In this document: positions 1 to 64,000 of the stretch, one piece after another
How positions within the stretch are numbered: position 1 is the first letter of the stretch
How the letters are laid out: every line of letters begins with the position of its first letter
IMG/VR virus record: IMGVR_UViG_3300012988_000016
Span: 186,001-250,000 of that record
Length of the DNA: 64,000 nucleotides
Strand: one strand, 5' to 3'
Translations under genes and position numbers: made by a program
The notes under the pieces: generated by a model
Database searches by the model: none
Seen by the model: the letters and a program-made list of their open reading frames with translations, nothing else
What the model was told of the DNA's origin: nothing

Positions 1-1
1 C

Positions 2-523
2 ATGTCGCTAGGTATCTACGGTGGTAGCTTCGATCCATTCACCCTTGGTCATCTGAGCATCCTCAAGGGGGCGCTGAAGGTGTTCGATCGAGTCAAGGTG
101 GCGATCGGCATCAATTCGGACAAGAAGGGGATGTTCACGTTCGAGGAACGGAAGCAAATGATTGAGCAATACATCGATCTGTACCGCCTTCATGGGGTGA
201 CGGTCGATTGCTTCGAAGGTCTGCTGATTGACTACTGTCAGTCTCAAAGGACCGAGGAAGTCTACCCCACCATCATTCGTGGTTTGCGGGCCATCTCCGA
301 TTTCGAGCAAGAGATGAAGATTGCCGACATCAACCATAAGCTGGACCATACCATCCAGACGATCTTCATTCCTGCCGAGGCGGGACATCTTTACGTCTCC
401 TCCAGTACCGCCAAAGAACTGGCCAAGTACACCACACAGGAAGTTCAGCTGGCCGACTATGTGATCCCCAGTGTGGCGGTACAGTTGATCAACAGATCTC
501 AGCCCAGAAGCACCTTGGCCTGA
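2..523 (+). CDS. coaD: Phosphopantetheine adenylyltransferase (PPAT)
   Basis: GIYGGSFDPFTLGH (HxGH nucleotidyltransferase motif), IIRGLRAISDFEQE and YVSSSTAKELA match PPAT signatures. Confidence 0.93.
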   Translation: MSLGIYGGSFDPFTLGHLSILKGALKVFDRVKVAIGINSDKKGMFTFEERKQMIEQYIDLYRLHGVTVDCFEGLLIDYCQSQRTEEVYPTIIRGLRAISDFEQEMKIADINHKLDHTIQTIFIPAEAGHLYVSSSTAKELAKYTTQEVQLADYVIPSVAVQLINRSQPRSTLA

Positions 524-1245
524 TGTACCTGCGCAAGATCTACATCCGACACAGAGAACAATATCCAGACAGCCCCAATACTTTTGCGGCTTTGGACGGA
601 TTTACCCAACTAGGTGTTGAGGTACAGCCCTATTACGGTTTTGACGATATCCAAGCCTTGACCGATCTGGGCCCAGAGGTTGGGGTGACGGGCTTCGTAG
701 GAGATACGTGGGCCGCTCTAAAGGTCTTGGGTAAGCCGATGCCCATCCCCATCGATTACCCAGAGCAATTGACTCCTTGGTTGGGCCGTAAGATCTGGCG
801 AAGCACCCTGGGGGAGATACGGCGTTCGGTCGAGCAAGTGTTCATCAAGCCAGTGTCGGAAAAGCTCTTCACTGGCTTCATCTGGCGTTCCAATATGGGT
901 GACCAGATACGTATGGCGACTTGTGAGGACGATACCGAGATTTGGGTCTCGGAACCGATCTCCCTGGAGTCTGAGTACCGCTGTTTTATCCAAGATGGGG
1001 ATATTGTGGGAGTCCGCCACTACAAGGGAGATTGGGGCAAGGCGATCGATCGTCGAACCGTAGAAGCAGCGGTCTCAGCCTACAAGGACTGTCCCAGAGC
1101 ATTCTCACTAGATTTCGGGGTGACCAGCACAGGCCAAACTGTGTTGGTGGAAGTCAATGACGGGTATGCATTGGGGTCCTATGGACTCCCTTCCATCATC
1201 TACGCGAAGTTTATCGAAGCTCGCTGGGAGGAACTGACCCGATGA
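523..1245 (+). CDS. ATP-grasp domain protein (DUF4343/R2K-like)
   Basis: VFIKP, SEYRCFIQDGDIVG and FSLDFG...VLVEVNDGYALGSYG form the ATP-grasp pattern. Confidence 0.75.
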   Translation: MYLRKIYIRHREQYPDSPNTFAALDGFTQLGVEVQPYYGFDDIQALTDLGPEVGVTGFVGDTWAALKVLGKPMPIPIDYPEQLTPWLGRKIWRSTLGEIRRSVEQVFIKPVSEKLFTGFIWRSNMGDQIRMATCEDDTEIWVSEPISLESEYRCFIQDGDIVGVRHYKGDWGKAIDRRTVEAAVSAYKDCPRAFSLDFGVTSTGQTVLVEVNDGYALGSYGLPSIIYAKFIEARWEELTR

Positions 1246-1499
1246 ATGCCCTAACGATCGCCAGAGAAGAAGCGGCCAAGCTAGAGGTTAAGTTGGACGA
1301 CGCCACTCTGGAGTCCCTCGTCTGGGAGCAAACTGGATGGCCCGGCTTCTTTGCTGGTGACGATCCAGAGGCTGAGTTTCGGAGACAACTCCAAGCCGCC
1401 ATGCAGCCTATCGTCACAGCCCAGCGGTCTAGAGATCGACGAGAACTCCAGGAGAAACTCCCAACCAAATGGGAACTCCTCCTGGAGGACGATCAGTAA
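1242..1499 (+). CDS. Hypothetical protein with shared C-terminal motif
   Basis: ATGA-coupled to the upstream gene; ends LPTKWELLLEDDQ. Confidence 0.65.
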   Translation: MNALTIAREEAAKLEVKLDDATLESLVWEQTGWPGFFAGDDPEAEFRRQLQAAMQPIVTAQRSRDRRELQEKLPTKWELLLEDDQ

Positions 1500-1768
1500 C
1501 CTCGCATCATCTGCCACAAACGCATCACATCGCTGGCTCCGCCAAAGCCTTCGACAATACCTGAGCCCGCTTCCCTGAAGGCTTCGATGGTGGCCCACGC
1601 CACCTCGGCCGCACTAACGGCTTGTCGCTTGCGCCATTCGTCCTCGGTGCCAGCCTCGATGATGTGAAGCGGCACGCCGCCTGGCTTGAATAGAGGAGCC
1701 ACCTCAGCGGCAAAGACGGCCGCGTAGATGACTTGCTCTCCTTGGGTCAAGCGTTCAATCATCACCAC
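1493..1768 (-). CDS. Hypothetical protein
   Basis: 91-aa ORF coupled to the 1762-2949 gene. Confidence 0.55.
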   Translation of the reverse strand: MVMIERLTQGEQVIYAAVFAAEVAPLFKPGGVPLHIIEAGTEDEWRKRQAVSAAEVAWATIEAFREAGSGIVEGFGGASDVMRLWQMMRGY

Positions 1769-2949
1769 TTGCCTTCGCGAATGGTGTTTGGACCAACTAG
1801 CTTGACTTGATGAGGAGTGCCCACCATGTGAGTAACCTGGTCCAACTTGTTGAGATCGATCGACTCGTTCTCGGGCAAGAGGTTAAGCCCCTTCTGCATC
1901 CCATACTTGAGCATCGACATCACTCCTTTGAGCTTGTCGGTGCCTTGCAGGGCATGCAGGTCGTCCTTGTAGGTGTCAAACCAGGGCAACCCATAGCGAG
2001 CGTAATCGGCCGCAGTTTGGGGCGGGCTGGGCGGGTCCTGTTGGGTGACCGCTTTCCACACCAGGCTGTTGGCCAGGTGGATGAAGACCCGTTGGGTATT
2101 TTGAGTGTCCCAGTCGGAGATATCGAAAGGATCGGCGTAGATCTCCTGCTTCATCTGACCGCCAGCTGCCATCCCCATATCGGCAGCTGCCGCACCAAAC
2201 ACCTCTTCGTCAGAATCACAAACTGAACGGATCGCATCCGCACCCTTCGTTTCTGATCGACTCCGCATACCACGGCGTCTAGTGTCCGCATTGGTGGCAG
2301 ACATTGGACGAATGCCGCCAGATGACTTGCCTTCCCACATATCACCCCCCAAACTGGTGCTTCGCATGATTCTAGGTTGAGGCACCACACGAGGGAAGCG
2401 GCGGTTGAATACCTCCGACTTCATAGGTATCACCTCAATCTGGATACCGCCAAACTCGGCCTCTCCAGTGATTTGCTCCTCAGCCGTGACACCCAAGCCA
2501 AGTGGGGCGGCCACGAACTGTCGAACCAACCCTTTCTCCACCACGTAGCCGTCGATCCACGGCTGTTTGGGGACCGTCACATAGTCCTTTGGCGTCAAAC
2601 CAGCTGACCACCTCTCACCCGTCACCGCACTCACCTTACCGGCTGCGATCTTGACCGCGAAGGGGTAGACGCCTTGATATTGGACCTGATGGCCGCTGAA
2701 GCGCATCCACAGTGCTTCTGATTGGTATAGGGCCGTCATGATGCCGCCATGTTCCAACCACTTGGCCGGCACCCGATCCTTGAAGTCGTCTACCCGCCTG
2801 AGTGGGAAATGACCCAAATCAGGAGGTAGTGGATAGGCCTTTCCGTCGTCTGGGATCCGAAGCGTACGCTGAAGGCTGATCTTCATCTTCGCCTCCGGAT
2901 GCACGTCTGGAAGGCTGAATGAAAGTACGTTGTTGTATAGGTCTAACAT
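1762..2949 (-). CDS. Conserved hypothetical protein (RTLRIPDD...PPDLGHFPL family)
   Basis: 395-aa ORF; motifs QRTLRIPDD, QSEALW and QPWIDG...RQFVAAPLG recall a widespread uncharacterised bacterial/fungal family. Confidence 0.7.
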   Translation of the reverse strand: MLDLYNNVLSFSLPDVHPEAKMKISLQRTLRIPDDGKAYPLPPDLGHFPLRRVDDFKDRVPAKWLEHGGIMTALYQSEALWMRFSGHQVQYQGVYPFAVKIAAGKVSAVTGERWSAGLTPKDYVTVPKQPWIDGYVVEKGLVRQFVAAPLGLGVTAEEQITGEAEFGGIQIEVIPMKSEVFNRRFPRVVPQPRIMRSTSLGGDMWEGKSSGGIRPMSATNADTRRRGMRSRSETKGADAIRSVCDSDEEVFGAAAADMGMAAGGQMKQEIYADPFDISDWDTQNTQRVFIHLANSLVWKAVTQQDPPSPPQTAADYARYGLPWFDTYKDDLHALQGTDKLKGVMSMLKYGMQKGLNLLPENESIDLNKLDQVTHMVGTPHQVKLVGPNTIREGKW

Positions 2950-2964
2950 ATCGTTTTCTCCTTG

Positions 2965-3315
2965 TTACCAGTTTCCGTCTCTAACTCGTTGCTGTATCTC
3001 GACCAATTCTTGGTCCGGCAAATCTTTGATCTCGGCCAAAAGTCGAATGAAAAGCTCAGGCCGCTTCATCAACGCCTTCTTGAAGGTAGCCGATACTCTG
3101 CCGGTCATCGCCAATAGGAGGTCCGGACTTGCCCCCAAGTCTTGGGCGATAGCCAACACCACCTTCTCGGAAGGGTCATTGAACCGTCCCAGCTCCAATT
3201 TGGACAGATAGCCTGGGTCCACCCCCACCCGTTGAGCCACTTGCCGTAGCGAAAAGCTAGGATCTGTCGCTCTTTTGGCTTCTCGAAAAGCTTTGATGTA
3301 TTGCCCGAAATCCAC
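2965..3315 (-). CDS. XRE-family HTH transcriptional regulator
   Basis: SLRQVAQRVGVDPGYLSKLELGRFNDPSEKVVLAIAQDL is a cro/C1-type HTH. Confidence 0.88.
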   Translation of the reverse strand: MDFGQYIKAFREAKRATDPSFSLRQVAQRVGVDPGYLSKLELGRFNDPSEKVVLAIAQDLGASPDLLLAMTGRVSATFKKALMKRPELFIRLLAEIKDLPDQELVEIQQRVRDGNW

Positions 3316-3521
3316 TGTAGCATGGTATACAACACCATCTACAGAGGGTCAACGAAAATCGTCACCCATCACCAAATCGGCTGACAGCAACATGATGATC
3401 AGGGCCGTGATACCCAGCAACAGATTGGGACTGAGGCGGAAGAAGTCTAGGATCAACTGGAGCAAGTAGGCGCCTATGACGGTGAAGAGCAGGACCGTCA
3501 TCGCTATCAAGCAGCCCTCCT

Positions 3522-3809
3522 TCATCGACCTTTGAATTGGTCTTTCGGGATCCCGAACTCTTCTCCCACTCGCGTACTCAAGTAGGCGGCCACCCACCAA
3601 TCCATCGTGTAGTGCCTGTCTGGGTCCGGAGGATTTTCCTCGACATCGCCGTTTTGGATCTGCATCGCCTTCCGAAGCTCATACGACTCCTCGGGCGTCA
3701 ATCCCAGTTCTTTAACTAGCTCCAAGTCATTGCAACCATGGCGACTCAACTCTTCTGAGCAGACGCCAAGCATGTACTTGATCAGACGGGCTTCTAAGGG
3801 GGTTAACAT
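3522..3809 (-). CDS. Hypothetical protein
   Basis: 95-aa ORF; GGTGTA motif 10 nt upstream of the ATG (3820-3825, minus strand). Confidence 0.65.
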   Translation of the reverse strand: MLTPLEARLIKYMLGVCSEELSRHGCNDLELVKELGLTPEESYELRKAMQIQNGDVEENPPDPDRHYTMDWWVAAYLSTRVGEEFGIPKDQFKGR

Positions 3810-3810
3810 G

Positions 3811-4578
3811 TTAGGGTGTTACACCAATTCGTCGTTTGGCGCTATTGAACGCCTTCTGACTTTCTCTCACTCGAATTCGAAATTTTGCCTCCTCTTTTCG
3901 CTTATCTCGCGCAGCCATACCTGCACGGGCTTCAACGGACAATCTCCCTTCGTACAGAGTATCCCATTTAGACATCTGTGGTTTTTTCTCCGAGCCTACC
4001 CTAGTGTGATTTTCGCCAGGACGGTGACCGAAGCCACTACCGTTCCATACGGGATCAAATCTCTCTCTCAACACATCTTCTACTGCTTTTGCCATCCATT
4101 TCAAAGGAATAACCTTGAAGCTAAACTCAGACAGAGACCATATACCCTGAGACTTAGCTACTTCATCAATACTGCTATAGTGCTGACTGAGCCTCGCGGT
4201 TAAAGAATCCCCCTTCTTCCCAGAAGCACTCCCAATGTACAGAGGATATTGGTTGGTAGACACACCTTCATACAAGGGGAGCGACCCCGAATACTGTATC
4301 GCGTACACACCTTGATCTTCTAAGTGCTGGATTTCTGGAATTTTCAGAAATGAAATGGGAGGCATGCTGAAGAACGCCCTAATGAAATCACTTGGTTCGG
4401 GCTCCAACGACAGATAGATCTTCGAATAGTCCTTGTAATCCCCTAGCAAATCAGAGGGATGAACTTCAGAGTCGTCGAAATTAGTCAAGCTCATAAACTG
4501 CTCCAATGAATCGCCTTCTATGGGGGAAATAGGCTGAGGTTGAGAGTAGGTTGCCAATCTAGTACGTCTCGGCATCAC
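3811..4578 (-). CDS. Eco29kI-like GIY-YIG endonuclease
   Basis: GVYAIQYSG...PLYIGSA, RLSQH, EDVLRERFDPVWN.SGFG and SKWDTLYEGR match the Eco29kI family pattern. Confidence 0.75.
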   Translation of the reverse strand: MMPRRTRLATYSQPQPISPIEGDSLEQFMSLTNFDDSEVHPSDLLGDYKDYSKIYLSLEPEPSDFIRAFFSMPPISFLKIPEIQHLEDQGVYAIQYSGSLPLYEGVSTNQYPLYIGSASGKKGDSLTARLSQHYSSIDEVAKSQGIWSLSEFSFKVIPLKWMAKAVEDVLRERFDPVWNGSGFGHRPGENHTRVGSEKKPQMSKWDTLYEGRLSVEARAGMAARDKRKEEAKFRIRVRESQKAFNSAKRRIGVTP

Positions 4579-5182
4579 CAGTTCTCCACCGATCGAGAAT
4601 CGGACGAGCTTGGAGGAAAGCCAGCGAACGTGCTCGAAGGTTAGCCAGATCCCCGTTGTTGTGAATCAGGTAATCTGCATGAGCGATTGCTCGGCCGGGG
4701 TTCTGAGAGGCGATCCGAATCTTAGCCTCTTCTTCGGTCAGACTACTTCGAGCCATCAGGCGTTGGAGTTGAAGGTCAAAGTCAATATCAACCACCACCA
4801 ACGGTCGAAGCGACACCCAATAATTGGACTCCACCAATTGGCTTGCTTCGTAGCAGATCAGCCCATCCAGCTTCAACGATTTCTCGATGAAACGGCTGTG
4901 AATGTGCTCCCATTGGATACGTTCCAACCTTTTGAGCAGCGTATCCCTGAATCTGAAGACGAGCCTCCCGAGTTTCTTCCGATCGATCTGGCGATCTTCA
5001 GTCAAGAAGTCCTCACCAAATGTGCGAACGATCTCATCGTAACAGTCCTCCCCAGGCCTCATCACTTCTCTGGAGAGCTGGTCGGCATCAATCACATGTA
5101 CGCCCGCCTCAGCAAAGAATCGGGCGACTGTGCTCTTACCCGAGGCGATTCCGCCTGTCAGTCCAAACACATCTCTAATCAT
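4559..5182 (-). CDS. coaE: Dephospho-CoA kinase
   Basis: FGLTGGIASGKSTVARFF...VIDADQLSREV, IDRKKLGRLVF and ADYLIHNNG. Confidence 0.93.
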   Translation of the reverse strand: MIRDVFGLTGGIASGKSTVARFFAEAGVHVIDADQLSREVMRPGEDCYDEIVRTFGEDFLTEDRQIDRKKLGRLVFRFRDTLLKRLERIQWEHIHSRFIEKSLKLDGLICYEASQLVESNYWVSLRPLVVVDIDFDLQLQRLMARSSLTEEEAKIRIASQNPGRAIAHADYLIHNNGDLANLRARSLAFLQARPILDRWRTGDAETY

Positions 5183-5598
5183 AGAAGTCCTTTGAAGACG
5201 GTCTCTTCCTCAGCCGTCAGCTCGACATCAAAGAATCCCAACTGACCTTTGAGGGGCCGGAAGGGCAACGCAGTGATCGATTCCAGCTTGTAGCCGTACT
5301 GCTCTTTCATGTGCCATACCCCACCGTCCTCTGCCCCTCTTGGATAGATGTGGGTGATGACCGCTGCCCCTAGGATTCCGCCCATACGGTACACATGTGA
5401 GCTCAGCTTAGGCATCGTAATCCCACACCAACTTTCGGCGAAGGCTAGGTCAGCCTTTGTGAAGGTGCCGGCTGAATGGATCAGGAAGGGAAGCGGGAGT
5501 TCGAGCTTCGTCTTCCACTTGCGGTTCTCGATGCGCTTCGGGCCGTCAACAACAAGCCAAGCCCAGGGTTGTCTGAGGCTGAGAGCCTTGACGATCAT
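5179..5598 (-). CDS. ASCH domain protein
   Basis: ALSLRQPWAWLVVDGPKRIENRKW and PLKGQLGFFDV; start moved to ATG 5598, 9 nt downstream of a GGTGTA motif. Confidence 0.85.
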   Translation of the reverse strand: MIVKALSLRQPWAWLVVDGPKRIENRKWKTKLELPLPFLIHSAGTFTKADLAFAESWCGITMPKLSSHVYRMGGILGAAVITHIYPRGAEDGGVWHMKEQYGYKLESITALPFRPLKGQLGFFDVELTAEEETVFKGLL

Positions 5599-5607
5599 TT
5601 GGGACAA

Positions 5608-5623
5608 TACACCGCCTGGTGTA
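5608..5623. promoter_or_regulatory. Back-to-back GGTGTA motif pair (putative divergent promoter)
   Basis: TACACC-GCCT-GGTGTA; an ATG lies 9 nt away on each side (5598 minus, 5633 plus). Confidence 0.65.
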
Positions 5624-5632
5624 CAACAATCC

Positions 5633-5851
5633 ATGGAACCCACCGAAAAGCTCTATGTGGTGCGCTTGTTCGACATGTTCGATGGCTGGATCGACATCTC
5701 AAAGCCGTTGTCTGAAGCTGAAGCAAAGACGATTTGGAACGAGAGGACTAAGAACGGTACTTGCAAGACCCAATACGCAGATGGGGACTATTACAAGATC
5801 TTCCCCGCCGACACCAAAATGCTCATCACCCCTGAGACGACTGGCCGCTAA
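5633..5851 (+). CDS. Hypothetical protein
   Basis: MEPTEKLYVVRLFDMFDGWIDIS...; start 9 nt after GGTGTA. Confidence 0.6.
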   Translation: MEPTEKLYVVRLFDMFDGWIDISKPLSEAEAKTIWNERTKNGTCKTQYADGDYYKIFPADTKMLITPETTGR

Positions 5852-5869
5852 TGGTGTATAGTGGGCGTC

Positions 5870-6535
5870 ATGAAGTCAAGAATCATAGATGCTCACAGCG
5901 GCACTGACCATCAATTGGGCGAGCGTTCCTACATCCTCTGTTTGATGATGTGGGTCATGTTGGGCTTTGCCAGCACCGGTTTTGGAGCCAGTCTGACTTG
6001 GGGCACGCCGTTTTCGAAATGGGCGACCCTAGGTTTGGCTTTGATTACCTTCTTGGGGTGTTTCCTCGCCGCCATTGAGGCTCTGCCGATCGCCATTTTT
6101 GGATATCTGCTGATCACTTTCCCCTTTGGGGCCATGTTGGGGCCAGTGGTGGCGACCTACACCAAAGCCAGCCTGATCAATGTGTTGGGCACAACCGCCA
6201 TCCTGAGTCTTGGGATGGGCGGAATCGGCTTCATCTACCCCAAGAGTCTTGGTGGGCTGCATACTTACCTGTTCGGCGCCCTCTGGATGCTGATCTTGTC
6301 TCAGTTTGGGACAATCATCCTTGCTGCCATGGGTTTTCCTGTACAAGCTGCTTGGACGTGGATGGACTGGTTTGGGGTGGCGCTTTTCAGCGGGTTGCTG
6401 ATCTATGACGTCAACCAGGCGGTCCGAAGTGAGCGGACCTTGCTTAGCAGCCTGGGGTTCGCAGTTGCCATTTACTTGGATATCTTGAACATTTTTATCC
6501 GCTTGTTGGAGCTCACAGGTAAGAAGGACAAATAA
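5870..6535 (+). CDS. Bax inhibitor-1/YccA family membrane protein
   Basis: About 7 hydrophobic segments; LLIYDVNQ and AVAIYLDILNIFIRLLEL C-terminal signature. Confidence 0.88.
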   Translation: MKSRIIDAHSGTDHQLGERSYILCLMMWVMLGFASTGFGASLTWGTPFSKWATLGLALITFLGCFLAAIEALPIAIFGYLLITFPFGAMLGPVVATYTKASLINVLGTTAILSLGMGGIGFIYPKSLGGLHTYLFGALWMLILSQFGTIILAAMGFPVQAAWTWMDWFGVALFSGLLIYDVNQAVRSERTLLSSLGFAVAIYLDILNIFIRLLELTGKKDK

Positions 6536-6688
6536 TCCCTTCTGCCTGGGGCTTATGCTCAATCTGGATACCAAATACTACGAATACAGCACCACTGAGG
6601 TCAACACAATTGGACCAGTCAAGCCACCAGAAGGGGATGGCTGGTTCTTCGTCGCTATGAGTGGCGGACACCTGCACAACTATATCCT

Positions 6689-7495
6689 ATGGGCCCGACA
6701 GAAGAAGAGATAGCTAGGTGGGGGAAAGCAGCGTATCCAACGTTGCTGTTACCTCCAACTTACAGCACAGAAGCAGAGGCGCTGCGTAAAGCCGCTCAGG
6801 CGAGGGATTGGAACATCCATCGGGTCCTCAGATGCCAGACCCCCTTTACGGCGGGTCCAATAGCAGTGCATGGACCACTTCCCTTCTGTGACTCGGTCGC
6901 CAGTCGGATGATGCTGGGATTGCTGGACCCTCCAGATGATTGGTTGGGCCGACTTCCTCAGCATTTCCTTCTTCGAGATTTGTGGGTCGGCACTGTAGCG
7001 GATCTCCACCGAGTTAAAGAACGATCGTTCGTCAAGCCCGCCAACGACAAGGTGTTCCAATACGGAACCTATGAACGAGGCTCAGATGTGCCGGTCCGCC
7101 ACATCCAAGATTCATGCCCCATCATTGTCTCGGAGGTGGTGGCTTGGGATCTGGAGGTTAGACTCTGGATCTTAGATCGCCAGATTGTAGCGGCCGAGCA
7201 TTACCGCATCATTGGAGATCACGAACCAGAAGACGTGGCCAGACAAGCGGCTGAATTCGGCCAACAGGTGTTGGCCGATCCGTCCTATGATCTGCCCTCA
7301 GGGGTGGTGTTGGATGTGGGCCACATAGAGGAGCGGGGCTGGGCAGTCGTGGAGGCCAATCAAGCCTACGCCTCAGGCATCTACGGGGAACAGAACCATC
7401 AGGCTATCCTTGATGTAGTGCAACGCTCTAGCGATGGCTTGGAAGCCGTCAAGCCTGAAGATGTCAAGTTCGTTCGAAAGTATCTGACAACCTAG
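6689..7495 (+). CDS. ATP-grasp domain protein (DUF4343/R2K-like)
   Basis: SFVKPANDKVF, EVRLWILDRQIV and VVLDVG...WAVVEANQAYASGIYG. Confidence 0.75.
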   Translation: MGPTEEEIARWGKAAYPTLLLPPTYSTEAEALRKAAQARDWNIHRVLRCQTPFTAGPIAVHGPLPFCDSVASRMMLGLLDPPDDWLGRLPQHFLLRDLWVGTVADLHRVKERSFVKPANDKVFQYGTYERGSDVPVRHIQDSCPIIVSEVVAWDLEVRLWILDRQIVAAEHYRIIGDHEPEDVARQAAEFGQQVLADPSYDLPSGVVLDVGHIEERGWAVVEANQAYASGIYGEQNHQAILDVVQRSSDGLEAVKPEDVKFVRKYLTT

Positions 7496-7733
7496 CCAAA
7501 TGTTCGGCCATCGCTTGACGTTGCTCGATTGAACCATAGCGGCAACAGCGCCGACAACCACCACTCAGTCCAGGATAGGCGCAAGTGCAGGAGGAGCTGC
7601 AGGGATTGGTTAGCAGACAAGGGCAACCACGATCATCCTCGACATCAACCAAAGAAGTGGTCCTCAACGCTTCTTCTTGATTTCTGTCGTAGCAGCAATC
7701 AACACAGCAACATTCTTCCTTGTTGTGGTTCAT
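7464..7733 (-). CDS. Small Cys-rich protein
   Basis: MNHNKEECCCVDCC...CPC...CSSSCTC...CRRCC; ATGA-coupled to the 7730-8065 gene. Confidence 0.5.
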   Translation of the reverse strand: MNHNKEECCCVDCCYDRNQEEALRTTSLVDVEDDRGCPCLLTNPCSSSCTCAYPGLSGGCRRCCRYGSIEQRQAMAEHLARLSDTFERT

Positions 7734-8065
7734 CGCCCCACCACAGCCGTCTGCAACATTGCCTTGACCTGTTGGGTCAAACACTCTAGACGCAAACTCT
7801 GTACCCAATGTTCAGGGAATAGGGGTTGGTCGGTGGGGGTGAAGTTCCAGATAGAGCGCACAACGTAGGCCAGGTAGGTCTTACGGGTCGAGACGTAGCA
7901 AGCCATCGCCAGCTCTTCTTTGGTGGCTCGGCGGCACACTTCCGCCCAATTGGGGTTGGAAGTGAAGAAAAGAGCCTCACACTTGTCCCCTTCTATTTGA
8001 AGGATCAGAGCTAAATGCTCTTTACCATCATCGTGGATGGCCACCTGACCTGGAAGGAGCTCCAT
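7730..8065 (-). CDS. Hypothetical protein
   Basis: 111 aa; GGTGTA 9 nt upstream (8075-8080, minus strand). Confidence 0.65.
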   Translation of the reverse strand: MELLPGQVAIHDDGKEHLALILQIEGDKCEALFFTSNPNWAEVCRRATKEELAMACYVSTRKTYLAYVVRSIWNFTPTDQPLFPEHWVQSLRLECLTQQVKAMLQTAVVGR

Positions 8066-8127
8066 ACTCCAGTGTACACCAGGCTAGACGGCCGGGAAAG
8101 GAAATTCCTTATCGTTTTCCGTCTAGT

Positions 8128-8532
8128 ATGAGGAAACCGGACCTCCAAGGACCCCTGGGTCGAGCCTGGCGGATAAAACCAGTTGCGGAGGTTTCTTCCA
8201 AATACCTGACTAGTTGGCTGGTCAACCGGTCAGGCAGCGTATCCTATGGGTGGTGGCTCATAGCCGTCACCCGCACCACAGAAACGGAGCAAAGGTTCAT
8301 GATCATAACGATCGATACTGAGCAATCTTCGGAGCCTCAACCAGATCAGGAGCAATATCCTGTCTCATCCTACGAGGTGGTAGAGCTACTTCAAGTGGTG
8401 GAAATAGAGCAAGCGGACCGTCTCTGTGAGTTGGGGGTCAGGACCATTCTGTCGGGCGGGCTTGACCCCAAGAAAGATCATAGTTCTTATTGGCACCAGC
8501 TGGTCGTCAAAAATACTGTTTGGAAAGGTTGA
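8128..8532 (+). CDS. Hypothetical protein
   Basis: 134-aa ORF. Confidence 0.55.
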   Translation: MRKPDLQGPLGRAWRIKPVAEVSSKYLTSWLVNRSGSVSYGWWLIAVTRTTETEQRFMIITIDTEQSSEPQPDQEQYPVSSYEVVELLQVVEIEQADRLCELGVRTILSGGLDPKKDHSSYWHQLVVKNTVWKG

Positions 8533-8775
8533 CATCAGGACGGGAATTTAGATAATGGGTCGGATGAGGTTGACCCGACAGGGTGTGAGAGATCTGGGCG
8601 GCAATGACCGTCGCCCGCCTAGAAAGCACCGTTTTGGGCCACTCAAACAATGCCCGCATCGGAACTTCCGACCCTGTTGTTACCCTAGAAACTGTCTACA
8701 TTGGGAATGCCCAGATTGCAACCTAGGTTTGGATCTGGCCCACAATCCCCCAATGTGATGGTGTAGGACTGTCCT

Positions 8776-10029
8776 GTGAAGCAGAATGACCGACTTCAAA
8801 AGAAGGCGATGGCCGAGCTTGAACGTGCTCGCCGCAAGCAGAGAGCTGATCAGAAGAAGCAGGCCCAACGTGAGAGCGAGCTCAATTGCCTGCAGTCCAG
8901 AGAGCAGGCCTATCAGGAATCGCTCAAGAAGCGTTATGTCAGGACCGAAATAGCTCCTGATCTACGGAGCCAAGTGCTAGCTAGAGCGCCCAAGCTCAAG
9001 GAGATGATTTACCAAAAACCTCTTGAGCTTCTGAAAGATCATACGCTTGAAAAGGATTGGATCCGTCCAATCGCCGATTGGGTGCCAAGGGGTAAGTCTC
9101 GCGACACCCAATTTTTCAGCTTGGCCGAACACCTACTATCTAGGTACAAGACCCCACAGTTCCTGTGGTCAGCCTTCTTTGACTTTGAGCATGCGGAAAA
9201 GACAGTTCCGCTGGTGATTCATGTGGCAAGAGGAGGCAGCCTGTACGATAAGGTGAAAGACGGGTCTTTTCCCGTCCCTTTCACGAGAAAGCTGTGCCAT
9301 CAGTTTCTGTCGACTACTTCCGACTACACGTTCATGTCGGCTGTCCGTAAGACTCAGGTTGAGGCAGAAGGAGGGGACAGAAATCTTTTCCGGATCTGGA
9401 GTCAGAGCAGACACGCCCTGAGGCTTCAGACTGCTGAGGTAGAGGCCTTCTGGGCCACAGTGTTGCAGTTCTTTGCCAGGACCACCATGTTGGACCCTGC
9501 TCAGATCGGACCACTCATTGACTACATTCAGAATCGCTACACGGCCGACAAGACCTATTCGATGAAGGGTCGCTCGATCCTTGCTTTGATGCGTGACCGA
9601 GATGAATGGCATCAAGAATTGGCCGCCGTCAAGGTGTTCAAGAAGCGTAACTACGAACCATCTGGCTTCAAACAAGCCCAATATACCAAACAGTACCCAA
9701 ATCTAGGTAAGAGTGGTCATTACCAGGTCAACTGGTACATTTTTGAGATCCTGACCGCCACCGAGTTGGCCGATGAAGGGCGGTCGATGCGGCATTGTGT
9801 CTACAGCTACGCATCTAGGATCGAACGAGGAGATGTGTCGATCTGGTCCCTATGTGGTGAATCTAAGGGTCAAGATCTCAGATATCTGACCATCGAGGTC
9901 AATAATCGTGCCAAGGCGATCGTGCAAGTTAGAGGGATCTGCAATAGTCGAGGCAACGCTCCCGAGCTGGGGGTGGTGTCTCAATGGGCATCGGAGAACG
10001 GTCTGACGATGAGTCTATACGGATGGTGA
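8776..10029 (+). CDS. PcfJ-like domain protein
   Basis: C-terminal LTATELADEGRSMRHCVYSY...LTIEV...IVQVRGICN. Confidence 0.82.
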   Translation: MKQNDRLQKKAMAELERARRKQRADQKKQAQRESELNCLQSREQAYQESLKKRYVRTEIAPDLRSQVLARAPKLKEMIYQKPLELLKDHTLEKDWIRPIADWVPRGKSRDTQFFSLAEHLLSRYKTPQFLWSAFFDFEHAEKTVPLVIHVARGGSLYDKVKDGSFPVPFTRKLCHQFLSTTSDYTFMSAVRKTQVEAEGGDRNLFRIWSQSRHALRLQTAEVEAFWATVLQFFARTTMLDPAQIGPLIDYIQNRYTADKTYSMKGRSILALMRDRDEWHQELAAVKVFKKRNYEPSGFKQAQYTKQYPNLGKSGHYQVNWYIFEILTATELADEGRSMRHCVYSYASRIERGDVSIWSLCGESKGQDLRYLTIEVNNRAKAIVQVRGICNSRGNAPELGVVSQWASENGLTMSLYGW

Positions 10030-10045
10030 TGGTGTAGAAGTCAGG

Positions 10046-10210
10046 ATGGCTCTGAAGCTGAAAGCCTCGAAGAAGCTTAGTCTGGTGCGTTCTAAGACCA
10101 AACGGGTTAACCCTGATTTGGACGCTAGAGCGCTGGGAGCCGAAGAAGTGTCGACTGCAAAAGAATTCTGGGCTACGCATTGGGTTCTCCTTCGAAAGAT
10201 CCCCAAATGA
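10046..10210 (+). CDS. Small basic hypothetical protein (54 aa)
   Basis: MALKLKASKKLSLVRSK...; 9 nt after GGTGTA (10031-10036) and ATGA-coupled to the next gene; too short for the ORF track. Confidence 0.5.
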   Translation: MALKLKASKKLSLVRSKTKRVNPDLDARALGAEEVSTAKEFWATHWVLLRKIPK

Positions 10211-10569
10211 CCTTGGAGGTATGGTCCGCCAGAATCTCGACGGGCGATCGAGATGCGTTCAATGTGACGCGAAAGAGCGGCAATGGGGTGTTCGCCCCTA
10301 GTTGGACCATCCTCCGTCCCATCCTAGACCTGAATCGAGCCAAACAGCCCATCTCCAACACGGCTTGGCAAACCTACTGCAGAGCCTACCTGCTAGAAAT
10401 GTCCCAATCATATCGGATAAATAGGGGCGAGTGGGATTTGCTGTTGGCTCGTGAGAGGGTAGTGCTTTGCTGCTACTGCACCGACCCGACACGTTGTCAC
10501 CGCACTGTCTTGGGTAAGATCCTCGCCCACCTGGGTGGCGTCTATTATGGCGAGCTAGAGTATTTGTGA
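10207..10569 (+). CDS. DUF488-like protein
   Basis: FAPSWTIL, WQTYCRAYLLEM and VVLCCYCTDPTRCHRTVL. Confidence 0.7.
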   Translation: MTLEVWSARISTGDRDAFNVTRKSGNGVFAPSWTILRPILDLNRAKQPISNTAWQTYCRAYLLEMSQSYRINRGEWDLLLARERVVLCCYCTDPTRCHRTVLGKILAHLGGVYYGELEYL

Positions 10570-10581
10570 GGTCGTCTAATC

Positions 10582-11181
10582 ATGAAAAAGAAACCAGTTT
10601 GGTTCAGCGTTTGGGATGCAGTGACGATCGGTACTCCTGGTCTGGTGATGGCCGGTTTGACGATCTACATGATGGTTAGTGGGTTTGATGGACCCCGTCA
10701 AGCGATCCCACTCATGTGGACCGTCACCGTAGCGTTCATGGCCATCTGGCTTCGCTGGACGCTGCTCAAGAAGGCGGACATCGATAGCTTCGTCTGGTAT
10801 CCGACCTACGGCCTGATGCTCAAGCCAGAGCAATACGTGTTGCCACCCGCCCCAAAGGTGAATGAACTGGTCAAGCAAGTGATCGATAGTTGGACCCCCA
10901 TCTATCCCAATGCAGCTCAAATCATCACTGATGGGGAAGTCATCTGGGGTTTCTTCAAGAAAGACTTGGACGAGAACGACAAGAACCCCGCCCATCAGAA
11001 GGTCAAAGGTGTGACACTAGCGTACAGCTACACGATTGAAGTCGACTACAACCAGCCAAATGAGTCCATCTACGCCACTGCTTTGACGCATGAGTTGGGC
11101 CATCTGATTATCGGTCATGCGACCGGCAATTGGGATCAGACGTTCCACCATTCGATCATGAACCAACACAATTTGCTCTGA
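10582..11181 (+). CDS. Membrane-anchored protein with HExxH metallopeptidase motif
   Basis: Two N-terminal TM segments; ALTHELGHLI. Confidence 0.6.
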   Translation: MKKKPVWFSVWDAVTIGTPGLVMAGLTIYMMVSGFDGPRQAIPLMWTVTVAFMAIWLRWTLLKKADIDSFVWYPTYGLMLKPEQYVLPPAPKVNELVKQVIDSWTPIYPNAAQIITDGEVIWGFFKKDLDENDKNPAHQKVKGVTLAYSYTIEVDYNQPNESIYATALTHELGHLIIGHATGNWDQTFHHSIMNQHNLL

Positions 11182-11507
11182 TGGCCTCCTTCAAGCTGCT
11201 TCCTCTCAACAAGCAAGAACCTTTGACGGAATATCTAAAAGCGGCATTCCCGATCATTAGACGCGAGCCGATCCCTAATCCGTACGCAGGTGAACGATGC
11301 GTATACCAAGAGGGTATCTGCATGCGTGAGGCTTGTGGACAACCTAGATGGCAGGACCCTGAAAAGGGTGATTCGGTACTCTGCAGACGCCATACAGAGG
11401 AGGTGTATCGAGGCGAGGCCAAGGCTCCTCCTCTGCGGCGAGGAATTGACTACCAGGCGGTAGGACGTAAGACATTCCTTGTCTTTGACCTGCCAGACGA
11501 TACCTGA
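11181..11507 (+). CDS. Hypothetical protein (Cys/His-containing)
   Basis: Start overlaps the previous stop; C..C..C...CRRH. Confidence 0.5.
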   Translation: MASFKLLPLNKQEPLTEYLKAAFPIIRREPIPNPYAGERCVYQEGICMREACGQPRWQDPEKGDSVLCRRHTEEVYRGEAKAPPLRRGIDYQAVGRKTFLVFDLPDDT

Positions 11508-11525
11508 TCTGGTGTATTGCGTGGG

Positions 11526-11789
11526 ATGCCACACCCCACCACTCTTGATGGCCTGACTCCCAAGCAATTGGCTCAGGCCATTGGTCATTTCAGGTATGAC
11601 ACTCTGAAAGAGTTCCTCGATGAACTGGCAATCGCGTTAAATGATGAAGTGGCTGAGGGCGCTATTCTGGGGGAGGACGAATTGACCCGGGTTAAAACAT
11701 TGGCCATAGGTAACTTGAGTCTAGCTTCAAATCTCTTCGAAATAGCTTGGATCATGGTCAGACCGAATTCAGAATCCTCATCGGTGTAA
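11526..11789 (+). CDS. Hypothetical protein, paralog A of tandem pair
   Basis: GLTPKQLAQAIGHFRYDTLKEFL; GGTGTA 9 nt upstream. Confidence 0.7.
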   Translation: MPHPTTLDGLTPKQLAQAIGHFRYDTLKEFLDELAIALNDEVAEGAILGEDELTRVKTLAIGNLSLASNLFEIAWIMVRPNSESSSV

Positions 11790-11797
11790 TGGAGGGA

Positions 11798-12061
11798 ATG
11801 CACCCCTTACATATTGCGGGCCTTACCCCTGTCGAGTTGGCCCAGCAAGTGGCCAATTTACGTTATGACGCCTTGAAGGACTTCCTACAAGCACTCGCGG
11901 GTGAGTTGGGGGCTCAATCGATAGCTGATGGGGAACGGGGGCGGCCCAAACTGGCGAAAGCTTGTGGGATGGCCTCTCATAGCTTGGAAATGACCACCAT
12001 GCTGATCGAAACGGCTTGGCAAATCTCCGAGCCATTTATGCGGGATGAGCCTTCGGTGTAG
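11798..12061 (+). CDS. Hypothetical protein, paralog B of tandem pair
   Basis: GLTPVELAQQVANLRYDALKDFL; GGTGTA 9 nt upstream. Confidence 0.7.
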   Translation: MHPLHIAGLTPVELAQQVANLRYDALKDFLQALAGELGAQSIADGERGRPKLAKACGMASHSLEMTTMLIETAWQISEPFMRDEPSV

Positions 12062-12068
12062 GGACGGC

Positions 12069-12650
12069 ATGTCCCAAGATCCCCCCATCGCTCTCATCGA
12101 CCTAGACGGTTCGGTTGCCGATATGTCGACCGCATTGATCACCAATTTGAACCGGATGAGAAGTCCGAATGAAATGGTGGTATTTCCGGAAGACTTGGAG
12201 AACCCTCCTGAGTGGATGGACGCTAGGATGGATTACATCAAGCAACATCCTGGGTTTTGGCAGAATCTGGAGCGTATCCCAGAGGGGTTTTTGGTACTAG
12301 ACCTGATGCGACAGTTCGGGTTCTCGCTCAATGTTTTGAGCAAAGGGCCCAGGAAAGCGATCAATGCCTGGACCGAGAAGGCGATCTGGTGTCAGCAGCA
12401 CATCCCTGACGCTGGTGTGCAGGTGGTGACCAGCAAGCAACATACCTACGGCCGAGTACTGTTCGATGACTACCCTCAGTACATCGAACAGTGGCTCAAA
12501 TATCGGCCGCGAGGCACAGTGTTGATGCTGGACCAGCCTTGGAATCAGCATTTCAAACACCCGAACGTCGTCCGAGTAGGGAAAGGTTCTACCTGGCACA
12601 TGACGCTTCCGATCGTCACTGAAGCGTTGTACCAGGCGGCTAACCGTTAG
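12069..12650 (+). CDS. 5'(3')-deoxyribonucleotidase (NT5C, HAD superfamily)
   Basis: ALIDLDGSVAD (DxD), FWQNLE, EKAIWCQQHIP and VLFDDYP. Confidence 0.8.
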   Translation: MSQDPPIALIDLDGSVADMSTALITNLNRMRSPNEMVVFPEDLENPPEWMDARMDYIKQHPGFWQNLERIPEGFLVLDLMRQFGFSLNVLSKGPRKAINAWTEKAIWCQQHIPDAGVQVVTSKQHTYGRVLFDDYPQYIEQWLKYRPRGTVLMLDQPWNQHFKHPNVVRVGKGSTWHMTLPIVTEALYQAANR

Positions 12651-13888
12651 AGTTGTCCTGGAACAATCAGGAACCAATCTGGGGTACCTGAGAAGATGTC
12701 GCTAACTACGAATTCGTAGATACCGAACGAACCTACGCCTGACAGGTTGCCTAGCGATGCAACGCTCAAATTGCTTGGAGCTCCCGACCCTGAGAAGAGG
12801 GGCTTCCAAGCCGCCCCATTGTTGTTCTGGATAGCTAGTCGGAGGCGTTGTCCAATGAATAGCTTGGCCGGCATGGTGGCGGTGAAGCTGGCTCCATTGA
12901 CCCCCAATTCGGCTGTCTGGTAGCCAGAAAAAACACTGTGACTGGTTCCGATGCTGGTCACCCTATAGCTAGGCAACAGCTCGATATTCGAATAGCGATC
13001 AGTCAGAGTGGGAGGAGGAGATCCGAAGTTGATCGGATAAGCATTCTGATTGTACGTGTGATTCTTGCTCATCACGGTCGCACCAGCGGCCCAACCATGA
13101 GCGTACCACAATGTACCGGTCCCAGGATCGCCCGCAAAGTGGCAGTTAGTGACCACACAACGGCCTCCACCCGCGGTATAGATGAACGTGCCGCCCACAC
13201 CGCCTCCAGGACGCCCAATGAACGCACAGTTGTCGATCTGAGCGCTCGCGCCAGAGGCGGCTCGGATCTCAATCATCATCGTATTGGAAGTGCCAGGAGG
13301 TGAGAAGGCTGAATCTGACACCACCAAACGAGACCCCCCAGTGACGGTGCAGGAGGGGACAGCAGCCGCCACATTAAGGGTGCAGTTCTGAACCGTCACC
13401 GTCTGGTTGGACACGCCCGCATAGACGATGGTTCCTTGGACCAAACCAGCATCGGGGTTCAGGTTTGACATCACGTTTCGGATCAAGATCCTTTGAGGGG
13501 TTGATCCGACGGTGGTCGCACAATTGAACACCGTGCCGGAGTTGGCCTGAGCGGACGCTAGATAGAAATTCTCGAAACGAGTTGGGGTAGTGATGCTGCC
13601 AGTGATAGAGAACCAGTCTTTGGTCGGATGATCCATCCCTATCGAACAATTGCCAACCCCCACCAGCGATACTTTTCCGTTCCAAGTCAAAGTATCGGTG
13701 ATACGAAACGACCCATCAAGAATCACATCCCCGCCGTTGGGCAGCGACACACAATAGTCGTGGGCAGCTCGGATGGCAGTTGTGTCGTCCGCCACCCCAT
13801 CTCCCTTGGCCCCATAGGCTTTGGGCGAGACACGGCCTCCACCTTGAAATCCAGAGAAACATCGTACATTGCTTCTAAAATCGGGCAT
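12647..13888 (-). CDS. Right-handed beta-helix (pectate-lyase-like) tailspike/depolymerase-type protein
   Basis: SPKAYGAKGDGVADDTTAI...GGDVIL.G motif followed by Asn/Gly/Thr-rich coil repeats (IDNCAF, VTNCHF). Confidence 0.75.
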   Translation of the reverse strand: MPDFRSNVRCFSGFQGGGRVSPKAYGAKGDGVADDTTAIRAAHDYCVSLPNGGDVILDGSFRITDTLTWNGKVSLVGVGNCSIGMDHPTKDWFSITGSITTPTRFENFYLASAQANSGTVFNCATTVGSTPQRILIRNVMSNLNPDAGLVQGTIVYAGVSNQTVTVQNCTLNVAAAVPSCTVTGGSRLVVSDSAFSPPGTSNTMMIEIRAASGASAQIDNCAFIGRPGGGVGGTFIYTAGGGRCVVTNCHFAGDPGTGTLWYAHGWAAGATVMSKNHTYNQNAYPINFGSPPPTLTDRYSNIELLPSYRVTSIGTSHSVFSGYQTAELGVNGASFTATMPAKLFIGQRLRLAIQNNNGAAWKPLFSGSGAPSNLSVASLGNLSGVGSFGIYEFVVSDIFSGTPDWFLIVPGQL

Positions 13889-14031
13889 TTGGGGTCCTAT
13901 CTTGGCTATCTACCCTAGCTGGCCCGATAAGTGATTTTGAGACGGCCCAATTGGCCCAAGATATCGCCCGATTGGCCCGATTCTGGACCAGAGGTGTAAG
14001 GATCCCCCATCTGCTGACCGTAAGGAACCAC

Positions 14032-14625
14032 ATGATCCCCACCGAAGACCAACCCTGCAAAGATTGCCAACGAAACACCACCGATCGAGATTACCGAATT
14101 CAGACATTTACGGCAAATGGGGAATATCTGTACACCCTCTGCCAAATGTGTTCTAGAAATCGTAAAGACGAAGAATATGCCCGAACAGGCGTCATTACGA
14201 CCAGTTTGTGGATGGATCGCCACCTAGATCATCTGAGCGTCTCTCGTAAGAAGCCGTTGGAGGATCCCCTCTTGCTGGCAATGGAAGGGTTGCAGCAGTT
14301 GACCCGAAAGTTCGAGGCCGAGGTCTGGTTCAATGGGTTGCAAAAGATCATTCTAGACTGTGACAGTGGGGGGATGGAGCTCAAGTCGGGCGATCTGCAG
14401 ATCCTCACGCTCTGCACTGGCGGCCGTGTACTGATGACGTTGTCCAACCCAGCGAAAGATTCGATCAGCCTCATCACGACGGATGAAGATGACGCCAGAC
14501 CAAAGATGGGCATCCAGGGCATCTGCGCCACTGCTGAGGTGGCGACAGGTTTGATCGAGCAAGCCATCACTGCTTGGCAGGCGGGTGCCAGGCCAGAAGC
14601 CTCCAGAGAAGTGTATCTGGTGTAG
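14032..14625 (+). CDS. Hypothetical protein with N-terminal CxxC...CxxC
   Basis: CKDC...CQMC putative Zn ribbon. Confidence 0.55.
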   Translation: MIPTEDQPCKDCQRNTTDRDYRIQTFTANGEYLYTLCQMCSRNRKDEEYARTGVITTSLWMDRHLDHLSVSRKKPLEDPLLLAMEGLQQLTRKFEAEVWFNGLQKIILDCDSGGMELKSGDLQILTLCTGGRVLMTLSNPAKDSISLITTDEDDARPKMGIQGICATAEVATGLIEQAITAWQAGARPEASREVYLV

Positions 14626-14633
14626 ATCGATAG

Positions 14634-15119
14634 GTGTCGTCACCTGAGCTATCGTCTGAGCAGATCAAAGAGTTAAGGCAGACGATCCGAACCGTAGATA
14701 GAAGCTCAGACTACAGATGTCCTGATTGCGGAGGAAAAGTCTCCCTCCTGGCAGGCAAGTTCGGGCTGTTCTATCGCTGTTTGGACGGTTGGATCCAGTG
14801 GCGGAAAGCTAATTTTGACTTAACGGTTGAGACTTGCTCTGGCAAATTCAGCGCCAACAATGACGGAACCCCATTGGGGATCCCGGGCAATCGGGCCACC
14901 CGACAAGCCAGACAACGGATCCATCGTTTGCTGGAACGTCATCCTGATTTGTTTGATTGGCAGACCCTTGAGGCTGAACTGAGTGAAAAATTTACGGAAG
15001 CAGGCCGAACGTTCGGCCGTCTCTCGTGTATGTCGTTGGAGGACTGTCAACTAGTGCTTCGCCACCTCGAATACCGACCTACCATCTGGGAATTGCTGAG
15101 CGATTCTAGCAACCTATAG
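14634..15119 (+). CDS. Zn-finger protein (topoisomerase C4/DUF3268-like)
   Basis: CPDCGGKV.L..GKFGLFYRC...C and GTPLGIPG...RQARQRIH; ends RPTIWELLSD motif. Confidence 0.65.
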   Translation: MSSPELSSEQIKELRQTIRTVDRSSDYRCPDCGGKVSLLAGKFGLFYRCLDGWIQWRKANFDLTVETCSGKFSANNDGTPLGIPGNRATRQARQRIHRLLERHPDLFDWQTLEAELSEKFTEAGRTFGRLSCMSLEDCQLVLRHLEYRPTIWELLSDSSNL

Positions 15120-15127
15120 TTACGTTC

Positions 15128-15454
15128 ATGCAAGAGCCAAAGACCATTTTCACTGTCACTGTCGTCTGTTCCAGACACATCATCAATCATCGATGCTGGG
15201 GTTGGTATCACACCAAAGAGGACGCCTGGACCGACCTGACTCAAAATACCGATCTTTTCTTCGAAAGTGCGACGTTCGATTACGCTGTCATTGAAGAATT
15301 GGGGCCAGGTATCATGAGTGGCATCGACGCTCCCTCTGAACCGGAATGGATCCGAATCAAGAACTTTGACCCTACAGAGCACACGTATGAGCTCGAACGG
15401 CTGGAGCATACTCCTGAATTTGCCCAGGGGATGATCTGTTGGGGGATGGGCTGA
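15128..15454 (+). CDS. Hypothetical protein
   Basis: 108-aa ORF. Confidence 0.6.
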   Translation: MQEPKTIFTVTVVCSRHIINHRCWGWYHTKEDAWTDLTQNTDLFFESATFDYAVIEELGPGIMSGIDAPSEPEWIRIKNFDPTEHTYELERLEHTPEFAQGMICWGMG

Positions 15455-15882
15455 TGGCCGACCATCAATGGTCTTACTGTAACCATTGTCACCGTTGGAT
15501 GGTTCTCTGTGGGGACTGTGGCAACAACACCTGCAGTGGAGGTTACGGACGGATGTCAGACGGGAACCCTTGTCCCAGGTGTCCTTCAGCCTATCAGCTG
15601 GATGATCTGCTCTACAACACCCGCCATACCATCAATTTCTCTGAGCTGGAGGGGTTGTCCAAAGAAGACTACACGGACCGTCTCAAGGCCCTGACCCCTA
15701 TCCCGACGGAGCTCAAGTTGGCTCAGTTGGACGACCAGATCGTCGCCTACGAGGCCCAGCACGGCTTCTCTTCTGAAGAGATGTTGACTCGTGTCAGCTC
15801 AGGAGATCTGGAGGAGACGGAGCAGATTTGCGACTGGTTGCTGGACCTGGATTTGCGGGGCCGGTTGCGAAATTGTCGGTAG
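15454..15882 (+). CDS. Hypothetical Zn-binding protein
   Basis: CNHC...CGDC...C...CPRC at the N-terminus. Confidence 0.55.
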   Translation: MADHQWSYCNHCHRWMVLCGDCGNNTCSGGYGRMSDGNPCPRCPSAYQLDDLLYNTRHTINFSELEGLSKEDYTDRLKALTPIPTELKLAQLDDQIVAYEAQHGFSSEEMLTRVSSGDLEETEQICDWLLDLDLRGRLRNCR

Positions 15883-15948
15883 TGGGGGTTAAGTTGTCGA
15901 TTTTCTGTGCCGTCTAAGTAAGCAACACAACACGGTGTACAGAATCCA

Positions 15949-16797
15949 ATGACCGAAACTATTGAAGACCTCCACCGACCCATGACAGATCCGGCCATCC
16001 AACGGCTGAATCATCTCTACGGGACCGCCCACGAACGAGATCAAGCCCGCTTCATTCTAGGGCTTTTGACCATAATCCGTCTTTCCAACGGAAGCCAACG
16101 TTCTAGGAAAGATTTGACGGCCCCCTACACAAAGACCGGCAAGGAGGGGAAGGCGGTCAAAAAAGAGGCGATGGCCAAGGAATGGCACCGGCAATTCGTC
16201 GACCATTTGATTCAGCAAGGATTCGTCCAGCAAGTCAACCAGTCGAGGAACATCAGCTTCCAAGCGGTCGATCAAAAGGCTCAAAAAGACCTGTTCGACA
16301 TGGTGGAGGATGCGTTGTTTGAGGATGGCCAGCAGCTCAAGAAGCTGTTGTGGCCCTCCGACCATCTGGACCTGACCGAAGCCTTGCAGGAAGAGCATGA
16401 GGCTGAGACCAAGGGGGACGATCCGCCTCCTGTCGATGAGGGGTTGGATGCCGTCAAAGAGGTGGCGAGTCAGCTCAAGTTGGTGGCCGACCATCTGGGG
16501 CAGGTCTATCAAGGATTGACGACCCTGGACAAGCGGTTGGATGAAAAACTCACCGATCTGGAGACCCGATTGGGGCATCTCTCCGGTCTGGAGAAGAGGA
16601 TCGAGACCTCATTCAATCGGATAATTGAGGCAATCGAGAAAGATGAGCGCGTTCAGCTCAGCGTCTTGGCTGACAAGATGATTGAGATCGGTAGCCGTCG
16701 CACCTCCTTGTCCAATCAGCTGGAATCGGAAGGGCGTCGTCTCGACAAGACGTTGGAAGAAATCAAGACCTTGACGGCCAAAACGAGCAAGTCGTGA
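15949..16797 (+). CDS. Hypothetical protein with C-terminal coiled coil
   Basis: 282 aa; heptad-rich C-terminal half; GGTGTA 9 nt upstream. Confidence 0.65.
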   Translation: MTETIEDLHRPMTDPAIQRLNHLYGTAHERDQARFILGLLTIIRLSNGSQRSRKDLTAPYTKTGKEGKAVKKEAMAKEWHRQFVDHLIQQGFVQQVNQSRNISFQAVDQKAQKDLFDMVEDALFEDGQQLKKLLWPSDHLDLTEALQEEHEAETKGDDPPPVDEGLDAVKEVASQLKLVADHLGQVYQGLTTLDKRLDEKLTDLETRLGHLSGLEKRIETSFNRIIEAIEKDERVQLSVLADKMIEIGSRRTSLSNQLESEGRRLDKTLEEIKTLTAKTSKS

Positions 16798-17852
16798 AAA
16801 GAGACAAGACACCTCTTCATACTGAGGAAGCCTACCAGGCGGCTATCTTTGCCGCGCAGGTGGATGCGATCGATCTGATCGAGGAATACAAGAAAAATCC
16901 TCCCAAGACCTCTAGGGATAAAGCTCTGAGCGAAAACGCCATTTGGCTCAAGGTTGACCCCAAATATCGCAACATCATCATGGATATGAAGGGGTACGAG
17001 GCCAAGTGGTTGGCCTATGTGTTGGCCGATGGTGGGCCCTGCAGTCCTTTCAAAGCTCGTGCTCGTGCTCTAAAGGAGCTGCGCAAGGGTTTCAACGTGG
17101 TGCCTGCCTGGGAGGCCCTGGATGAAGGCATCAACCCAGAACATGTGTACGAAGCTTTCACCTCTGCCAGTACAGCCGCCAAAAATGCGGCGGATGGGGA
17201 AGCCCATCAACGATTCGAACAGAGTCTCACTGAGAGTATCGTCAAACCCATTCGAGACAGGAGACCGGTCAGTCCAAAGTCGATTTCACGTCGAGGGGGG
17301 AGAAGTAAGTTGAGTAGACCACCTAGGCAGCGCCCAGCACCTGAACAAACCGAAACTGCGATCGTAGCAGAACCTCCTCGATCCAGATGGGCCAAACCCT
17401 TGGATGAGATGACGACCGAATCCAAGGCATTGTGGGTAACCATCACCATGACGCTGGACAAGGAGATCCCAGCTTTCGTCGCCAGCCGTCTCAATGGTTT
17501 GACTGAACCTAGTCAGATCGAAGACATCTCTGACGAATTCAAGCTTGAGGTCAACGCTTGCTATCAGAATCTATTGGGCAAGATTCGCAATATCCGTGCC
17601 CGTGGGACCTCGAAAGAGATCCTGAATATCAAGCAAAGCGAGATCATTGAAGCGGCGGAGATCCTAGGATTCAAAGCTCCCTCTCGAAGTGCCAAACATT
17701 ACCGAACTTGGCGGCCGGATTTGGAATTGGCCAAAAAGGCCTATCTGAAACTTGCCTCACGCTTTCACCCTGACAAGAACCCCGATGATGATCGAAGCGC
17801 CCAACGCTTCGATTCGATCCAAAAAGCCTGGAACCTGCTGAAGAGTCTCTAA
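16794..17852 (+). CDS. Protein with C-terminal DnaJ (J) domain
   Basis: LELAKKAYLKLASRFHPDKNPDD...QRFDSIQKAWNLL (HPD motif). Confidence 0.85.
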   Translation: MKRDKTPLHTEEAYQAAIFAAQVDAIDLIEEYKKNPPKTSRDKALSENAIWLKVDPKYRNIIMDMKGYEAKWLAYVLADGGPCSPFKARARALKELRKGFNVVPAWEALDEGINPEHVYEAFTSASTAAKNAADGEAHQRFEQSLTESIVKPIRDRRPVSPKSISRRGGRSKLSRPPRQRPAPEQTETAIVAEPPRSRWAKPLDEMTTESKALWVTITMTLDKEIPAFVASRLNGLTEPSQIEDISDEFKLEVNACYQNLLGKIRNIRARGTSKEILNIKQSEIIEAAEILGFKAPSRSAKHYRTWRPDLELAKKAYLKLASRFHPDKNPDDDRSAQRFDSIQKAWNLLKSL

Positions 17853-17872
17853 ATCCAACATTAGGAAACCAA

Positions 17873-18400
17873 ATGACACGTAAAATTGAACTGATCCCAG
17901 AACGTTACGCTCAAGCCTACAAGCCGAATCCGGACCTACAGCCTGGAGTCCAGCTGGCCCAATTCCTCCTCAAGGCCGCCAAGGACATGCCTCAGGAATT
18001 CTTCCAAAAGACCGTCTTGGCTCGTATCGCCTTCAACATGAGCAAGACCCCGCAGCCGACCCACGAATACGTCAAGAAGCGCTTCGGCTACGTGCTCAAG
18101 TCGGCCGAGACCATCCTCGAACGTGATCACAATTGCACCGTCTACAGCGATCGTGTGGAGGGCTACCGTGCCACGACGAACGATTCAGATCGCGCCAAGA
18201 CCAAGCTCCGTGCCCAATCGGCCCGTTTGGTGACACATCATCAGCGGGTGCAGAAGACCGCCAATGCGATCGACATCAAGAATCTGCATGGGGCGATTCG
18301 TGACGAAGTGCTGAACGCCAAGCACGCCTTGAACCGGATCGGCGCCAGTTTGGTCAACCTACCTCAGTTGCCGGCCAAGCCGGAAGAGAAGAAGGTCTAA
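17873..18400 (+). CDS. Hypothetical protein
   Basis: 175 aa; AGGA SD-like site upstream. Confidence 0.65.
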   Translation: MTRKIELIPERYAQAYKPNPDLQPGVQLAQFLLKAAKDMPQEFFQKTVLARIAFNMSKTPQPTHEYVKKRFGYVLKSAETILERDHNCTVYSDRVEGYRATTNDSDRAKTKLRAQSARLVTHHQRVQKTANAIDIKNLHGAIRDEVLNAKHALNRIGASLVNLPQLPAKPEEKKV

Positions 18401-18404
18401 CCGG

Positions 18405-19397
18405 TCAGAACCGCATATCCAGGCCCGCCAATCGGGCCTGTTCCAAAACGCCTTGTTGCTCAGTCGACTCAAGGCGTTTTTGGATCTCGGCTGCCGATTG
18501 GGGGTTGATCTCAATCCCCAAATAGTCCCGTCCCAGCCGCTGTGCCTCCTGAAGAGTCGTCCCACTGCCGGCGAACGGATCCAGAACCAGACAAGGGTCG
18601 ATCTGATCCGTCTCACACTTGCAAGTCATTTGCCAACCCTTGGTCAGATATTCGGGGGGTTGGATGGACGGCATGCTGTATCCCTTGAAGGCGCCGGTCC
18701 CCACACTGCCGTAGCGGGTCGGGTGCCCTTCCCGCTCCGCCACTTCTGACAGGCGTTCCAACTGACGCTCCAGCGGGGCCCCACAGAGGCCACAGCAGCC
18801 TTTCTCGCTGGTGGAGAGGCGGATGCACCGGTTCGGTAGAGCGGTCGGGAATACGGCAACGTGGGCGCCTCCATAGCGTTCAGTCGGTATGTTCCAGCAG
18901 TTCCGCAGATTGGCGTTTGAGTCTTCTCTGACCGCCTCAGAGTCGTAATAGTAGTGCTTTTGCTTGGTCAGCAGGAACAACGGTTCGAATGCTCTGGAGG
19001 GGCGGTCATGCACGTTCTCCGGCATACCGTTTCCCTTGTTCCAGATGATTTCCGACCGAAGGAAGAACCCTATTTGGCGCAACCGGAGGACGAGCCGCCA
19101 GGGTATTCCCAACAGCTCCTTGTTTAGGTAGGTATCGTCGATGTTGAGCCAGAACGAACCGTCGTCCCTCAGGACTCGGTACACTTGTTGGCATATTTCG
19201 ACCATGTGATCCAGATACTGCTCTGAGGTCTTCTCATGGCCCAGCTGACCCTGCCAACCGTCCGGCCATTCAGCTGATGTGGGACCGTAGTCTCTTAGGG
19301 CATAATAGGGCGGGCTGGTGATGCAACAGTGGACGTGTTGATCGGGGAGCTGGTGTAGTTGGTCGAGTGCGGCGCCTAGGAGGATCTGATTTCTCAC
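18405..19397 (-). CDS. Site-specific DNA methyltransferase (N4-C/N6-A, beta class)
   Basis: CCITSPPYY catalytic motif precedes VLDPFAGSGTT (SAM-binding); start moved to GTG 19397, 10 nt after GGTGTA. Confidence 0.9.
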   Translation of the reverse strand: MRNQILLGAALDQLHQLPDQHVHCCITSPPYYALRDYGPTSAEWPDGWQGQLGHEKTSEQYLDHMVEICQQVYRVLRDDGSFWLNIDDTYLNKELLGIPWRLVLRLRQIGFFLRSEIIWNKGNGMPENVHDRPSRAFEPLFLLTKQKHYYYDSEAVREDSNANLRNCWNIPTERYGGAHVAVFPTALPNRCIRLSTSEKGCCGLCGAPLERQLERLSEVAEREGHPTRYGSVGTGAFKGYSMPSIQPPEYLTKGWQMTCKCETDQIDPCLVLDPFAGSGTTLQEAQRLGRDYLGIEINPQSAAEIQKRLESTEQQGVLEQARLAGLDMRF

Positions 19398-19443
19398 TGG
19401 TGGAGGATACACCAAAAATTCTTTTGCAAACTCTCAGATGGTC

Positions 19444-19449
19444 GGTGTA
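19444..19449 (+). promoter_or_regulatory. GGTGTA motif upstream of tracrRNA (putative promoter)
   Basis: Same motif as upstream of more than 30 genes; 12 nt before the anti-repeat; TTGCAA at 19424-19429. Confidence 0.55.
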
Positions 19450-19458
19450 TAGGAACAT

Positions 19459-19560
19459 CACGATCTAAAGGGGTCGCTAACCAGGTCCCCAGCTACCACC
19501 AAATATGCAAAGCTGGGCAAAGGGCCCCTAGGACCAACATCCTAGGGGCCTTTATTTTTC
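19459..19560 (+). ncRNA. tracrRNA
   Basis: 19462-19481 GATCTAAAGGGGTCGCTAAC pairs with repeat nt 1-19 (one U bulge, one G-U, one U-U mismatch); followed by CCCAGCT/AGCTGGG stem and GGCCCCTAGG/CCTAGGGGCC hairpin with T-rich tail; ends approximate. Confidence 0.85.
19521..19560 (+). terminator. Intrinsic terminator-like hairpin at tracrRNA 3' end
   Basis: AGGGCCCCTAGG-ACCAACAT-CCTAGGGGCCTT followed by TATTTTTC. Confidence 0.7.
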
Positions 19561-19572
19561 CAGGACATAGAC

Positions 19573-22500
19573 ATGACACTTACATTGGGTCTAGATATCG
19601 GTACCAACTCGATTGGGCACGCACTTGTTGAGACGGATGAACAGGGGAACGTCATCTCCCTGAAACACATTGGAGTCCGAATCTTCAGTGACAGTCGAAC
19701 CGATAAAGAGAAGAAGCCTCTCAACGAGGCCAGGCGAACGGCTAGACAAGCGAGACGACAACGCGAACGCAAGAAGTCGAGGATGAAAGCCGTCTTGCGA
19801 GTATTGCGAGAACACGGGCTAGACCCTCAAGATTCCCTTCTGGAGAGCCCTTACGCAGCCAGGGCCGCCGCCCTCACAGGGCCGCTCAGCAGGTCTCAGG
19901 TAGGGAGGGCTATCTGGCATATTGCCAAACACAGAGGCCCTCGACTGGTGCGAAAAGATGACAAGGAGCAAGGTGTCATCAAAGAAGGCATCCGCAGTCT
20001 CGAAACCGAGATGCTGGCACAGAAGGCTCGGACCTATGGTGAACTTCTTGAAAGAATCCGGCTGAATGGTGGGTCTGTACGTCTCCGAGCTAACAGTGAG
20101 GGCTCATACAATCGTTACCCGTCCAGACAGGTGATGGAGGCTGAGTTCAACCATCTGTGGGAATCTCAAGTACCGCACCATCCAGAGGTTATGACCGAGG
20201 CTCTTAGAGAGCGCCTCATAACGGCCATCTTCTATCAGCGTCCTTTGAAGCCAGTCTATCCAGGGCGATGTACGCTGGAACCAGATGAATATCGGATGCC
20301 AAAGGCGATGCCAATGGCCCATGAGTTCAGGATCCGATCGGAGGTGGCCAATCTGACCCTCAAACAGGGAGATGAGGTCCGAACCCTAACGGCCAATGAG
20401 CGTCAAATCGTAGTTGATGGTTTGTTGAACTCAGAGAAGCTGACCTTTACCGCTATCGCCAAACTGCTGGGATTTCGTGCCGGCGTGAAGTTCAATCTCG
20501 AAGGAGATGACGGTGATGGGGGCAAGGCCAGGAATTACTTGATCGGAGATCTGACTTCCAGCAAGATTCGTAGTGTGTGGCCCAATTTCTCTAAAATGCC
20601 GGAGAACATGAGACTTAGCTTGATCCTAGCATTGCTTGACATTGACGATGAGCTAGAACTCAAATGTAAGCTTCGATCCGATTTTGGGATTTCACCAGAG
20701 GTGGTGGATCAGTTGTCTAGTTTGATGCTGCCAGCCGGATACATCAATCTCAGCCAAAAAGCTGTGAGGGCCGTCTTGCCTTATCTTCAACAAGGTATGG
20801 GCTACGCACAAGCCTGTGCAGCTGCTGGATACCATCATTCCGATCATCGTCCAGAGGAATTGACCCCAATCCTACCCTTCTACAACGAACTCCCAGGAAT
20901 GAAGCGTTATCTGGGGCAGGAACAAAAGGGTAAACCTGGAAGGATCTCTAATCCAACAGTCCATGTGGCTTTGAATCAGGTTCGCAAGGTTTACAATACG
21001 TTGGTTGAGGTCTTTGGGGTGCCTGATTGTGTCAATATCGAGGTCACTCGTGAATTGAAACAGACGGCCAAGCAGAAGATCGCGGCCAATAAGCAGAATG
21101 CGGCCAACAAGAAGGTTCGTGACGCCTTCAAAGAGAAGTTCCCCGAGCGTGCCAACTCCGACCAAGACCTGGTACGTTGGAGGTTGTGGAATGAACTTCC
21201 AGAGGAGCGCAAGGTCTGTGTCTACTCTGGAAAAGAGATTACTCTTAACGACCTTTTCTCACCTAGGGTTGAAATTGACCACATTATCCCCCACTCGATC
21301 TCTTTCGACAACAGCCCGTCTAATCTGGTGCTTTGTGCTCAAGGGGCTAACCGTCTGAAGACCAATAAGACTCCTCATGAAGCCTTCGCCCCTGGCCTAC
21401 ACAAGGAGTTCAACTGGTCAGCCATTGAGCAACGAGTGTTTGAACTGGCAGCTGACAAATGCGGCACCTGGGCTAAAAAGAAGCTTCGCTTCAAGCCAGA
21501 TTATCTAGATGTAGGAGGGGATTTCGCCACCAGGCAATTGAACGACACGGCTTACTTGTCAAAAGTTGTCCGTATCTACCTAGGACACTCCTGTCCAAAG
21601 GTGTTAGCCGTACGGGGTGCCGTTACGGCCATCTGCCGCAAAGAATGGGGCCTCGACCGATTGTTACGAGACACAGTTTCCGATCATGCCGATCTGTTCT
21701 GCCTATCCTCGGTCAAGAGCACGGGGGTGTTTATGGCCCCTCATCATGTGACAGGAGGGTCGCACGACATTCGGGAAGATTGCTCGGTCAATAAGCTGCT
21801 CAAATTTGGAGCTGAAGTAGTACGTGTAGATCCTATCGGGAGGTTCCAAACGCCAGGTGAGATTCGCAGGATCGAGCCAAGAGGTCCAAAGGTTAACTTC
21901 CAAAATCTTAGAACCACAACTAGGAAGCCGTTGACTAGCCTTACGGCGAACAGTATCTCACAGATCAAAGATGATGGGTTGAGAACCAAAATCACAGCCC
22001 ATATCAAAGAGGTCAATCCCAAGCTCCTTACCGACACTCTGAATCGAGAGGCTAAGGTAGAATTGTCCAGGCTGTTGGGAGAGTTTGGCCAGAAGCACTC
22101 CGTTGGAAGGGTCCGGATTGTCGCCAACAAATCTGGAGTCATCGTTCGACACGGAGCCGCTAACCAACACACAAAGGTGTTGATAGCAGATACGAATCAT
22201 CATGGAGATGTGGTGGTAAGAGACGGTAAAGTGAAGATGCTCCTGACCACGTATGCAGAACTCAACCATCCACCAGAAGTGGAAGCTGGATGGACGCTAA
22301 AGATGCGACTGCACAAGGGCGACATGATTCGTGTGCCAGGATACGTCTACAACAAATACCCAAAGAAGCCGAATTATGGGAAGGACAGATCTGACCACCG
22401 GCATCATGCGGTGGATGCTTTCGTGATAGCTTGCATCACACCAAGTCTGTTGCGCAAGATCAGTCGTTCCATCGCCTTGTCCAAGTACAACCAGTTGCAC

Positions 22501-22635
22501 GAGTTCCCAGAGCCGTACGAGAGGTTCAAGCAAGAACTGAAGACACATTTGAGGAAACTCGTTGTGTCCAATAAATTGGACCATAGCATCAGCGCCCCCA
22601 TTTTCACCGAAACGAACTACGGCTTCACAGCCTGA
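19573..22635 (+). CDS. cas9: Type II-C Cas9, 1020 aa, with rearranged C-terminal domain order
   Basis: RuvC-I LGLDIGTNSIG (D8), Arg-rich bridge helix, REC, RuvC-II NIEVTRE (E490), HNH EIDHIIP...N (H570), RQLNDTAY, RuvC-III DHRHHAVDA (H945/D948); flanked by tracrRNA and array. Confidence 0.97.
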   Translation: MTLTLGLDIGTNSIGHALVETDEQGNVISLKHIGVRIFSDSRTDKEKKPLNEARRTARQARRQRERKKSRMKAVLRVLREHGLDPQDSLLESPYAARAAALTGPLSRSQVGRAIWHIAKHRGPRLVRKDDKEQGVIKEGIRSLETEMLAQKARTYGELLERIRLNGGSVRLRANSEGSYNRYPSRQVMEAEFNHLWESQVPHHPEVMTEALRERLITAIFYQRPLKPVYPGRCTLEPDEYRMPKAMPMAHEFRIRSEVANLTLKQGDEVRTLTANERQIVVDGLLNSEKLTFTAIAKLLGFRAGVKFNLEGDDGDGGKARNYLIGDLTSSKIRSVWPNFSKMPENMRLSLILALLDIDDELELKCKLRSDFGISPEVVDQLSSLMLPAGYINLSQKAVRAVLPYLQQGMGYAQACAAAGYHHSDHRPEELTPILPFYNELPGMKRYLGQEQKGKPGRISNPTVHVALNQVRKVYNTLVEVFGVPDCVNIEVTRELKQTAKQKIAANKQNAANKKVRDAFKEKFPERANSDQDLVRWRLWNELPEERKVCVYSGKEITLNDLFSPRVEIDHIIPHSISFDNSPSNLVLCAQGANRLKTNKTPHEAFAPGLHKEFNWSAIEQRVFELAADKCGTWAKKKLRFKPDYLDVGGDFATRQLNDTAYLSKVVRIYLGHSCPKVLAVRGAVTAICRKEWGLDRLLRDTVSDHADLFCLSSVKSTGVFMAPHHVTGGSHDIREDCSVNKLLKFGAEVVRVDPIGRFQTPGEIRRIEPRGPKVNFQNLRTTTRKPLTSLTANSISQIKDDGLRTKITAHIKEVNPKLLTDTLNREAKVELSRLLGEFGQKHSVGRVRIVANKSGVIVRHGAANQHTKVLIADTNHHGDVVVRDGKVKMLLTTYAELNHPPEVEAGWTLKMRLHKGDMIRVPGYVYNKYPKKPNYGKDRSDHRHHAVDAFVIACITPSLLRKISRSIALSKYNQLHEFPEPYERFKQELKTHLRKLVVSNKLDHSISAPIFTETNYGFTA

Positions 22636-22700
22636 TTTGCGAGAGCCTCTATCGAGAGAGGCCTCATCTGCTCTTTGACAACCGAACCGCTCGCAAACCG

Positions 22701-22735
22701 TCGTGCAAGTACTCAATATTAATGTGCTTGCACGA
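22701..22735. repeat. Inverted repeat in CRISPR leader
   Basis: TCGTGCAAGTAC-N11-GTGCTTGCACGA, ending 5 nt before repeat 1. Confidence 0.75.
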
Positions 22736-22740
22736 ATAGG

Positions 22741-23717
22741 GTTGTGACCCCTTTTGATCTCTCGATCCATTCTCCCGTCTTGGCCATCCCCAATCTCACC
22801 GCCGGATCCGCGTTGTGACCCCTTTTGATCTCTCGATCCATTCTCCCACCCAGGCAACCAGTTTGTCCGCGCACCCCTAGAATGTTGTGACCCCTTTTGA
22901 TCTCTCGATCCATTCTCCCAGTCAGGCCAATGTCTCATACTACCTAAAGAGAGCTGTTGTGACCCCTTTTGATCTCTCGATCCATTCTCCCGGTGAAAGG
23001 ATGATGTCAGAATGACTTGGTCAATGTGTTGTGACCCCTTTTGATCTCTCGATCCATTCTCCCAGCCAACAGCTTCGCTGCACAGATGCAGTTTGATGCG
23101 TTGTGACCCCTTTTGATCTCTCGATCCATTCTCCCCGAGCCAACTGACGTCAGCGAACCACGCCCCCTGGTAGTTGTGACCCCTTTTGATCTCTCGATCC
23201 ATTCTCCCTCGACGCCCGAGATCGTCACCAAGTACACGCACACGTTGTGACCCCTTTTGATCTCTCGATCCATTCTCCCTACGTGCCGAGACGCTGTTCG
23301 ACTGTTACAAGGAGGTTGTGACCCCTTTTGATCTTCCCGATCCATTCTCACTACGCTGCTCAAGTAAGAAGGCGTTTCCGATCTGTTATGACCCCCTTTA
23401 TCTTCTAACCCATTCCACCACCCCTCTTGGTGCTGGTGTCTCCGCGTGAAGTTGTGACCCCTTATCGTCTTGTCCTTTCACACCAACTCGTCGCCAACAC
23501 GAAGTTGTGACCCCCTTCTGATCTTCTGATCCTTTCTCACAACAAGAGAACCGTTACTCAACACGGAACATAAGGTTGTGACCCCTTTTAGATCCCTTCG
23601 AGACATTCTCCTCTATCGTAAACACCTCGGCGTTGTAACCCCTTTTGATCGTCTGATCCTTTCTCACGTTGTGAGATCAACTACAACGAGCTCGCCAAGT
23701 GTTGTGACCCCTTTTGA
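22741..23717 (+). CRISPR. CRISPR array: 36-nt repeat GTTGTGACCCCTTTTGATCTCTCGATCCATTCTCCC, 8 identical plus 7 degenerate copies
   Basis: Identical repeats start at 22741, 22812, 22884, 22956, 23028, 23100, 23173 and 23244; degenerate ones at 23315, 23385, 23451, 23504, 23575, 23632 and 23701; first 8 spacers 35-37 nt; orientation taken from tracr pairing and trailer decay. Confidence 0.97.
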
Positions 23718-23803
23718 GTACGTCGAGTGACCTGAAACGTCAACGATACGAAGGCCGAGCTCCTCAGGGGGTTCGGCCTTTGCCGTTTGGTGTATCGATC
23801 CCC

Positions 23804-24421
23804 ATGCCTCCGCCCGACCCTCCTGCTTCAAGCCTACAGATAGACCTGAATGGCCTGATCACACCCTTCGGCGGGGGGCTGACCGGTCTCCCGCCTGGAG
23901 AGTTGTGGAACCTGTCGGGCGTCGGTAGTTTGGTCTATTCGGGGGAGTTCACCCAGCAGGTGTTCGATAGAATGATCGCCAGATGTGTTGGTGGGGTCAG
24001 GCCTGCCTTTGCGATCATGAATCGAACCGCCTACAACGAGTGTGTGATGAATGGCGGGTGTCAGAACACCATCACTCCGATGCCCTCAATCGAAGGCACC
24101 CACACTACTTCAGTCAGCTACGCGGGGATCCGTCTCTATGTCAACAATGAGACGTCCAATGTATCGATATTGCTGAGCAGTGACTTTGTTCAGCTGAGTA
24201 TCGCCCAAAGGATCGACCCGCCCTTCACCTCTGTCCCGATCACTGGATTCACCCGTTTACAATTGGAGTGGATGATACCATCCGGGGCTAGAGACGGCTT
24301 CGATGATAGTGTAGCGTTCCTCCATTCTCCTCAGGATTTCACCAAAATCATGTCTGAGCCGGTCCGACAGAGCAGGCTACAGATCCTGCGTGACGGTGAT
24401 GGGTTGAAAGCACAGGAATGA
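23804..24421 (+). CDS. Hypothetical protein with shared C-terminal motif
   Basis: Start moved to ATG 23804 (9 nt after GGTGTA 23789-23794); ends VRQSRLQILRDGDGLKAQE. Confidence 0.7.
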   Translation: MPPPDPPASSLQIDLNGLITPFGGGLTGLPPGELWNLSGVGSLVYSGEFTQQVFDRMIARCVGGVRPAFAIMNRTAYNECVMNGGCQNTITPMPSIEGTHTTSVSYAGIRLYVNNETSNVSILLSSDFVQLSIAQRIDPPFTSVPITGFTRLQLEWMIPSGARDGFDDSVAFLHSPQDFTKIMSEPVRQSRLQILRDGDGLKAQE

Positions 24422-24424
24422 CGT

Positions 24425-24955
24425 ATGCCCCCTTCTAGACCCACCATATCTCTAGCGGCAGATCGAGACGGCAACCTACTGATCACATCTATCAAGTACT
24501 TGAGAGAAGAACATCTGTGGCATTTGGGCGGCTTCACCCGACAAGTGTTGGAACAGCTGATCGATCGTAGCATCGATATCCCAGCATTTGTTTGGATCAC
24601 TCCAGAAGCATACAACGAATTAGCCAGTGATTCGGGGACGAATCCAAGCACTTACCGAGGTATGCCTATCCATGTCAACAGTGCGATAGATGAAGACAAC
24701 GTTACCGCCGTGTTGATGTCGACAGCCTACTGTCCGTTGGCTGTCGCCCACAGAAGAGATCCCCCACCTATTAGGCAATTCAATTTTCTCAGATCCAGTC
24801 TAGAGTTGGGGAGACCGCCATCGGTTCAAGAGGATTTGTTGAACCTACAAGCAGAAGCGACGCACTCGGAAGCGGTTGTCAAGCAAGCATTTGCTGAAGT
24901 GGTGCGTCAGAGCCGTCTACAGATCTTGCGTGATGGGGACGGTCTGGATGGCTAA
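24425..24955 (+). CDS. Hypothetical protein with shared C-terminal motif
   Basis: Ends VRQSRLQILRDGDGLDG. Confidence 0.7.
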   Translation: MPPSRPTISLAADRDGNLLITSIKYLREEHLWHLGGFTRQVLEQLIDRSIDIPAFVWITPEAYNELASDSGTNPSTYRGMPIHVNSAIDEDNVTAVLMSTAYCPLAVAHRRDPPPIRQFNFLRSSLELGRPPSVQEDLLNLQAEATHSEAVVKQAFAEVVRQSRLQILRDGDGLDG

Positions 24956-25595
24956 GCCCCACAAGCATTTCCGCCAACATCCAAAGCGTCTGGTGGGCAC
25001 GTTCTGGGTCAATGAGCGAGTACTAAAGGTCATCAAGATTTCCAAGCAGCGGGCTTGGTGTGTGGTGGTGCCTGGGCTGGAGATCATGCGGATAGATATC
25101 CAGGATCTGTTGCTCCAGTCGACCTACGTGGGACGAGAGATCCCCGATCGCAGTCGGAACAAGTATGTGGTGGCAAAGAATGGGGGATCCATTTCCGAAA
25201 TCTTGGGGATTACCGGTAATGAAGTTACTTTATCGGTTGTGCGTGGAGACTTATCTCAATTGAGCCCGCAGAACCTATGGGAGGGTTACCACATCTACCC
25301 TGTAGTAGGCTTCTTCGATGAATTCCGACATCCCACCGAAGCCGAGATACAAGATGGAGAAACTGTTTACCAACGATGGATGTTGTGGATACGAGCTGGT
25401 ATTCTAGAGCATGAGACGGAAATCAGAGAATTCTGTGACACCAGCTGGACAGCTCCTGAGGAACCCCCTGATGATAAGCCGGAACGAGCCCCAATCGTCG
25501 AAGTCCCAATTTCCCCCATTAGCCGTCAAAGCAGCTATCAGATCCTTCAGCAAGGGGACGGCCTAGACCCTACCAAGAAAGCCTCCGATGACTAA
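24948..25595 (+). CDS. Hypothetical protein, member of local paralog family
   Basis: PKRLVGTFWV N-terminus resembles the 32448 gene; ends SRQSSYQILQQGDGLD. Confidence 0.65.
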   Translation: MAKPHKHFRQHPKRLVGTFWVNERVLKVIKISKQRAWCVVVPGLEIMRIDIQDLLLQSTYVGREIPDRSRNKYVVAKNGGSISEILGITGNEVTLSVVRGDLSQLSPQNLWEGYHIYPVVGFFDEFRHPTEAEIQDGETVYQRWMLWIRAGILEHETEIREFCDTSWTAPEEPPDDKPERAPIVEVPISPISRQSSYQILQQGDGLDPTKKASDD

Positions 25596-26106
25596 GACCG
25601 GAATAGCCGCGCTAGATGATATGTTGCCCGATGGGATCCCTACCGGTATCACGACCGTGACAGGTGGTGGATGCAGAAGGTTCGCACAATATCTGCATGA
25701 CAGCGATCTTGCAGTTGAGAAAATCTGGAAGGACTACACGGATCTAGACTTCAAAAGTGCGGCACAGGATCTTAAGAGTTCGATTCAGCACGACTTCGAT
25801 GGGATGTTGTTCTGTAACGGATTGGTTGGAACCATTGCCGAATGGGTGAGCCTGCTCCCATCCTTGATAGTCAGGTCTAAGCACGGTTCTATTCTGATTG
25901 CAACAGAACGAACCTACAGGGCCAGCACCTATTATGCCAATCTATGGTTGAAAGTGGATTCTGGTGACGACAACACCTCTCTGATCACCATCAGAAAAAA
26001 CAGGAGCAGTGGGGTAAATGGTGAACAAGCTACTATGACCTATAGGAAACGTCTCGTTATCGAAAGAGTGTCGGCATGGTCCCGCTTTGATGAGATGACG
26101 ATCTAA
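25588..26106 (+). CDS. Degenerate RecA/KaiC/DnaB-like ATPase-fold protein
   Basis: TGIAALDDMLPDGIPTG opening and ITIRKNRSSG..GE ending, but the Walker A position reads GGGCRR. Confidence 0.5.
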   Translation: MTKTGIAALDDMLPDGIPTGITTVTGGGCRRFAQYLHDSDLAVEKIWKDYTDLDFKSAAQDLKSSIQHDFDGMLFCNGLVGTIAEWVSLLPSLIVRSKHGSILIATERTYRASTYYANLWLKVDSGDDNTSLITIRKNRSSGVNGEQATMTYRKRLVIERVSAWSRFDEMTI

Positions 26107-26129
26107 CCTATTTGTGACTCTGCAGAGTC

Positions 26130-27158
26130 ATGAAACGCTTCCTCCTTGCATTGATTCTAGCTGCACTGTCATGCAGCACCTCTAACCCTAGTTTGGTGGT
26201 CCAGCCCAATGGTGTGGGTGGGGTGGGCGGAACTCTCAACACTACAGCTGGCTCGGCGGGCTTGTGGACCCTAGCTCAGGCAGGTCTGATGCTAAATGTG
26301 TCAGATGGTGGGCAAGCAGGTCAAGACGCCGGCACTAAGCCGATCGAGATCATCACTGAGTTGCCAGACGGATTCACCTCTACCGAGATAGGGGGATACC
26401 GGTTGGGAGATCCGTTGGATGTGGGACAGTCGGGCGCCCCTTCCTTGCCCGATGACGACTGTGCCAATGTGATCACTGGTGTGTCGAGAGACTTCCGTTC
26501 CGATCGTCCAAACAACCACCCAGACTTTGAAGTGTTCGCCGGTAAGACGGTCTCTAGTGGGATGGTGGCACCCAACCTGGGGGACGACCAGAAGCCGGTC
26601 TATACGGGTGTGTGCGAGGTAGGGGCTCAGCCTACATGTCTGAATGGTCCGCAGACCACCAGCCAAGCCAACTTTGACCAATGGTACCGATCTGCCAACG
26701 GCTTGAACCAGCCCTACTTGGTGCGGATCTGGCTCGCCCCTCAACCATCCGGCCTGTTCAGCTTCGAAAGCTTGTTCTACTACCCCCTAGATGGGGCAGG
26801 GTTCAAAGACACCGGCCTGGCGGATGACCAGAAGCAGCACAACTTTGGCTTCACGACCGAGATCCACACACAGTTCCTCTACAAGGGTGGCGAAGTGTTC
26901 CAGTTCAAGGGGGACGACGATGTGTGGATCTTCATCAACCAGAAGCTTGCGGTCGATCTGGGCGGTTTGCACCACGCTCAAGCGGCCACCATCAGGCTGG
27001 ATGATGCGGCCCCTCAGCTGAGGATCGAGACAGGTAAGGTGTACAGCTTAGACCTGTTCCACGCCGAACGACACACCAATCAGTCGACTTTCCGCATCGA
27101 TTCGAACCTGTCGTTCGTCAATTGTGGGACGGTCGTTCCTGAACCCCCACCCAGGTGA
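26130..27158 (+). CDS. Fibro-slime family (PA14-domain) lipoprotein
   Basis: Lipobox-like LAALSC; RDF...HPDFE, NFDQWYR, HNFGFTTEIHTQF and FKGDDDVWIFINQKLAVDLGGLH. Confidence 0.88.
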   Translation: MKRFLLALILAALSCSTSNPSLVVQPNGVGGVGGTLNTTAGSAGLWTLAQAGLMLNVSDGGQAGQDAGTKPIEIITELPDGFTSTEIGGYRLGDPLDVGQSGAPSLPDDDCANVITGVSRDFRSDRPNNHPDFEVFAGKTVSSGMVAPNLGDDQKPVYTGVCEVGAQPTCLNGPQTTSQANFDQWYRSANGLNQPYLVRIWLAPQPSGLFSFESLFYYPLDGAGFKDTGLADDQKQHNFGFTTEIHTQFLYKGGEVFQFKGDDDVWIFINQKLAVDLGGLHHAQAATIRLDDAAPQLRIETGKVYSLDLFHAERHTNQSTFRIDSNLSFVNCGTVVPEPPPR

Positions 27159-27176
27159 TTGGTGTAATTAGGGGAG

Positions 27177-28532
27177 ATGACCCAGAATGTCTCCCAATAC
27201 GCCCATCTGACCTTCGTTTCCCTGCTCAAGGCCTATCAGCAGGAGAACCCTAAAGAATCCGTACATGTGTGGATGGTAGAGGGTTTGACGACGGCGTTCC
27301 GGAAGCCTACCCTCAAAGGGGTCGCTCTAACACGTATCAAAAAGCTGATTCGAGATGTGATTCTCGAAGACCCTACATGGCTTTTGTTCAATGTGCTGCA
27401 CAACACACCTTTTACTGGAAGGTTGATGTATCTAGCACAGGGCGCCGAACCACCAGCCCCAAAGTCCAAGGCCCCTTCTTGCGGTAGCGAGTGGTTCATC
27501 GATACTCTGGCGAGCTTCTTCGAATGGTACGGCCAACCTCCTAACGAATTCAATCTAGCACGTGTCCACAAGCTTTTGGCCAATTGGGCTGAGCAGTACA
27601 CCATCTTGGTTGGCCAAAAGCCCGACCATAGCGTCTACATGTCGAGGTTCAAAGAGGCGTTTGAACCGATCAACCGGCACTATGGGAGCCGAATTCGGAT
27701 CAGCTATCAAAGGAAAGCACCAAAGCCCGAGCAGTTGAGCCTGGCGTTGCCTGACCCTAAAGATGCTCATCTGGTTATCGAACCGATCGATGACGGCCCA
27801 TTACCGGTTGAGGAAATGCCCATCATCGATTCGGCGCCTGTTGAGTATACGTTGCTGTCTATTGATCAGCAGCCAGATTACCAAGCATCTCTAGCCAAAG
27901 CTTGCGACAACATCTCATCTGTCAGTATCGTCAAAAAGAAGGGGCAGGTGTTGGCTCCCGACGAATACGACATCTTCCTAGGTCAGACCAAGCTTTTGGA
28001 CCTCTTGGTCAATGGTCCGATCGAGTTAGATCGTCAGCAGGACGAGAATGGGGAGTTCTACGATTGGCGAGATTACGCCCCCATCTTCACCAAATGGCCC
28101 ATGGTGGGGATCCGTGGCAATTACTTGATCTTCTGCTCGGTCAACCACCATGACGAAGAAGGACGGATGGTCCATCTGGGCGGCCAGATCCAGATTGAGG
28201 GAGGGAAGCCGATCTCTCAACGCAGCTTGGACAACATCCTGCACATTCAAGCTGTCACAAATCCAAAGCCTCACTGTTACGTTAACCGAATCAAGCTTCA
28301 GCCTGGCATTACTGGCAAATGCTGGATCAATACTGAAGGGTTCCGAGACATGGAGGGTTCACACAAGTGGTTTGTCGTCACCCGAAGGGATGATCCCAAA
28401 CCAGTGCCGGGGAAGATCGCTCTCGGGATGAACCCCGAATATGTTCTTTGGCTGGTACCGGAGTTCGTCCATTTGATGCATGTGGCGGAGTTGAAAAAGG
28501 TCCAATCGGCTGTTATGATCCGTCTCCCATGA
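27177..28532 (+). CDS. Hypothetical protein (451 aa)
   Basis: Long ORF; GGTGTA 10 nt upstream. Confidence 0.7.
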   Translation: MTQNVSQYAHLTFVSLLKAYQQENPKESVHVWMVEGLTTAFRKPTLKGVALTRIKKLIRDVILEDPTWLLFNVLHNTPFTGRLMYLAQGAEPPAPKSKAPSCGSEWFIDTLASFFEWYGQPPNEFNLARVHKLLANWAEQYTILVGQKPDHSVYMSRFKEAFEPINRHYGSRIRISYQRKAPKPEQLSLALPDPKDAHLVIEPIDDGPLPVEEMPIIDSAPVEYTLLSIDQQPDYQASLAKACDNISSVSIVKKKGQVLAPDEYDIFLGQTKLLDLLVNGPIELDRQQDENGEFYDWRDYAPIFTKWPMVGIRGNYLIFCSVNHHDEEGRMVHLGGQIQIEGGKPISQRSLDNILHIQAVTNPKPHCYVNRIKLQPGITGKCWINTEGFRDMEGSHKWFVVTRRDDPKPVPGKIALGMNPEYVLWLVPEFVHLMHVAELKKVQSAVMIRLP

Positions 28533-29176
28533 CGATCAAATGGTCTGAACTTTCGGTCACCGAGCTGACTCACGCCCTGAGAACGTTGCCTCGCATGATG
28601 CTATACAGCTGGATCGTGCGAGAAGAGGGATGGACCAGAGCCTCGGTTTGGGAGTATGCTGAAGAAGGTCAGCGCCCGCCACTCATCATCAAGGACGGTG
28701 GATTATTTAGGTCCTATTGGGACAAGGATGGTCTAAGGTTCGAGTCTCTCAATGAAGCACAGGCCCATTGGGATGCTGAATGGATAGAAATTGGATGGCA
28801 GCTGATCGACTCAGAGGACGGATCTTCCACCCCGTCTCCGCCGCCATCGCTTGATTGGGCTAGTCTGAGCCCTATCGAGCTAGCAGGAGCCATCCGGACC
28901 ATCCCACGCCTGATTGCCTATGCCTGGACGGTGGACCGACAGGGGATGTGGGTCAGGTGGGACGTCGAGGAATACGGATGTGCTCAGGCGGCCTGTATCG
29001 TGGAAGAGGACGGCCTCTTCAGGGGGCCTAGCCGTGACCATCTGACGGGCCTCGAATATCCCAAATTCGAGACGTTGGAGGCCTGCAAGCAAGCTTGCGA
29101 CAGAGAATTGGTCAGCCGAGGCTGGCTATTGAACGATTTGGAAGCGAGGCCGCCCGATGCCCAAACTGACGATTGA
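28529..29176 (+). CDS. Hypothetical protein with internal two-fold domain duplication
   Basis: WSELSVTELTHALRTLPR...GWQLID is repeated as WASLSPIELAGAIRTIPR...GWLLND. Confidence 0.7.
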   Translation: MTIKWSELSVTELTHALRTLPRMMLYSWIVREEGWTRASVWEYAEEGQRPPLIIKDGGLFRSYWDKDGLRFESLNEAQAHWDAEWIEIGWQLIDSEDGSSTPSPPPSLDWASLSPIELAGAIRTIPRLIAYAWTVDRQGMWVRWDVEEYGCAQAACIVEEDGLFRGPSRDHLTGLEYPKFETLEACKQACDRELVSRGWLLNDLEARPPDAQTDD

Positions 29177-29519
29177 GATCGACTACCCGCCGAATCTTTC
29201 TGCACATAACGCTGATGTGGTGGTTCAATCGCCCCTCTTCCGAGCTTACGTGAACGATGAGCTGTTGGCCTGTATCAAAAGCCTTCAGCTCAGTGTGGGG
29301 CCTTTGTCAAACGTCCCGACTGTGATGGTTTCCACCACTCATGAGGATTCGTTGGAAGGCGTCAGTGAAGATCTAAAGGCTCGCCTTGGCCGCTACAGGG
29401 AGCTGTTGGAAAGCCTGGGTCCTTATGTCATGCTGGCCTACGACGGCTTGACTCCTAGCGCTCCGCTAGAACCAGTGGAGCGTCGATCGGCCTGGCAGCT
29501 GATCAAGGATGGGGACTAA
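29157..29519 (+). CDS. Hypothetical protein with shared C-terminal motif
   Basis: Ends VERRSAWQLIKDGD. Confidence 0.65.
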   Translation: MPKLTIEIDYPPNLSAHNADVVVQSPLFRAYVNDELLACIKSLQLSVGPLSNVPTVMVSTTHEDSLEGVSEDLKARLGRYRELLESLGPYVMLAYDGLTPSAPLEPVERRSAWQLIKDGD

Positions 29520-29595
29520 TCCTTGATCAGCCAGTCAGCTCGACCTTTCGGTCACTCTTCACGTCCTTGACGGGTCTAAAAGGGGTTTAGAGCGT

Positions 29596-30369
29596 TCACG
29601 GCAGGTATGACAGCCCATATTGGACCCGACGGGACCTCAGGACCGAGAAATCGACCGGCTTGTCTTCTTTCTCCAGATACCTTTTGGTGATGAGAAAGTC
29701 TGCCAATGAACGGTCAATTTGACTCTTTGACATCCCATTGAAGTATGGGATGATGGCTTGCAGGAGATGGGTTGGCAGGAAGGAATCTCCTTCGAATCGG
29801 TCAGTGATGTGCTTTAGATAGGCGGCCGCATCTTCCTTCTGAGAGTCGCGTTCATCCAACACATCCATACGATCTCGCAGGCGTGGGGGAAGCTGCGGTA
29901 GCTCTGACAAGCCGATGAAGATCATCTGGAAACACTGTTTGTCGTTCCAGTCCCTGAGGTCCAGAAGTTTGCTGGTCAGCAGTTGGATCTTCGGATCGGC
30001 AAGCAACATATCGCCATTGGGGATGACCAGAAAGCACACGTCTTGACCAAGATCTCTGGTCAAAAAGCGCTCCAACACCTGAGACAATTCAACCGTGCGA
30101 AGGACGTTATGTTGACGATCTTCAGAGAGAGATTCTTTGTAGACCCCTCTCTTGCCCAGTTCTGCCGATTCCCTCAAATATTCGGCTGTCGTCAACTCCC
30201 CAAGATAGACTGAAGCCATCAACGGGTGTTCGCAAAATACCCTGAAGGGGTTGTTACTCATCTTGAGGGTCTCATCCAGATGCTTGACCAACGCCACTTC
30301 GTCGAAAACCCTCACATAGGAGGCAGGGTTGAGGGTTCGGATCACATGTTTGAGTTTTTCGTATGCCAT
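29596..30369 (-). CDS. Possible inactive AAA+ (Ycf46 N-terminal-like) domain protein
   Basis: YVRVFDE..., CFLVIPNGDMLLADP and MIFIG...LPPRL..MDVLD pattern; no Walker A. Confidence 0.4.
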   Translation of the reverse strand: MAYEKLKHVIRTLNPASYVRVFDEVALVKHLDETLKMSNNPFRVFCEHPLMASVYLGELTTAEYLRESAELGKRGVYKESLSEDRQHNVLRTVELSQVLERFLTRDLGQDVCFLVIPNGDMLLADPKIQLLTSKLLDLRDWNDKQCFQMIFIGLSELPQLPPRLRDRMDVLDERDSQKEDAAAYLKHITDRFEGDSFLPTHLLQAIIPYFNGMSKSQIDRSLADFLITKRYLEKEDKPVDFSVLRSRRVQYGLSYLP

Positions 30370-30377
30370 CTGGATCC

Positions 30378-31004
30378 TTACACCGGATCAGATCCTAGGT
30401 GTTGCCAGAGGGTTGGACGGTCGATTGGTGCCGAGGGAGCGGCCGGTACGACCGCCCTAGTGGGGGCAACAGGGTATGCTTCGTCGTCAGCATCCGTCGC
30501 CATAGAGTCATTCCTGTGGTCATCCATAGGGATAGGGCTACCGCCCACATGTTGGATAAACGCCTGCATAAGGTCGTCTCGAAGACGCTCCTCAACAGCG
30601 AGCGACGGATCGGTCCAGCCATGTGTGAGGATCGGGTTACGGTTACGGATCCTTCGTCTCAACGCCATTTCAAAGTACTGGACCAATAATGAGGGGTCAT
30701 CGACGGGCCTTTGGAACAGCCTACCCCCATCTCTGAACTGATAACGCCACATACCATCATCACCCAGAAACACCCCCACCTCCCTTTCATCAGAGGAATT
30801 TTGGACCGTTATCCGAAACCTAATCTGACACCCATTATTGACTATGTGGAATCCGTTTCCCTCCACATTCTCAAGAGGGACCCCCATCCTGACCACTACT
30901 TCTTGCAGCAACGCTTCCACCTGTGGTCGGCACCTAGCTTCAAGCTCGGTTGAGCGTTCCATACGGAATTTGGCCAATTCATCCAGATCGGTAAAAATAC
31001 TCAT
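30378..31004 (-). CDS. Hypothetical protein with shared C-terminal motif
   Basis: Ala/Pro linker, then IDRPTLWQHLGSDPV. Confidence 0.65.
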   Translation of the reverse strand: MSIFTDLDELAKFRMERSTELEARCRPQVEALLQEVVVRMGVPLENVEGNGFHIVNNGCQIRFRITVQNSSDEREVGVFLGDDGMWRYQFRDGGRLFQRPVDDPSLLVQYFEMALRRRIRNRNPILTHGWTDPSLAVEERLRDDLMQAFIQHVGGSPIPMDDHRNDSMATDADDEAYPVAPTRAVVPAAPSAPIDRPTLWQHLGSDPV

Positions 31005-31228
31005 CAGATCTCCAGGTCCGCTGGGCGTTGTCGATACACCAACTGGCAGGATTCACAATGCCAGCCAAGGATGTGGTGCTGTTGTGGGGGCCCTCCATAT
31101 TTGGGACCTAGCGGGCCATGCCGGATCCCTATCGTGGCCACCACTTTTCCGCTACAGAGGCGGCACACGCCTGGTTTGGGGGCGTACTGGCCACGTAGGC
31201 GACGTCGGTCCTCCATATCGTTCTTCAT
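31004..31228 (-). CDS. Small Zn-ribbon protein
   Basis: CRLC...CESC. Confidence 0.55.
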   Translation of the reverse strand: MKNDMEDRRRLRGQYAPKPGVCRLCSGKVVATIGIRHGPLGPKYGGPPQQHHILGWHCESCQLVYRQRPADLEI

Positions 31229-31818
31229 GGGATTGGAGTCTCAGGAGCGATTAATTGCCAGAGGGATGTCCGTGAGGGCGTTTCTGTTTGTGCCTCAGGT
31301 GCGACTTCAGGTTGAAGATCTGCCACCGCTACTTCAAACTGTTGTTCTTCCAACAGTTCTTCAGGAGTGGCACGGCGGTAAGTTTGCAAGAATTCAGAGA
31401 TTGGCGGTCGATCTACCGACATTTGCTCAACGCCTTGTCGTTGTCTGGACTCTAGACTGATACTGCCGATTGCGACAAAGTTGATTCTCCACACGCCATT
31501 GAGGGAGGGGTCTTCTGACGGCACCCTCCGCACGACAGGCATTCTAGGTCTCAACCAAGCCATTTCTTCAAAAGTACCCAAATACTTGGCACCATACAAC
31601 AAAGCTTCAATTGGCTCCCACCAATGATTGGGGGGATGACGGGACTGCGGTTCCAGTGCCTCGTAACGAATGACATGCACCTCACGTTCTCGGACATCCA
31701 ATATCTGGACATTATCCCACAGAAATGCAGCCTGATTTTGCCTCAACATGGCCCAAATCGTATCCACCAACGTTTGTGGGTCATCCGAGAAGCCTTGAAG
31801 ACGTTCATTCAGTGGCAT
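31225..31818 (-). CDS. Hypothetical protein, local paralog family
   Basis: PQTLVDTIW...VQILDVRERE; ends SRTSLWQLIAPE. Confidence 0.7.
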   Translation of the reverse strand: MPLNERLQGFSDDPQTLVDTIWAMLRQNQAAFLWDNVQILDVREREVHVIRYEALEPQSRHPPNHWWEPIEALLYGAKYLGTFEEMAWLRPRMPVVRRVPSEDPSLNGVWRINFVAIGSISLESRQRQGVEQMSVDRPPISEFLQTYRRATPEELLEEQQFEVAVADLQPEVAPEAQTETPSRTSLWQLIAPETPIP

Positions 31819-32410
31819 GGGGTTCCTTCAGCAAATCCCATGCAGATATTCGTGAGATGGGTGATGATGGTTCAAGGCTTTCTGGAGGGATTGGTCCTGA
31901 ATCTGGAGAGGGCAAGGGCCGTGCCAAAAATTGGTTTAGGTGCTCTCGGTAAGCGAGGTGTTCCTCTCTAGTAGCCGGCCTATATGTCGTCAGAAATAGA
32001 TGCGTTCGACAATTTGCGCCCAACAAATAGTCTCTACCAGATGGTTTGTCTCTAAACCATACTGAATTTCCGTGGACACCTTCGATCTGCCAGGTTCGTC
32101 GAAGTTCATCCTCAGTAGCTACTATAGTAGTGACCATAGCGCCTGAAATAACCCACCCTGCTTCCTGATGGGTTCCTATATAGACACCACCCCATACGAT
32201 CGATTCGACTACAACCCACCAATGAGTAGGCTCAGTACGAAAATTCCAATGGACAGCCGTCAACACCACATGAGCTCGACGCTCTCTAACGTCCACTATC
32301 TTGACATATTCGGTATTCAGGCCGTCGCCCACATTGACCACCCAATAGGTATCGACCAATGTCTGAGGAGTGTTCAAGAATTGGTGACGTTGCTCTTCAC
32401 TCAGGGGCAT
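31805..32410 (-). CDS. Hypothetical protein, local paralog family
   Basis: Start moved to ATG 32410; PQTLVDTYW...VKIVDVRERR; ends SRISAWDLLKE. Confidence 0.7.
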   Translation of the reverse strand: MPLSEEQRHQFLNTPQTLVDTYWVVNVGDGLNTEYVKIVDVRERRAHVVLTAVHWNFRTEPTHWWVVVESIVWGGVYIGTHQEAGWVISGAMVTTIVATEDELRRTWQIEGVHGNSVWFRDKPSGRDYLLGANCRTHLFLTTYRPATREEHLAYREHLNQFLARPLPSPDSGPIPPESLEPSSPISRISAWDLLKEPHATE

Positions 32411-32421
32411 GAACCAACATC

Positions 32422-32437
32422 TACACCGCTCGGTGTA
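32422..32437. promoter_or_regulatory. Back-to-back GGTGTA motif pair
   Basis: TACACC-GCTC-GGTGTA between divergent starts 32410 (minus) and 32448 (plus). Confidence 0.65.
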
Positions 32438-32447
32438 GGGAAGCTGG

Positions 32448-33173
32448 ATGAAGGTCCGTTCCAATCTGTCGATTGACGAACAGGTAGAGCTACAGTTGCG
32501 AGCTAGCCCAAAGAGGCTGGTGGGGTCTTGGTGGGTGGTGTCGGGCACCTTGAGGAAGGTGGTACATCTAACTAAGAAGCGAGTCATCATGGTGATGGCC
32601 AGCAATATAGAGGCTGAACCTTTGAAGATCCCGCTGCATCAGCTCTTCACAGATGAATGTATCTTCCTAGGATATGGTTTCATCCGTCCGCACCAGTTCG
32701 TGACCGATGTCAGAAATGGCTGGATGTTTCGAACCGATAGATACGATCCCGAGACCATTTGGCTAGATCTGGTTAGCAGCAACGCCACCTCAACTTTGCT
32801 CCAGCAGTCTAGCTACGATCTGCCAGGGGTCTATTGGGTACGTATCATGGATTTCGTGCAGTTTTTTAGAACCGTGCCAAACCAACTGGATGGGGTCAAC
32901 CAATGGGAAAACATCCGTGCGGCATACGCGGACCGATTAGGGAACTTGGATCAGCTATATAGCCAGGATCGAGATGCGACGACATCCCAGCGGACTGTCA
33001 CCTATTATGCGTATTCAATCCCTATTCAGGTGTCGCCACCATTGACGTCTGTGCCGACGCCCGCTACCCCTACAGAACCAGCCTCAGAACTGGTCAGACC
33101 TACTTTTGCGGATCATCTGTTGGGGACGGAGAGTGCGTGGTTGGTTCCTCATCAGGATGGATCAAACCCATAG
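32448..33173 (+). CDS. Hypothetical protein, local paralog family
   Basis: SPKRLVGSWWV; Pro/Thr linker, then VRPTFADHLL. Confidence 0.65.
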   Translation: MKVRSNLSIDEQVELQLRASPKRLVGSWWVVSGTLRKVVHLTKKRVIMVMASNIEAEPLKIPLHQLFTDECIFLGYGFIRPHQFVTDVRNGWMFRTDRYDPETIWLDLVSSNATSTLLQQSSYDLPGVYWVRIMDFVQFFRTVPNQLDGVNQWENIRAAYADRLGNLDQLYSQDRDATTSQRTVTYYAYSIPIQVSPPLTSVPTPATPTEPASELVRPTFADHLLGTESAWLVPHQDGSNP

Positions 33174-33269
33174 GGTCCACCATTTTGGACAGCGTTTGAG
33201 CTAGAGGAGGTAGGCTATCGAACATCTCTTCTAAGGTCTGAAATGCTCTAAGTCTCTCATATTTGTCCA

Positions 33270-33572
33270 TCAGTCCTCCACCTGCACCAAAAGGCCGAAC
33301 ACGTTGTCGGCACGGCACCAACCGTTGACGTGACCCTTGTTGTTGCTGATCTGATATCGGCCGTCACTTCCGACGGCCGACACTAGGTGGAGCCATTGTT
33401 TGCCAGCAACCTTGCACAGCACCACGTCTCCCACCACCAGCTCACGGTTGACCGGACACAACGTTACCAACTGACCTGATTGGATCAAGGGCTGCATCGA
33501 ATTGCCCCGAGGGCGAAACTTGACGGTCTCGCCTGCTTGAAGCTTCTGGATATAGGGTGTGGCCCAGCTCAT
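33270..33572 (-). CDS. S24/S26 peptidase-like domain protein
   Basis: PRGNSMQPLIQSGQLV...GDVVLCKV...HLV. Confidence 0.7.
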   Translation of the reverse strand: MSWATPYIQKLQAGETVKFRPRGNSMQPLIQSGQLVTLCPVNRELVVGDVVLCKVAGKQWLHLVSAVGSDGRYQISNNKGHVNGWCRADNVFGLLVQVED

Positions 33573-33880
33573 TGTGGCTTGAAATCCGACATCACAACCG
33601 AAACCTCATGATTGATCCCTAAGCTCCAATGTCGACGGATTTCGTATGGGGGCCAAAGTTTGACCGCTACGAGTGAACGTCCGACCAAGATGTAGTACTC
33701 GTCCAGCGAAAGGTCTGTCACTGAGACATTCCAAAGACGAACTTCTGAGGATTCTTCAGCCACCATCTCGAAAGTCAACCCCTCACCACCAGTGACATGG
33801 CTCGATTGGATCAACAGCCTGGTGGGCACCTCCGGGTCCACTACCCAGGCTTTTAGGGATTCGAAGAATCTGAGAATCAT
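33569..33880 (-). CDS. Hypothetical protein
   Basis: GGTGTA 10 nt upstream (33891-33896, minus strand). Confidence 0.6.
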   Translation of the reverse strand: MILRFFESLKAWVVDPEVPTRLLIQSSHVTGGEGLTFEMVAEESSEVRLWNVSVTDLSLDEYYILVGRSLVAVKLWPPYEIRRHWSLGINHEVSVVMSDFKPQ

Positions 33881-33900
33881 GCTTGACCCCTACACCGCCG

Positions 33901-36900
33901 TCATTCCTCATTGATCAACGCCCAGAGCTGGCGACCGATCGACATACCGCTGTAGTGCTGAGTCCCCACACCAGCAGCCGCCAGCATGCTCTCATTGTCG
34001 AGACCATCTGTCGAGACCGCCACCTCTACCTTGCGCATCAGCAGATCATACAGCTGTTGTTGGAGTGAATCCATGTAGACAAGGAAATGGATCCTGGTGT
34101 CGAGCTTTTGACCGACACGATCCACCCGACCAACCGCCTGACGGAAAATGTGGGGACTGCATTGGGGGTTCTCCATCCAAATCTCAGTGGAGAAGTAGGT
34201 CAGAACGTTGAGACCGGTGCTGATCCCCTGGGGGTTGGCGACCAACACCCTAGCCTGTTTGCTGACAATCTGTTTCTCGATCCATGCTTGTCGTTTGCCA
34301 GGAGGGACCGCATCAGCGTACAGGACGGGAGCCTTGACGCCCAAATGTTGCTCAATCAGGCGGCTGATTCGTTGCAGCAAATTGGTGTGCCAGCCAAACA
34401 CCATAGCGTTTCGACCCTCAGCCAGCTCGGCTTTGAGGAGCTCCAACATCTTCTCTTCCTTGGCCGACAACATCTCGGCTGGGAATTGCTTGCCGGTCGC
34501 CACCAGCTCTCCCCCAACTGATTCAGGGTAGCGGATCTCGTACATTCCCTCAGCATTGTTGCCCACATCAGCCGAGCTGCGATCCAGGTAGCTGGGCAGT
34601 TCAGACAATTGCCCGAACAGCTTGCCCGATAGATCGGGCTGAAACTGATCTTTCTTAATCTGCTGTTTGAGTGCCGAAAGCAGATCCTTGTAACTGCCCA
34701 ACAGCTCAGCCGAAGCCTCCACCGCGTGTTTCTCAACCCTGCAGGGCGGGATATCGATCGCCAGGTCGGCCTTGTGGAGTGTGACCGCAATAGGCAGCAG
34801 GTGACGGAATAGGAACAAGGGAAGGATGCCAGGAGCATCACCGGCCGTCCGTTCATTCCGTTGAACACGGTCCGATACTGCCCCAAACGCCACCACCTCA
34901 CCTGTCTCACGATCCTTGTCAGAGAGGACTCGCTTACGGTAGCCATATCGGTCAACGAACCGTTGCTTATCTGCTCGGCCAAACTCCTGACGGAAGCTAG
35001 GCGAAACGGCCCACATGTTTTGGTAGAGCGATGTGGCGTAACCGTTCATCGCACTGCCGGTCATGAGAATCGAAGGGATCCCTAGACCGGTTAGACGGTG
35101 CGCCGCCATACCTTGTGCGGACGAATCAGAGCTGTATTCGTGACTTTCGTCAAGTAACAACAGGTCAAAGAAATTGGGCCGATACTTGGCCAAATGGTTG
35201 GCCAACGCCACTCGACGAGGCTCAGGAACCGCCTGATAGAGCCGTCCCTCGCAAGCAGGCAAAGACGATACCTTACCGGCTACAATCAGCTTTCGGAGAA
35301 TCGCCTCCGCCAATGTCAAACTGTTGGGTTCCAACCCATCAAGCTGAAGCTTGCCATCAACCCAAGTGATCTTGCCCAATCGGCACGTATATCCCCAAGA
35401 TTGTTTGGTGCTGGAGTAGAGGGACGCCCAACTGGCGTTTCGGAACGTATCGTCTTGCTCAAACGATAGCTGCAGGTCTGAACCTTGCTCCAACAACATC
35501 ACCAAACTTCGGGCCGCGTCTGAGAGGGCATAAGACTCCCCCGAATCGGCCGCCAATTGGCGAACCATGCGGGCAATCCGCTCTGGATTGTAGTCGGCCA
35601 GCATCAGCCGGCCAAACAATTTGAGCAAATTGGCATCTTCGGGGTCTTTCAGAAGCCGGCTGTAGACCTTGGGCAACAAGGCTTCGACCCATTCGGATTC
35701 GAACCGCCACTCAGGTTTCGGTTCCACCTTTTGCAGCTGATCCAGGATCCGCTGGGAATGTCGACTGGGCAACATGGTCCTGACTTGATGATTGTCAGGA
35801 CTGTAGGACATCAACCGAACAGCCAGCTTCTCGGCTTCGAAGCCCAGCCGCCCTTTGATCACGATGCCTTGATGTTGGCAAGTCAACCGCTTCTTGACGA
35901 TATCTTCCTTGGGAAGCGGAGCTCCGCATTTGGGACAACTACCCTCCACACTAGCCCAGCCATGACCCAACTTGGCCGCCTCACGAGACATGATGGCGAT
36001 CAGCTGTTTGTCGGCTGGGACGGTCGACAGATCGTCCAAATCTTGGAGATCAGCCAATACCCTCACCTCAGCGTCAGGCAGATTTAGTGCAGTTTCTTTC
36101 CGCCATGAGGCCAATAGATGGGGCGGGCAGATCACAAGGGTCCTATGGGCGATCGTTTGACTAACGGCCAACGCCACACTGGTCTTACCAGACCCGATTT
36201 CCCCCAACAGCTTACCATTCTTGAAACGGCGATTCTTGCACTGATTACCCCCCAACAGCATGATCAACGCTTTGGCGGTATGTTGCTGAGCACTAAATAG
36301 GGGGCGAGCTGTGGGCTTGAGTTGCACCCGATCAGCGTCCCGCTTGGGGTCATACAAGACAGGGCACTGCTGAAGCATCACCTGCATTAAGCTTGGCCCG
36401 TAGTGCTCCAACAAATCCTCGATCGACATCTGCTCGACATCAAGCGAGCTGGTCTTACCTAGCTTGGTTAGAGTTGTGTACTTCTTAGTCTTCAGATCCA
36501 AGATTGTGGTCACCAACTTGGGTTGCTGAACCTGTGTCACAGAGGTAACTTCCCCTGATTTGTTGGTTTTTTCCTCAACCGTCACAAAGTCTCGGTCGAA
36601 CACCCCCTTGACCAATAGGTCCGGCAGCCCCTGTGTGATGGGGGCAACTCGCCTGCCATTGAACAGTCCGCTAGCAATGCCGGCTGCAATGTGGGCGGGC
36701 CGTGGAGGAGTAGCGAGCTGATAGGTGCGGAACATCAGCTCCGATAGGGGCAGTGTGGGCATGATATGGGGGACCGCACTAAGGCCTCCCACCCTAGCGC
36801 TTTGCTGCCACGGACGGATCTTCCGCATCAATCCCAGGCGATCAAAATCTCGCATCCGCCAGTCGATCACATGATAGCCGCCCGTCTGTGGAGGGGTGAA

Positions 36901-37575
36901 GAGAACTTTGGTTGGCTCCCCCAACACTGGCATCAACTCAACCGATTCCGCCCACGTCTCTACTTTGCGCAAAAGCTTGGGATCTGAGCGCAGCTGTGTC
37001 TCGCCCTTGACCCCAAACAGTACCACTTGCTTGTAGGCATCGAAGTCCTCATCAGGGAAGCGGAAGCAGACCAGGTCGGTGAATTGGGTGGCAAGCGTCT
37101 TGGCCGATGCCTTGAGGGCATAGAACGGCACAACGAATACCAACACCCCACCCACCACCAAGGCGCTTTGGAAACGGTCTAGGAACCGTTGTTCGAGTCG
37201 GCCATGGACTGGGTCCAGATCATAGGGCGGATTCAGATACAGCAGGTCTCCAACAGGCTTCTCAAACGCAATCTGGAACGCATCCCCCTGTAGGGTGGCC
37301 ATCGGGCTACGCCAGTGACATCGCAGATCTTTGATCGTTTGCTCTAGCGTTTGGAAGCGGGTCTTCTCTAGTTCGCACGTGTAGACGGAGAGCGTCGACA
37401 ACGATCCAGCGAACGCCTGACGGGCCAAATCAGCAATCGCCCTACCCTCACCCGCACACGGATCCATGAGGACATACCCCGCATGATCAGCCGTATCCAA
37501 CAGACGGGCGATGTGTGAGATAATGTGTGGAGGAGTGGGGAAGTACCCTCCACTGGCAATCGCTTCGAGTCTCAT
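33901..37575 (-). CDS. N6-adenine methyltransferase-SF2 helicase fusion (DUF6094/DarB-like)
   Basis: GYFPTP, DPCAGEG and LYLNPPYD MTase motifs; GEIGSGKT Walker A, LLLDESHE Walker B, MTGS and FRQAVGRVDRVGQ helicase motif VI. Confidence 0.88.
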   Translation of the reverse strand: MRLEAIASGGYFPTPPHIISHIARLLDTADHAGYVLMDPCAGEGRAIADLARQAFAGSLSTLSVYTCELEKTRFQTLEQTIKDLRCHWRSPMATLQGDAFQIAFEKPVGDLLYLNPPYDLDPVHGRLEQRFLDRFQSALVVGGVLVFVVPFYALKASAKTLATQFTDLVCFRFPDEDFDAYKQVVLFGVKGETQLRSDPKLLRKVETWAESVELMPVLGEPTKVLFTPPQTGGYHVIDWRMRDFDRLGLMRKIRPWQQSARVGGLSAVPHIMPTLPLSELMFRTYQLATPPRPAHIAAGIASGLFNGRRVAPITQGLPDLLVKGVFDRDFVTVEEKTNKSGEVTSVTQVQQPKLVTTILDLKTKKYTTLTKLGKTSSLDVEQMSIEDLLEHYGPSLMQVMLQQCPVLYDPKRDADRVQLKPTARPLFSAQQHTAKALIMLLGGNQCKNRRFKNGKLLGEIGSGKTSVALAVSQTIAHRTLVICPPHLLASWRKETALNLPDAEVRVLADLQDLDDLSTVPADKQLIAIMSREAAKLGHGWASVEGSCPKCGAPLPKEDIVKKRLTCQHQGIVIKGRLGFEAEKLAVRLMSYSPDNHQVRTMLPSRHSQRILDQLQKVEPKPEWRFESEWVEALLPKVYSRLLKDPEDANLLKLFGRLMLADYNPERIARMVRQLAADSGESYALSDAARSLVMLLEQGSDLQLSFEQDDTFRNASWASLYSSTKQSWGYTCRLGKITWVDGKLQLDGLEPNSLTLAEAILRKLIVAGKVSSLPACEGRLYQAVPEPRRVALANHLAKYRPNFFDLLLLDESHEYSSDSSAQGMAAHRLTGLGIPSILMTGSAMNGYATSLYQNMWAVSPSFRQEFGRADKQRFVDRYGYRKRVLSDKDRETGEVVAFGAVSDRVQRNERTAGDAPGILPLFLFRHLLPIAVTLHKADLAIDIPPCRVEKHAVEASAELLGSYKDLLSALKQQIKKDQFQPDLSGKLFGQLSELPSYLDRSSADVGNNAEGMYEIRYPESVGGELVATGKQFPAEMLSAKEEKMLELLKAELAEGRNAMVFGWHTNLLQRISRLIEQHLGVKAPVLYADAVPPGKRQAWIEKQIVSKQARVLVANPQGISTGLNVLTYFSTEIWMENPQCSPHIFRQAVGRVDRVGQKLDTRIHFLVYMDSLQQQLYDLLMRKVEVAVSTDGLDNESMLAAAGVGTQHYSGMSIGRQLWALINEE

Positions 37576-37640
37576 GCTGTTTTCTTCTTGGGACTATTGG
37601 GAGGTGAATCTGTGAGTGGGTATTACTCGAAACCGTAGGT

Positions 37641-37976
37641 TCACTCGCGATTGTCGCTGCGGCAAGTATTGGGGTAACGGTGAGCGAGGACGAAACGGTG
37701 AATCGTGAACTCGGGAGTCTCTTGGTTCTTTTCCATCTGCTCCAAAAGACCGTCCAAACGAGGAGAGTAGGTCATTCGGTATAGCGGAGATTGACGGAAC
37801 TCGACCAGGTCTTTGGCCATCGACATGAAAACGTCTTTGAAGACAATCTCATGACGGTTTAGTTCGGACTTCTTGGGGCGGGTACGCCGACATTCGTCCA
37901 CGTACATCGAAAGGGTGTGCTCAAGCAGCGTACGCAAATTCTGGAGCGTAAACAGATGATCGGTGAAAGTGAGCAT
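37641..37976 (-). CDS. Hypothetical protein
   Basis: 111-aa ORF. Confidence 0.55.
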   Translation of the reverse strand: MLTFTDHLFTLQNLRTLLEHTLSMYVDECRRTRPKKSELNRHEIVFKDVFMSMAKDLVEFRQSPLYRMTYSPRLDGLLEQMEKNQETPEFTIHRFVLAHRYPNTCRSDNRE

Positions 37977-38005
37977 GCTGATAGAACGGAAGCCGTTCCC
38001 AACAG

Positions 38006-38845
38006 TTAAGGCTGGACCGATATATTTCGCCGCCCCTTCTTGGGTTCGGTCATTTCGAAGAACAACTCCACCTGCTCGGCTAGGAATTTCTCAAACGGCT
38101 CATGGGCCGATGAGAATGAGATCCCCAATGCAATCCCCGCATCTTCCAAGCCGTCAGCCCTACAAGCGTGTTTGGGGTTATGGCCCCAATCTTCACGATA
38201 GCTGGGGTGATATCTCAAATTCCCCTCGATGATCCGGCTAGCCAGACCAGATTCGAGCGCGGCCAACAAGAGCTGCATGTAGAATCGATTGTCGGCCAGC
38301 AGGGGGCAACGGGTGCGACGATCCAGATAGGCGGCAAACAGGTAGGCGGACGGAGCATAGAGTTTGAGTGCCGCCTCATCAAGTGGATGTTTGAACCGCT
38401 TGGCGTGTTGGAGCATCGGCCGGTCATCGATCTGTTGAGCCTGGGCCCAATCGCGAGGGACCAGCATCATGAATCGAATGGCGGTCGGGTCTACCATCCC
38501 AGGGTCAAGCCGGAACAACTCTGGATGGTACAAGGTGGCGATGCTGCCTTCTGGCTCACGCTGCCAAGCCGTATAGAAGTTGTCGGATTTGAGGAATTCC
38601 AACCGTTCTCCAGCATTGGATCGACGGTAGCCGCCTTTGGCCGGTTCAGCCTTGCGACCCAACCTCAGATTGGTGACAAATGGCCTGAGCTCACTCTCAG
38701 TGCCGCAAAACATCGCCCACACGGGACGTATTTCGTTACCACCGCCCCCACTTTCCCACAAGCCGTTCGCCACCACAGCAGCGATGCAATAACCAGAGAA
38801 AGAGCGTCCTTTTTTGCCCTCTTTGGGCTCGATTGTGTAATCCAT
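38006..38845 (-). CDS. Conserved hypothetical protein upstream of MTase-helicase
   Basis: 279 aa; PVWAMFCGTESELRPFVTNLRLGRKA. Confidence 0.65.
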   Translation of the reverse strand: MDYTIEPKEGKKGRSFSGYCIAAVVANGLWESGGGGNEIRPVWAMFCGTESELRPFVTNLRLGRKAEPAKGGYRRSNAGERLEFLKSDNFYTAWQREPEGSIATLYHPELFRLDPGMVDPTAIRFMMLVPRDWAQAQQIDDRPMLQHAKRFKHPLDEAALKLYAPSAYLFAAYLDRRTRCPLLADNRFYMQLLLAALESGLASRIIEGNLRYHPSYREDWGHNPKHACRADGLEDAGIALGISFSSAHEPFEKFLAEQVELFFEMTEPKKGRRNISVQP

Positions 38846-38920
38846 TGACTATGCCACAGTATTTGAACCCCTGTGTAGGTGTTGAGCTATATAACGGTCC
38901 GTCCGTCAAAAGGTTAAGGG

Positions 38921-39079
38921 TTAACCTTTGAGGTAATCCTCCTCTTCACTACACCACTCTTCTAGGCGTTGCCTGGTTTCTCGGGACACTTTCTTTCCCA
39001 ACACATCCAGGCCGGCCCGCAAGACCTCAATCACTTCATCTAGGTGTTCTTCAGGAACAGCCAGAACTTCGGTCGCCAT
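38921..39079 (-). CDS. Small hypothetical protein (52 aa)
   Basis: MATEVLAVPEEHLDEVIEVLRAGL...; 8 nt after a GGTGTA motif. Confidence 0.55.
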   Translation of the reverse strand: MATEVLAVPEEHLDEVIEVLRAGLDVLGKKVSRETRQRLEEWCSEEEDYLKG

Positions 39080-39087
39080 GCGGAGCT

Positions 39088-39103
39088 TACACCAATCGGT
39101 GTA
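39088..39103. promoter_or_regulatory. Back-to-back GGTGTA motif pair
   Basis: TACACC-AATC-GGTGTA between divergent starts 39079 and 39114. Confidence 0.65.
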
Positions 39104-39113
39104 CTGGAGTGGT

Positions 39114-39587
39114 ATGAAGCACGCAATCGAAACCCTCCGCCGTGAGGCTATGGCGCTCTACAGGGCGTTGCCTGGCGAGGGTTGGGCAGACACTAGAGAG
39201 CTACGAGAGTCGATGCTGCAGTCGATTGCTCAGCACTACGAGGCCGCCACCATCCTGGAATCTAAAGTCATAGCTTCGAGCCAGGAAACATTGACGCTAG
39301 ATATAGGTACCTTCTTAGGACTGAAGCGGCGAGATCCCTACCAAGACGTTGAGGCCTACTACGAGGGGCAGGACGCCTTGGCTAGACACAAAGATCCTGA
39401 GGTGACAGGTCCGATATGCAACTGTGGGGAATATTTCCGCCAAGATAGGCGCCACATGCCTGACTGTCCGATGCTACCTCGGACTCCTGACGGCCGCATC
39501 AACAACTGTTCGCTGGCCAACCACGACCTTGAAGCCAACTGTCAGATGTGTGATGGAAAGTGCCCTGATCGGGCTAATTTGCCATGA
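39114..39587 (+). CDS. Hypothetical protein with Cys/His-rich C-terminus
   Basis: CNC...H..DC...C...H...C..C...C. Confidence 0.6.
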   Translation: MKHAIETLRREAMALYRALPGEGWADTRELRESMLQSIAQHYEAATILESKVIASSQETLTLDIGTFLGLKRRDPYQDVEAYYEGQDALARHKDPEVTGPICNCGEYFRQDRRHMPDCPMLPRTPDGRINNCSLANHDLEANCQMCDGKCPDRANLP

Positions 39588-39835
39588 ATGCCGTTTTGGA
39601 GCAACTCATAGGAGAGCGGGACCCAATGGAAAACGTCTACGTTTGCTACAACGTTTTCGGCATGAGTAGAAGAGATGGCCCCTATACGTGGGAGCAAGCG
39701 CTGCGGGAGATGCAGGACATCTCCACCTACCTGGGTGTGTCGGATTGTACCTTCTTGATCGAAGGTCCTCAGGTGAAGCAAAATACCATCCACATTCCAA
39801 CCTTTGCCCAGCGGTTGGACGAACCGTTTATCTGA
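39584..39835 (+). CDS. Hypothetical protein with shared C-terminal motif
   Basis: Ends IPTFAQRLDEPFI. Confidence 0.6.
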   Translation: MNAVLEQLIGERDPMENVYVCYNVFGMSRRDGPYTWEQALREMQDISTYLGVSDCTFLIEGPQVKQNTIHIPTFAQRLDEPFI

Positions 39836-39996
39836 AATAGCCCATGAAAAAGCAAGAATTCAACATCAAGCCGCTGGTGGCGGCCGTGTTCAGGAAGATA
39901 GCCGCCAAGCTACCGGCTGGCCGGATCGTTGGGCCTAGAAAAAAGACTAGAGTCAAACGGGCTTAATCTTTGGTCCATGGATCCGTTCTAGCAGCC

Positions 39997-40356
39997 ATGG
40001 CCGACAAGCTAATAATTCACGCTGCAAACAACTACTTCTTCTACCTCCAATGGGAAGTCACATTGGAGGATGGAGAGATCGATCTGGGCGCAATCCTTTG
40101 TGAATCCGCCGATGATGGTCTGGGCGAACCGCCGGCCGATCGTGGCAATTGGGAACACTGGATCGCCTGTAAGACCGTTCGAGAGCTGGAAGGCGTGGTG
40201 ATCGACGATCGTGGTGCCGCTTTCGAGACTCAGGCTCAAGCCAAGAAGGCTCTACAGGCCGTCAAGTTCGCCTGGACTCAAGATCGACCGCTGCCGGAGT
40301 GGGCCAAGACGGCTCTTGCTGAGGGATGGAAGGCTCCGAAGGGGTGGAAAGCTTGA
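39997..40356 (+). CDS. Hypothetical protein
   Basis: Ends LPEWAKTALAEGWKAPKGWKA. Confidence 0.6.
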   Translation: MADKLIIHAANNYFFYLQWEVTLEDGEIDLGAILCESADDGLGEPPADRGNWEHWIACKTVRELEGVVIDDRGAAFETQAQAKKALQAVKFAWTQDRPLPEWAKTALAEGWKAPKGWKA

Positions 40357-42241
40357 ACAAATTCAGCTACATGGAAAGCGTCAATGCCACCGGCACCAGT
40401 AGGTGGCATATCCGTCAGATCCCCAACGGTGAAAATCGAAAGCTAGGGGGAGGGATCACCACCCCCAGTCTCTGTGAACGAATCCAAAAGGGCTGGGATC
40501 TGAAAACAGAGGTCACCCAAGTCTTTGACCCATTCACCTGCAAAGAGTGTTTGGCTCAGTACCTTTCGCACACAGAAAAGCCATCTTCCACTTAACTCTT
40601 CCCACCCCCATCCGTTCTATCCTGCATGACCAACCTCACCCTGCACCCCCTCCTCAATCGTGCCGTCACCATCACCAAGGGCTGCGATGGTTTGCAGCTC
40701 CGCAAGAACCAAAAGGCCATCGTGATGGGCATCACCATGTTGGGTGCTGAGTACAGTCATCAGGTCAAAGTGACCCTCAATCTGGGCGGGCGTCAAACCA
40801 GCCTGTACGCTCGGCACATCAATCGTCTGTCCGACCCCACCTTCAACCTCAATAACGGCAATCCGCTCAAGCGGGTCACCATTCGGGCCTGATGGCACGG
40901 GCTAGAACTCTCCAACATCCAAAAGACTGGGTCTATGATCCAGTCTTTGACCTCCGTTGGCTCAAGCTAGTGTCCAACCTCTGGTTCCGTCGATTTCCGG
41001 TCAAGGTGATCCTCAAAGCAACCGGTGAAGAGGTTTGGATACTGGGCTGGCGTCGAGATTGGTTCGGGCCGACATTGCGGCTCAAGTTCTCCGACGGCTC
41101 AATCGGTCACGGATACGACCCTGCCACCATCCGACTCCCCCGACTCTCATGAAGCATTACAAGCAAATGTTGGCCGATAGAGACGCGGCCACCAAACGAG
41201 CCTTGGAAGCTCTTGAAACAACTCTTCAAGAGTGTCGAGCTATTTTGGACCAGACCCACCGGCAACTGGGACACCAACAATTGTTGGTAAACGATTGGTA
41301 TCCAGAACTGGGCTACGAATGGTGGCCAGCCATTAACCCCACGACCAATCGGCCGTAAGGAACAGGCATGCACCTAAATACCATGATCGAAGAAATGACC
41401 CAAGATCTCAAGGGTCTTCGTTTCGCCTTTCCGGTTCGATGCACTATCGATACCCCCAATCCAGAAGACGCTCTAGACGATACGGTTCTTCATGCGACCT
41501 TTCGGATGGGGGAACGGATCCTAGCTGGCCTGGAAGTCATCAAGCAGGATGCCATTCAGCCGATCGATGTTGAGAAGGGTGTGACCCTCAAGGTCGTATT
41601 CTACGGCACCTGTGAGACCGTGATCATCAGTGAGGCTCGCATCGCACATCATGTGGTGGGGTTGGTGCTGGAAGTGGCCGGCTTCTTCGAAGTAGCGGTT
41701 CACGGCCGAGTTTTCGAATCATGACCTTCGCCGAGTGGAAGACCGCCTGTATCCAGGAAGTCAGGGATCACGGCCTCAGCTTCGATGACTTGTGGGATGA
41801 CGATGACCCCTACGAGCTCTTTGAAGTGGCGGAACCGATGTTCAAGAACGGGGTTAGCCCTGCTGAGTTCATCGAAGAAGTGTTCGAGGAAGATCTGGCC
41901 CATCTGGCCGGCGTCGAACAAGAACAGGAAGATTCCTTGGAAGGGGAATTCGAATTTGAGGAGGAAGACTGATGCCTCTTTACGGTCAGTACGGCGGCAA
42001 GCTCAAGATCCTCAGAGTAGCGACGGTCGAGGATTTCAGACATCTCGAAGGGGTGGACCCGATCGAAAAGGATCGCCTAAATATCGAAGCCGGCCTATAC
42101 GTGGTGATCGAATTCGACGGAAGTGCTGGCAGGGAATGCATGTATCCGAAGTCTCAGATACGGATCAAAGGGGATCCGACTGAAGTGGATCAGACCCTTC
42201 AAGCATTGAAGCGGCCTGTTCAAGGGCAGCCGAGCATCTAG
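40326..42241 (+). other. Run of about 7 small overlapping hypothetical genes (40326, 40626, 40892, ~41149, 41388, 41721, 41972)
   Basis: Coupled stop/start overlaps on the plus strand, typical of phage accessory operons; no recognisable domains. Confidence 0.55.
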
Positions 42242-42463
42242 CGTCCTCAATAGCGCAGATTTGATCTATGACACTAGATTGACGGCGTTCCATACCTGGC
42301 ACTCCAGGGAAGTACCAATGGGTCAGGAGGAGGCCGATTGTTTTACCATCGGAGAACCGGACTTCTGCCAAGTCAGATCTGGTCTGGCTTATCCGAACTT
42401 CACAAGGTGTTCCGGCCTCATAGATCAAGTGCTTGACCCGTGTCATGTAAGGATACCAACTGC

Positions 42464-43054
42464 TCATGCAGACCTCTCAGGTAGCAGCTCCTCAGCTCCC
42501 GCTATCCTGTACGCCACAGCCGTATTGTTGCCTCTAACTGCCGCTCCCATCGGATACGGGGAGAGGCCTCCTGGGGTAGAGATCAGTAGGCTATGGTGAT
42601 CATCGAATACGCCAATCACTTGATCGAAAGGAACGTACTTGGATAGGTAAACCGGACGATCAATGAATTTGGCCCAGTATCTCAGATTACTGGGAAGCGT
42701 GTATGCCCAGCACTTGGCCATAAAATGGTGTTCAACTGCATCTTGAACCGCTTCTAACAGGAGAGGGTTGAGAACAACGGCCACGGAGCTTTTTAGCTTC
42801 CTCCCGATCAACCCTAGACGATGGGTGGTAGGCTTTCCTGCCGCTCGAACCAAAAGTTTGGCCAACCCCTCTTGAACTTCCGACTCATCTCTGATGTCGT
42901 ATGTGATCATGATGCGGTATGAAGGCCCCGGGCATTTGCGAGTGGGCTCTATACCCCCTGCCCTCAGGACCAACCCTTGTTCTTCTGTATCGTACAACCC
43001 CGCATGATGGAAGTGGTCCGTCAGGAACAGGCCACGTAGGTCATAGTGAAACAC
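42464..43054 (-). CDS. Hypothetical protein
   Basis: 196 aa; GGTGTA 9 nt upstream (43064-43069, minus strand). Confidence 0.6.
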   Translation of the reverse strand: MFHYDLRGLFLTDHFHHAGLYDTEEQGLVLRAGGIEPTRKCPGPSYRIMITYDIRDESEVQEGLAKLLVRAAGKPTTHRLGLIGRKLKSSVAVVLNPLLLEAVQDAVEHHFMAKCWAYTLPSNLRYWAKFIDRPVYLSKYVPFDQVIGVFDDHHSLLISTPGGLSPYPMGAAVRGNNTAVAYRIAGAEELLPERSA

Positions 43055-43071
43055 TTAGGTCAATACACCGT

Positions 43072-43593
43072 TCAGGTGTGGATGACGTGGAAAGGGGCTC
43101 TGACACAATTGGTATGGTGCTCTGCCGCTTTCAAGGCGCTGAGGATGCGTTTCCTGGGGGACGAATACCCTTTCCGCTTCTCTGATTCGAATAACGAGCC
43201 ATTGGCTGCGTCGGCCGTCCCAATAGCGTAATAGTTGTTCCTGATCCGCCAAGGGATCCCGTCCCCCTCAGCCAAGTAGAGGGTTCCGCCTATGCCGATC
43301 AAGCAAGCCACCTCACCCACATCTTCCTTAGGTACAGATTTTTCAATGGCAGCCTTGAGGACATCGGTCAAATAGGACTTGACCCATCTATTTAGATCCG
43401 TCCCAGGAGGGTCTAGCTCTAGACGTTGCCACATCGACTCCCATGGGGTGGTGCCGCAACAACCCACAATGAGGGGTCCACATCTAAACACCTTGGGCTC
43501 CGCTTGAGTAAGAACCGCATCCTCAATCGTCACTGCCGAATCCCCACCCATCCAAACTCGGCCAGGCTCAACAATCGCAGCGATGCATGTCAT
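43072..43593 (-). CDS. HslV/ClpQ-like Ntn-hydrolase (proteasome-type peptidase)
   Basis: N-terminal M-T-CIAA, MGGDSAVT, PKVF, YAIGT and ALKAAEHH...VRAPF. Confidence 0.75.
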   Translation of the reverse strand: MTCIAAIVEPGRVWMGGDSAVTIEDAVLTQAEPKVFRCGPLIVGCCGTTPWESMWQRLELDPPGTDLNRWVKSYLTDVLKAAIEKSVPKEDVGEVACLIGIGGTLYLAEGDGIPWRIRNNYYAIGTADAANGSLFESEKRKGYSSPRKRILSALKAAEHHTNCVRAPFHVIHT

Positions 43594-43703
43594 GGGGAAC
43601 CTCCAATAGCTGGCCTTTCACAAGAGCAAAACGACATCCCCAATCTTGGTGTACTTTAAGGCTTGGATCCACTCGCTGGTTTGATTAAAGTATAGGTGTA
43701 AAA

Positions 43704-44189
43704 ATGTCCCACATCCATCCTCTGCTGATCATCTATGTTGTTCTGGCGTTGGGGGCGGTATCTTGCTTCTATGCTGCAGACAGACTGTTCTTCCACGGCT
43801 TCTTTGGACCCAAGGTGAAGGTCCCTAAGAATGTGGGTCGGAAGCACTACAGCGACCTACGTATCGTCTTTCCAAGAGCGGTGTTAGACGCCAATACATT
43901 CACCCAGATGCGTCTCAGACGGGCCCGAGCAGATGTCAGAGCTCCTTCGGAAGCTCAAGAACAATGGCGACTACAGTACTCTACCGTTCCGACACAATTT
44001 GCAGTGCGGACTGGACAAGAAATTCATGACGCCATCCAGACTATGTTGGCGGCTGAGTTGGGTACGGATCAACATAGTCTGCAGACCAACCCTTCGAATC
44101 CAGAAGTGAAGGTAAAAGAACCTCCCGAACCTCCCAAATCCAAGCGTTCGGCCGACCACTTGTTGGACAATGATTGGAAGATCAAGTGA
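43704..44189 (+). CDS. Membrane-anchored hypothetical protein with shared C-terminal motif
   Basis: N-terminal TM segment; ends PPKSKRSADHLLDND. Confidence 0.6.
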   Translation: MSHIHPLLIIYVVLALGAVSCFYAADRLFFHGFFGPKVKVPKNVGRKHYSDLRIVFPRAVLDANTFTQMRLRRARADVRAPSEAQEQWRLQYSTVPTQFAVRTGQEIHDAIQTMLAAELGTDQHSLQTNPSNPEVKVKEPPEPPKSKRSADHLLDNDWKIK

Positions 44190-44677
44190 CACAAGAGAAG
44201 GTTGAGCGGCCCACTTACTTTAGCCTAGAGGTATCGACTGAGGTGGCGGCAGAGGTGTGGCGTTCCCTGAAGGATTGCGTTGATGTTAGTGAAAAAGAGC
44301 AATTCCTCGATAGTTTGGCCCACATTCTCAGCTCTAAGCTGGAAGACGCTTTCGAGATTGGGGTCCTGTTGGCTAGACACAATTTCTATGTTGACGAAAA
44401 CCTGATCGTGGGCTTGGTCAATGCCGACATTTACCACACTAGGAAGAGAGTACTGTCGTGCATGTTGAGCTGGTGGGTCCACTACCACGCTCCAAAGCCT
44501 ACCCTATCGGTAGGGACATGCGTGATCTACAAGGGAGATGTCAGGGTTGTGGATCGCTACGACCTAATTCGAAATCAGAACCAAATCGTATCGATCGACT
44601 ATGATCGAGCCGTCTATGTGTGTAGTGACGGGCGTCAACTGCTTTGGGAAGACACCAGTTATCTGGTGGTTGGCTGA
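44174..44677 (+). CDS. Hypothetical protein
   Basis: 167-aa ORF. Confidence 0.55.
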   Translation: MEDQVTQEKVERPTYFSLEVSTEVAAEVWRSLKDCVDVSEKEQFLDSLAHILSSKLEDAFEIGVLLARHNFYVDENLIVGLVNADIYHTRKRVLSCMLSWWVHYHAPKPTLSVGTCVIYKGDVRVVDRYDLIRNQNQIVSIDYDRAVYVCSDGRQLLWEDTSYLVVG

Positions 44678-45048
44678 CCGATAGGGTCTTCCGTCAGATG
44701 ATCCCAAGCAGACCTAGGCTCAGTTGTTGGTCCGGCGATTGGAACCAATCTTGAGACCTGTAGTTGTGGGGGAGGCACGAATGGCATCCACATCCCTCTA
44801 GAGTTATCGCAGCTCAACGGTCTGAGAGGGGAGGTTGGACTGTAGATAGGTACGACTCGGCCAAAGCTAACAGCTATTGCGGTAGCACTAACCTGCATAT
44901 TGGTGAAAGAGGGGTAGGACCCCTCTTGATGGATCTGAGCCAAATGGTCCGTCAGGCTCAGAAAGGCGGCCGTCAGCCTAGTGACACTGTCGGTCAACTC
45001 CGACACCTGGGCTTCCAATACCCTGATCCGTTCTTCTTCGTGGGGCAT
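44659..45048 (-). CDS. Hypothetical protein with shared C-terminal motif
   Basis: Start moved to ATG 45048 (overlaps upstream stop); ends EPRSAWDHLTED. Confidence 0.6.
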   Translation of the reverse strand: MPHEEERIRVLEAQVSELTDSVTRLTAAFLSLTDHLAQIHQEGSYPSFTNMQVSATAIAVSFGRVVPIYSPTSPLRPLSCDNSRGMWMPFVPPPQLQVSRLVPIAGPTTEPRSAWDHLTEDPIGQPTTR

Positions 45049-45566
45049 CAGTCGTCCAAGAAACGGTCCAGCAGTTGCTTGAAAATAGACGGTTTGGAAG
45101 CTAGGCGCTTCTGTTCTTTGGCTTCCCTTAGGCGAACCCGCTTCTCGGTCTTCTCTATCTGTTGCTTGACTGCTGAGGGGTTGACGTGAGGGTCCACTCG
45201 CCAGAGTTTCCAAGCTGATTCGATCTGCACCAATACAAAGCTATCGGTCTGCATTTGACTCAGCTTCTTGAGACTCGTATGATGCAATGTTTGCCCTTGT
45301 CGAGGGTGTGGGCTATCCACCAATCGACGCTTGTACCAATAACTAGAGGAAGCGTCTAATGCGATGCTGAATTGATAGCTAGGCTCGGGTCTAAACCTCT
45401 TCCGGAAGTTAGGCCTATAGGGTTCTATCACCAAAAAGCCTTTTTCGAAGCTATCGATCAAGTGTCGAGGGATCTCCAAAACCAGCGTCTCCGAATCACG
45501 CTCAATAACGGTTCGAGGAGCTCCATATTCTGGCGGAGCTTTGGAGAGTGGGATCAGGTAGGACAT
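45048..45566 (-). CDS. Hypothetical protein
   Basis: Ends KPSIFKQLLDRFLDD. Confidence 0.6.
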   Translation of the reverse strand: MSYLIPLSKAPPEYGAPRTVIERDSETLVLEIPRHLIDSFEKGFLVIEPYRPNFRKRFRPEPSYQFSIALDASSSYWYKRRLVDSPHPRQGQTLHHTSLKKLSQMQTDSFVLVQIESAWKLWRVDPHVNPSAVKQQIEKTEKRVRLREAKEQKRLASKPSIFKQLLDRFLDD

Positions 45567-45774
45567 TTGGCTTTCTTGGCCCCCTCGGCCATCATCACCA
45601 AAGCGGCCTCTTCATACTGTTGACGCCGCTTTTCGGGCAGTTCTGGCCACCAATCGAAAGGATTGGGGCCGTCCGGTTGGACGTATTTGCCGTAGTTTAG
45701 TTCAATCCAGAGTTGGTGGCCAGGGGTCATGCTGACAATACACCAATCAAGAGGAGTTTTGTGGTGTATCTCCT

Positions 45775-46068
45775 ATGATGTTGCAAGTAGGTCAGCGGAT
45801 CGTCGATGGGTCAGAAGAATGGGTTGTGACGGAACTACTGAATCAGAAGAACCATACACCTAGGGTTAGGATCTTGGTCGAAAAAGCAGGTGAACATATG
45901 GCGACCTACTTGACCGTAGGGAAATCATATGTTCTTCGTCGAGGAATGCAGCTGGGAGATGAGGAACACCACGTTTGGGTCGTTCCAGCCAAGCAATGCA
46001 AGAGGACTAGCTCCCAGGTGATCTTGTACGACTTTAAGAGCGGGCCAGGTATTGAGATCGACTCCTAG
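45775..46068 (+). CDS. Hypothetical protein
   Basis: GGTGTA at 45763-45768. Confidence 0.6.
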   Translation: MMLQVGQRIVDGSEEWVVTELLNQKNHTPRVRILVEKAGEHMATYLTVGKSYVLRRGMQLGDEEHHVWVVPAKQCKRTSSQVILYDFKSGPGIEIDS

Positions 46069-46095
46069 CAGGCATGATGCTATATAGGGTATCCA

Positions 46096-46347
46096 ATGGC
46101 TTTTTGCGATTTCTGTGAATGCCCTGCCTGTCAGAATGGGCATGAAATGCTGACCCACGCCCAAACCGAAGCCGGAACCTGGATCTGCGAAGTCTGTTAC
46201 GACTACGAGGTCTGTATGACGGCTCAGAAGAAGGCAACGGGCCGACACAACGGCCCCTGTGAGACCGCGTGCGATCATCGGCCCAAGATCACGTCTCCGT
46301 GGATCCTGTGGGTTGACCCCAACGCGCCCGCTACCCCACCATGTTGA
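46096..46347 (+). CDS. Small Cys-rich protein
   Basis: CDFCECPAC...H...WICEVC. Confidence 0.55.
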   Translation: MAFCDFCECPACQNGHEMLTHAQTEAGTWICEVCYDYEVCMTAQKKATGRHNGPCETACDHRPKITSPWILWVDPNAPATPPC

Positions 46348-46835
46348 CCCCCAAATTCCTCAAGCGGGCTTATGACCGTCTGCTTCGGCAGGATCAACTA
46401 GACAAGGATCCACCATCGCCAGTCAATCTAATGGATTCTCCTGTCAAGGCATTGGTACCTCCAGGATGGGTAGTCTACATCTCCGAACCCGAATACATAG
46501 GGACGTTGCCAATTCAACAACACATCCACGTAGGAACCATTGACGAAATTCAGCCTAGAATCGGAACGTCATTGGGAGAGCGGGAGTTCCAGGAACATGG
46601 CAGTATTGCTCTAAGGATTCCGACTTCTACATTCAACGAAGCCGACAACACCATCGACGGCACCTGGACCCTAGCCGTCAAGGGGACGGTTCTTGTCCGA
46701 GCCAAGCGAGGAGGGTTCTACTGGACCTCCCTGGAGAAGAGGCGAGACACTTGGTTCGTCCGTTGTGGCAGATCAAAGCTTGATGTCACCTTCTGTGATG
46801 TCCGGAAGCTGTGGGTCGTCCGAAAGTTGCCCTAA
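46341..46835 (+). CDS. Hypothetical protein
   Basis: 164-aa ORF. Confidence 0.55.
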   Translation: MLTPKFLKRAYDRLLRQDQLDKDPPSPVNLMDSPVKALVPPGWVVYISEPEYIGTLPIQQHIHVGTIDEIQPRIGTSLGEREFQEHGSIALRIPTSTFNEADNTIDGTWTLAVKGTVLVRAKRGGFYWTSLEKRRDTWFVRCGRSKLDVTFCDVRKLWVVRKLP

Positions 46836-47051
46836 GGTAGGGTGTCGCTCCCGCCACTGACGTTCCAAGTCTTGACTCAGCAGATCAATCTGGAGGTCCG
46901 TCAACCACTCTGCACCACACTTGAGGCAAGTGGGGATCACCAGATCTTCGGGGATTTGATAGTTCGGCTCCCCACGATAGCTTCTAAGGCGCTCCAGCCC
47001 TTGCTTGAGGCAAAGCACATTCCCACACCCACCACACGTGCGATCCATCAA
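46773..47051 (-). CDS. YgiT/MqsA-type Zn-finger protein
   Basis: CGGCG...YRG...IP.CLKCGAEWLT. Confidence 0.55.
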   Translation of the reverse strand: MMDRTCGGCGNVLCLKQGLERLRSYRGEPNYQIPEDLVIPTCLKCGAEWLTDLQIDLLSQDLERQWRERHPTLGQLSDDPQLPDITEGDIKL

Positions 47052-47299
47052 CTGACTCCAACCTGCAAAACCGGCTTGTGATTGTACCGGTAAAAGCGTT
47101 CGATGTAGCGATTCTCTGCCTCGGTAAGAGACGCCTCAACCAGCACATCGAATCTGCAGATGAAGTTGCCTACGCACGGCTGAAAGGCTGGCACTTTGCA
47201 GCAAGGACAGGGCTCCAAGGCCGTTCGATTGGTGTTGTAGGATGGGGCAGGCGGGCTGTAGGAATCTAGGATTTGGTATTGCGACATGGCTAGCCTCAG

Positions 47300-47315
47300 T
47301 ACACCAGATGGTGTA
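47300..47315. promoter_or_regulatory. Back-to-back GGTGTA motif pair
   Basis: TACACC-AGAT-GGTGTA between divergent starts 47287 and 47327. Confidence 0.65.
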
Positions 47316-47798
47316 AACCCCCAAGTATGAACCTTCGCCTTGCGACTGAACTTCAGCTTTATTTGGATGGGTTGGTACCCTTGGATGCTCTAAGCAATGT
47401 AGCTCACGAGGTTTTGGCCCATGAGGTGGACGGAGACGCCATACCTCACCCAGATACGAACACCATTTGCCACCTGATCGCCGACTACAACAAAGGAGCG
47501 ATCACCGAGGCTTGGCTAAAGATCCAGCTGCCAGCCGTCCCAGAGATTGAGGTGGTGCGGGATACGATGCCCCACCATCAGATCCCCACCCCTCCACCAT
47601 CGTTCCCCACGGATAACGAACCATGAGCCTTTCAACAGTTTTGGAACAAATCATCTGCTTCGGCCTAATCCTTTGGGTTATCGAAGCCTTCGTCCCAATG
47701 GGCGCTGGAACCAAGAGGTTACTGCAAGTAGTGGTCTCCATCTTCCTGATATTGTGGATCCTTCAAGGATTGGGGTTGGTTCACACCAACGTCAGACT

Positions 47799-48068
47799 AT
47801 GAAAGTATTGGAAAAAGGCAAACCCCCAAGTCGAAACCTTGTCTGTACGGGACGAGGTAACGGAGGGGGCGGTTGTTCGGCCAAATTGGAGGTTGAGAGG
47901 TCGGATCTGTTCCAGACAAGCCGACACAGCTATGGGGATCAATACCCTGATTACTTCATCACATTCAAATGTCCTGATTGTGGTGTTTTGACCGATATCG
48001 ACGACTTCCCTGGAGTGATAAGAGCCACGGATCTCCCTAAGCAGCGCCGTGATGACGGTGGCCTCTAA
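47799..48068 (+). CDS. Small Zn-ribbon protein
   Basis: CTGRGNGGGGC...FKCPDCG. Confidence 0.55.
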   Translation: MKVLEKGKPPSRNLVCTGRGNGGGGCSAKLEVERSDLFQTSRHSYGDQYPDYFITFKCPDCGVLTDIDDFPGVIRATDLPKQRRDDGGL

Positions 48069-48071
48069 ATA

Positions 48072-48101
48072 GAAAAAGGATCCCAATTGGGATCCTTTTC
48101 T
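48072..48101. terminator. Bidirectional intrinsic terminator
   Basis: GAAAAAGGATCCC-AATT-GGGATCCTTTTCT between convergent genes. Confidence 0.8.
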
Positions 48102-48123
48102 CGACTTGCTAGAGATATTTGGT

Positions 48124-49116
48124 TCAGAATGCTGAGCTCTGGATTACCCAGAAATCGCTAGCCAGTTTGGTGTTTTTGAGATAATCGTAACTCACCCAGT
48201 AGTAGCCAGCCAAGCCCCAAGCTGATCCCCAGCTGTTACGAACCAAGAATGCGCCCTTGGAAGCTGAATTGAACGGGTTAACCATTTGGTCGTCATACCC
48301 GACCAAGCATTGAGCGTGACCGCCCTGCAGAGTTTCTGACTTGCCTGGGATGTTCAGGAAGCCGTTCTTGGCCATATCAGCCGACATGAAGTAGCTGTAG
48401 ACCTGGAAGCCGTAGCCAACCAAATAGCCGGCAGCTAGTGTGGCTTTCATGGTCGCCAAGTCACCATCTGCGATCGAATGATACGATGTGACCTTGTGCG
48501 TCAGAGCTGTGGTCCACAAGGCAGCTGGCGGGTTGGTGGCGAACTTCGAGATATTGTACGGCCATGAGGCTTCATCCACCACACCGTATTGAGCCGCAGC
48601 TTTGACGGTATCGCGGATGGTAGCTCCGGAATCCTCAGAGACGGTCCCCTCGATCTTCCGCGTGGCGTAGTACTCAAACAACCGGCTTACTTGCACCAAC
48701 TTGGCTGGCGTCGGAGTTGGGGAGGGTGATGGGGTTGGAGCTGGAGTGGGAGCTGAGGTGGTCTTGATGGTAGTGGTGAAGGTAATGGTGCCATCAGCCG
48801 CTACTGAGACGTTCGAAACACTGACATTGGCTGTGGCGGCACCCAACTGAGCCAACGAAGTTTTGGCCAACCCACGGTTCTCATTGGCTTCCACCATACC
48901 AGCCAACATGTTGGCCGTACAGCTGCCTAGGTCGCCCTGATCTTCAACTGGACTACAGATGGAACGCAAGTCTACCGAGGCGGGAGCGGCACCAAACACT
49001 CCTGAGGGTAGTTTGAGGCGATAGTCTTCATCTCGGGTGTCGGTAGGCTGTTTCTTCCAACCACCTAGGTGAACCTGGCGTGGCGAACCATTCGCATGAT
49101 GAGCTGTCTTGAGCAT
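48124..49116 (-). CDS. C1 (papain) family cysteine peptidase
   Basis: VDLR...VEDQGDLGSCTAN (Gln/Cys), GGHAQCLVGYDD (His) and VRNSWG (Asn). Confidence 0.92.
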   Translation of the reverse strand: MLKTAHHANGSPRQVHLGGWKKQPTDTRDEDYRLKLPSGVFGAAPASVDLRSICSPVEDQGDLGSCTANMLAGMVEANENRGLAKTSLAQLGAATANVSVSNVSVAADGTITFTTTIKTTSAPTPAPTPSPSPTPTPAKLVQVSRLFEYYATRKIEGTVSEDSGATIRDTVKAAAQYGVVDEASWPYNISKFATNPPAALWTTALTHKVTSYHSIADGDLATMKATLAAGYLVGYGFQVYSYFMSADMAKNGFLNIPGKSETLQGGHAQCLVGYDDQMVNPFNSASKGAFLVRNSWGSAWGLAGYYWVSYDYLKNTKLASDFWVIQSSAF

Positions 49117-49230
49117 ATTTGATTCCTCCGCTAAGAGGAATCAAACAAGAACAAGTTACGGGTCAAAAAGGGCCAAAAGGCGCCATAAACCACACATTTG
49201 GAAACAATTGGTTAACGTCTAGTTAACGAA

Positions 49231-49818
49231 TCATTCAAAGGCATACCAACTGAAGGCCCACTCATACCCACCATAATTTCGCAATTCTGTATACGAGACC
49301 CAATGTGCCCCCACCAATGGGAACGGATCTAACACCAGATAGCTATACTGTCCGTCTATTTTTCGATATCCGGAGACGATAAAGGCGTGCGGTACAGTAG
49401 CGGCCAACACCGGAGAACCCGCATCTAACCAGGCTCTCAGCTGAGCAGATGAGAGGTAAGAAGGTTCGTAGATGCTTTGAATCCCATGTGCCTGCAAGGT
49501 AGTGGTCACCGTTTCAGGACTGTTGGCTCCCTGGTTACATCCTCCATAGCAGGCAGCCGCTGCACAACAGCTAGGGTCTTGGAAACGAGCTGCCACTACC
49601 CCACATTGAGTGGTAGGTTGTCCGTACTTGCCGCTCAGCATCTCGATATCGGCAGCCCAACACCAATTGCTGCAAGACTGATAGACGATCCGAATGCCAG
49701 TATCGACCACCACGGGTTTCTCACCCGCTTCCCTCGACATTGCCCGCAAGGGTGTAGGAGTACTGTCTAGGGCCAGGATCCAAACCAGCAGTAGGAGCAG
49801 CTTCCGCATGACATCCAC
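49231..49818 (-). CDS. Secreted papain-like cysteine peptidase (C39/C70-like)
   Basis: Signal peptide; YQSCSNWCWAA, HAFIVSGY and VLDPFP. Confidence 0.75.
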   Translation of the reverse strand: MDVMRKLLLLLVWILALDSTPTPLRAMSREAGEKPVVVDTGIRIVYQSCSNWCWAADIEMLSGKYGQPTTQCGVVAARFQDPSCCAAAACYGGCNQGANSPETVTTTLQAHGIQSIYEPSYLSSAQLRAWLDAGSPVLAATVPHAFIVSGYRKIDGQYSYLVLDPFPLVGAHWVSYTELRNYGGYEWAFSWYAFE

Positions 49819-50078
49819 AAGATATCAGAAAAAGGACAACTCGGATCGGCTGGCCGACCGATATCAAGCTAAATCTTGGTGGGTCCGACGATGGCGAGAC
49901 AGGTGGCTGCTCACCATCCCCTACACGGCTCTGAGGCTTTGGTTCGGAACACGAACCAAGCAGGCCTTGGCCCGTCCAGATCTGTACGTCACTCGGGAGT
50001 CTCTACCCAATTGCTGGAGCGTCGCTTGTGGGATTGTGGACGGCCGTAGGGACTATTGGTACACAGCAGAGGAGGTGT

Positions 50079-50468
50079 TCACGAGGCTGAGGGAGCGGCT
50101 GAAGGAGAAGACTTGTGATAAGCCATGAAGGATTCGACTAATTCCCGCAACTTTTTGACGGCTTGTTCAGCGTTGGAACCGACCCCCACGCCGAACACTT
50201 CATCTTGGTCTTCGACGTAGGCCTCATACTGCCTGGCATCTACCCGTTCGATGAACTTGCAATGTTCTTCCAGCAAATCTGGGGTCTTGAGACCCTTCTT
50301 TTGCCTTCTAGCCTCCTCCAAAAAGGTGTGAGCTTCCTCACAAATCAGCCTGACGGCTCTGGTGGTGGGAGCTCCTCCTCCAGCAGCATAACCCTCTAGA
50401 CGACGCAACATCTTGTGTAGTGCGGCATTCTCCAGTTGGAGTTTCTCCAATTCGGTGATGCGGGCCAT
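50079..50468 (-). CDS. Hypothetical protein (possible HicB-like C-terminus)
   Basis: YEAYVED...GVGSNAEQAVKKLRELV. Confidence 0.45.
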   Translation of the reverse strand: MARITELEKLQLENAALHKMLRRLEGYAAGGGAPTTRAVRLICEEAHTFLEEARRQKKGLKTPDLLEEHCKFIERVDARQYEAYVEDQDEVFGVGVGSNAEQAVKKLRELVESFMAYHKSSPSAAPSAS

Positions 50469-50497
50469 GCTGCTAGAACGGGTCGACCATCCAGGAA

Positions 50498-50932
50498 TTA
50501 AGCCGCGCCTTTGCGCTTGTTGCGGTTCCGTTCGGTCTTGCCGGTTCGCTTGGTCTCTTTCTGGCCGAACCCTGCCTGCTTGGTCTCCTTGACGATTCGT
50601 GCTTCGATATCTTCATCGTGACGAGCCGCCATATCGGAGGTGATCCATTCTTCGGCTTCCTCCAACAAGGTAGTCAGGATGGTGACGAACGGGGTCTCCA
50701 ACCCTACATGCACCATCGAGCTGCGGTCCTTGTGGGCACGGATGTGGGGAATGAACTTCTCTGGGCCGGGAGCCTGGCCGGTGCCTTGCTGCTTGACCAG
50801 ACGGCCGATTCGGAATGAGTATTGAAGCTCATTTCCGCGGGCGGGGGCAGTGCTGATCTCAACAGCGTAGCCGGTCACGGTATCTTTGCACGTATGAGTG
50901 AGGGTCCAAACGGTCTGATGATTGTTGGTCAT
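50498..50932 (-). CDS. Hypothetical protein
   Basis: 144 aa with basic tail. Confidence 0.6.
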   Translation of the reverse strand: MTNNHQTVWTLTHTCKDTVTGYAVEISTAPARGNELQYSFRIGRLVKQQGTGQAPGPEKFIPHIRAHKDRSSMVHVGLETPFVTILTTLLEEAEEWITSDMAARHDEDIEARIVKETKQAGFGQKETKRTGKTERNRNKRKGAA

Positions 50933-51013
50933 GTACTACCTAGCGGCCCAAATGGCGAAAGCTTTAGAGGCTGTCGGAAAAAATGACCATGGTCGGTGTA
51001 ATGGTACAACATC

Positions 51014-51304
51014 ATGAGTAAAACCCAACTGATCAGTGACCTGGCCCAAAAGACTAACCTCGCAAAAGGGCAGGTTTCTGACATCTTGGAGGCTTTGGCT
51101 TCCCTCGCCACCCAAACCCTCAAAACTGAAGGAGAGTTCACCATTCCTGGATTGGTCAAGATCACCAGCAAGGAGAAACCAGCTACAGCAGAACGTCAGG
51201 GACTGAACCCGTTTACCAAGCAGCCGATCGTCATCCCAGCCAAGCCGGCTTCAAAGAAGCTGGCCGCCAAGCCGATCGCTGCTTTGAAGAAGGCGATCCT
51301 CTGA
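51014..51304 (+). CDS. hup: HU-family DNA-binding protein
   Basis: MSKTQLISDLAQKT, FTIPGLVK and RQGLNPFTKQPIVIPAKPA. Confidence 0.9.
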   Translation: MSKTQLISDLAQKTNLAKGQVSDILEALASLATQTLKTEGEFTIPGLVKITSKEKPATAERQGLNPFTKQPIVIPAKPASKKLAAKPIAALKKAIL

Positions 51305-53486
51305 TGAGTCGATCGACCATGTATTGCGTCCGGCAGGACGGGTTTGTTGCGCCTTACCTGTATCTTCAGAACAGTAATGGTACTGGCCCCGTTGTGTGGA
51401 CCACATTGGTCGAACGTTACGGGTTACGTCCTCTACCAGGAAAATGGGACCCATGGGAAACCCTATTTCAAGTGGTAGAGGACGGCTCCCTAAAGCTAGA
51501 GTGGTGGGAACACAATACCCTCTGGTGGACTTACGATTACGCGATGCTGAGACGGGAAGACTTTCAAGCGATGGCCGATTCGTTTCGGATTTTTGCTGAA
51601 CGTCAGAAACAAGACCGTATCTCGCACGGCCCTGAGATGGCGGAAGCGCTTGAGAGGATGCTGATGTTCGAACCTGATATCTTGGCAGCCTGCATCCGAG
51701 TCACCGATCTGTCGGACAATTTATGGGTCAGCTACAACCCAGAGACCGATGAACGAGATCTTAATTACAACCTCCACACAGGCAACAAGCATCAATACAT
51801 CGAGGTTCGACGTCCGTGAGTGATGAGGACGATACGGAAGAATTGAATTCCAAAGCCCGTCCCGAGACAGGGCCAATGAAGTTTCTTGGAGACTGGTGTG
51901 GGACCTTCATTCGAGGTGATGCTTCGTTTGCCTACGCTCGTTCACTTGAAGTTTTGATGGATCCGAAGGCAGATGAGATCTCACTAACGATCGCCAAAAT
52001 GGTGTTGGCCAACCTTCTCCAATCCCTGAATGATTCAGACGAATCTAGATTTGCGCCAATGCAGCAGATGTATGAATACCATCGCTGCAAACGTCAAAAA
52101 CGATGAAATCCTTCACGCCAGGACAATTGGTCCAAGTGCAGCGTCAGCCAGCCGCCAAGTGGGAACCGGCTACCTATCTAAGACCACACGAGGATTGGCC
52201 TGGTAGCCATTTGGTTGATCTGCCTGATGGGGCGGAACGGTGTATTGATCGAATGTTGGGTGGCGATTGTGACCCCAATCACCCCCGAGCCTGTAAAGTC
52301 AAAGTGCTGATGGTACCTGCCCGACGAATCCGTAATCCCACATGACCGATCAACACATACCCTGTCAAAGATGTGCCGACTACAGATCCAGAGCCATCTG
52401 GACTATGGCGCTAAATTGCAAGTCCTGCGAAGGGACTGGAATCGTCCGAAATCCAGCCTCATATGTGTGCAACCAATGTGGTGGAGGGTTGTGTGAGGAC
52501 AGTGAGGGTCAGTGGCCTAGCGGATTGACCGACGCCACCGTCTCAGGCGGCTATAGCTCCTTCCACCTCATGGACTGCACCCGCTACCGTTTCTCCCTAT
52601 GCGAGAAATGCCTGAGAAACTTCTTCACGGCCTTCAAGATCCCTCCCGAGGTTTTTTGCCACATAGGCGGGGGAATCGAGACGTACGAGAGTGACTTGGA
52701 TCTCTACCACCACCGTCTTTGGGAAAAGGCTGGGGGCGACATCAAACGATTGCTTGAGGGCGGATGTAACTGGCGAGAGAACTGTCAGGAACCAGCCATC
52801 TACCGTCTGATGGGCTTAGGTGGCAACTTGCGGTCGGAGGCCCGCTGTGAGGCCCATAAGTGGTGCAGTGTAGGGCTATGCGACCGTGTGGCACCGTTCC
52901 AGATGGTACCCTTCCTCGAAGCTGTCACGGAAGAACAACAACAGGCGGTCAGCCAAGCATGGGGATCGGGAGAAAAGATACCAGATGAGCCGGAGTTATC
53001 AGAACCAGACTAACATCTTGGCCGAGCTGTCTTTCCTCAAACCGGAACCAGGTGTGAAGAAGGTAACCGAGTACGGTACTGAGGAGTTGCGTCAATTCGC
53101 CCGTGGATTGTTGGTTAGACAGTGTCCAGAATGCGGGTCAAAAGCGTCAATTCCTCATTACCAGAACGGACGCAACACTTGTTTGGATTGTGATACCATC
53201 TATCGCCCCGAAGATGTGGTGGTGATTGCCTTGCTGAAAGCTTTCCAGTCCGGCGCTGAAGATGAGGCGGAACGGCTCAATCCGTCGGCTTAAGTTCGCA
53301 GGCCTCTAAGATCTCGGCCTTTTCTTCCACCACAGACACCACGTGAGCGTATATCTGCTGGGTGTAACAAAGGCCGCTGTCATCCATCACCAGGCCTAGG
53401 TGGATTGCAGTTTTGCTGCAGATGGGGCAGCAGACCAACGGCATCCCTTCAAACGTCTCACCAGGCTCAAGGTCTCGTAGATCCAT
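51304..53486 (+). other. Run of small hypothetical genes (51304, 51816, 52103, 52342 and 52985 plus; 53277 minus)
   Basis: Coupled ORFs; 52342 and 52985 contain CxxC pairs. Confidence 0.55.
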
Positions 53487-53526
53487 CCCCCATCATATCA
53501 CGGTTTTTAGATACTGGAAATCCTAG

Positions 53527-53781
53527 ATGTCAGCCCCAACTAATCTGCGGAACCTAAAGGTAGGAGATCAGGTGGTGGTGACTTGTCCAGAATTTGAGAA
53601 GAGTGAGTTCTCTGTTCTGGGAGAAATAGTCTCGGTCCACCGCCTAAATAGCGGCTACAAGGTTCGTCCTATGAGTCATCAGAATATCAAGTTTTCGTGG
53701 GGGTACTCAGAACTGAGACTCCCCACCAGAGAAGAGGTCTACCGTCCTAGCTTCTCTGAACGCCTATTCGAGAGTTTCTGA
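53527..53781 (+). CDS. Hypothetical SH3-like protein with shared C-terminal motif
   Basis: LKVGDQVVV...ELRLPTREE; ends YRPSFSERLFESF. Confidence 0.6.
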   Translation: MSAPTNLRNLKVGDQVVVTCPEFEKSEFSVLGEIVSVHRLNSGYKVRPMSHQNIKFSWGYSELRLPTREEVYRPSFSERLFESF

Positions 53782-54120
53782 TAGCTTGCAGCCGAAGCAC
53801 CGGAACCGGCCATTACGGTCTGGTTCCGCATAAGGGAACGGTTGTTCACAACCCTGGCAAAGCAAGCTGTTGTTGCCGTCTCGACGGGCCACGTTCTCAC
53901 GACGGTAGACCGCATCCTCATGACAGAGGTTGCAACCTGCACAGAATTTCTCTTGGCTGACAATCTTGTATTCTTTGCCGCTACACCAAGGACAAGGGTC
54001 TCCTGGGATCGTCACCTGATGACCACTGACGGTAGCGCCGACAACTCCTTGATGGGCGACGGTCTGAGCTGCTCCACCGTAAAATCTAGCCAAAGGATTT
54101 AGATACGGACCAATTGCCAT
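53764..54120 (-). CDS. Zn-ribbon protein
   Basis: CPWC, CAGC, CQGC and CFGC; start moved to ATG 54120. Confidence 0.6.
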   Translation of the reverse strand: MAIGPYLNPLARFYGGAAQTVAHQGVVGATVSGHQVTIPGDPCPWCSGKEYKIVSQEKFCAGCNLCHEDAVYRRENVARRDGNNSLLCQGCEQPFPYAEPDRNGRFRCFGCKLSETLE

Positions 54121-54159
54121 GATGATCAATACACCGAAATTTCGGTGTATTGATCATCA
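54120..54159. repeat. Perfect 40-bp palindrome containing two GGTGTA motifs
   Basis: TGATGATCAATACACCGAAA|TTTCGGTGTATTGATCATCA, checked base by base. Confidence 0.95.
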
Positions 54160-54161
54160 AA

Positions 54162-54437
54162 ATGTGGCGAATCCCTGACCCCAATGAATGCGTCGGCCCT
54201 ACCAGCTGGATCAAGATCGACCATTGGGTGTGTAGATGCCTACACGAGTTCACAGGAGAGCGTCGATCTTGTCCACGCTGTAATGAAGAAGATGATGTGT
54301 TTGCCAAAAATGACCTGTCATGGCCTTGTGCCGATCCTGAATGCAGCAATACGGAAGGCGGAGCCAATTACAGTCGACGCATCACCTACATGTATTGCTG
54401 GAAATGTGCCATGTCCAAACTACCTGAGGATTTATAG
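54162..54437 (+). CDS. Cys-rich Zn-binding protein
   Basis: CRC...CPRC...C...C...YCWKC. Confidence 0.6.
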   Translation: MWRIPDPNECVGPTSWIKIDHWVCRCLHEFTGERRSCPRCNEEDDVFAKNDLSWPCADPECSNTEGGANYSRRITYMYCWKCAMSKLPEDL

Positions 54438-54944
54438 CTTCTGAAAGCGTTTGACGAACTGACGAGCGATCGATCTAGGCATCGGCATCATCCCCACTGC
54501 GGTGACGGATCCAGGAGTTAGCTCGGTTCTCCCTTCATCGATCACTAGAGCGGCATGATACCCACCCTCAAGCAATCGCCCATGCAGCTTCCTAAGGTCT
54601 TTCTCGCTGCCGGCTCGGAGCATGATCTTGGGGTAACTGTGGCGATTCCAATCGTCTTCCCATCTCCCATGCTCAGCATTGTCCAAAGGTCCCTTGAGAC
54701 CTAGGTGAACCGCATGGCCGATCTGGGCTCCTTGCTTGCCTGGGCTCATCTGCAGGTCGGTTCGGACCACCACATACATGACGATTTCGTCGGTTTGTTC
54801 GACAGGTGACTCAATTGTCGCCTCTACAGGCACTTCGGCGGACAAGCCACAAGTGTGTTCACCGTCCCATACCCCTTCTGCAACCTCAATATTGGGGTCA
54901 CAAAATGCTGCTATACTGGCGCAAACTCTACACTTTTCGGACAT
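54432..54944 (-). CDS. pth2: Peptidyl-tRNA hydrolase, Pth2 type
   Basis: MYVVVRTDLQMSPGKQGAQIGHA, PKIMLR and VIDEGRTELTPGSVTAVG. Confidence 0.9.
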   Translation of the reverse strand: MSEKCRVCASIAAFCDPNIEVAEGVWDGEHTCGLSAEVPVEATIESPVEQTDEIVMYVVVRTDLQMSPGKQGAQIGHAVHLGLKGPLDNAEHGRWEDDWNRHSYPKIMLRAGSEKDLRKLHGRLLEGGYHAALVIDEGRTELTPGSVTAVGMMPMPRSIARQFVKRFQKL

Positions 54945-55163
54945 AACCTTTTCCTGGTAGCTGGTCAGGGAAATCGGCCGTCACCCAATCACCTGCCACC
55001 ACATCGTGATGAGTAGGCTCGTAGAGACTGACATGACCACTGGGCCATTCCCTGAATATTTGGGTCACCTCGTCATCCAAGCAAATGACCGTCATCATGT
55101 GCAGCACACAAGTCCAATCGGCTCGGCTAGCTAGCCCCCCAGTTCGAAGGGCTTGATCGAACG

Positions 55164-56138
55164 TCAAACTGTTATCTCCAACCCCTCATAGGCGGCCAGG
55201 GTTTCGATCCCACAGAGGTCTTGCACCTGTTGAGCGATGATCCGGATCTGAAAATCGTCCGCCTCTGGATCGTGATGAGTGGTCACCACCTTCTTGGGCT
55301 TGGCCTCGGCCGCCACTTCAGAGATGTACTCAGGGAATGAATGCCCCCAACCATATTTGGCGGGTCCGTTCTTCTTCCCCTGATAGGTGTGTAGATCGTA
55401 TTGACAATCGGTGATCCACACGTCAACTCCCTGCACCAACTCAAGTAATCCAACAGGAGTGCCGCCGCGGTAAGGTTCATGGTCGGTCGTAAAGGCGATG
55501 CTTTGCCCCTGATGTTCGATCCGGTAGCCAAACGTGTCTTGAGGGTGAAACAGTTTTCTAGCCATCACCGTGACGCCAGGATCGGCCAGATCCTTAGAGT
55601 CGTTGAAAATACGTATCCAGCCATCATAGACGCTATTGGAAGTCATATGCATGGCTATCTGTTGAAGTTCTTCCAGATTTACTGGAGAAACTGGGGGATT
55701 CATTTGACCTCGGTATACCCGATCCAGCTCGCTGTCCCAGCTCTTGCCACCAAAGAACTGAAAGTCACATTGAAAACGCTTCCGAGGCAAGTATAGGGGC
55801 TTCCAGAAGGGCATACCTTGGATGTGATCCCAATGGACGTGAGATTGGAGGATCGTTCCTTTGAGGGTTTTTGTTACCATCAGCTGTTTCATCTGATGAT
55901 TGCCCAGCTCTCTGAGGCCGGTCCCCATGTCGAGGATGAATAGCTGTCCACCTGCCTGAACCTCCACACAGGTGGTGTTACCTCCGTAGGTGCTCGATTC
56001 TTCAAAAGACAGCATATCGAAGCTGTCACCACGCTCAGCTGCCTCAAAGGCCCGTCTGACCTTGTCGCTAACCTGAGCGGGGGTCAACGGAGTGGGGACC
56101 GAACCTCGGACGCCCCAGAATTTGGTATTGATGGTCAT
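55164..56138 (-). CDS. MBL-fold metallo-hydrolase (RNase Z/phosphodiesterase-like)
   Basis: FWGVRGSVPTP, YGGNTTCVEV, SHVHWDHIQG, TDHE and HHDP. Confidence 0.88.
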   Translation of the reverse strand: MTINTKFWGVRGSVPTPLTPAQVSDKVRRAFEAAERGDSFDMLSFEESSTYGGNTTCVEVQAGGQLFILDMGTGLRELGNHQMKQLMVTKTLKGTILQSHVHWDHIQGMPFWKPLYLPRKRFQCDFQFFGGKSWDSELDRVYRGQMNPPVSPVNLEELQQIAMHMTSNSVYDGWIRIFNDSKDLADPGVTVMARKLFHPQDTFGYRIEHQGQSIAFTTDHEPYRGGTPVGLLELVQGVDVWITDCQYDLHTYQGKKNGPAKYGWGHSFPEYISEVAAEAKPKKVVTTHHDPEADDFQIRIIAQQVQDLCGIETLAAYEGLEITV

Positions 56139-56148
56139 TGGGGGTCAA

Positions 56149-56163
56149 TACACCAGCGGTGTA
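56149..56163. promoter_or_regulatory. Back-to-back GGTGTA motif pair
   Basis: TACACC-AGC-GGTGTA between starts 56138 (minus) and 56173 (plus). Confidence 0.65.
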
Positions 56164-56172
56164 GAGACATGG

Positions 56173-56688
56173 ATGGAAAGACGTGATTTTCTAAGTCTGG
56201 TGCCGGCTGTGGGGTTCGTGCTGTTGGCTCCCAAATTGGCGTTTGCCAACGCTATTCCGTTACATGGCGGCCTCTACAAAGAGGTCCTGCTTCAACGAAT
56301 CCTTCACTCAGAGGCTTTGGCTGAAAGGAATTTCAATCTTCGTCAAGAGACGGCCGATTCCAAGATCTGGCCGGTGATCCTGCAACACTCTGAAACCTTT
56401 GATGGCCGTCAGAAGGTCCACATAGCCCATGAGAACGTGTCCCATCAACGTCTAGGGTTGCTTGAGTACAATCCACCGAATCCAACAGATGCTTGGTTGA
56501 TGGAAGGCCGAAATAATGCGATGAGATTCTCGATAAAGGATCTAGGTGTCTACTATGAGTGGCGACGGGCCTTATCCTTTCTGAAATTTGGGCTACCAAA
56601 CTTGCGTCAAAGTAAATCGTTCGCACTAACTTGCTACCTCTACACCCAGATGGGTTGGGAACCCCTCCAGAAGGCGCTTCACATCTGA
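56173..56688 (+). CDS. Hypothetical protein with twin-arginine (Tat) signal peptide
   Basis: MERRDFLSLVPAVGFVLLAPKLAFA; start 9 nt after GGTGTA. Confidence 0.6.
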   Translation: MERRDFLSLVPAVGFVLLAPKLAFANAIPLHGGLYKEVLLQRILHSEALAERNFNLRQETADSKIWPVILQHSETFDGRQKVHIAHENVSHQRLGLLEYNPPNPTDAWLMEGRNNAMRFSIKDLGVYYEWRRALSFLKFGLPNLRQSKSFALTCYLYTQMGWEPLQKALHI

Positions 56689-56945
56689 TGCCCAAACCAC
56701 TGGACCCAAAAGTCATAGAGGCGCTAGACGCCGTCAGGCGAGCCGAGCGGACCGCCGAGTTGGCCGAAATACGAGCCGACAATTGGACCATGTCGATCTG
56801 GTTGGGGATTCTTGGGTCAGTTTTGCTGATAGGAGCTTACTGGTTCTGGCCACTGTTGGCCCCCATCCCCTACGTGATGTTGATCTGGGGTTTGCTTTGG
56901 ACCAACAACCGTCGGGATATCCGTCGGCTCAGCGAAGAAGAATGA
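56688..56945 (+). CDS. Small two-TM membrane protein
   Basis: Hydrophobic hairpin. Confidence 0.55.
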   Translation: MPKPLDPKVIEALDAVRRAERTAELAEIRADNWTMSIWLGILGSVLLIGAYWFWPLLAPIPYVMLIWGLLWTNNRRDIRRLSEEE

Positions 56946-57181
56946 CGTCCCGACGTGAACGGATCAGTAGCTCGGGACAAGTTACAGTCCTATGTTGCTT
57001 TCATCGTGAAAAGACCCCTTCTCTGACCATCTGGCCAAACGACAAATTCTTATGTCACGGCTGCCGTCATTCAGGGGACATGAAGGATTACCCAGAATTA
57101 TCCCAACGGGTCAACACCATCCGAAGATATCGGAATGGATCAGAGCAACTGTCTTTCCCTTGGTTCAACGCCGAAGATTGA
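56942..57181 (+). CDS. Stand-alone CHC2 (primase-type) zinc finger
   Basis: CCFHREKTPSLTIWPNDKFLCHGCRHSGD. Confidence 0.8.
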   Translation: MTSRRERISSSGQVTVLCCFHREKTPSLTIWPNDKFLCHGCRHSGDMKDYPELSQRVNTIRRYRNGSEQLSFPWFNAED

Positions 57182-57467
57182 CGCCCGTCTTGGCAATCTC
57201 GGCCGAGAAGGTCTCAATCTTGTGTGTGGTTCGGATCCAGTCTACCAATCCAGCCAACGGGCACAGCAACGATACCGAGCTGGCCAACAGGGCTCTTGAC
57301 CAAGACAATCCGACCAACAATCCGGTCACCAGAAACAAGATCAGGTAGGCAAGAGTCCAAAGCCCGTAGCGTCTCAACATCCCTTTTCGGATACGGGTGT
57401 AGTAATCCCTCAGGGTGTGAAGGTCTGCGATTCTGACCCACTCAGGTTCCGGCAATTCTTGCATCAC
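57165..57467 (-). CDS. Small two-TM membrane protein
   Basis: Two hydrophobic segments. Confidence 0.55.
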   Translation of the reverse strand: MMQELPEPEWVRIADLHTLRDYYTRIRKGMLRRYGLWTLAYLILFLVTGLLVGLSWSRALLASSVSLLCPLAGLVDWIRTTHKIETFSAEIAKTGVNLRR

Positions 57468-58303
57468 TTGACCAAGCGTAGAAAACGACTACTGCCGTCT
57501 TGGGGGCGAGCATGGAGATAGCGGGAAGTGGTGGCGATGTTTTGATGCCCCAACGTCTTTGAGATAAGGATGAGAGATGCGCCGGATTGCATGGCATGAC
57601 TGGCGTGACAGTGTCGGAACAGATGTGGCCAAGCCTTGACTCCTGCCTCCAGGCCAGTTCTCTTCACAATACGGCGGGCATCCCTGGTGCTGAGTTGGCG
57701 GCCCCGCAAAGACTTGAAGATAGGGGCGTCATCCTTGTCTTGCTTCTTGCGCAAAGCCCTCAGTTCGTCCGCAATCGTGCTAGGAAGCATGATGGTTCGT
57801 GTCCGGCGGCCTTTCCCATGAACCGTTACTCGGAAGTCCTGCAGGTCTTTGAATCGGAGGCCGACCGCCTCGGCGATCCGCACCCCAGAAGCGTAGAGGA
57901 AGCGGATCAGCGTCTTGTTACGCCCATGGTCAGCTGCATTGATGACTTGCTCCACCCCCTCTTCCTCAATGATCCGCTCGTTCAACGTATCTGGCACCTT
58001 GGGGGCCTTGAGGATCAGCCCAATATTGAAAACCAGGTAGCCAGTCCGATGGCCGAAACTGAGCAAACTCTTGATGGTGCTGATCTTCCTCGCCACGGTG
58101 GCGGGCATCCCATTCAGCGACTCGGCCCATCCCAACACCTGAGTGGCTGTTGCCCCCTGGAGGCCGTTAGGTAGCTCTTGGAGGAACTTTAGTGCTACTG
58201 GACGGTAGGCCGTCTTGGAGGCCGGAGGGCGACCGCTGAGCCACAAATCCAGCAACTGCTCATCAGAGGTGGCGCCGGATAGATTTTGGGGCAGGTGGTT
58301 CAT
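57464..58303 (-). CDS. Tyrosine recombinase/integrase (XerC/D-like)
   Basis: YASGVRIAE (R), GKGRRTR (K), HLFRH (HxxR), LGH and TSRY (Y). Confidence 0.93.
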   Translation of the reverse strand: MNHLPQNLSGATSDEQLLDLWLSGRPPASKTAYRPVALKFLQELPNGLQGATATQVLGWAESLNGMPATVARKISTIKSLLSFGHRTGYLVFNIGLILKAPKVPDTLNERIIEEEGVEQVINAADHGRNKTLIRFLYASGVRIAEAVGLRFKDLQDFRVTVHGKGRRTRTIMLPSTIADELRALRKKQDKDDAPIFKSLRGRQLSTRDARRIVKRTGLEAGVKAWPHLFRHCHASHAMQSGASLILISKTLGHQNIATTSRYLHARPQDGSSRFLRLVK

Positions 58304-58582
58304 GATTGAACAAACGACCCATCTGTAGGGAAATTAAGGAGCTTTGATCGCTGCCCGCCCCAAATTGGTGATCTGATAGGTTGGGTCGGCTTTTCCATTC
58401 CCACAGATCACATTGGCTGTCAGCAAAGATTCGAGCATCGGCCTAGTGACCTTGGAGATGGATCTACCCTCACACAAGACAGGATGTTGTCCGTGACAGG
58501 AGTCGTTGTCGATGTAGAAAATTGCGGCTCCTCTGGCCATAGCCTCCAAGATTTGGAGTGCGCGGCGAGTCAGAGGCATGGT

Positions 58583-58828
58583 TCAGGGCAACGCCGAAAG
58601 GGCCGTGTGTTGGATCACCATACAGGACCAGGGATAGTAGGATTTGTCCAACCCTTCCGCAGTCTCAATCTCGACGATCCACATGTCGACCAGATGTCGA
58701 GAAGACAGGCCTCGAATTTTGCCCGTACCTTTGACTGTCCCCAGGTCGAAATTGACCTTCTTTCCGTCAGCATAGAAGGGTTTGATCTTGCCCGATAGGT
58801 CGAGCTGCTGTTCGAATGATTGTGCCAT
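58583..58828 (-). CDS. Hypothetical protein
   Basis: Probable start ATG 58828, downstream of GGTGTA (58843-58848, minus strand). Confidence 0.5.
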   Translation of the reverse strand: MAQSFEQQLDLSGKIKPFYADGKKVNFDLGTVKGTGKIRGLSSRHLVDMWIVEIETAEGLDKSYYPWSCMVIQHTALSALP

Positions 58829-59081
58829 GGTGGGTCCTACGGTACACCAAACCAGAAGGTTAAGGCCGGTGTATCGCACCCAGATGAAAATCATCGAATC
58901 ATCAACTGATCTAATGACATGGAAACCCTTCATCGGCCCTGGACCAGACGAACAAGTTGAAGCTGCTTGGCAGGAGGTTCAGTTGTGGATCCAGCAAGAG
59001 CAACCCTTCGGGTTCTTCCGCATGGTCGCCTTCATTCCACCGGAGGTGTAAACTCGTCCGACAAAACACCTACTAGACAAG

Positions 59082-59486
59082 GTGCGTCAAAGCAAGTACG
59101 TTCCCCACATGAAAGATTTCTCATTCGACTACGAGAAACTTTACCGTCTAGGCACCTCACAAGCCCTAGACTACCTCTACGAAATGATGGAGGAATTCCT
59201 GTTTGCTGGCCGTTATGACCTAGCCGAGCAAATCATGGTCAACATCGACCTGGACCGAGGTCAGACTGCGTTGGCGTGTGGGATCCTGACCGTCACGCTA
59301 ATTTGGGATGAGGTGTTGCCCAGTCGGCCTGCGTTCTACCAGCGGGCCTACGAGTACTACCGAACCCGAGATAAGGATGCCGACGCTATCTTGGACGGAT
59401 TGGAAAGGTACGAACCGTTTCCGGGAGTTCCGAGTCTTCGGGACTTTCGTGTGACGAGGTGGCAGGGGGCTTCAAAAGCTCAGTGA
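59082..59486 (+). CDS. Hypothetical protein
   Basis: 134-aa ORF. Confidence 0.6.
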   Translation: MRQSKYVPHMKDFSFDYEKLYRLGTSQALDYLYEMMEEFLFAGRYDLAEQIMVNIDLDRGQTALACGILTVTLIWDEVLPSRPAFYQRAYEYYRTRDKDADAILDGLERYEPFPGVPSLRDFRVTRWQGASKAQ

Positions 59487-59843
59487 TCTTGGCTTGAGCC
59501 CTAACATCTCGCCGGCTCAATCGGATGTGACGGTGTTCCCGAACATCCAGGTAACCATCGTAGTGATTGAATGACATTTAGTGTCCTTTCAAAATCCTAG
59601 TCACAAGCCTCAGCCGGCTTGCTCGTGATCGCTTTCGAAAGCGTCGCAAGATAGGGTAGATGTCTTCCGACACCCCGTCTAGCTCGGAAGTGATCTTCAG
59701 CTTATTTCTTACCCCTTCCACGCTCAACAGATCTACCGTCACTTCGGGTGTGATGGTGTGGGTCAGCTGCTTGACTTGACACAAGTATTTGATCACCGCC
59801 CAAGTGAATAGGCGATAGAAATCCTGGTCTACTTTCGCCGACA

Positions 59844-60293
59844 TCAGGGCAACCACCATGATTCCCGATCTTTGAACAACGGCTTGATCAAGTCGGCCTG
59901 GGCTTGACCATCTTTCCAACGTTGGATGAAGCGTTGGCGGTCTGCTTCGTCCTTGGCGTAACTGCCGCCACCCTCTTTCTGACCGTCCACCCGACACCAA
60001 GTCGCATCAGCTTGTTCGAAGGCGGCTTCCAAGCCGGCCCCTTTGCGGAGTGCTGATAGGAAGTCCAACGCACTGTAGACACATCCCCCAGAGCCAGGAA
60101 TCAGCCTTGAGGCGACCGCTTTGGGGGTGTTGTCCCCATACGGTTTCTCGGTAGCTTGTTCGAAATTGTCGAACGCCTTGAGGATGCAGAAGGCGATCGT
60201 CACTGGATGCCCTGGGTAGAGGGCGTGATCCGGAGTGATGCCGTATTCTTGAAATAGTTCCCGATCAATTGTCATACCCATCCTGACGGCCAT
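59844..60293 (-). CDS. Hypothetical protein
   Basis: 149-aa ORF. Confidence 0.6.
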   Translation of the reverse strand: MAVRMGMTIDRELFQEYGITPDHALYPGHPVTIAFCILKAFDNFEQATEKPYGDNTPKAVASRLIPGSGGCVYSALDFLSALRKGAGLEAAFEQADATWCRVDGQKEGGGSYAKDEADRQRFIQRWKDGQAQADLIKPLFKDRESWWLP

Positions 60294-60312
60294 CAGATGT
60301 GGAAGTTAAGGG

Positions 60313-61257
60313 TCAAAAACGGGCTATACCAGCCTCATAGTAGATAGGCTGGAGCTCTGCCCCAAAGGCTCGACGGCCTAGCCGTTTGGCAGCCAGCGAG
60401 CCACTGAACAGGCCGCCAAAGGGTTCCCACACCACATCCCCTGGGTCAGATGAAGCTTCGATCAGGCGACTCATCAGGTCGAGGGGCTTCTGATTGGGAT
60501 GCAGCATTTTGGTCCCCACCTTGACCCTCTCATGCCCATTGACTGGACCTCGGTTCCAACAATTGGTCACCCCATGAGGGCAGTTGAACTTAGCTCTCAT
60601 CAGTTTCCACTCAGATGGGGTGACGGGATGCTGACCATCAAGTGAGAAATAGGGACGTCCCTCGGGTCTACCATGTTGATTGGCATGATTGACCATCAGT
60701 TGCATCGCCTGCACTGGGGGAAAGTACCAGAGTCGTCCTTGATTGAGGTACTTTCGAGTAGCCGCATCCTTGACCCCACAAGCCTCGTTGGCTGATTTGA
60801 GGGTCAGTCCAGTACGCCTCCATTCCCGCAGCAACCACTGTTTGAGCGTGGAACAGGCAACCTTTGGCTCAAACACGTACTGACAACATATCTCGGTCAC
60901 GACAGGGAAGCGGCGTATTTTCTTCGTATCTACGTTGCCTGCAATGTGCTGAAGTCCCTTGTTCCACACATTGAGGTTTTGATACCGCCAGCCATATCGC
61001 TCCAACAATGGGTGAGCGGACGCCCACCCTATCTCGGTATTCCAGAACCAGAGGGTAGTTTGGGGCAAGGCTAGCTCCGACCAAAGCCTCACATGAGGCT
61101 CATACCAAGGCGGTATGCTGAGATGATCGGAGGTGTCTCCTTCGAAGCCCAATAGACCGTACGCCCCATCTGAGATGATGACGGTTGGCTTGGGCCAATC
61201 TCTGTAGAACTGCAGACTGTCCCCAAGATAAAGGGAGGCTTGCCCCTCAAGCATCAT
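60313..61257 (-). CDS. DNA methyltransferase (N4/N6, beta class) with atypical catalytic motif
   Basis: IISDGAYG in place of DPPY; HPNQKPLDLM and VWEPFGGLFSG. Confidence 0.8.
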   Translation of the reverse strand: MMLEGQASLYLGDSLQFYRDWPKPTVIISDGAYGLLGFEGDTSDHLSIPPWYEPHVRLWSELALPQTTLWFWNTEIGWASAHPLLERYGWRYQNLNVWNKGLQHIAGNVDTKKIRRFPVVTEICCQYVFEPKVACSTLKQWLLREWRRTGLTLKSANEACGVKDAATRKYLNQGRLWYFPPVQAMQLMVNHANQHGRPEGRPYFSLDGQHPVTPSEWKLMRAKFNCPHGVTNCWNRGPVNGHERVKVGTKMLHPNQKPLDLMSRLIEASSDPGDVVWEPFGGLFSGSLAAKRLGRRAFGAELQPIYYEAGIARF

Positions 61258-62153
61258 GGGGATGGTTGGTAGACCGTAAAATTGTTCACGAAGGAGCTCT
61301 TCTTAGGGTCCAACACATCATCCAACAACATGGTGAAATCCCCATTCTTGGTACGATTCCCATTGTTGATGAACCCACCTCTAATCCCAGAAGTGAACAT
61401 CCATCGATGCTCGGCAGGGATCATTCGATCCAGCTTATCCCCTATACCGGCACCCAGTCTCAGTTGTTCGGCTCGCTTGGAACCAAAAATCAACGTATGG
61501 TCACGACGAACCAAATTATCCAATCGAGGCGGGCGTCCGTCATGAGCGTCGATCGCAGGAGCGAACAATGTGTTTTCAAAGCCGGCCCTAGGACGGTACC
61601 ACCAGAATATCGGATCGGTGCTTTCACCCCGCATATCCTGCATATCAAAGCAACAAATGGCGATTGGCCATTCTGGATATAGACGCCCCAATTCGTCCAA
61701 GAAAGCCTCAGGGATATGGGGGCGTTTGTTGGACGGAACTTCTTTCAACGCTAGATTCAAACCAGCCGCTGAATTGGACAGCGCTACCGTATAGGCACCG
61801 GAGTCAATGATCTCGAAGGCTACTGCACCCAACACATCTTCGTCATCGTCTTCACTCAAAGAGAAGCTTCTGGAAAAGCTTTTCTGCTTGGGTTTAAGAT
61901 GCTCGATCGCTTGATGGTATTCAGACAAGATGTCTTTGAAGCCGCTCGCATCCACCACATTAGCCGGACCCAATGAACCCAGGGCAGGGATGGGTAGGAT
62001 CATGGCATTCGGGCCTCGCCTGTAGGCCGTCACACTATTTTGATAACCCAGGACGTGGACTGTCTCAACCCCATCTTCTGTGGGATGATCCACTTCAGCT
62101 GAATAGATGACGGTGTTGGAAAGCTCAGTACCAGATTCGATGACACAACACAT
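61254..62153 (-). CDS. Conserved hypothetical protein
   Basis: 299 aa; YQN...NAMILPIP, SGAYTVALS and APAIDAHDG. Confidence 0.65.
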   Translation of the reverse strand: MCCVIESGTELSNTVIYSAEVDHPTEDGVETVHVLGYQNSVTAYRRGPNAMILPIPALGSLGPANVVDASGFKDILSEYHQAIEHLKPKQKSFSRSFSLSEDDDEDVLGAVAFEIIDSGAYTVALSNSAAGLNLALKEVPSNKRPHIPEAFLDELGRLYPEWPIAICCFDMQDMRGESTDPIFWWYRPRAGFENTLFAPAIDAHDGRPPRLDNLVRRDHTLIFGSKRAEQLRLGAGIGDKLDRMIPAEHRWMFTSGIRGGFINNGNRTKNGDFTMLLDDVLDPKKSSFVNNFTVYQPSP

Positions 62154-62159
62154 GACAGG

Positions 62160-62648
62160 TCATACACCACCGAAAGGGACCTTGTGCGGGGGTTGCCAAT
62201 AGTTTGGCCAGTTCTCGATCAGTCGGGTAAGACAGTAATCCATGTGCTCAATCACACTAAGAGGTACTTGATGCACATTCCTAGCATGGCTGACCTCTAC
62301 CGGACATTCCAGCAACACCAACTCTGGAAAATGCCCAAAAGCCGACGCTATCTGAACGTAAGGCGCAAGATCGTACAACATCACATTGGTGTTATCGACC
62401 ACAACCGTCGATTCTCTAGACAATGGAGTGGTGGTCCGATAATAGTGCATGGGGGTGGACACCAGATTGACGAACTTGCGCAAACAAGCCCCATGAGCCA
62501 AACTCCGATCCTCTATTTCAAAGCTGTATCCACCTGGACCTTCATGCCAATGATCGGCACTGCAAATCGAAACGTCCCCCCAAGTGTTTCGCTTGATCCA
62601 AGTAGATTTCCCAGCGCCTGGTAGCCCAATCAAAATCACCACTCTCAT
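62160..62648 (-). CDS. P-loop kinase (AAA_33/polynucleotide-kinase-like)
   Basis: LIGLPGAGKSTW, CSADHW, VVDNTN and RNVHQVP. Confidence 0.85.
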   Translation of the reverse strand: MRVVILIGLPGAGKSTWIKRNTWGDVSICSADHWHEGPGGYSFEIEDRSLAHGACLRKFVNLVSTPMHYYRTTTPLSRESTVVVDNTNVMLYDLAPYVQIASAFGHFPELVLLECPVEVSHARNVHQVPLSVIEHMDYCLTRLIENWPNYWQPPHKVPFGGV

Positions 62649-62675
62649 GGTGAGGCATTACACCAAATCCTGGAC

Positions 62676-62975
62676 TCAAGGCTTCGGAAGTGGGTCTGCT
62701 TTGACGAACCAGCTGACACCCCAGCAAGAGTAGTGATCTCCCGAACAGGTGCAGTAGTAGGCCAGCGGGTCACCCGAACTATCTAGCGGCACAGGAGTGT
62801 TGTGGGCACCGAACGCACAGGTGTCAGCCGTCTGAGGGTCACACTTGAAAGTGCCGTAGTTGAAATCAGCCGCATCATGCAGATAGCAGGAGTCTGGGAC
62901 GGCTGGCTTCTGGTCAGGATCCTGACCTGAACATGAGGTTAGTACTAGGAACGCTAAAATGATGGTTTTACACAT
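62676..62975 (-). CDS. Small Cys-rich lipoprotein
   Basis: Lipobox LVLTSC; additional Cys residues. Confidence 0.6.
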   Translation of the reverse strand: MCKTIILAFLVLTSCSGQDPDQKPAVPDSCYLHDAADFNYGTFKCDPQTADTCAFGAHNTPVPLDSSGDPLAYYCTCSGDHYSCWGVSWFVKADPLPKP

Positions 62976-63031
62976 ACCATCTAGAACGGAGCAAGGAAAT
63001 GAAAGTTAAGGTCCCTGCTCCGTTCTCAACG

Positions 63032-63823
63032 TCAACTTTCCCAGGTGGGGGTCGACCAGGCTTCGGGCCACGAACGTGTGGCGGGGGATGCTTGGTTCTT
63101 ATCCTTGGTCAAACCTTGATCCCGCATCTTCGCAGCAACCAGGCGGTCGGCCTCCACATCTGAGCCGTTGTAGCGTGAGACCTGCTCCTTATTGGGGTTC
63201 TTCTGACCTTCCTTGAGGGTCAAAAAGCCGCATTCGATCGCTCTCTCAAGAGCAGCGATCTTCATAGGAGATCCGTTCCGTAGGATGACCTGTTCCTTCC
63301 CATCATAGTAGATCTCAGAGTCTTTCAAAAAGGTCAGCTGAGAGTGGGCGGCGGTTCCAGTTACCCAGGAATGAACAAATTCTCTGGCTACCAGATAAAT
63401 GGTATAGACGGCACTCTGGGTTCCCTCTGACCTCTTAATCTGGGTCCAATCGACATCACGTGGGTACATGAACCCCGCTTGAGAGGTACGATCTTCGGAC
63501 AACCATCTCCCCTGATATACCTCTCCGTACAGTTTTACCGTACCATGCAGCTTATAGTTTCCAGCATGAGTCCTGACCACCGTACCATCTGGCAGGGTTT
63601 CGGGGAGTTTGGTAGGTTGTTTACCGTAGAAGCCTGCACGACGGGCTCGGATGCGTCGACCCAAAGCCACTACGACTTCTGGATTCTCGGCCCTGGCTCC
63701 AGGCGCACATGCATACGAGATAGCGGCCAGATGTAGGTCTTGAACACCATAACTGGGGCAGTCGGCCCATCCAAGGATTTGACCATCAGCGTCTTGTTCA
63801 CCACAACATTCGCATTTAGACAT
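63032..63823 (-). CDS. Hypothetical protein
   Basis: Start moved to ATG 63823 (9 nt after GGTGTA 63833-63838, minus strand). Confidence 0.6.
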   Translation of the reverse strand: MSKCECCGEQDADGQILGWADCPSYGVQDLHLAAISYACAPGARAENPEVVVALGRRIRARRAGFYGKQPTKLPETLPDGTVVRTHAGNYKLHGTVKLYGEVYQGRWLSEDRTSQAGFMYPRDVDWTQIKRSEGTQSAVYTIYLVAREFVHSWVTGTAAHSQLTFLKDSEIYYDGKEQVILRNGSPMKIAALERAIECGFLTLKEGQKNPNKEQVSRYNGSDVEADRLVAAKMRDQGLTKDKNQASPATRSWPEAWSTPTWES

Positions 63824-64000
63824 GATGACTCCTACACCAATCAGTTGACCCAAGTACTGGCCAATATGGCGGTACAGCTCCTTGTTACAAATCTCGTCGA
63901 CATATAGAAAGGATGTCCAAAGTCGAATCGACCTTTACACCCACAATGTGGACATGTGTGCTCCACTATTGTCTCGGTGACCCTAATTGGTTCATGCTCG

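What the first reader, a model, noticed from the sequence alone, without database searches (positions are those of the whole stretch)
1242..53781. Shared C-terminal peptide motif on about 16 unrelated proteins
Seen: many small genes end, often after a Pro/Ala/Thr-rich linker, in [R/P]-x-[S/T]-phi-[W/Y/F/L/A]-[EQD]-[LHIR]-L-x-x-[DE]. Examples: 1242 LPTKWELLLED; 14634 RPTIWELLSD; 23804 and 24425 VRQSRLQILRDGDGL; 24948 RQSSYQILQQGDGL; 25588 RVSAWSRFDE; 29157 RRSAWQLIKDGD; 30378 RPTLWQHLGSD; 31225 RTSLWQLIAPE; 31805 RISAWDLLKE; 32448 RPTFADHLL; 39584 IPTFAQRLDE; 43704 KRSADHLLDND; 44659 PRSAWDHLTED; 45048 KPSIFKQLLD; 53527 RPSFSERLFE. The two identical 15-aa copies (near 24362 and 24902) differ at 9 of 15 codons, all synonymously, so conservation is at the protein level. 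Inference: a portable tag binding one common partner. It could serve as a virion-packaging/ejection signal, a localisation signal for a phage compartment, a degron, or a docking peptide for a host hub protein. I know of no description of it.
Basis: partly seen in the sequence, partly recalled or inferred. Interest (0 to 1): 0.8.

Follow-up and report, generated by a model that had tools for sequence, protein, structure and literature searches.

The report
Shared C-terminal docking tag, huge phage
About one in ten small, otherwise unrelated proteins of a huge soil phage end in the same short helix-forming peptide on a flexible linker, which looks like a previously undescribed address or docking tag for one common, still unknown partner.

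Summary
All 16 peptides sit 0-16 residues from the stop of an ORF. A motif regex hits 15 protein tails against 2 internal sites. In leave-one-family-out scoring, the left-out tag ranks first of about 18,870 ten-mers for 8 of 11 families. Four more tags lie outside the window in the same phage. The window belongs to a tailed phage of at least 360 kb from soil. Six of the 16 proteins fall into two paralog families, which leaves about 12 independent families. Two instances are weak (43704, 45048). Distant homologues (27-37% identity) in other phages keep the tag while the linker diverges. One relative uses a drifted version ending in DPF. A complete 485-kb relative (601 genes) and 24 other huge-phage loci have essentially none. 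AlphaFold models the tag as a short helix capped by the conserved Ser/Thr, after a disordered linker. The motif is [PVI]-x-R-x-[ST]-x-W-[EQD]-x-L-x-[DE]. It matches no known clamp, PIP, sorting-signal or free-C-terminus degron rule. Best reading: a portable docking peptide for one lineage-specific receptor, probably phage-encoded. My leading guess is cargo loading into the capsid, as with T4 capsid-targeting sequences. The partner and the function remain untested.

The parts
1242..1499 (+). 85-aa ORFan. Tag LPTKWELLLE at 1458-1487, 3 residues from the end.
   Evidence: Left-out rank 1 of 18,866. No Pfam or PHROG match.
14634..15119 (+). 161-aa protein with a weak zinc-ribbon match. Tag RPTIWELLSD at 15075-15104.
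   Evidence: Left-out rank 1.
23804..24421 (+). 205-aa ORFan, paralogue of 24425. Tag RQSRLQILRD(GDGL) at 24365-24394.
   Evidence: Synonymous codon differences from its paralogue. Left-out rank 13.
24425..24955 (+). 176-aa ORFan, paralogue of 23804 (33% identity). Tag RQSRLQILRD(GDGL) at 24905-24934.
24948..25595 (+). 215-aa member of the PxxLVxTxW (tandem beta-barrel) family. Tag RQSSYQILQQ(GDGL) at 25524-25553.
   Evidence: Its orthologue in phage B (37% identity) carries RISSWERLDGNL.
25588..26106 (+). 172-aa protein whose N-terminus looks like a degenerate KaiC/RecA-type motif by my reading of the sequence (no family match). Tag RVSAWSRFDE at 26065-26094.
   Evidence: The sister strain has RVSAWARLDE. 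Left-out rank 12.
29157..29519 (+). 120-aa ORFan. Tag RRSAWQLIKD(GD) at 29481-29510; the protein ends with the tag.
   Evidence: Left-out rank 1.
30378..31004 (-). 208-aa ORFan with a Pro/Ala-rich linker. Tag RPTLWQHLGS at 30390-30419.
   Evidence: Left-out rank 1.
31225..31818 (-). 197-aa member of the tandem beta-barrel family. Tag RTSLWQLIAP at 31243-31272.
31805..32410 (-). 201-aa member of the tandem beta-barrel family. Tag RISAWDLLKE at 31823-31852.
   Evidence: AlphaFold model, pLDDT 78.8: folded domain, disordered linker 163-189, helix 190-194 = AWDLL with Ser189 as cap. Weak tandem Tudor/Agenet-like fold matches. Left-out rank 1.
32448..33173 (+). 241-aa member of the same family. Tag RPTFADHLLG at 33096-33125, followed by a second partial copy TESAWLVP.
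   Evidence: Left-out rank 2.
39584..39835 (+). 83-aa ORFan. Tag IPTFAQRLDE(PFI) at 39794-39823.
   Evidence: Left-out rank 1.
43704..44189 (+). 161-aa protein with an N-terminal hydrophobic (transmembrane or signal-like) segment. Doubtful tag KRSADHLLDN at 44142-44171, lacking the aromatic position.
   Evidence: PWM score below 9. May be a chance match.
44659..45048 (-). ORFan, 129 aa if it starts at the ATG that overlaps the upstream stop (the longest ORF runs to 45213). Tag PRSAWDHLTE at 44689-44718.
   Evidence: Left-out rank 1.
45048..45566 (-). 172-aa basic protein. Weak tag KPSIFKQLLD at 45066-45095.
   Evidence: Left-out rank only 150, so membership is uncertain.
53527..53781 (+). 84-aa ORFan. 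Tag RPSFSERLFE(SF) at 53743-53772. A second gene just outside the window carries RPSFSERLLDSFI.
   Evidence: Left-out rank 1.

Best explanation
The motif is a portable C-terminal docking peptide. It forms a short amphipathic helix, with Ser/Thr as helix cap, Trp and Leu as hydrophobic anchors, Arg before it and an acidic residue after it. It is held on a flexible, often Pro/Glu-rich linker behind small folded domains.

At least 19 accessory proteins from about 14 unrelated families in this huge tailed phage carry it, as do more in its relatives. I infer that all of them are tethered to one common receptor. Because the motif is confined to one phage lineage and drifts with that lineage, the receptor is probably phage-encoded.

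The use I think most likely is cargo loading. The tag would dock these proteins onto the inside of the assembling capsid (scaffold or shell). They would then be packaged and delivered with the DNA as early-acting or counter-defence proteins. [quoted passage not shown]

Shown: the motif, its position, its enrichment, its conservation, its lineage restriction and its predicted helix-on-linker structure. Inferred: binding to one receptor, that the receptor is phage-encoded, and capsid loading.

My own breakdown: docking peptide about 0.85; phage-encoded receptor about 0.55; capsid loading about 0.3.
For: - Position and enrichment.
- Independent instances outside the training window.
- Protein-level selection, shown by synonymous codon differences and mixed codon use.
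- Conservation in homologues at 27-37% identity with diverged linkers.
- One orthologue pair differs: the phage B protein ends in the variant RPALARLIEGIGI, which the window's 28529-29176 lacks.
- Lineage restriction: 0 of 601 genes in LR745208.1 and 1 weak hit in about 600 genes of 24 loci.
- A relative with similar GC content uses a drifted tag (phi-x-x-[IL]-x-[EQS]-D-P-F), while a relative at 62% GC keeps the canonical form. So the tag tracks phage lineage rather than GC content, and by proxy host. This is weak evidence for a phage-encoded partner.
- Structure: a folded tandem-barrel domain, a disordered linker, and a 5-residue helix starting right after the conserved Ser.
- Context: the tagged genes are small ORFans in a roughly 100-kb accessory region of a tailed phage (tail-fibre match). 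They lie next to a methyltransferase-helicase with P1 DarB-like domain content and next to strain-variable Cas9 or type I-C cassettes.
- Precedent: T4 capsid-targeting sequences are short portable peptides shared by otherwise unrelated internal proteins, and giant-phage heads hold more than 50 gene products, many of them ejected (PMC5694885; PMC10052503, abstract).
Against: - No binding, localisation or virion data exist.
- The capsid, scaffold and protease genes of this phage were not reached.
- T4-type targeting peptides are N-terminal and are cleaved off. Here the tag is C-terminal and no fixed protease site precedes it (my reading of the alignments).
- If the density seen here held genome-wide, dozens of small proteins would have to be packaged.
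- One weak instance (43704) sits on a protein with a membrane-like N-terminus, which would not fit capsid loading.
- The DarB-like protein's own C-terminus resembles the tag, but it is conserved in lineages that have no tags, so it cannot be counted as support.
Confidence: 0.35

Rival explanations
1. Tether to a shared effector or hub. Each tagged protein would be a small binder whose C-terminal peptide docks it, and whatever it binds, onto one enzyme or hub of the host or the phage. Candidates are a protease, a chaperone (the window encodes a J-domain protein) or a modifying enzyme. The tag would then act as an adaptor tether or a regulated degron. The precedents are the C-terminal ClpX-binding peptide of SspB and the C-terminal PRANC/F-box of poxvirus ankyrin proteins.
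For: - The architecture of binder domain, flexible linker and C-terminal peptide is that of known adaptor tethers (own knowledge).
- The folds are binder-like: weak tandem Tudor/SH3-like barrel matches and a weak zinc-ribbon match.
- The tagged genes sit among defence and counter-defence genes.
- Ser/Thr is invariant two residues after the Arg (15 of 15), so the site could also be a phospho-switch.
- A papain-like peptidase (48124-49116) and a C-terminal J-domain protein (16794-17852) are encoded in the window.
Against: - The tag matches no known hub-binding rule tested.
- A universally conserved host hub would not explain why the tag is absent from related huge phages.
- It would also not explain why the tag drifts in a relative of similar GC content.
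- The distance to the C-terminus varies from 0 to 17 residues, which excludes degrons that need the free carboxylate.
- R2K ATP-grasp ligases are also present in the tag-less LR745208.1, so they are not specifically linked to the tag.
Confidence: 0.3
2. Localisation signal for a phage-built compartment, condensate or factory other than the capsid. Client proteins would be recruited to a scaffold through a shared short motif, as the Rubisco-binding motif recruits proteins to the algal pyrenoid.
For: - There are many clients from unrelated families.
- The motif sits on a disordered linker.
- Some tagged proteins carry peptide-binding-type folds as well as the motif, which could build a multivalent network (inference).
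Against: - Every DNA-acting enzyme in the window lacks the tag: Cas9, three methyltransferases, HU, integrase and the Eco29kI-type enzyme. This argues against a replication or nucleus-like compartment.
- The tag helix in the tandem-barrel protein is modelled at only about 60 pLDDT, so there is no sign that it docks on that domain.
- No compartment gene was identified.
Confidence: 0.15
3. Sliding-clamp (or other replisome hub) binding motif. From memory, the tag resembles the C-terminal clamp-binding peptide of the RB69 DNA polymerase (KKASLFDMFDF).
For: - The pattern basic-x-S-x-aromatic-acidic-hydrophobic-hydrophobic is shared with that peptide (own recollection, not tested).
- One tagged protein has a weak zinc-ribbon match.
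Against: - 0 of 15 tags fit the beta-clamp rule Q-phi-x-[LM]-(x)-[FL] or the PIP box (rule taken from PMC11139829).
- The related phage LR745208.1 encodes a bacterial DnaX-type clamp loader, which implies a beta-type clamp.
- None of the tagged proteins is a recognisable replication or repair enzyme.
- Dozens of small ORFans would be an unusual client list for a clamp.
Confidence: 0.05
4. Not a functional tag. The similarity would come from chance, from common descent of the proteins, or from a conserved DNA or RNA element at gene ends.
For: - Six of the 16 proteins belong to two paralogue families.
- Two instances are weak.
Against: - Leave-one-family-out ranks are first for 8 of 11 families.
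- Tail hits outnumber internal hits 15 to 2.
- Control genomes give zero hits.
- Codon usage differs throughout the tags, and the tags lie on both strands.
- The tag survives where the linker has diverged beyond alignment.
Confidence: 0.02

Closest known systems
T4 capsid-targeting sequence on internal proteins (IPI-III, Alt, gp67/68)
   Same: A short conserved peptide shared by small, otherwise unrelated, fast-evolving phage proteins. It is portable to foreign proteins. It delivers cargo into the prohead so that it is injected with the DNA (PMC5694885).
   Different: The T4 sequence is N-terminal, 10-20 residues long, and is cut off by the prohead protease. The tag here is C-terminal, has a different sequence and no fixed cleavage site. 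Packaging is not shown here.
Encapsulin cargo-loading peptides
   Same: A short C-terminal peptide behind a flexible linker docks unrelated cargo onto the inner face of an HK97-fold shell (own knowledge). The architecture is the same as here.
   Different: The consensus sequence is different (Gly/Ser/Leu-rich, from memory). Each encapsulin system has only a few cargo proteins. No shell gene is linked here.
Bacterial microcompartment encapsulation peptides
   Same: An amphipathic helix on a poorly conserved linker, at a terminus of several unrelated enzymes, acts as an address tag (own knowledge).
   Different: Those helices are longer, about 18 residues. The cargo proteins are metabolic enzymes. 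No shell-protein domains appear among the Pfam results for the window.
Rubisco-binding motif of pyrenoid proteins
   Same: One short Trp- and Leu-containing motif, often C-terminal, targets many unrelated proteins to one structure by binding one abundant partner (own knowledge).
   Different: That system is eukaryotic and has a different motif ([DN]W[RK]xx[LIVA]). Its partner is known.
Phage P1 Dar proteins (DarA, DarB, Hdf, DdrA, DdrB, Ulx)
   Same: Several unrelated proteins, including a large methyltransferase-helicase, are packaged in the head and co-ejected to protect the DNA from restriction (PMC12810830). The window encodes a methyltransferase-helicase of similar domain content beside the main tag cluster.
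   Different: No shared peptide signal is mentioned for the Dar proteins in the passages I read. No sequence similarity to P1 was found: P1 was not among the tblastn hits.
Adaptor tethers and viral F-box-like modules (SspB C-terminal ClpX-binding peptide; poxvirus PRANC)
   Same: A variable binder domain plus a constant C-terminal element that plugs into one effector machine (own knowledge).
   Different: The sequences differ. No effector is identified here.

Membership tests
T4-type capsid-targeting sequence | Short conserved peptide shared by otherwise unrelated small phage proteins | tested here: met
T4-type capsid-targeting sequence | N-terminal propeptide of 10-20 residues | tested here: not met
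   All tags lie 0-17 residues from the C-terminus. There is 1 regex hit in the N-terminal 30-mers.
T4-type capsid-targeting sequence | Prohead-protease cleavage site next to the signal | tested here: inconclusive
   Glu is common in the linkers but at no fixed distance from the tag. The protease of this phage is unknown.
T4-type capsid-targeting sequence | Carriers are found inside virions | not testable with these tools
   The phage is uncultured and there are no proteomics data.
Encapsulin cargo-loading peptide | C-terminal short peptide behind a flexible linker | tested here: met
Encapsulin cargo-loading peptide | Family consensus sequence and an adjacent HK97-fold shell gene | tested here: not met
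   The tag consensus is R-x-[ST]-x-W-[EQD]-x-L, unlike the Gly/Ser/Leu-type consensus I recall. No shell gene lies near the tagged genes in the window. The phage's own capsid gene was not reached.
Bacterial microcompartment encapsulation peptide | Microcompartment shell-protein genes in the locus | tested here: not met
   No such domains appear in any Pfam result for the window or its flanks.
Beta-clamp binding motif | Q-phi-x-[LM]-[FL] or Q-phi-x-[LM]-x-[FL] (PMC11139829) | tested here: not met
   0 of 15 tags match.
PIP box (PCNA/gp45-type clamp) | Q-x-x-[LIM]-x-x-aromatic-aromatic | tested here: not met
   0 of 15 tags match.
Exosortase/sortase-type C-terminal sorting signals (PEP-CTERM, IPTL-CTERM, LPXTG) | Motif followed by a transmembrane helix and a basic tail, plus an N-terminal signal peptide | tested here: not met
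   The tags are followed by 0-17 mostly polar or acidic residues, with no hydrophobic segment. Only the doubtful 43704 has a hydrophobic N-terminus.
Free-C-terminus signals (ssrA-type degrons, SSB tip, PDZ/Tsp ligands) | Fixed position at the extreme C-terminus | tested here: not met
   The distance from the motif to the end varies from 0 to 17 residues. One homologue has 56 residues after the tag.
Type VII secretion signal | Y-x-x-x-[DE] after a helical hairpin | tested here: not met
   Here the acidic residue is at +5 from the aromatic residue, not +4, in most tags (table). The carriers are not helical hairpins.

The most novel reading that the evidence does not exclude
The tag is the constant end of a phage-wide adaptor system. 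Dozens of small, fast-evolving binder proteins would each grip a different host protein, for example a defence factor. All of them would plug through the same C-terminal peptide into one effector machine, such as a protease, chaperone or modifying enzyme. That would make it a bacterial-virus counterpart of the F-box/PRANC strategy of poxviruses. Nearly as novel: the tag is a zip code that sorts about a tenth of a huge phage's proteome into a phage-built structure.
Probability: 0.12. Interest if true: 0.9.

Novelty: new variant of a known kind. Interest (0 to 1): 0.7.

Why it matters
Huge phages are mostly made of small genes with no known function. A shared tag groups about one in ten of them in this lineage into a single functional class that shares one fate. 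It also gives a direct experimental handle. A 12-14-residue peptide can be used for pull-downs, co-folding screens and reporter fusions to find the receptor. If the tag loads cargo into capsids, it would be a compact, transferable packaging signal for a new phage group. It would also mark a large set of candidate injected counter-defence proteins. If it docks onto a host or phage effector, it would reveal a new takeover strategy.

Tried and rejected
- Megablast of the window against the phage and plasmid collections gave no match.
- There are no tRNA genes and no Rfam matches.
- Pfam and PHROGs scans of the tagged proteins gave nothing significant.
- The word-indexed protein search with 31805 found only the protein itself. 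The exhaustive HMMER search was needed to find homologues.
- The family pattern and the CRISPR repeat found nothing in bacterial genomes, so there is no host clue.
- ESM Atlas look-alikes for a tagged protein and for the tag region alone were uninformative.
- No repeated 12-16-mers outside the CRISPR array were available for jumping across the phage genome.
- Tagged and untagged proteins do not differ in charge or pI.
- A de novo search for tail similarity in other huge-phage loci showed only one small set of tandem genes sharing a C-terminus (L024, likely paralogues).
- I fetched the whole of LR745208.1 hoping for a tagged relative of known function. It has no tags.
- Rejected ideas:
  - Membrane-targeting helix: the tag is too short, acidic and sequence-specific.
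  - R2K ligase substrate mark: these ligases are also present in a tag-less phage.
  - The DarB-like C-terminus as a tag: it is conserved in tag-less lineages.
- I did not reach the capsid or replication genes of this phage. About 119 kb of at least 360 kb was read.


Full report
**What the window is.** The 64-kb window has no close match among GenBank phages or plasmids. The same DNA occurs on metagenome contigs of up to 359,681 bp and on IMG/VR contig UViG_3300012988_000016 of 308,895 bp. The window starts at position 186,001 of that IMG/VR contig. The samples are soil metagenomes. The gene content is that of a huge tailed phage:
- many tiny ORFans;
- two R2K ATP-grasp genes, PTH2, CoaE, HU and NT5C;
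- three DNA methyltransferases and an Eco29kI-type nuclease;
- a tyrosine recombinase;
- a 1,224-aa methyltransferase-helicase;
- a Cas9 with its CRISPR array.

Just outside the window there is a 2,446-aa protein with a strong tail-fibre match. I call this phage W.

**Checking the observation.** Every one of the 16 peptides is present and ends 0-16 residues before a stop codon. The coordinates in the finding are gene coordinates; the tags sit at the gene ends. A regex written from the instances hits 15 tails. It hits 2 of 16,528 internal positions and 1 N-terminal 30-mer. Shuffled tails give 0.5 on average. Because that regex is post hoc, I ran two non-circular tests.

First, I built a PWM without each family in turn. 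The left-out tag ranks first among about 18,870 ten-mers for 8 of 11 families. The remaining ranks are 2, 7, 12, 13, 29 and 150.

Second, I applied a PWM trained on the window to DNA outside it. Across the 118.6-kb stretch of W that I could assemble, the count is 19 tagged genes: 16 PWM hits at gene ends, 4 of them outside the window, plus three window genes that my crude gene caller dropped. There is one internal hit, a helicase DEAH-box region. The same PWM gives 0 C-terminal hits in the 601 genes of LR745208.1, a complete 485-kb related phage. It gives one weak hit in about 600 genes from 24 other huge-phage loci.

The two identical 15-residue copies differ at 9 codons, all synonymously. 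Across all tags, Arg, Ser and Leu are spelled with many different codons, on both strands.

**Corrections to the observation.** Six of the 16 proteins belong to two paralogue families. These are (23804, 24425) and (24948, 32448, 31225, 31805); the second family shares an N-terminal PxxLVxTxW domain. The rest show no similarity to each other. That leaves about 12 independent families in the window and about 14 in the W DNA I read. Two instances are weak: 45048 has a left-out rank of 150, and 43704 has no aromatic residue and a membrane-like N-terminus. Only about half the linkers are clearly proline-rich. Overall Pro is 2.3-fold and Glu 1.5-fold enriched.

**Anatomy of the tag.** With the aromatic residue at position 0, the alignment of 15 tags gives:

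| Position | Residues | Count |
|---|---|---|
| -6 or -5 | hydrophobic (V/I) | often |
| -4 | Arg | 11 of 15 |
| -3 | Pro most common | 7 of 15 |
| -2 | Ser or Thr | 15 of 15 |
| 0 | Trp (otherwise L, A, Y, F, S) | 8 of 15 |
| +1 | Gln, Glu or Asp | 13 of 15 |
| +3 | Leu, Ile or Phe | 15 of 15 |
| +5 | Glu or Asp | 11 of 15 |

I built an AlphaFold model of the 31805 family from nine diverse sequences (mean pLDDT 78.8). It shows a folded domain of beta-barrels plus helices, an unstructured stretch at 163-189, and a short helix at 190-194 (AWDLL) that begins right after the conserved Ser189. So S/T-x-x-[E/D/Q] reads as a helix-capping box. Trp and Leu are then the exposed hydrophobic face, with Arg before and acid after. 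That is the typical build of a peptide that plugs into a groove on another protein. The folded domain resembles tandem Tudor/Agenet/SH3-type barrels only weakly (E 9e-4, TM 0.28-0.40).

**Evolution.** The word-indexed search found no relatives of a tagged protein. The exhaustive profile search found five distant ones. All carry the tag after a linker of different length and sequence:
- RISSWERLDGNL
- RTSSWERLTADD
- RRPAWDRIDRDED
- PRSAWEHLP
- KPVSVFHHIRQDPF

Two of these lie side by side in a 466-kb phage, B, whose methyltransferase-helicase is 65% identical to W's. B has four adjacent tagged genes in the syntenic position, two of them with no W homologue. B's orthologue of W 28529-29176 ends in the variant RPALARLIEGIGI, which the W protein lacks.

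A third phage (L011, contig of 174 kb, GC 55%) uses a drifted form, phi-x-x-[IL]-x-[EQS]-D-P-F, on at least four proteins. A small contig at 62% GC keeps the canonical form. In a sister strain of W (96% nucleotide identity) one tag reads RVSAWARLDE instead of RVSAWSRFDE.

The tag is therefore old, under selection, can be gained or lost, and is confined to one lineage of huge phages.

**What it is not.** None of 15 tags fits the beta-clamp rule or the PIP box (clamp rule from PMC11139829). The tag is not an exosortase- or sortase-type signal, because no hydrophobic segment or basic tail follows it. It is not a signal that needs the free C-terminus, because its distance to the end varies from 0 to 17 residues, and is 56 in one homologue. 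It is not a DNA-level element. The C-terminus of the methyltransferase-helicase (SIGRQLWALINEE) looks similar. However, it is conserved in lineages that have no tags (GLSIGKQLWNMI and similar). It is therefore a feature of that family and I do not count it.

**Mechanism.** The supported core is that this is a portable docking peptide. That it binds one common receptor is an inference from its uniform sequence on unrelated carriers. Three observations point weakly to a phage-encoded receptor:
- the tag is absent from related huge phages;
- it drifts in a relative of similar GC content but is kept in one of different GC content;
- I recall no host protein family that uses it; this was not searched.

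For the purpose, I rank capsid cargo loading first, at about 0.3. T4 gives an exact precedent in principle: small, unrelated, hypervariable proteins share a short portable targeting peptide and are injected with the DNA (PMC5694885). Giant-phage heads hold more than 50 proteins (PMC10052503, abstract). The domain-linker-C-terminal-peptide layout is that of encapsulin cargo. The main tag cluster also lies beside a methyltransferase-helicase of P1 DarB-like domain content and beside strain-variable Cas9 or type I-C cassettes, which is where counter-defence genes would be expected.

Against this: the tag is C-terminal with no fixed cleavage site, the number of carriers is large, and I have no virion data.

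Nearly as likely, at about 0.3, is a tether to one effector or hub, acting as an adaptor or a regulated degron. The binder-like folds and the invariant Ser/Thr after Arg would fit that.

A compartment signal (about 0.15) is weakened because Cas9, the three methyltransferases, HU, the integrase and the nuclease all lack the tag. A clamp motif is unlikely (about 0.05).

**Novelty.** Searches of the literature for a shared C-terminal motif in phage or jumbo-phage proteins found nothing relevant. A 2026 review of jumbo phages does not mention one. The principle of a short address or docking peptide on unrelated proteins is known. This sequence, its C-terminal position in a phage, and its scale of about a tenth of the genes in a 100-kb accessory region are new to me. 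I rate it a new variant of a known kind.

**Limits.** I read about 119 kb of a phage of at least 360 kb, and 20 kb from each of two relatives. The capsid, scaffold, protease and replication genes of the tag-bearing phages were not reached. No tool here could co-fold the tag with candidate receptors. The host is unknown.

Noticed in passing
window 19573-23717: A 1,020-aa Cas9 (HNH and RuvC domains) is followed by a CRISPR array. The array has at least 9 copies of the 36-nt repeat GTTGTGACCCCTTTTGATCTCTCGATCCATTCTCCC at a spacing of about 72 nt (22741-23350). Degenerate repeat copies continue to 23717 and could include a tracrRNA anti-repeat. The repeat has no exact match in the bacterial genome collection.
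   Followed up: partly
L001 1-6400 versus window 19416-25575: A sister strain (96% nucleotide identity elsewhere) lacks the Cas9-CRISPR cassette and two tagged genes. In their place it carries a different cassette with a ResIII helicase and several ORFans. Phage B has type I-C cas genes (Csd1, Cas7) and a TnpB-like gene at the corresponding place. This looks like a strain-variable island.
   Followed up: partly
window, genome-wide; for example 43695, 27161, 23789, 14619: The hexamer GGTGTA occurs 58 times, against about 31 expected. 26 of those copies lie 0-13 nt upstream of a called start codon, with a sharp peak at 9-10 nt. No permutation of the hexamer exceeds 7. At divergent gene pairs it forms TACACC-N-GGTGTA palindromes. 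It could be an unusual ribosome-binding signal or a -10-like promoter element for short leaders.
   Followed up: partly
window 33901-37575 (-): A 1,224-aa DUF6094 methyltransferase plus SF2 helicase is conserved (36-65% identity) in at least 20 huge-phage contigs and is always next to a roughly 279-aa partner (38006-38845). Its C-terminal helix, G-[LM]-S-[IV]-G-[KR]-[QE]-L-[WY]-x-[LM]-I, is conserved across lineages and resembles the tag.
   Followed up: partly
window 523-1245 and 6689-7495: Two paralogous R2K-type ATP-grasp (RimK-like peptide ligase) genes. Homologues are present in the L011 phage (58% identity) and in LR745208.1.
   Followed up: no
window 16794-17852: A 352-aa protein with a J domain at its extreme C-terminus and an N-terminal 300 residues of unknown function. 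It is a possible chaperone-recruiting adaptor.
   Followed up: no
window 33096-33173: The 32448 protein carries a full tag (RPTFADHLL) followed by a second partial copy (TESAWLVP).
   Followed up: no
window 48124-49116 (-), 26130-27158 and 57464-58303 (-): A papain-family peptidase, a PA14-domain protein in the middle of the main tag cluster, and a tyrosine recombinase. All are unusual cargo for a lytic-looking huge phage.
   Followed up: no
L024 19372-21297: In an unrelated high-GC huge phage, five tandem small genes (82-126 aa) share the C-terminus VVPLADELLE-x-EARR. They are probably tandem paralogues, but could be another lineage-specific tail motif.
   Followed up: no
L052 25816-27702 (LR745208.1 420816-422702): The DnaX-type clamp-loader gene of the 485-kb phage LR745208.1 contains an intein (HINT/intein-splicing domains inside the AAA+ module).
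   Followed up: no
window 44659-45213 (-): The longest ORF overlaps the upstream gene by 165 nt. An ATG at 45048 overlapping the upstream stop codon gives a more likely 129-aa product.
   Followed up: partly

What the first reader, a model, noticed from the sequence alone, without database searches (positions are those of the whole stretch)
3820..63838. GGTGTA motif about 9-10 nt upstream of more than 30 start codons: candidate phage promoter for leaderless mRNAs
Seen, plus strand: 5618, 5853, 8760, 10031, 11511, 11783, 12055, 14619, 15934, 23789, 27161, 32432, 39098, 45763, 47310, 50995, 54144, 56158, 58868. Minus strand (TACACC): 3820, 5608, 8075, 19408, 30379, 32422, 33891, 39088, 43064, 45739, 47300, 54130, 56149, 58843, 62659, 63833. 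The gap to ATG/GTG is mostly 8-14 nt and most often 9-10, usually without a Shine-Dalgarno. Inference: the TA could be the -12/-11 of a -10 element with transcription starting at or near the start codon, read by a phage-encoded or alternative sigma factor/RNAP. It also corrects many ORF-track starts. An alternative is a non-SD translation-initiation signal, but its presence before the tracrRNA favours a promoter.
Basis: partly seen in the sequence, partly recalled or inferred. Interest (0 to 1): 0.7.

Follow-up and report, generated by a model that had tools for sequence, protein, structure and literature searches.

The report
Start-codon-adjacent promoter of huge phages
A short DNA word (Y-GGTGTA) sits 8-10 bases in front of about a hundred genes, and of the Cas9 guide-helper RNA (tracrRNA), in this roughly 309-kb soil phage and in at least 25 related giant phages; it is most likely a phage-clade-specific promoter that makes mRNAs starting at or next to the start codon.

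Summary
GGTGTA occurs 58 times in the window against 17.6 expected.

In the whole 308,895-bp phage contig, 98 of 200 copies lie 7-13 nt upstream of a start, with the peak at 9-10 nt. The extended consensus is Y-GGTGTA-nnG, and there is no -35-like element.

No transcript data exist, but the indirect evidence favours a promoter over a translation signal:
- One copy lies 12 nt before the tracrRNA anti-repeat, with no ORF behind it.
- There are sixteen back-to-back divergent pairs against one convergent pair.
- When the motif lies 18-60 nt from a start, a canonical SD tends to appear.
- Structural genes use ordinary SD leaders.
- A second, bipartite and clearly promoter-like motif also abuts ATGs.
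- Orthologues keep the motif while the flanking sequence diverges.

Across IMG/VR, 25 related huge-phage records give 904 GGTGTA-N9-10-ATG hits against 75 for the control pattern. Thirteen sister-clade records give 38 against 37.

What reads the motif is unknown. No RNA polymerase gene was found in the contig or in three relatives. Sigma-like genes occur in relatives but not in this incomplete contig. I rate this a new variant of a known kind (T4 late promoters, Thermus-phage leaderless promoters).

The parts
3820..3825 (-). class-1 motif, 10 nt before ATG 3809 (95-aa ORF)
5608..5623 (.). back-to-back pair with a 4-nt gap: minus-strand copy 9 nt before ATG 5598 (139 aa), plus-strand copy 9 nt before ATG 5633 (72 aa)
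5853..5858 (+). class-1 motif directly after the upstream stop codon, 11 nt before ATG 5870 (221 aa)
8075..8080 (-). class-1 motif, 9 nt before ATG 8065 (111 aa)
8760..8765 (+). class-1 motif, 10 nt before GTG 8776 (417 aa, PcfJ-like)
10031..10036 (+). class-1 motif one base after the TGA of the preceding gene, 9 nt before ATG 10046
11511..11516 (+). class-1 motif, 9 nt before ATG 11526 (87 aa)
11783..11788 (+). class-1 motif whose TA is part of the upstream TAA stop; 9 nt before ATG 11798
12055..12060 (+). class-1 motif overlapping the upstream TAG stop; 8 nt before ATG 12069 (193 aa, 5'-nucleotidase NT5C)
14619..14624 (+). class-1 motif overlapping the upstream TAG stop; 9 nt before GTG 14634 (161 aa)
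15934..15939 (+). class-1 motif, 9 nt before ATG 15949 (282 aa)
19408..19413 (-). class-1 motif, 10 nt before GTG 19397 (DNA methylase, 330 aa); divergent partner of the tracrRNA promoter, 30 nt away
19443..19452 (+). full-consensus copy (C-GGTGTA-taG) with no ORF behind it: candidate promoter of the tracrRNA, 12 nt before the anti-repeat
19459..19560 (+). tracrRNA candidate: anti-repeat 19462-19482, an internal hairpin, and a 14-bp GC-rich terminator stem 19520-19553 followed by a T-run
   Evidence: fold -43 kcal/mol, z -4.3
19573..22635 (+). cas9 (HNH_4, RuvC_III, Cas9_a). It has no motif of its own; AGGA lies 8 nt before the ATG. Probably expressed by read-through from 19443
22741..23356 (+). 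CRISPR array of nine 36-nt repeats, followed by degenerate repeats up to 23717
23789..23794 (+). class-1 motif, 9 nt before ATG 23804 (205 aa)
27161..27166 (+). class-1 motif two bases after the upstream TGA, 10 nt before ATG 27177 (451 aa)
30379..30384 (-). class-1 motif, 9 nt before ATG 30369 (257 aa)
31035..31040 (-). full-consensus copy 30 nt before ATG 31004, with GGAG 6 nt before that ATG: candidate leadered transcript from the same promoter type
32422..32437 (.). back-to-back pair with a 4-nt gap: starts at ATG 32410 (minus) and ATG 32448 (plus)
33891..33896 (-). class-1 motif, 10 nt before ATG 33880 (103 aa)
39088..39103 (.). back-to-back pair with a 4-nt gap: starts at ATG 39079 (minus) and ATG 39114 (plus)
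43064..43069 (-). class-1 motif, 9 nt before GTG 43054 (196 aa)
45739..45768 (.). divergent pair with an 18-nt gap: starts at ATG 45730 (minus) and ATG 45778 (plus)
47300..47315 (.). back-to-back pair with a 4-nt gap: starts at ATG 47287 (minus, 12 nt) and ATG 47327 (plus, 11 nt)
50995..51000 (+). class-1 motif, 13 nt before ATG 51014 (96 aa)
54130..54149 (.). divergent pair with an 8-nt gap: starts at ATG 54120 (minus) and ATG 54162 (plus)
56149..56163 (.). back-to-back pair with a 3-nt gap: starts at ATG 56138 (minus, metallo-beta-lactamase fold, 324 aa) and ATG 56173 (plus)
58843..58873 (.). divergent pair with a 19-nt gap: starts at ATG 58828 (minus, 14 nt) and ATG 58884 (plus, 10 nt)
62659..62664 (-). 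class-1 motif, 10 nt before ATG 62648 (162 aa)
63833..63838 (-). class-1 motif, 9 nt before ATG 63823 (263 aa)
39963..39990 (+). class-2 bipartite promoter (TTAAyTT, about 11 nt, CCGTTCTA), 6 nt before ATG 39997: a separate signal that shows the same leaderless layout
40592..40619 (+). class-2 promoter, 6 nt before ATG 40626
37982..38009 (-). class-2 promoter, 5 nt before ATG 37976
50474..50501 (-). class-2 promoter, 5 nt before ATG 50468
62982..63009 (-). class-2 promoter, 6 nt before ATG 62975

Best explanation
Y-GGTGTA-nnG is the core, and apparently the only, recognition element of a promoter class specific to one clade of huge phages. It lies in the -10 region and has no -35 partner. I infer that transcription starts about 9-10 nt downstream of the motif's last A. 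On most of the roughly 100 genes that carry it, the mRNA would then begin at the A or G of the start codon, or within a few nt of it, and be translated without a Shine-Dalgarno sequence.

The same element also appears to drive a non-coding RNA (the tracrRNA, and probably the whole tracrRNA-cas9-array unit by read-through) and a few leadered mRNAs that carry an ordinary SD. It serves non-structural genes, namely enzymes of DNA and nucleotide metabolism, a methylase and the Cas9 locus. The structural module (contig 1-100 kb) uses SD-led mRNAs instead.

No RNA polymerase gene is present, and the motif is conserved across relatives whose sampled loci have 44-65% GC. The most likely reader is therefore the host RNA polymerase redirected by a conserved phage-encoded specificity factor, sigma-like or sigma-remodelling, as in T4 late transcription.

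Shown: the enrichment, position, consensus, the tracrRNA context, conservation and clade distribution.
For: 1. Positional enrichment. 98 of 200 copies lie 7-13 nt before a start, with a sharp peak at 9-10 nt. 121 of 200 copies lie in the 17% of the contig that is non-coding.

2. Non-coding target. A full-consensus copy at window 19443-19452 is followed, with no ORF, by the anti-repeat (19462-19482, complementary to the CRISPR repeat), a hairpin and a strong intrinsic terminator (19520-19553 plus a T-run). This is a tidy RNA gene of about 100 nt whose only upstream signal is the motif.

3. Divergent pairs. Sixteen TACACC-Nx-GGTGTA pairs lie within 40 nt, seven of them with exactly 4 nt between the copies; only one pair is convergent. 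This leaves only about 34-36 nt between the two start codons, too little for two promoters with leaders. 24 of 72 motif genes (33%) have a divergent upstream neighbour, against 16% of SD genes and 11% of genes with neither signal.

4. SD appears with distance. A 5-mer SD is present at 4 of 91 starts when the motif is 7-13 nt away, and at 5 of 16 starts when it is 18-60 nt away (Fisher p = 0.0035). Structural genes carry ordinary AGGAG-type SDs 7-9 nt from the ATG, so the host ribosome uses the canonical anti-SD.

5. A second promoter class with the same layout. A bipartite motif (cTTAAyTTc, about 11 nt, tCCGTTCTA) has sigma-70-family architecture and lies 5-6 nt before the ATG at 23 sites. One further site has a 17-nt leader containing TAGGAG. 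Leaderless design is therefore general in this phage.

6. Nothing conserved upstream. The logo is flat from -45 to -2 relative to the motif. Sigma-70-type promoter matches are fewer than in shuffles: 8 against 11.6, and 6 against 13.2.

7. Phylogenetic footprint. In two relatives with about 67% amino-acid identity, 8 of 12 orthologues of motif genes keep the motif by an automatic test, and about 11 of 12 by eye, while the flanks are unalignable. None of 53 orthologues of non-motif genes has it. Where one orthologue has the motif 27 nt upstream, an AGAGGA lies before the ATG.

8. Clade distribution. GGTGTA-N9-10-ATG gives 904 hits against 75 for the reversed-pattern control in 25 huge-phage records. 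These include complete 398-529-kb genomes, and the 20-kb loci sampled from these records have 44-65% GC. Thirteen sister-clade records give 38 against 37.

9. Candidate readers. Relatives encode sigma-70-family-like proteins. No RNA polymerase was detected in the contig or in three relatives.
Against: - No transcript 5' ends are available; no RNA run was listed. The start sites are inferred.
- The element does not look like a canonical -10. There is no T where -7 would be, the spacer is not AT-rich (about 44% A+T, counted), and TG is not in the extended -10 register.
- Spacing varies from 8 to 14 nt, so some transcripts would carry 1-5 nt leaders.
- GGTG is part of the sequence complementary to the 16S 3' tail, so some ribosome contact cannot be excluded.
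- No sigma or RNA polymerase gene lies in this contig. The contig is estimated to be only 65% complete.
- Copies inside genes are about as frequent as chance predicts, so there is no sign of selection against spurious promoters.
- The CRISPR leader itself has no motif.
- A test on 42 tRNA genes of a complete relative was uninformative: only one tRNA has the motif close upstream.
Confidence: 0.75

Rival explanations
1. The motif lies inside the mRNA and is a non-SD translation-initiation signal. It would pair with rRNA or bind a ribosomal or phage protein about 10 nt upstream of the start codon, with transcription starting further upstream.
For: - The position 8-13 nt before starts is roughly where ribosome-binding sites lie.
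- GGTG is complementary to CACC in the 16S 3' tail (established knowledge).
- Motif genes lack an SD.
- Cluster K mycobacteriophage start-associated sequences are a precedent that was interpreted this way (PMC3203893).
- A universal rRNA target could explain conservation across phages with different GC content.
Against: - The motif precedes a non-coding RNA, with the anti-repeat beginning 12 nt downstream.
- Only 4 nt could pair with the anti-SD, yet T5, A6, the preceding Y and the G at +3 are as conserved as GGTG.
- The GGTG core is 10-12 nt from the start, too far for that part of the anti-SD.
- When the motif is 25-35 nt upstream, an ordinary SD appears next to the ATG.
- Divergent pairs with a 4-nt gap would need promoters buried inside the opposite gene, and nothing is conserved there.
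- The sister clade does not use the motif.
Confidence: 0.08
2. The motif is the binding site, or half-site, of a phage DNA-binding regulator (repressor or activator) that overlaps promoters of another kind. It would not itself be the element that positions RNA polymerase.
For: - Seven copies form perfect inverted repeats with a 4-nt gap, which look like dimer operators.
- The motif is short and nearly invariant (72 exact copies against 9 one-mismatch copies at starts).
- Relatives encode helix-turn-helix proteins with tandem sigma region-4 domains.
Against: - Most sites are single and asymmetric, with a fixed orientation and distance to the start.
- No other conserved promoter element accompanies them.
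- Sigma-70-type matches are depleted.
- The inverted repeats all sit exactly between divergent starts, as two back-to-back promoters would.
Confidence: 0.08
3. The motif is an RNA processing site. A sequence-specific endoribonuclease would cut long transcripts next to it and create leaderless or short-leader mRNAs and the tracrRNA 5' end.
For: - It is strand-specific and at a fixed distance from starts.
- It often lies directly behind the stop codon of the upstream gene in same-strand runs.
- It would also explain the tracrRNA case.
Against: - A third of motif genes have no same-strand gene upstream.
- Divergent pairs would require pervasive antisense transcription across the neighbouring gene's start.
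- Leadered cases keep 25-35 nt with an SD after the motif, which a cut about 10 nt downstream of the motif would not need.
- No candidate nuclease was identified.
Confidence: 0.05

Closest known systems
T4-type late promoters (a single -10-region element, TATAAATA, read by host RNA polymerase with the phage sigma gp55; conserved across T4-like phages). From my own knowledge, not re-tested here.
   Same: - One short, nearly invariant element near -10 with no -35 element.
- Dozens of copies per genome.
- Conserved across a phage clade whatever the host.
- No phage RNA polymerase needed.
   Different: - The sequence is G-rich and unrelated to TATAAATA.
- It serves non-structural rather than structural genes.
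- Transcripts appear to be leaderless.
- No gp55-like gene was identified.
Thermus phage promoters giving leaderless transcripts: phiYS40 and Lalka27a (late -10 element TAGGGT; most transcripts begin at the A or G of the start codon; bioRxiv 10.64898/2026.04.20.719267), and the P23-45 extended -10 middle and late promoters (PMC7403470).
   Same: - Phage-specific -10-type elements abutting start codons.
- Leaderless mRNAs as the main mode of expression.
- Host RNA polymerase thought to be re-specified by a phage factor.
   Different: - Those elements keep the TAnnnT skeleton 6 nt from the start site. Here there is no T at the equivalent position, and the conserved block lies 9-10 nt from the start.
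- The hosts there (Deinococcus-Thermus) are themselves rich in leaderless mRNAs (PMC12340547, abstract listed). The host here is unknown.
- Those cases have mapped start sites; this one has none.
Late promoters of the giant phage AR9, read by its non-virion RNA polymerase: AACA-(6N)-T-A/G, with the last base as the start site (PMC5312081).
   Same: A very short motif at about -11 to -8, in about 100 copies in a giant phage, with no -35 element.
   Different: - AR9 uses its own multisubunit RNA polymerase. None was detected here or in three relatives.
- AR9 5' UTRs are 26-491 nt long, not leaderless.
Start-associated sequences (SAS) of Cluster K mycobacteriophages: the 13-bp GGGATAGGAGCCC, 3-7 bp before starts (PMC3203893).
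   Same: - An oriented repeat immediately upstream of many start codons.
- Restricted to the non-structural part of the genome.
- A bias towards ATG starts.
- The upstream stop codon often lies inside the repeat.
- Conserved across a phage cluster.
- Function not tested.
   Different: - SAS contains the SD core AGGAG and sits where a ribosome-binding site sits. This motif has no SD core and lies further upstream.
- This motif also precedes a non-coding RNA and forms back-to-back divergent pairs.

Membership tests
Shine-Dalgarno / ribosome-binding site | Complementarity to the 3' tail of 16S rRNA across the conserved positions | tested here: not met
   Only GGTG can pair with CACC. T5, A6, the preceding Y and the G at +3 are equally conserved and unpaired. 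The host's 16S is unknown, but other genes of the phage use AGGAG-type SDs.
Shine-Dalgarno / ribosome-binding site | Found only in front of translated ORFs, at about 5-9 nt, and degenerate in sequence | tested here: not met
   It precedes the tracrRNA. The motif ends 8-10 nt before the start. Exact copies outnumber one-mismatch copies 72 to 9.
Canonical sigma-70 (-35/-10) promoter | A TTGACA-like -35 element 16-18 nt upstream of the -10 element | tested here: not met
   The logo is flat from -45 to -2 relative to the motif.
Canonical sigma-70 (-35/-10) promoter | A TAnnnT -10 hexamer with T at -7 | tested here: not met
   TA is present, but four bases later there is no T preference (A13, C13, G6, T10 at 9-nt spacing). 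G is preferred one base earlier.
-10-only phage promoter read by a phage sigma (T4 late type) | A single short invariant element in the -10 region, many copies, no -35 element | tested here: met
-10-only phage promoter read by a phage sigma (T4 late type) | A phage-encoded sigma-like specificity factor | tested here: inconclusive
   None was found in this contig. Relatives encode a tandem sigma region-4 protein (Sigma70_r4, 53.9 bits), weak full-length sigma-like proteins of 258-274 aa, and in one genome a clear ECF sigma. No link to the motif was shown.
Leaderless mRNA | The transcript 5' end coincides with the start codon | not testable with these tools
   No RNA run was listed for this sequence.
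Leaderless mRNA | No SD, and a purine-initial start codon (ATG or GTG) | tested here: met
   A 5-mer SD occurs at 4 of 91 sites. In the spacing table of the 98 linked sites, all but about three start with ATG or GTG. Of the 72 motif genes in my gene calls, 65 start with ATG, 6 with GTG and 1 with TTG.
Giant-phage (phiKZ/AR9) non-virion RNA polymerase promoters | A phage-encoded multisubunit RNA polymerase | tested here: not met
   No match to Rpb1_2 or Rpb2_6 and no DFDGD motif in the contig; no Rpb1_2 match in three relatives, one of them a 485-kb record. No T7-like RNA polymerase either, but that search had no positive control.
Cluster K start-associated sequences | A 13-bp consensus containing AGGAG, 3-7 bp before starts | tested here: not met
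   Different sequence, no SD core, and 8-10 nt spacing.

The most novel reading that the evidence does not exclude
The motif is read by a so-far undescribed kind of promoter-specificity factor conserved in a large clade of 400-530-kb phages. Candidates are the tandem sigma region-4 protein, or the very divergent sigma-like protein of about 260-290 aa seen in relatives. Such a factor would let host RNA polymerase open a G-rich, non-TATAAT -10 element with no -35 contact and switch some 50-100 genes per genome to leaderless expression.
Probability: 0.25. Interest if true: 0.8.

Novelty: new variant of a known kind. Interest (0 to 1): 0.62.

Why it matters
If the motif is a promoter, a 7-9-nt word is enough to mark transcription units and true start codons in a whole clade of uncultivated giant phages: at least 25 IMG/VR records and about 900 sites. 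Here it changes 19 of 38 ORF starts in one window.

It would mean that leaderless translation is a major expression mode of huge phages living outside the phyla where leaderless mRNAs are known to be common. It would also mean that a phage Cas9 system (tracrRNA, and probably cas9 and the array) is wired into the phage's own middle-gene programme.

The G-rich element with no -35 partner does not fit the known recognition rules of sigma-70, and no reader has been identified. This gives a concrete handle for finding a new specificity factor, and a compact, portable promoter and leaderless-expression part.

Tried and rejected
- RNA evidence: no RNA run was listed for window 54000-57200. The only holders listed are four soil DNA metagenomes.
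- Rfam at the gathering threshold found nothing in the window.
- Searches of the contig for sigma and RNA polymerase families all found nothing: Sigma70_r2, Sigma70_r4_2, TIGR02937, T7-type RNA_pol (no positive control), Rpb1_2, Rpb2_6, a DFDGD regular expression and a crude sigma region-2 regular expression.
- Pfam and PHROGs on seven large unknown proteins gave no transcription function.
- Host identification through the CRISPR repeat failed. A 19-mer gave six single hits in 596 Gb of genomes, about what chance predicts (my estimate is about four), and no arrays.
- Close relatives of Cas9 and of the methyltransferase-helicase were sought in IMG/VR; none was found.
- LR745208.1, the best phage hit for the methyltransferase-helicase, shows only weak motif use (8 against 2, and 13 against 5). 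By its tandem region-4 protein it groups with the sister clade that lacks the motif.
- The 20-kb neighbourhoods of the tandem region-4 gene in 80 loci are barely enriched (39 of 461 copies linked to a start, against 37 of 754 for the control). The motif is regional within genomes, so whole records had to be scanned.
- The class-2 motif is not used across the clade.
- Upstream regions of 42 tRNA genes in a complete relative were uninformative: one tRNA has the motif 7 nt upstream.
- The sigma-like genes of relatives are not themselves preceded by the motif.
- The literature library holds no paper that links GGTGTA to phage transcription.
- I did not run structure prediction or complex prediction, because no candidate protein in this contig justified it.

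Full report
WHAT THE WINDOW IS

The window is bases 186001-250000 of a single 308,895-bp contig with 52.8% GC. IMG/VR classes it as a linear virus record, about 65% complete. The only public runs listed that hold it are soil metagenomes.

The contig encodes:
- tail and baseplate proteins (Baseplate_J, neck and tail PHROGs), a UvrD helicase and a family A DNA polymerase;
- in the window, a type II CRISPR-Cas locus. cas9 lies at 19573-22635 (HNH_4, RuvC_III, Cas9_a). An array of nine 36-nt repeats lies at 22741-23356, followed by degenerate repeats up to 23717.

CHECK OF THE OBSERVATION

GGTGTA occurs 58 times in the window against 17.6 +/- 4.0 in shuffles. Each is followed after 8-14 nt by ATG or GTG opening an ORF. 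One more good site (62163, minus strand) was missed.

Genome-wide, 82 of 200 copies (41%) lie 7-13 nt before a start opening an ORF of at least 60 aa. Permuted hexamers give a median of 7% and a maximum of 16%. With ORFs of at least 50 aa there are 98 linked sites, at spacings 8:11, 9:42, 10:26, 11:7, 12:5 and 13:7.

The logo extends the motif to Y-GGTGTA-nnG. The preceding base is C or T in 95 of 98 sites, and G at +3 occurs in 62 of 98. Nothing is conserved from -45 to -2, so there is no -35-like element. Exact copies at starts outnumber one-mismatch copies 72 to 9. 121 of 200 copies lie in the 17% of the contig that is non-coding.

The motif is almost absent from contig 1-100 kb: 3 of 77 genes there, against about a quarter of the genes elsewhere. 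That region holds the structural genes, and its intergenic regions show ordinary AGGAG-type SDs 7-9 nt before the ATG.

PROMOTER OR TRANSLATION SIGNAL?

No RNA run was listed, so the argument is indirect. Several independent lines point the same way.

(a) The tracrRNA. A full-consensus copy (C-GGTGTA-taG, 19443-19452) has no ORF behind it. Twelve nt downstream begins a 21-nt stretch complementary to the 5' part of the CRISPR repeat (19462-19482). This is followed by a hairpin and a 14-bp GC-rich terminator stem with a T-run (19520-19560). The 104-nt stretch folds at -43 kcal/mol, z = -4.3. A start about 10 nt after the motif would place the 5' end 2-3 nt before the anti-repeat. A random copy landing there with the full consensus is very unlikely; I estimate about 1 in 1,000 or less from the background density.

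(b) Divergent pairs. Sixteen TACACC-Nx-GGTGTA pairs lie within 40 nt, seven with exactly 4 nt between them, against one convergent pair. The two start codons are then only about 34-36 nt apart. If the motif lay inside the mRNAs, each promoter would have to sit inside the opposite gene, where nothing is conserved. A third of motif genes (24 of 72) have a divergent upstream neighbour, against 16% and 11% of other genes. The median gap is 60 nt, against 143-276 nt.

(c) SD appears with distance. A 5-mer SD is present at 4 of 91 starts when the motif is 7-13 nt away, but at 5 of 16 when it is 18-60 nt away (p = 0.0035). Examples are AAGGAG or AAGGA 5-8 nt before the ATG with the motif 33 nt upstream. 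In one orthologue pair the motif moved from 8 to 27 nt, and AGAGGA lies before the ATG in that relative.

(d) A second motif class makes the layout explicit. cTTAAyTTc, about 11 nt, tCCGTTCTA, then 5-6 nt and ATG occurs at 23 sites, five of them in the window. One further site has a 17-nt leader containing TAGGAG. This bipartite arrangement has the geometry of sigma-70-family promoters. From my own knowledge, it resembles sigma-28 (TAAA-N15-GCCGATAA) and ECF (AAC-N16-CGT) consensus sequences. It can hardly be anything but a promoter placed so that transcription starts at the ATG.

(e) Canonical sigma-70-type matches are depleted relative to shuffles (8 against 11.6; 6 against 13.2; 1 against 4.2). 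The two motif classes are the dominant conserved words of the intergenic DNA.

(f) Pairing with rRNA cannot explain the conservation. Only GGTG matches the anti-SD region, while TA, the preceding Y and the G at +3 are equally fixed. GGTG also lies 10-12 nt from the start.

CONSERVATION

Two IMG/VR contigs from another metagenome (G001, 155 kb; G002, 83 kb) were found through the class-2 promoter pattern. They share 76 proteins with this phage at a median of 67% identity.
- They carry GGTGTA-N9-10-ATG 18 and 7 times, against 0 and 0 for the reversed control.
- Y precedes the motif in 33 of 36 sites.
- Of 12 orthologues of motif genes, 8 keep the motif by an automatic test and about 11 by eye, while the surrounding upstream sequence is unalignable. 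None of 53 orthologues of non-motif genes has it.

G001 and LR745208.1 encode a protein of about 200-290 aa with tandem sigma-70 region-4 domains. I used it as a marker and retrieved 106 IMG/VR loci, mostly on contigs of 100-620 kb.

Scanning whole records gave a clean split. My sums over the table are:
- The 25 records whose marker is 57-83% identical to G001's give 904 matches to GGTGTA-N9-10-ATG against 75 for the control. Examples are 78 v 5, 72 v 4, 65 v 2 and 60 v 0. They include complete genomes of 398-529 kb, most with terminal repeats.
- The 13 records with a marker 34-44% identical give 38 against 37.

The sampled 20-kb loci of the positive records range from 44 to 65% GC.

In the complete 398-kb genome G012 the spacing again peaks at 10 and 9 nt, and Y precedes the motif in 46 of 56 sites.

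The class-2 motif, by contrast, is not used outside the lineage of G000, G001 and G002. It would fit lineage- or host-specific promoters, perhaps early ones.

WHO READS THE MOTIF?

No T7-type or multisubunit RNA polymerase was detected in the contig or in three relatives, so host RNA polymerase is the likely enzyme. The motif is conserved across a phage clade of varied GC content, whose members probably infect different hosts, and it is absent from the sister clade. This argues for a phage-encoded specificity factor rather than a host sigma. That step is inference.

The contig itself has no detectable sigma domain and no homologue of the relatives' sigma-like proteins. It is incomplete. Complete relatives carry:
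- the tandem region-4 protein;
- a fast-evolving protein of 258-274 aa that matches the ECF sigma model weakly over nearly its full length;
- in one genome, a clear ECF sigma.

None of these genes is preceded by the motif, and none is tied to it by evidence.

REGISTER

But 9 nt is the commoner spacing, no T occupies -7, the conserved G at +3 would sit at -8 or -7, and the spacer is about 44% A+T. The element therefore does not follow sigma-70 -10 rules, and the register remains open.

WHAT THE MOTIF GENES ARE

They include a PcfJ-like protein, a DNA methylase, a 5'-nucleotidase, a metallo-beta-lactamase-fold protein, an SNF2 helicase, AAA and ClpX-like ATPases, RNase HII, a transglycosylase and a VWA protein. 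These are non-structural functions, typical of middle genes. Class-2 promoters drive small unknown proteins and an RNA ligase.

cas9 has no motif of its own. AGGA lies 8 nt before its ATG, directly behind the tracrRNA terminator, and the array leader also lacks the motif. The simplest reading is one promoter at 19443 with partial termination after the tracrRNA. This is inference.

COMPARISON WITH KNOWN SYSTEMS

- T4 late promoters work most like this: a -10-only element, a phage sigma, conserved across the clade (my own knowledge).
- Thermus phages have mapped leaderless transcripts and phage-specific -10 elements. Their middle and late promoters are of the extended -10 class.
- AR9 late promoters are equally short, but need a phage RNA polymerase and give long leaders. 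phiKZ showed no leaderless transcripts.
- Cluster K start-associated sequences share the genomic behaviour, but contain the SD core.

The present motif differs from all of these in sequence and in lacking the TAnnnT skeleton. No paper in the library links it to phage transcription.

VERDICT

The promoter and leaderless-mRNA reading is supported by indirect evidence, with confidence 0.75. The reader of the motif and the exact start sites are unknown. It is a new variant of a known kind, of moderate to high interest because of its clade-wide scale and its unusual sequence.

Noticed in passing
window 37982-38009(-), 39963-39990(+), 40592-40619(+), 50474-50501(-), 62982-63009(-); 23 sites in the contig: A second, bipartite promoter-like motif (cTTAAyTTc, about 11 nt, tCCGTTCTA) lies 5-6 nt before ATGs of small unknown proteins and an RNA ligase. 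It is shared with relatives G001 and G002 but is not used in the wider clade.
   Followed up: partly
window 19443-23717: A complete type II CRISPR-Cas9 unit in a phage: tracrRNA, cas9, nine regular repeats, then about six degenerate repeats (23448-23717). cas9 and the array have no promoter motif of their own, which suggests read-through from the tracrRNA promoter. The spacer targets were not examined.
   Followed up: partly
window 11783-11789, 12055-12061, 14619-14625: The TA of the motif doubles as the first two bases of the upstream gene's stop codon (TAA or TAG). At 10031 and 27161 the motif starts 1-2 nt after a TGA. Signals are packed extremely tightly.
   Followed up: no
window 8529-8556(+) and 45255-45283(+): Two near-consensus sigma-70-type promoters (TTGACA-16-GATAAT, 11 of 12 matches; TTGACT-17-TATGAT, 10 of 12) stand out against an overall depletion of such sites. 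They may be host-read promoters.
   Followed up: no
L068:1174-1827(-) (G001), L064:1186-1788(-) and L065:1180-2043(+) (LR745208.1); 106 IMG/VR loci: A protein family of about 200-290 aa with two tandem sigma-70 region-4 helix-turn-helix domains and no recognisable region 2. It is widespread in huge phages on contigs of 100-620 kb. Its subfamily boundary coincides with use or non-use of the GGTGTA motif.
   Followed up: partly
G012:C1:326528-326935(-) and G027:C1:424016-424342(-): The matches to the sigma-like family in two complete relatives contain in-frame stops: two TAG in G012 and one TGA in G027. This may be a frameshift, a broken gene or stop-codon recoding. I did not look into it.
   Followed up: no
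G012 355-388 kb (loci L181-L183): This complete 398-kb relative has 42 tRNA genes, 39 of them in one 33-kb minus-strand region. That region holds 25 GGTGTA copies on the tRNA strand and 2 on the other. One copy lies 7 nt before tRNA-Tyr.
   Followed up: partly
window 33901-37575(-): A 1224-aa fusion of a DUF6094 methyltransferase with a ResIII / Helicase_C helicase. It is 45% identical to a protein of the 485-kb phage LR745208.1.
   Followed up: no
contig 303361-303434 and 304334-304404 (L016/L017): Two tRNA calls lie near the contig end: Leu-TAA and an odd 'Tyr' with anticodon ATA. The second contains a GGTGTA inside the gene, probably by chance.
   Followed up: no

What the first reader, a model, noticed from the sequence alone, without database searches (positions are those of the whole stretch)
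19444..23717. Minimal phage-type CRISPR-Cas9 locus with no adaptation genes
Seen: tracrRNA, cas9 and array lie between a DNA methyltransferase gene and small hypothetical genes, with no cas1, cas2, csn2 or cas4 anywhere in the 64 kb. The tracrRNA is preceded by the same GGTGTA motif used by the element's other genes, so the locus looks integrated into its transcription programme. Established: phage-borne CRISPR systems often lack Cas1/2 and target competing elements or host genes; type II is uncommon among them. Inference: an interference-only module for inter-phage competition or host manipulation.
Basis: partly seen in the sequence, partly recalled or inferred. Interest (0 to 1): 0.72.

Follow-up and report, generated by a model that had tools for sequence, protein, structure and literature searches.

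The report
Huge-phage CRISPR-Cas9 with rearranged Cas9
A giant soil phage carries a complete tracrRNA-cas9-array unit but no spacer-acquisition genes, at least one spacer matches another phage from the same soil, and its Cas9 has its last three sequence blocks in an order seen in only one other known Cas9.

Summary
The locus is all on the + strand:
- a tracrRNA (about 19460-19559);
- a 1020-aa cas9 (19573-22635);
- an array of 9 repeats and 8 spacers (22741-23351);
- a tail of decayed repeats running to 23717.

The window lies in a 308,895-bp IMG/VR phage record estimated about 65% complete. It has a major head protein, a head protease and tail genes. Its head protein is 83% identical to that of a 485-kb uncultured phage. 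Cas1, Cas2 and Cas4 are absent from the whole contig.

Spacer S6 matches 35 of 37 bases in a contractile-tail phage module from soil metagenomes. S7 matches a second contig. Both protospacers have GGG on the 3' side.

GGTGTA is a real signal. 85 of its 200 genome copies lie 8-11 nt before an ATG.

Adaptation-less Cas9 loci in huge phages were reported in 2020, so the finding as given is a new member of a known kind.

The Cas9 block order is unexpected. The RuvC-III segment is at the extreme C-terminus and the normal C-terminal end follows HNH. Only one other protein, 36% identical and also phage-borne, shares this order. All catalytic motifs are kept.

The parts
18405..19392 (-). N6/N4 DNA methyltransferase gene. 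The likely start is GTG at 19392, 10 nt after a GGTGTA copy on the - strand (19408-19413).
   Evidence: PF01555 E=4.2e-43 and phrog_67 E=8e-65. Motif position.
19444..19449 (+). GGTGTA gene-start signal in front of the tracrRNA.
   Evidence: In 85 of 200 genome copies an ATG follows after 8-11 nt. Here A19460 follows after 10 nt, two bases before the anti-repeat.
19460..19559 (+). tracrRNA. The 5' end is inferred. Anti-repeat 19462-19482, hairpin 19488-19517, terminator stem 19520-19553 plus T-run.
   Evidence: Duplex with repeat positions 1-19. Terminator scan. Fold -43.9 kcal/mol, z=-3.7. No Rfam match.
19573..22635 (+). cas9, 1020 aa, type II-C-like with a rearranged C-terminal third. Block A is aa 1-699 (RuvC-I, bridge helix, REC, RuvC-II, HNH). 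Block D is aa 700-765 (the normal C-terminal end). Block C is about aa 784-921 (first part of the WED/PAM-interacting region). Block B is aa 937-1020 (RuvC-III).
22636..22740 (+). Leader between cas9 and the first repeat. No sigma-70-type promoter was detected and there is no GGTGTA copy.
22741..23351 (+). CRISPR array: 9 repeats of 36 nt (the ninth has a 1-nt insertion) and 8 spacers of 35-37 nt. Spacers: S1 22777-22811, S2 22848-22883, S3 22920-22955, S4 22992-23027, S5 23064-23099, S6 23136-23172, S7 23209-23243, S8 23280-23314.
   Evidence: S6 and S7 have protospacers in soil metagenome contigs.
23352..23717 (+). Decayed trailer of the array. Degenerate repeats lie at about 23384, 23451, 23504, 23575 and 23632, with a truncated repeat at 23701-23717. 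The units between them are irregular, 18-35 nt.
23789..24421 (+). Next gene, with no family match. A GGTGTA copy at 23789-23794 lies 9 nt before ATG 23804, which marks the downstream edge of the locus.

Best explanation
This is an adaptation-less type II CRISPR-Cas9 unit (II-C-like) carried by a huge tailed soil phage.

Shown:
- tracrRNA, cas9 and the array lie head to tail on one strand, in the non-structural half of the genome.
- The Cas9 keeps all nuclease motifs.
- Two spacers match foreign contigs from the same soils, and both protospacers have GGG on the 3' side.

Inferred mechanism:
- Transcription begins just after the phage's own GGTGTA signal. This gives a tracrRNA that starts at about 19460.
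- Read-through of the tracrRNA terminator gives the cas9 message and the pre-crRNA.
- The tracrRNA pairs with the first 19 nt of each repeat. Host RNase III and Cas9 then mature the guides.
- Cas9 cuts competing phage DNA, or resident prophage DNA, next to a GGG-type PAM during co-infection.
- No new spacers are added by the phage. The array is inherited and is decaying at its far end.

The Cas9 belongs to a small clade found only on phage-like contigs without cas1 or cas2. In this protein and in one relative, the RuvC-III segment has moved to the C-terminus and the usual C-terminal end of the PAM-interacting region sits directly after HNH. I infer that the relocated segment still folds back to complete the RuvC active site.
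For: Locus anatomy.

Viral identity.

Absence of cas1, cas2 and cas4 in 309 kb.

Targets:
- S6 matches L022:3158-3194 at 35 of 37 bases, with 3' flank GGGAATG. It lies in a 392-aa ORF next to tape-measure, sheath and baseplate genes.
- S7 matches a 1239-bp contig of run X3 with one mismatch and 3' flank GGGTTGG.
- No spacer matches the phage's own contig.

Catalytic residues are conserved in alignments: D8, E490, H570, N593, and the DHRHHAVDA motif at aa 941-949.

The rearrangement is real:
- It is a single open frame.
- A second assembler's 215-kb contig matches 19400-22740 with no differences.
- Short contigs from two other samples span the C-to-B junction with no differences.
- P0121 comes from an unrelated assembly. 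It is 36% identical and colinear over aa 5-1018.
- hhalign places the normal C-terminal end at aa 714-765 (probability 95.8%, E=7.8e-9).

Folding back of RuvC-III:
- The complex prediction of aa 1-699 with aa 922-1020 scored ipSAE 0.77, against a best control of 0.00.
- That mark was reached by 58 of 80 solved complexes and by 2 of 110 mismatched pairs.
- The interface includes residues 4-8, 488-490 and 941-960.

Phage-specific clade: the query and P0121 are sisters (SH-aLRT 97). With P0002 and P0228 they form a four-member group (99). All four lie on hypothetical-rich contigs without cas1 or cas2.

GGTGTA signal.
Against: - The genome is about 65% complete, so cas1 and cas2 could lie in the missing third.
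- No RNA data exist. The tracrRNA ends, crRNA processing and read-through are all inferred.
- Only two protospacers were found, so the PAM is tentative. The first G is ambiguous because every repeat also starts with G.
- The S6 target has two mismatches in the PAM-proximal third, at spacer positions 28 and 35. This copy might therefore escape cleavage.
- The full-length AlphaFold model has pLDDT below 50 for blocks D and B. The alignment it was given was misaligned there, so there is no confident whole-protein model.
- The docking score may reflect memory of solved Cas9 structures.
- The repeat:anti-repeat duplex is short, at 19 bp.
Confidence: 0.7

Rival explanations
1. The unit serves host manipulation rather than phage-versus-phage competition. 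In this reading it cuts or silences resident prophages, tailocins or host genes, to prevent their induction or to free resources.
For: The S6 target is an 8-kb contractile-tail module. It could equally be a prophage or a tailocin cluster in a bacterial chromosome. It is not in IMG/VR. Al-Shayeb et al. 2020 report phage spacers that target host genes.
Against: The sheath's nearest relatives are true phages: Thermus phage Riverbug, Meiothermus phages MMP7 and MMP17, and Myxococcus phage Mx4. No spacer target in a bacterial core gene was found. The other six spacers have no known target.
Confidence: 0.2
2. The locus is a decaying, non-functional remnant. The scrambled Cas9 is inactive, and the array is a fossil carried along by the phage.
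For: There is no adaptation module. The distal half of the array is decayed. The Cas9 block order is abnormal. The closest sequenced relative, LR745208.1, lacks the locus altogether.
Against: The 1020-aa frame is intact and all catalytic motifs are kept. Eight repeats are identical. The anti-repeat and terminator are intact. The same block order is kept in a relative at only 36% identity, which implies long purifying selection. Spacers match co-occurring DNA with a consistent GGG flank.
Confidence: 0.12
3. The unusual Cas9 order is an assembly or chimera artefact.
For: The sequence comes from a metagenome. The best-holding run may be the sample the window was assembled from.
Against: Logan's independent assembly reproduces 19400-22740 without a difference. 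Contigs from two other samples and studies cross the C-to-B junction. P0121, from a different ENA assembly, has the same order at 36% identity. Three in-frame junctions arising by chance are very unlikely.
Confidence: 0.03
4. The contig is a bacterial chromosome fragment or a megaplasmid, not a phage.
For: No large terminase was detected with PF03237. Most genes have no family match.
Against: It has a major head protein (E=3.9e-51), a head maturation protease, a baseplate hub and tail proteins. The head protein is 82.6% identical to that of a 485-kb uncultured phage, 46.7% to Tunturiibacter phage Tunturi_5 and 37.6% to Bacillus phage G. IMG/VR classes the record as viral. There are no tRNA genes in the window. 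No rRNA or housekeeping genes turned up in the stretches and proteins that were scanned.
Confidence: 0.05

Closest known systems
CRISPR-Cas systems of huge phages (Al-Shayeb et al., Nature 2020, PMC7162821), which include Cas9-based type II
   Same: A phage of more than 200 kb carries an effector and an array but lacks Cas1, Cas2 and Cas4. The catalytic residues are kept and spacers are aimed at other phages.
   Different: This Cas9 has no close relative in GenBank phage records: the best match is a fragment at 26% identity. It also has a rearranged block order, which that paper does not describe in the passages read.
Type II-C Cas9 such as Nme1Cas9 (PDB 6JDQ, 6JDV, 6KC8), with ThermoCas9 and GeoCas9
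   Same: These are the best sequence and fold matches (E=1e-61; TM 0.60-0.62). The size is similar (about 1020-1080 aa), repeats are 36 nt, and a tracrRNA lies next to cas9. Residues 1-697 are colinear.
   Different: There is no cas1 or cas2. Spacers are 35-37 nt, against 30 nt in the closest bacterial locus. RuvC-III is at the C-terminus, not after HNH. The candidate PAM is GGG, adjacent to the protospacer. No -10-like element was evident in the repeat by eye (not scanned formally), unlike the internal repeat promoters I recall for Neisseria.
Engineered circularly permuted Cas9 (Oakes et al., Cell 2019; recalled from memory, not read here)
   Same: It shows that Cas9 tolerates new termini and re-ordered connectivity while it stays active.
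   Different: Those are artificial, true circular permutants of SpCas9. Here the change is natural and is not a simple circular permutation: the order is A-D-C-B in place of A-B-C-D.
Vibrio phage ICP1 type I-F CRISPR-Cas (Seed et al. 2013; cited in PMC7162821)
   Same: A phage-borne CRISPR system used against a competing or antagonistic genetic element.
   Different: As PMC7162821 contrasts it, ICP1 has its own spacer-acquisition machinery; from memory it is a class 1 system that targets a host island.

Membership tests
Type II CRISPR-Cas | Single effector Cas9 with RuvC-like and HNH nuclease domains | tested here: met
   TIGR01865 E=4.5e-156; HNH_4, RuvC_III and Cas9_a. D8, E490, H570, N593 and the HHAxDA motif are conserved.
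Type II CRISPR-Cas | tracrRNA with an anti-repeat complementary to the CRISPR repeat, followed by 3' hairpins | tested here: met
   19462-19482 pairs with repeat positions 1-19. A hairpin and a terminator follow. Expression was not tested.
Type II CRISPR-Cas | CRISPR array of regular repeats and unique spacers | tested here: met
   9 repeats and 8 unique spacers.
Subtype II-C (complete locus) | cas1 and cas2 adjacent to cas9, with no csn2 and no cas4 | tested here: not met
   No Cas1 or Cas2 anywhere in 308,895 bp. Cas4 is absent. Csn2 is absent, but that search had no positive control.
Subtype II-C (Cas9 lineage) | The Cas9 groups with II-C Cas9 proteins by sequence and fold | tested here: met
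   The nearest homologues are proteobacterial II-C Cas9s. The closest bacterial homologue checked lies beside cas1 and cas2. Nme1Cas9 is the best solved relative.
Canonical Cas9 architecture | Order RuvC-I, bridge helix, REC, RuvC-II, HNH, RuvC-III, WED, PAM-interacting domain | tested here: not met
   RuvC-III is at aa 937-1020. The normal C-terminal end is at aa 714-765. Of the 285 retrieved homologues, 282 were classed as canonical order directly, P0191 after inspection, one could not be classed, and only P0121 shares the query's order.
Huge-phage adaptation-less CRISPR systems | Located on a phage genome of more than 200 kb with virion genes | tested here: met
   The contig is 308,895 bp with head, protease, baseplate and tail genes. 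Relatives of 309-497 kb are known.
Huge-phage adaptation-less CRISPR systems | Spacers match other phages or the host | tested here: met
   S6 matches a contractile-tail phage module in L022. S7 matches a second contig. The other six spacers have no known target.
Active RNA-guided nuclease | Guide-dependent DNA cleavage next to a PAM | not testable with these tools
   Only indirect support is available: conserved motifs, the in-silico docking of RuvC-III, and a shared GGG flank at two protospacers.

The most novel reading that the evidence does not exclude
A phage-specific Cas9 lineage has undergone a natural, non-cyclic swap of sequence blocks. RuvC-III has moved to the extreme C-terminus and the last part of the PAM-interacting region has moved to just after HNH. 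The protein remains an active RNA-guided nuclease. It is expressed from a phage-specific GGTGTA signal that starts transcripts about 10 nt downstream, which would make the tracrRNA and many leaderless mRNAs.
Probability: 0.45. Interest if true: 0.8.

Novelty: new variant of a known kind. Interest (0 to 1): 0.62.

Why it matters
The locus adds a soil example to the known class of interference-only CRISPR systems in huge phages. It comes with a direct spacer-to-target link inside the same metagenomes and with a candidate PAM.

The larger point is the Cas9 itself. Two proteins only 36% identical keep the same unusual block order. This implies that Cas9 can work with its RuvC domain completed by a segment from the far C-terminus.

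If confirmed, this would:
- give natural break and rejoin points for engineering split, permuted or domain-inserted Cas9s;
- define a distinct architectural variant for classification;
- raise the question of whether the change helps the phage enzyme avoid inhibitors or host regulators aimed at ordinary Cas9.

The start-codon-coupled GGTGTA signal is a separate, testable lead on how this phage group expresses its non-structural genes.

Tried and rejected
Searches that found nothing:
- Rfam has no match for the tracrRNA.
- The array has no match in GenBank phages or in PLSDB plasmids.
- A single-protein search of IMG/VR for relatives found none.
- The flanks of the S6 and S7 targets, and 22-mers of S1, S2 and S8, are absent from IMG/VR.
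- The repeat 19-mer gives only six single matches in reference genomes, about the number expected by chance. It gives no arrays, and nothing in IMG/VR.
- The Terminase_6N profile found nothing.
- DNA of the flanking regions has no match in GenBank phages. LR745208.1 has no homologue of Cas9 or of two neighbouring genes.
- The word-based search restricted to aa 700-1020 missed P0121 and found no further protein with the same order.
- Literature searches found no report of a naturally rearranged Cas9. This is absence of evidence only.

Structure attempts that did not resolve the rearranged part:
- The full-length AlphaFold2 model has pLDDT below 50 for aa 695-777 and 916-1020. MAFFT had aligned the homologues' blocks to the wrong query blocks.
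- A fragment-wise alignment meant to fix this was scattered by MAFFT and was not used.

Readings considered and rejected:
- S7 also targeting L022: only 20 of 35 bases match, which is chance level.
- GGTGTA as a Shine-Dalgarno site: by my reading of the conserved 16S 3' end (from memory, not a tool result) it would pair over GGUG only. The tracrRNA copy is followed by no start codon, and structural genes use AGGA-type sites instead. This reading is not fully excluded.
- The 314-aa ORF on the - strand at 22297-23241: spurious, because it overlaps the array.


Full report
WHAT IS THERE

The window is bases 186001-250000 of a single 308,895-bp IMG/VR virus record. The record is linear, has 52.8% GC, and CheckV estimates it to be about 65% complete.

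- ORF 19573-22635 encodes 1020 aa. It matches the Cas9 equivalog TIGR01865 at E=4.5e-156, and Pfam HNH_4, RuvC_III and Cas9_a.
- Eight identical 36-nt repeats start at 22741. A ninth at 23315 has one inserted base. Together they frame eight unique spacers of 35-37 nt.
- About six increasingly degenerate repeats follow, ending in a truncated repeat at 23701-23717.
- Bases 19462-19482 are complementary to the first 19 nt of the repeat, with one mismatch and one bulge. A hairpin and a 14-bp terminator with a T-run follow.
- The 107-nt stretch folds better than all 200 shuffles, z=-3.7. Rfam has no model that matches it.
- Because the decayed repeats lie on the far side, the cas9-proximal end is the leader end.

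CONTEXT AND ABSENCE OF ADAPTATION GENES

The upstream gene is an N6/N4 DNA methyltransferase on the opposite strand. The downstream genes have no family match.

The contig is a tailed phage.
- It has a major head protein (phrog_2522, E=3.9e-51), a head maturation protease, a baseplate hub and tail proteins.
- The head protein is 82.6% identical to that of the 485,034-bp uncultured phage LR745208.1. This size fits the completeness estimate.
- It is 46.7% identical to that of Tunturiibacter phage Tunturi_5 and 37.6% to that of Bacillus phage G.

Adaptation genes were not found.
- Cas1, Cas2 and Cas4 profiles find nothing in the 309 kb, while the same searches succeed in control genomes.
- The Csn2 search was empty but had no working control.
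- As a further control, tblastn with Cas1 and Cas2 from a bacterial relative finds Cas1 next to Cas9 in seven of twelve IMG/VR Cas9 loci, and Cas2 in five of those. It finds nothing in this genome or in the three related phage-like contigs.
- No second array exists on the contig.
- The repeat occurs in no array among 185,579 reference genomes or in IMG/VR.

TARGETS

No spacer matches the phage's own contig, GenBank phages or plasmids.

Laying the contigs of three soil metagenome runs on the locus gave two foreign matches.
- A 7.1-kb contig of run X1 matches S6 with two mismatches.
- A 1.2-kb contig of run X3 matches S7 with one mismatch.

The S6 target was recovered from JGI metagenomes as L022 (8087 bp, 59% GC).
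- The protospacer is at 3158-3194 and is 35 of 37 identical, with mismatches at spacer positions 28 and 35. The 3' flank is GGGAATG.
- It lies in a 392-aa ORF beside tape-measure, sheath and baseplate genes.
- The sheath resembles those of Thermus, Meiothermus and Myxococcus myoviruses.
- One of the two differences changes an amino acid (P20A) and the other is silent.

The S7 target has the 3' flank GGGTTGG. Both protospacers therefore carry GGG on the PAM side. The repeat itself begins GTT, so the array is not a target. The first G is ambiguous, because every repeat also begins with G. Two sites make only a tentative PAM.

THE GGTGTA SIGNAL

- It is the most enriched hexamer in the 100 nt upstream of genes: 71 genes against 12.4 expected.
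- It is tied to start codons. 85 of the 200 copies in the genome lie 8-11 nt before an ATG.
- It is confined to the non-structural part of the genome. There are 3 copies in the first 100 kb and 81 in the rest.
- Structural genes such as the head gene use an AGGA-type ribosome-binding site.

Three copies frame the locus.
- One lies 10 nt before the GTG of the methyltransferase.
- One lies at 19444-19449 before the tracrRNA.
- One lies 9 nt before ATG 23804 of the next gene.

After the tracrRNA copy there is no start codon. Ten bases on is A19460, two bases before the anti-repeat.

The simplest reading is a class-specific promoter element that starts transcripts about 10 nt downstream. This would make many mRNAs leaderless and would give the tracrRNA its 5' end. 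That is inference. A translation signal is not excluded.

cas9 has no GGTGTA of its own. It has an AGGA 8 nt before its ATG and starts 13 nt after the T-run. I therefore infer that cas9 and the array are expressed by read-through.

The same GGTGTA-N10-ATG precedes cas9 in L023. Seven of 14 copies in L030 are start-coupled.

THE CAS9 IS REARRANGED

Residues 1-697 are colinear with type II-C Cas9s. Nme1Cas9 matches at E=1e-61 and the best homologues are 33-38% identical. The rest of the protein is not colinear.
- The RuvC-III segment runs from DHRHHAVDA to ETNYG. In homologues it follows HNH at about residue 710-830. Here it is at aa 937-1020, and the protein ends at the point where homologues continue into the next domain.
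- Residues 784-921 match the homologues' residues of about 800-940.
- Residues 700-765 match the homologues' last 60-80 residues. BLAST against P0002 gives E=9e-8. hhalign against a profile of 30 C-terminal ends gives probability 95.8%, E=7.8e-9.
- The order is therefore A-D-C-B in place of A-B-C-D. This is not a simple circular permutation, and I have no mechanism for it.

Rarity:
- Of the 285 retrieved homologues, 282 were classed directly as having the ordinary order. P0191, first flagged as rearranged, proved ordinary on inspection. One could not be classed, and only P0121 shares the query's order.
- I searched aa 690-1020 against 1.84 billion representative proteins. Apart from the query's own record, only one protein, P0121, matched in one colinear stretch reaching its C-terminus.
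- P0121 (1085 aa) is 36% identical and colinear over aa 5-1018.

It is not an artefact.
- It is one open frame.
- A second assembler's 215-kb contig matches 19400-22740 without a difference.
- Contigs from two other samples cross the C-to-B junction.
- P0121 comes from another assembly.

Evidence that the enzyme may still work:
- D8, E490, H570, N593 and the HHAxDA motif are all kept.
- A complex prediction of aa 1-699 with aa 922-1020 places the motif segment (941-960) against residues 4-8 and 488-490. It scored ipSAE 0.77 against a best control of 0.00. That mark was reached by 58 of 80 solved complexes and by 2 of 110 mismatched pairs.
- This result may draw on memory of solved Cas9s. It shows likeness, not activity.
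- The full-length AlphaFold2 model is confident for blocks A and C, and its best fold match is Nme1Cas9 (TM 0.60-0.62). It is uninformative for blocks D and B because the alignment was misplaced there.

A PHAGE-ASSOCIATED CLADE

On a tree of the N-terminal 700 residues of 102 Cas9s, the query and P0121 are sisters (SH-aLRT 97). With P0002 and P0228 they form a clade of four (99). All four sit on contigs full of small unannotated genes, with no cas1 or cas2.
- L023 (P0121) has an array, then a tracrRNA, then cas9. It also carries an endolysin-like M15 peptidase.
- L019 and L020 (P0002) have 14 repeats with 36-nt spacers upstream of cas9, together with SNF2, DnaB and primase genes.
- L030 (P0228) has a two-repeat array.

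L019 and L023 share other genes with this phage at 40-67% amino-acid identity. P0002 and P0228 have the ordinary order, so the rearrangement arose within the clade.

Repeat periods of 67-74 nt, which imply spacers of roughly 31-38 nt, occur here, in L019 and in L023. The closest bacterial locus, which has cas1 and cas2, uses 30-nt spacers.

The closest sequenced relative of the whole phage, LR745208.1, has no Cas9 and no homologue of two neighbouring genes. The locus therefore lies in a variable region.

COMPARISON WITH WHAT IS KNOWN

Al-Shayeb et al. (2020) already reported Cas9-based type II systems in huge phages.

The locus meets the defining features of type II: Cas9, a tracrRNA and an array. 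Its Cas9 is of II-C descent. It fails the II-C locus definition because cas1 and cas2 are missing, and it fails the canonical Cas9 domain order.

I found no report of a natural Cas9 with this order in the searchable literature. That is not proof of novelty.

VERDICT

The added value is the rearranged Cas9, which is conserved in a second phage, and the start-coupled GGTGTA signal. Both are testable.

I rate the whole as a new variant of a known kind, with interest 0.62.

Noticed in passing
whole genome G000:C1; in the window e.g. 8776, 15949, 27177, 29596-30369(-), 55164-56138(-), 61254-62153(-): GGTGTA followed after 8-11 nt by ATG accounts for 85 of the 200 copies of the hexamer. Only 3 such copies lie in the first 100 kb (structural genes) and 81 lie in the remaining 209 kb. 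It may mark leaderless transcripts of one gene class, or it may be an unusual translation signal.
   Followed up: partly
window 19573-19950: The public record's own gene call for Cas9 (P0001, 895 aa) starts at residue 126. It therefore omits the RuvC-I motif and the bridge helix, which are conserved from the first ATG at 19573.
   Followed up: yes
window 22740-23244: The Logan contig of run X1 joins the first repeat directly to the eighth, skipping 503 bases. This is most likely an assembler collapse of the 36-nt repeats, but shorter array variants in the population are not excluded.
   Followed up: no
L023:595-635: In the relative that carries P0121, a lone degenerate repeat remnant sits between the tracrRNA terminator and the GGTGTA-N10-ATG of cas9.
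   Followed up: no
L019:236-1708: A TnpB-like gene (OrfB_IS605 with a Cas12f1-like TNB domain) lies about 7 kb from the Cas9 locus on the related phage-like contig. In L019 the Cas9 locus and several other genes sit between two genes whose homologues are adjacent in this phage (G000:C1:95077-97947). The locus therefore occupies different places in related genomes.
   Followed up: partly
G000:C1:7282-8229 (L002): A LAGLIDADG/HNH homing-endonuclease-like gene lies directly downstream of the major head protein gene.
   Followed up: no
window 24354-24402 and 24894-24942: A 49-nt direct repeat at 78% identity links two neighbouring genes downstream of the array. This suggests a tandem pair of paralogues of unknown function.
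   Followed up: no
window 16794-17852 and 26130-27158: A 352-aa protein with a C-terminal DnaJ domain lies upstream of the locus. A 342-aa protein with a PA14 domain lies downstream of it.
   Followed up: no
L022:3158-3194: Both mismatches between spacer S6 and its target lie in the PAM-proximal third, at spacer positions 28 and 35. One of them changes an amino acid (P20A). This would fit an escape variant co-existing with the phage (depth 7 against 24 in run X1).
   Followed up: partly
window 48704-48761: A 12-nt tandem repeat, 4.8 copies with unit GCTGGGGTGGGA, lies inside a 330-aa ORF that has a C-terminal peptidase-like match.
   Followed up: no
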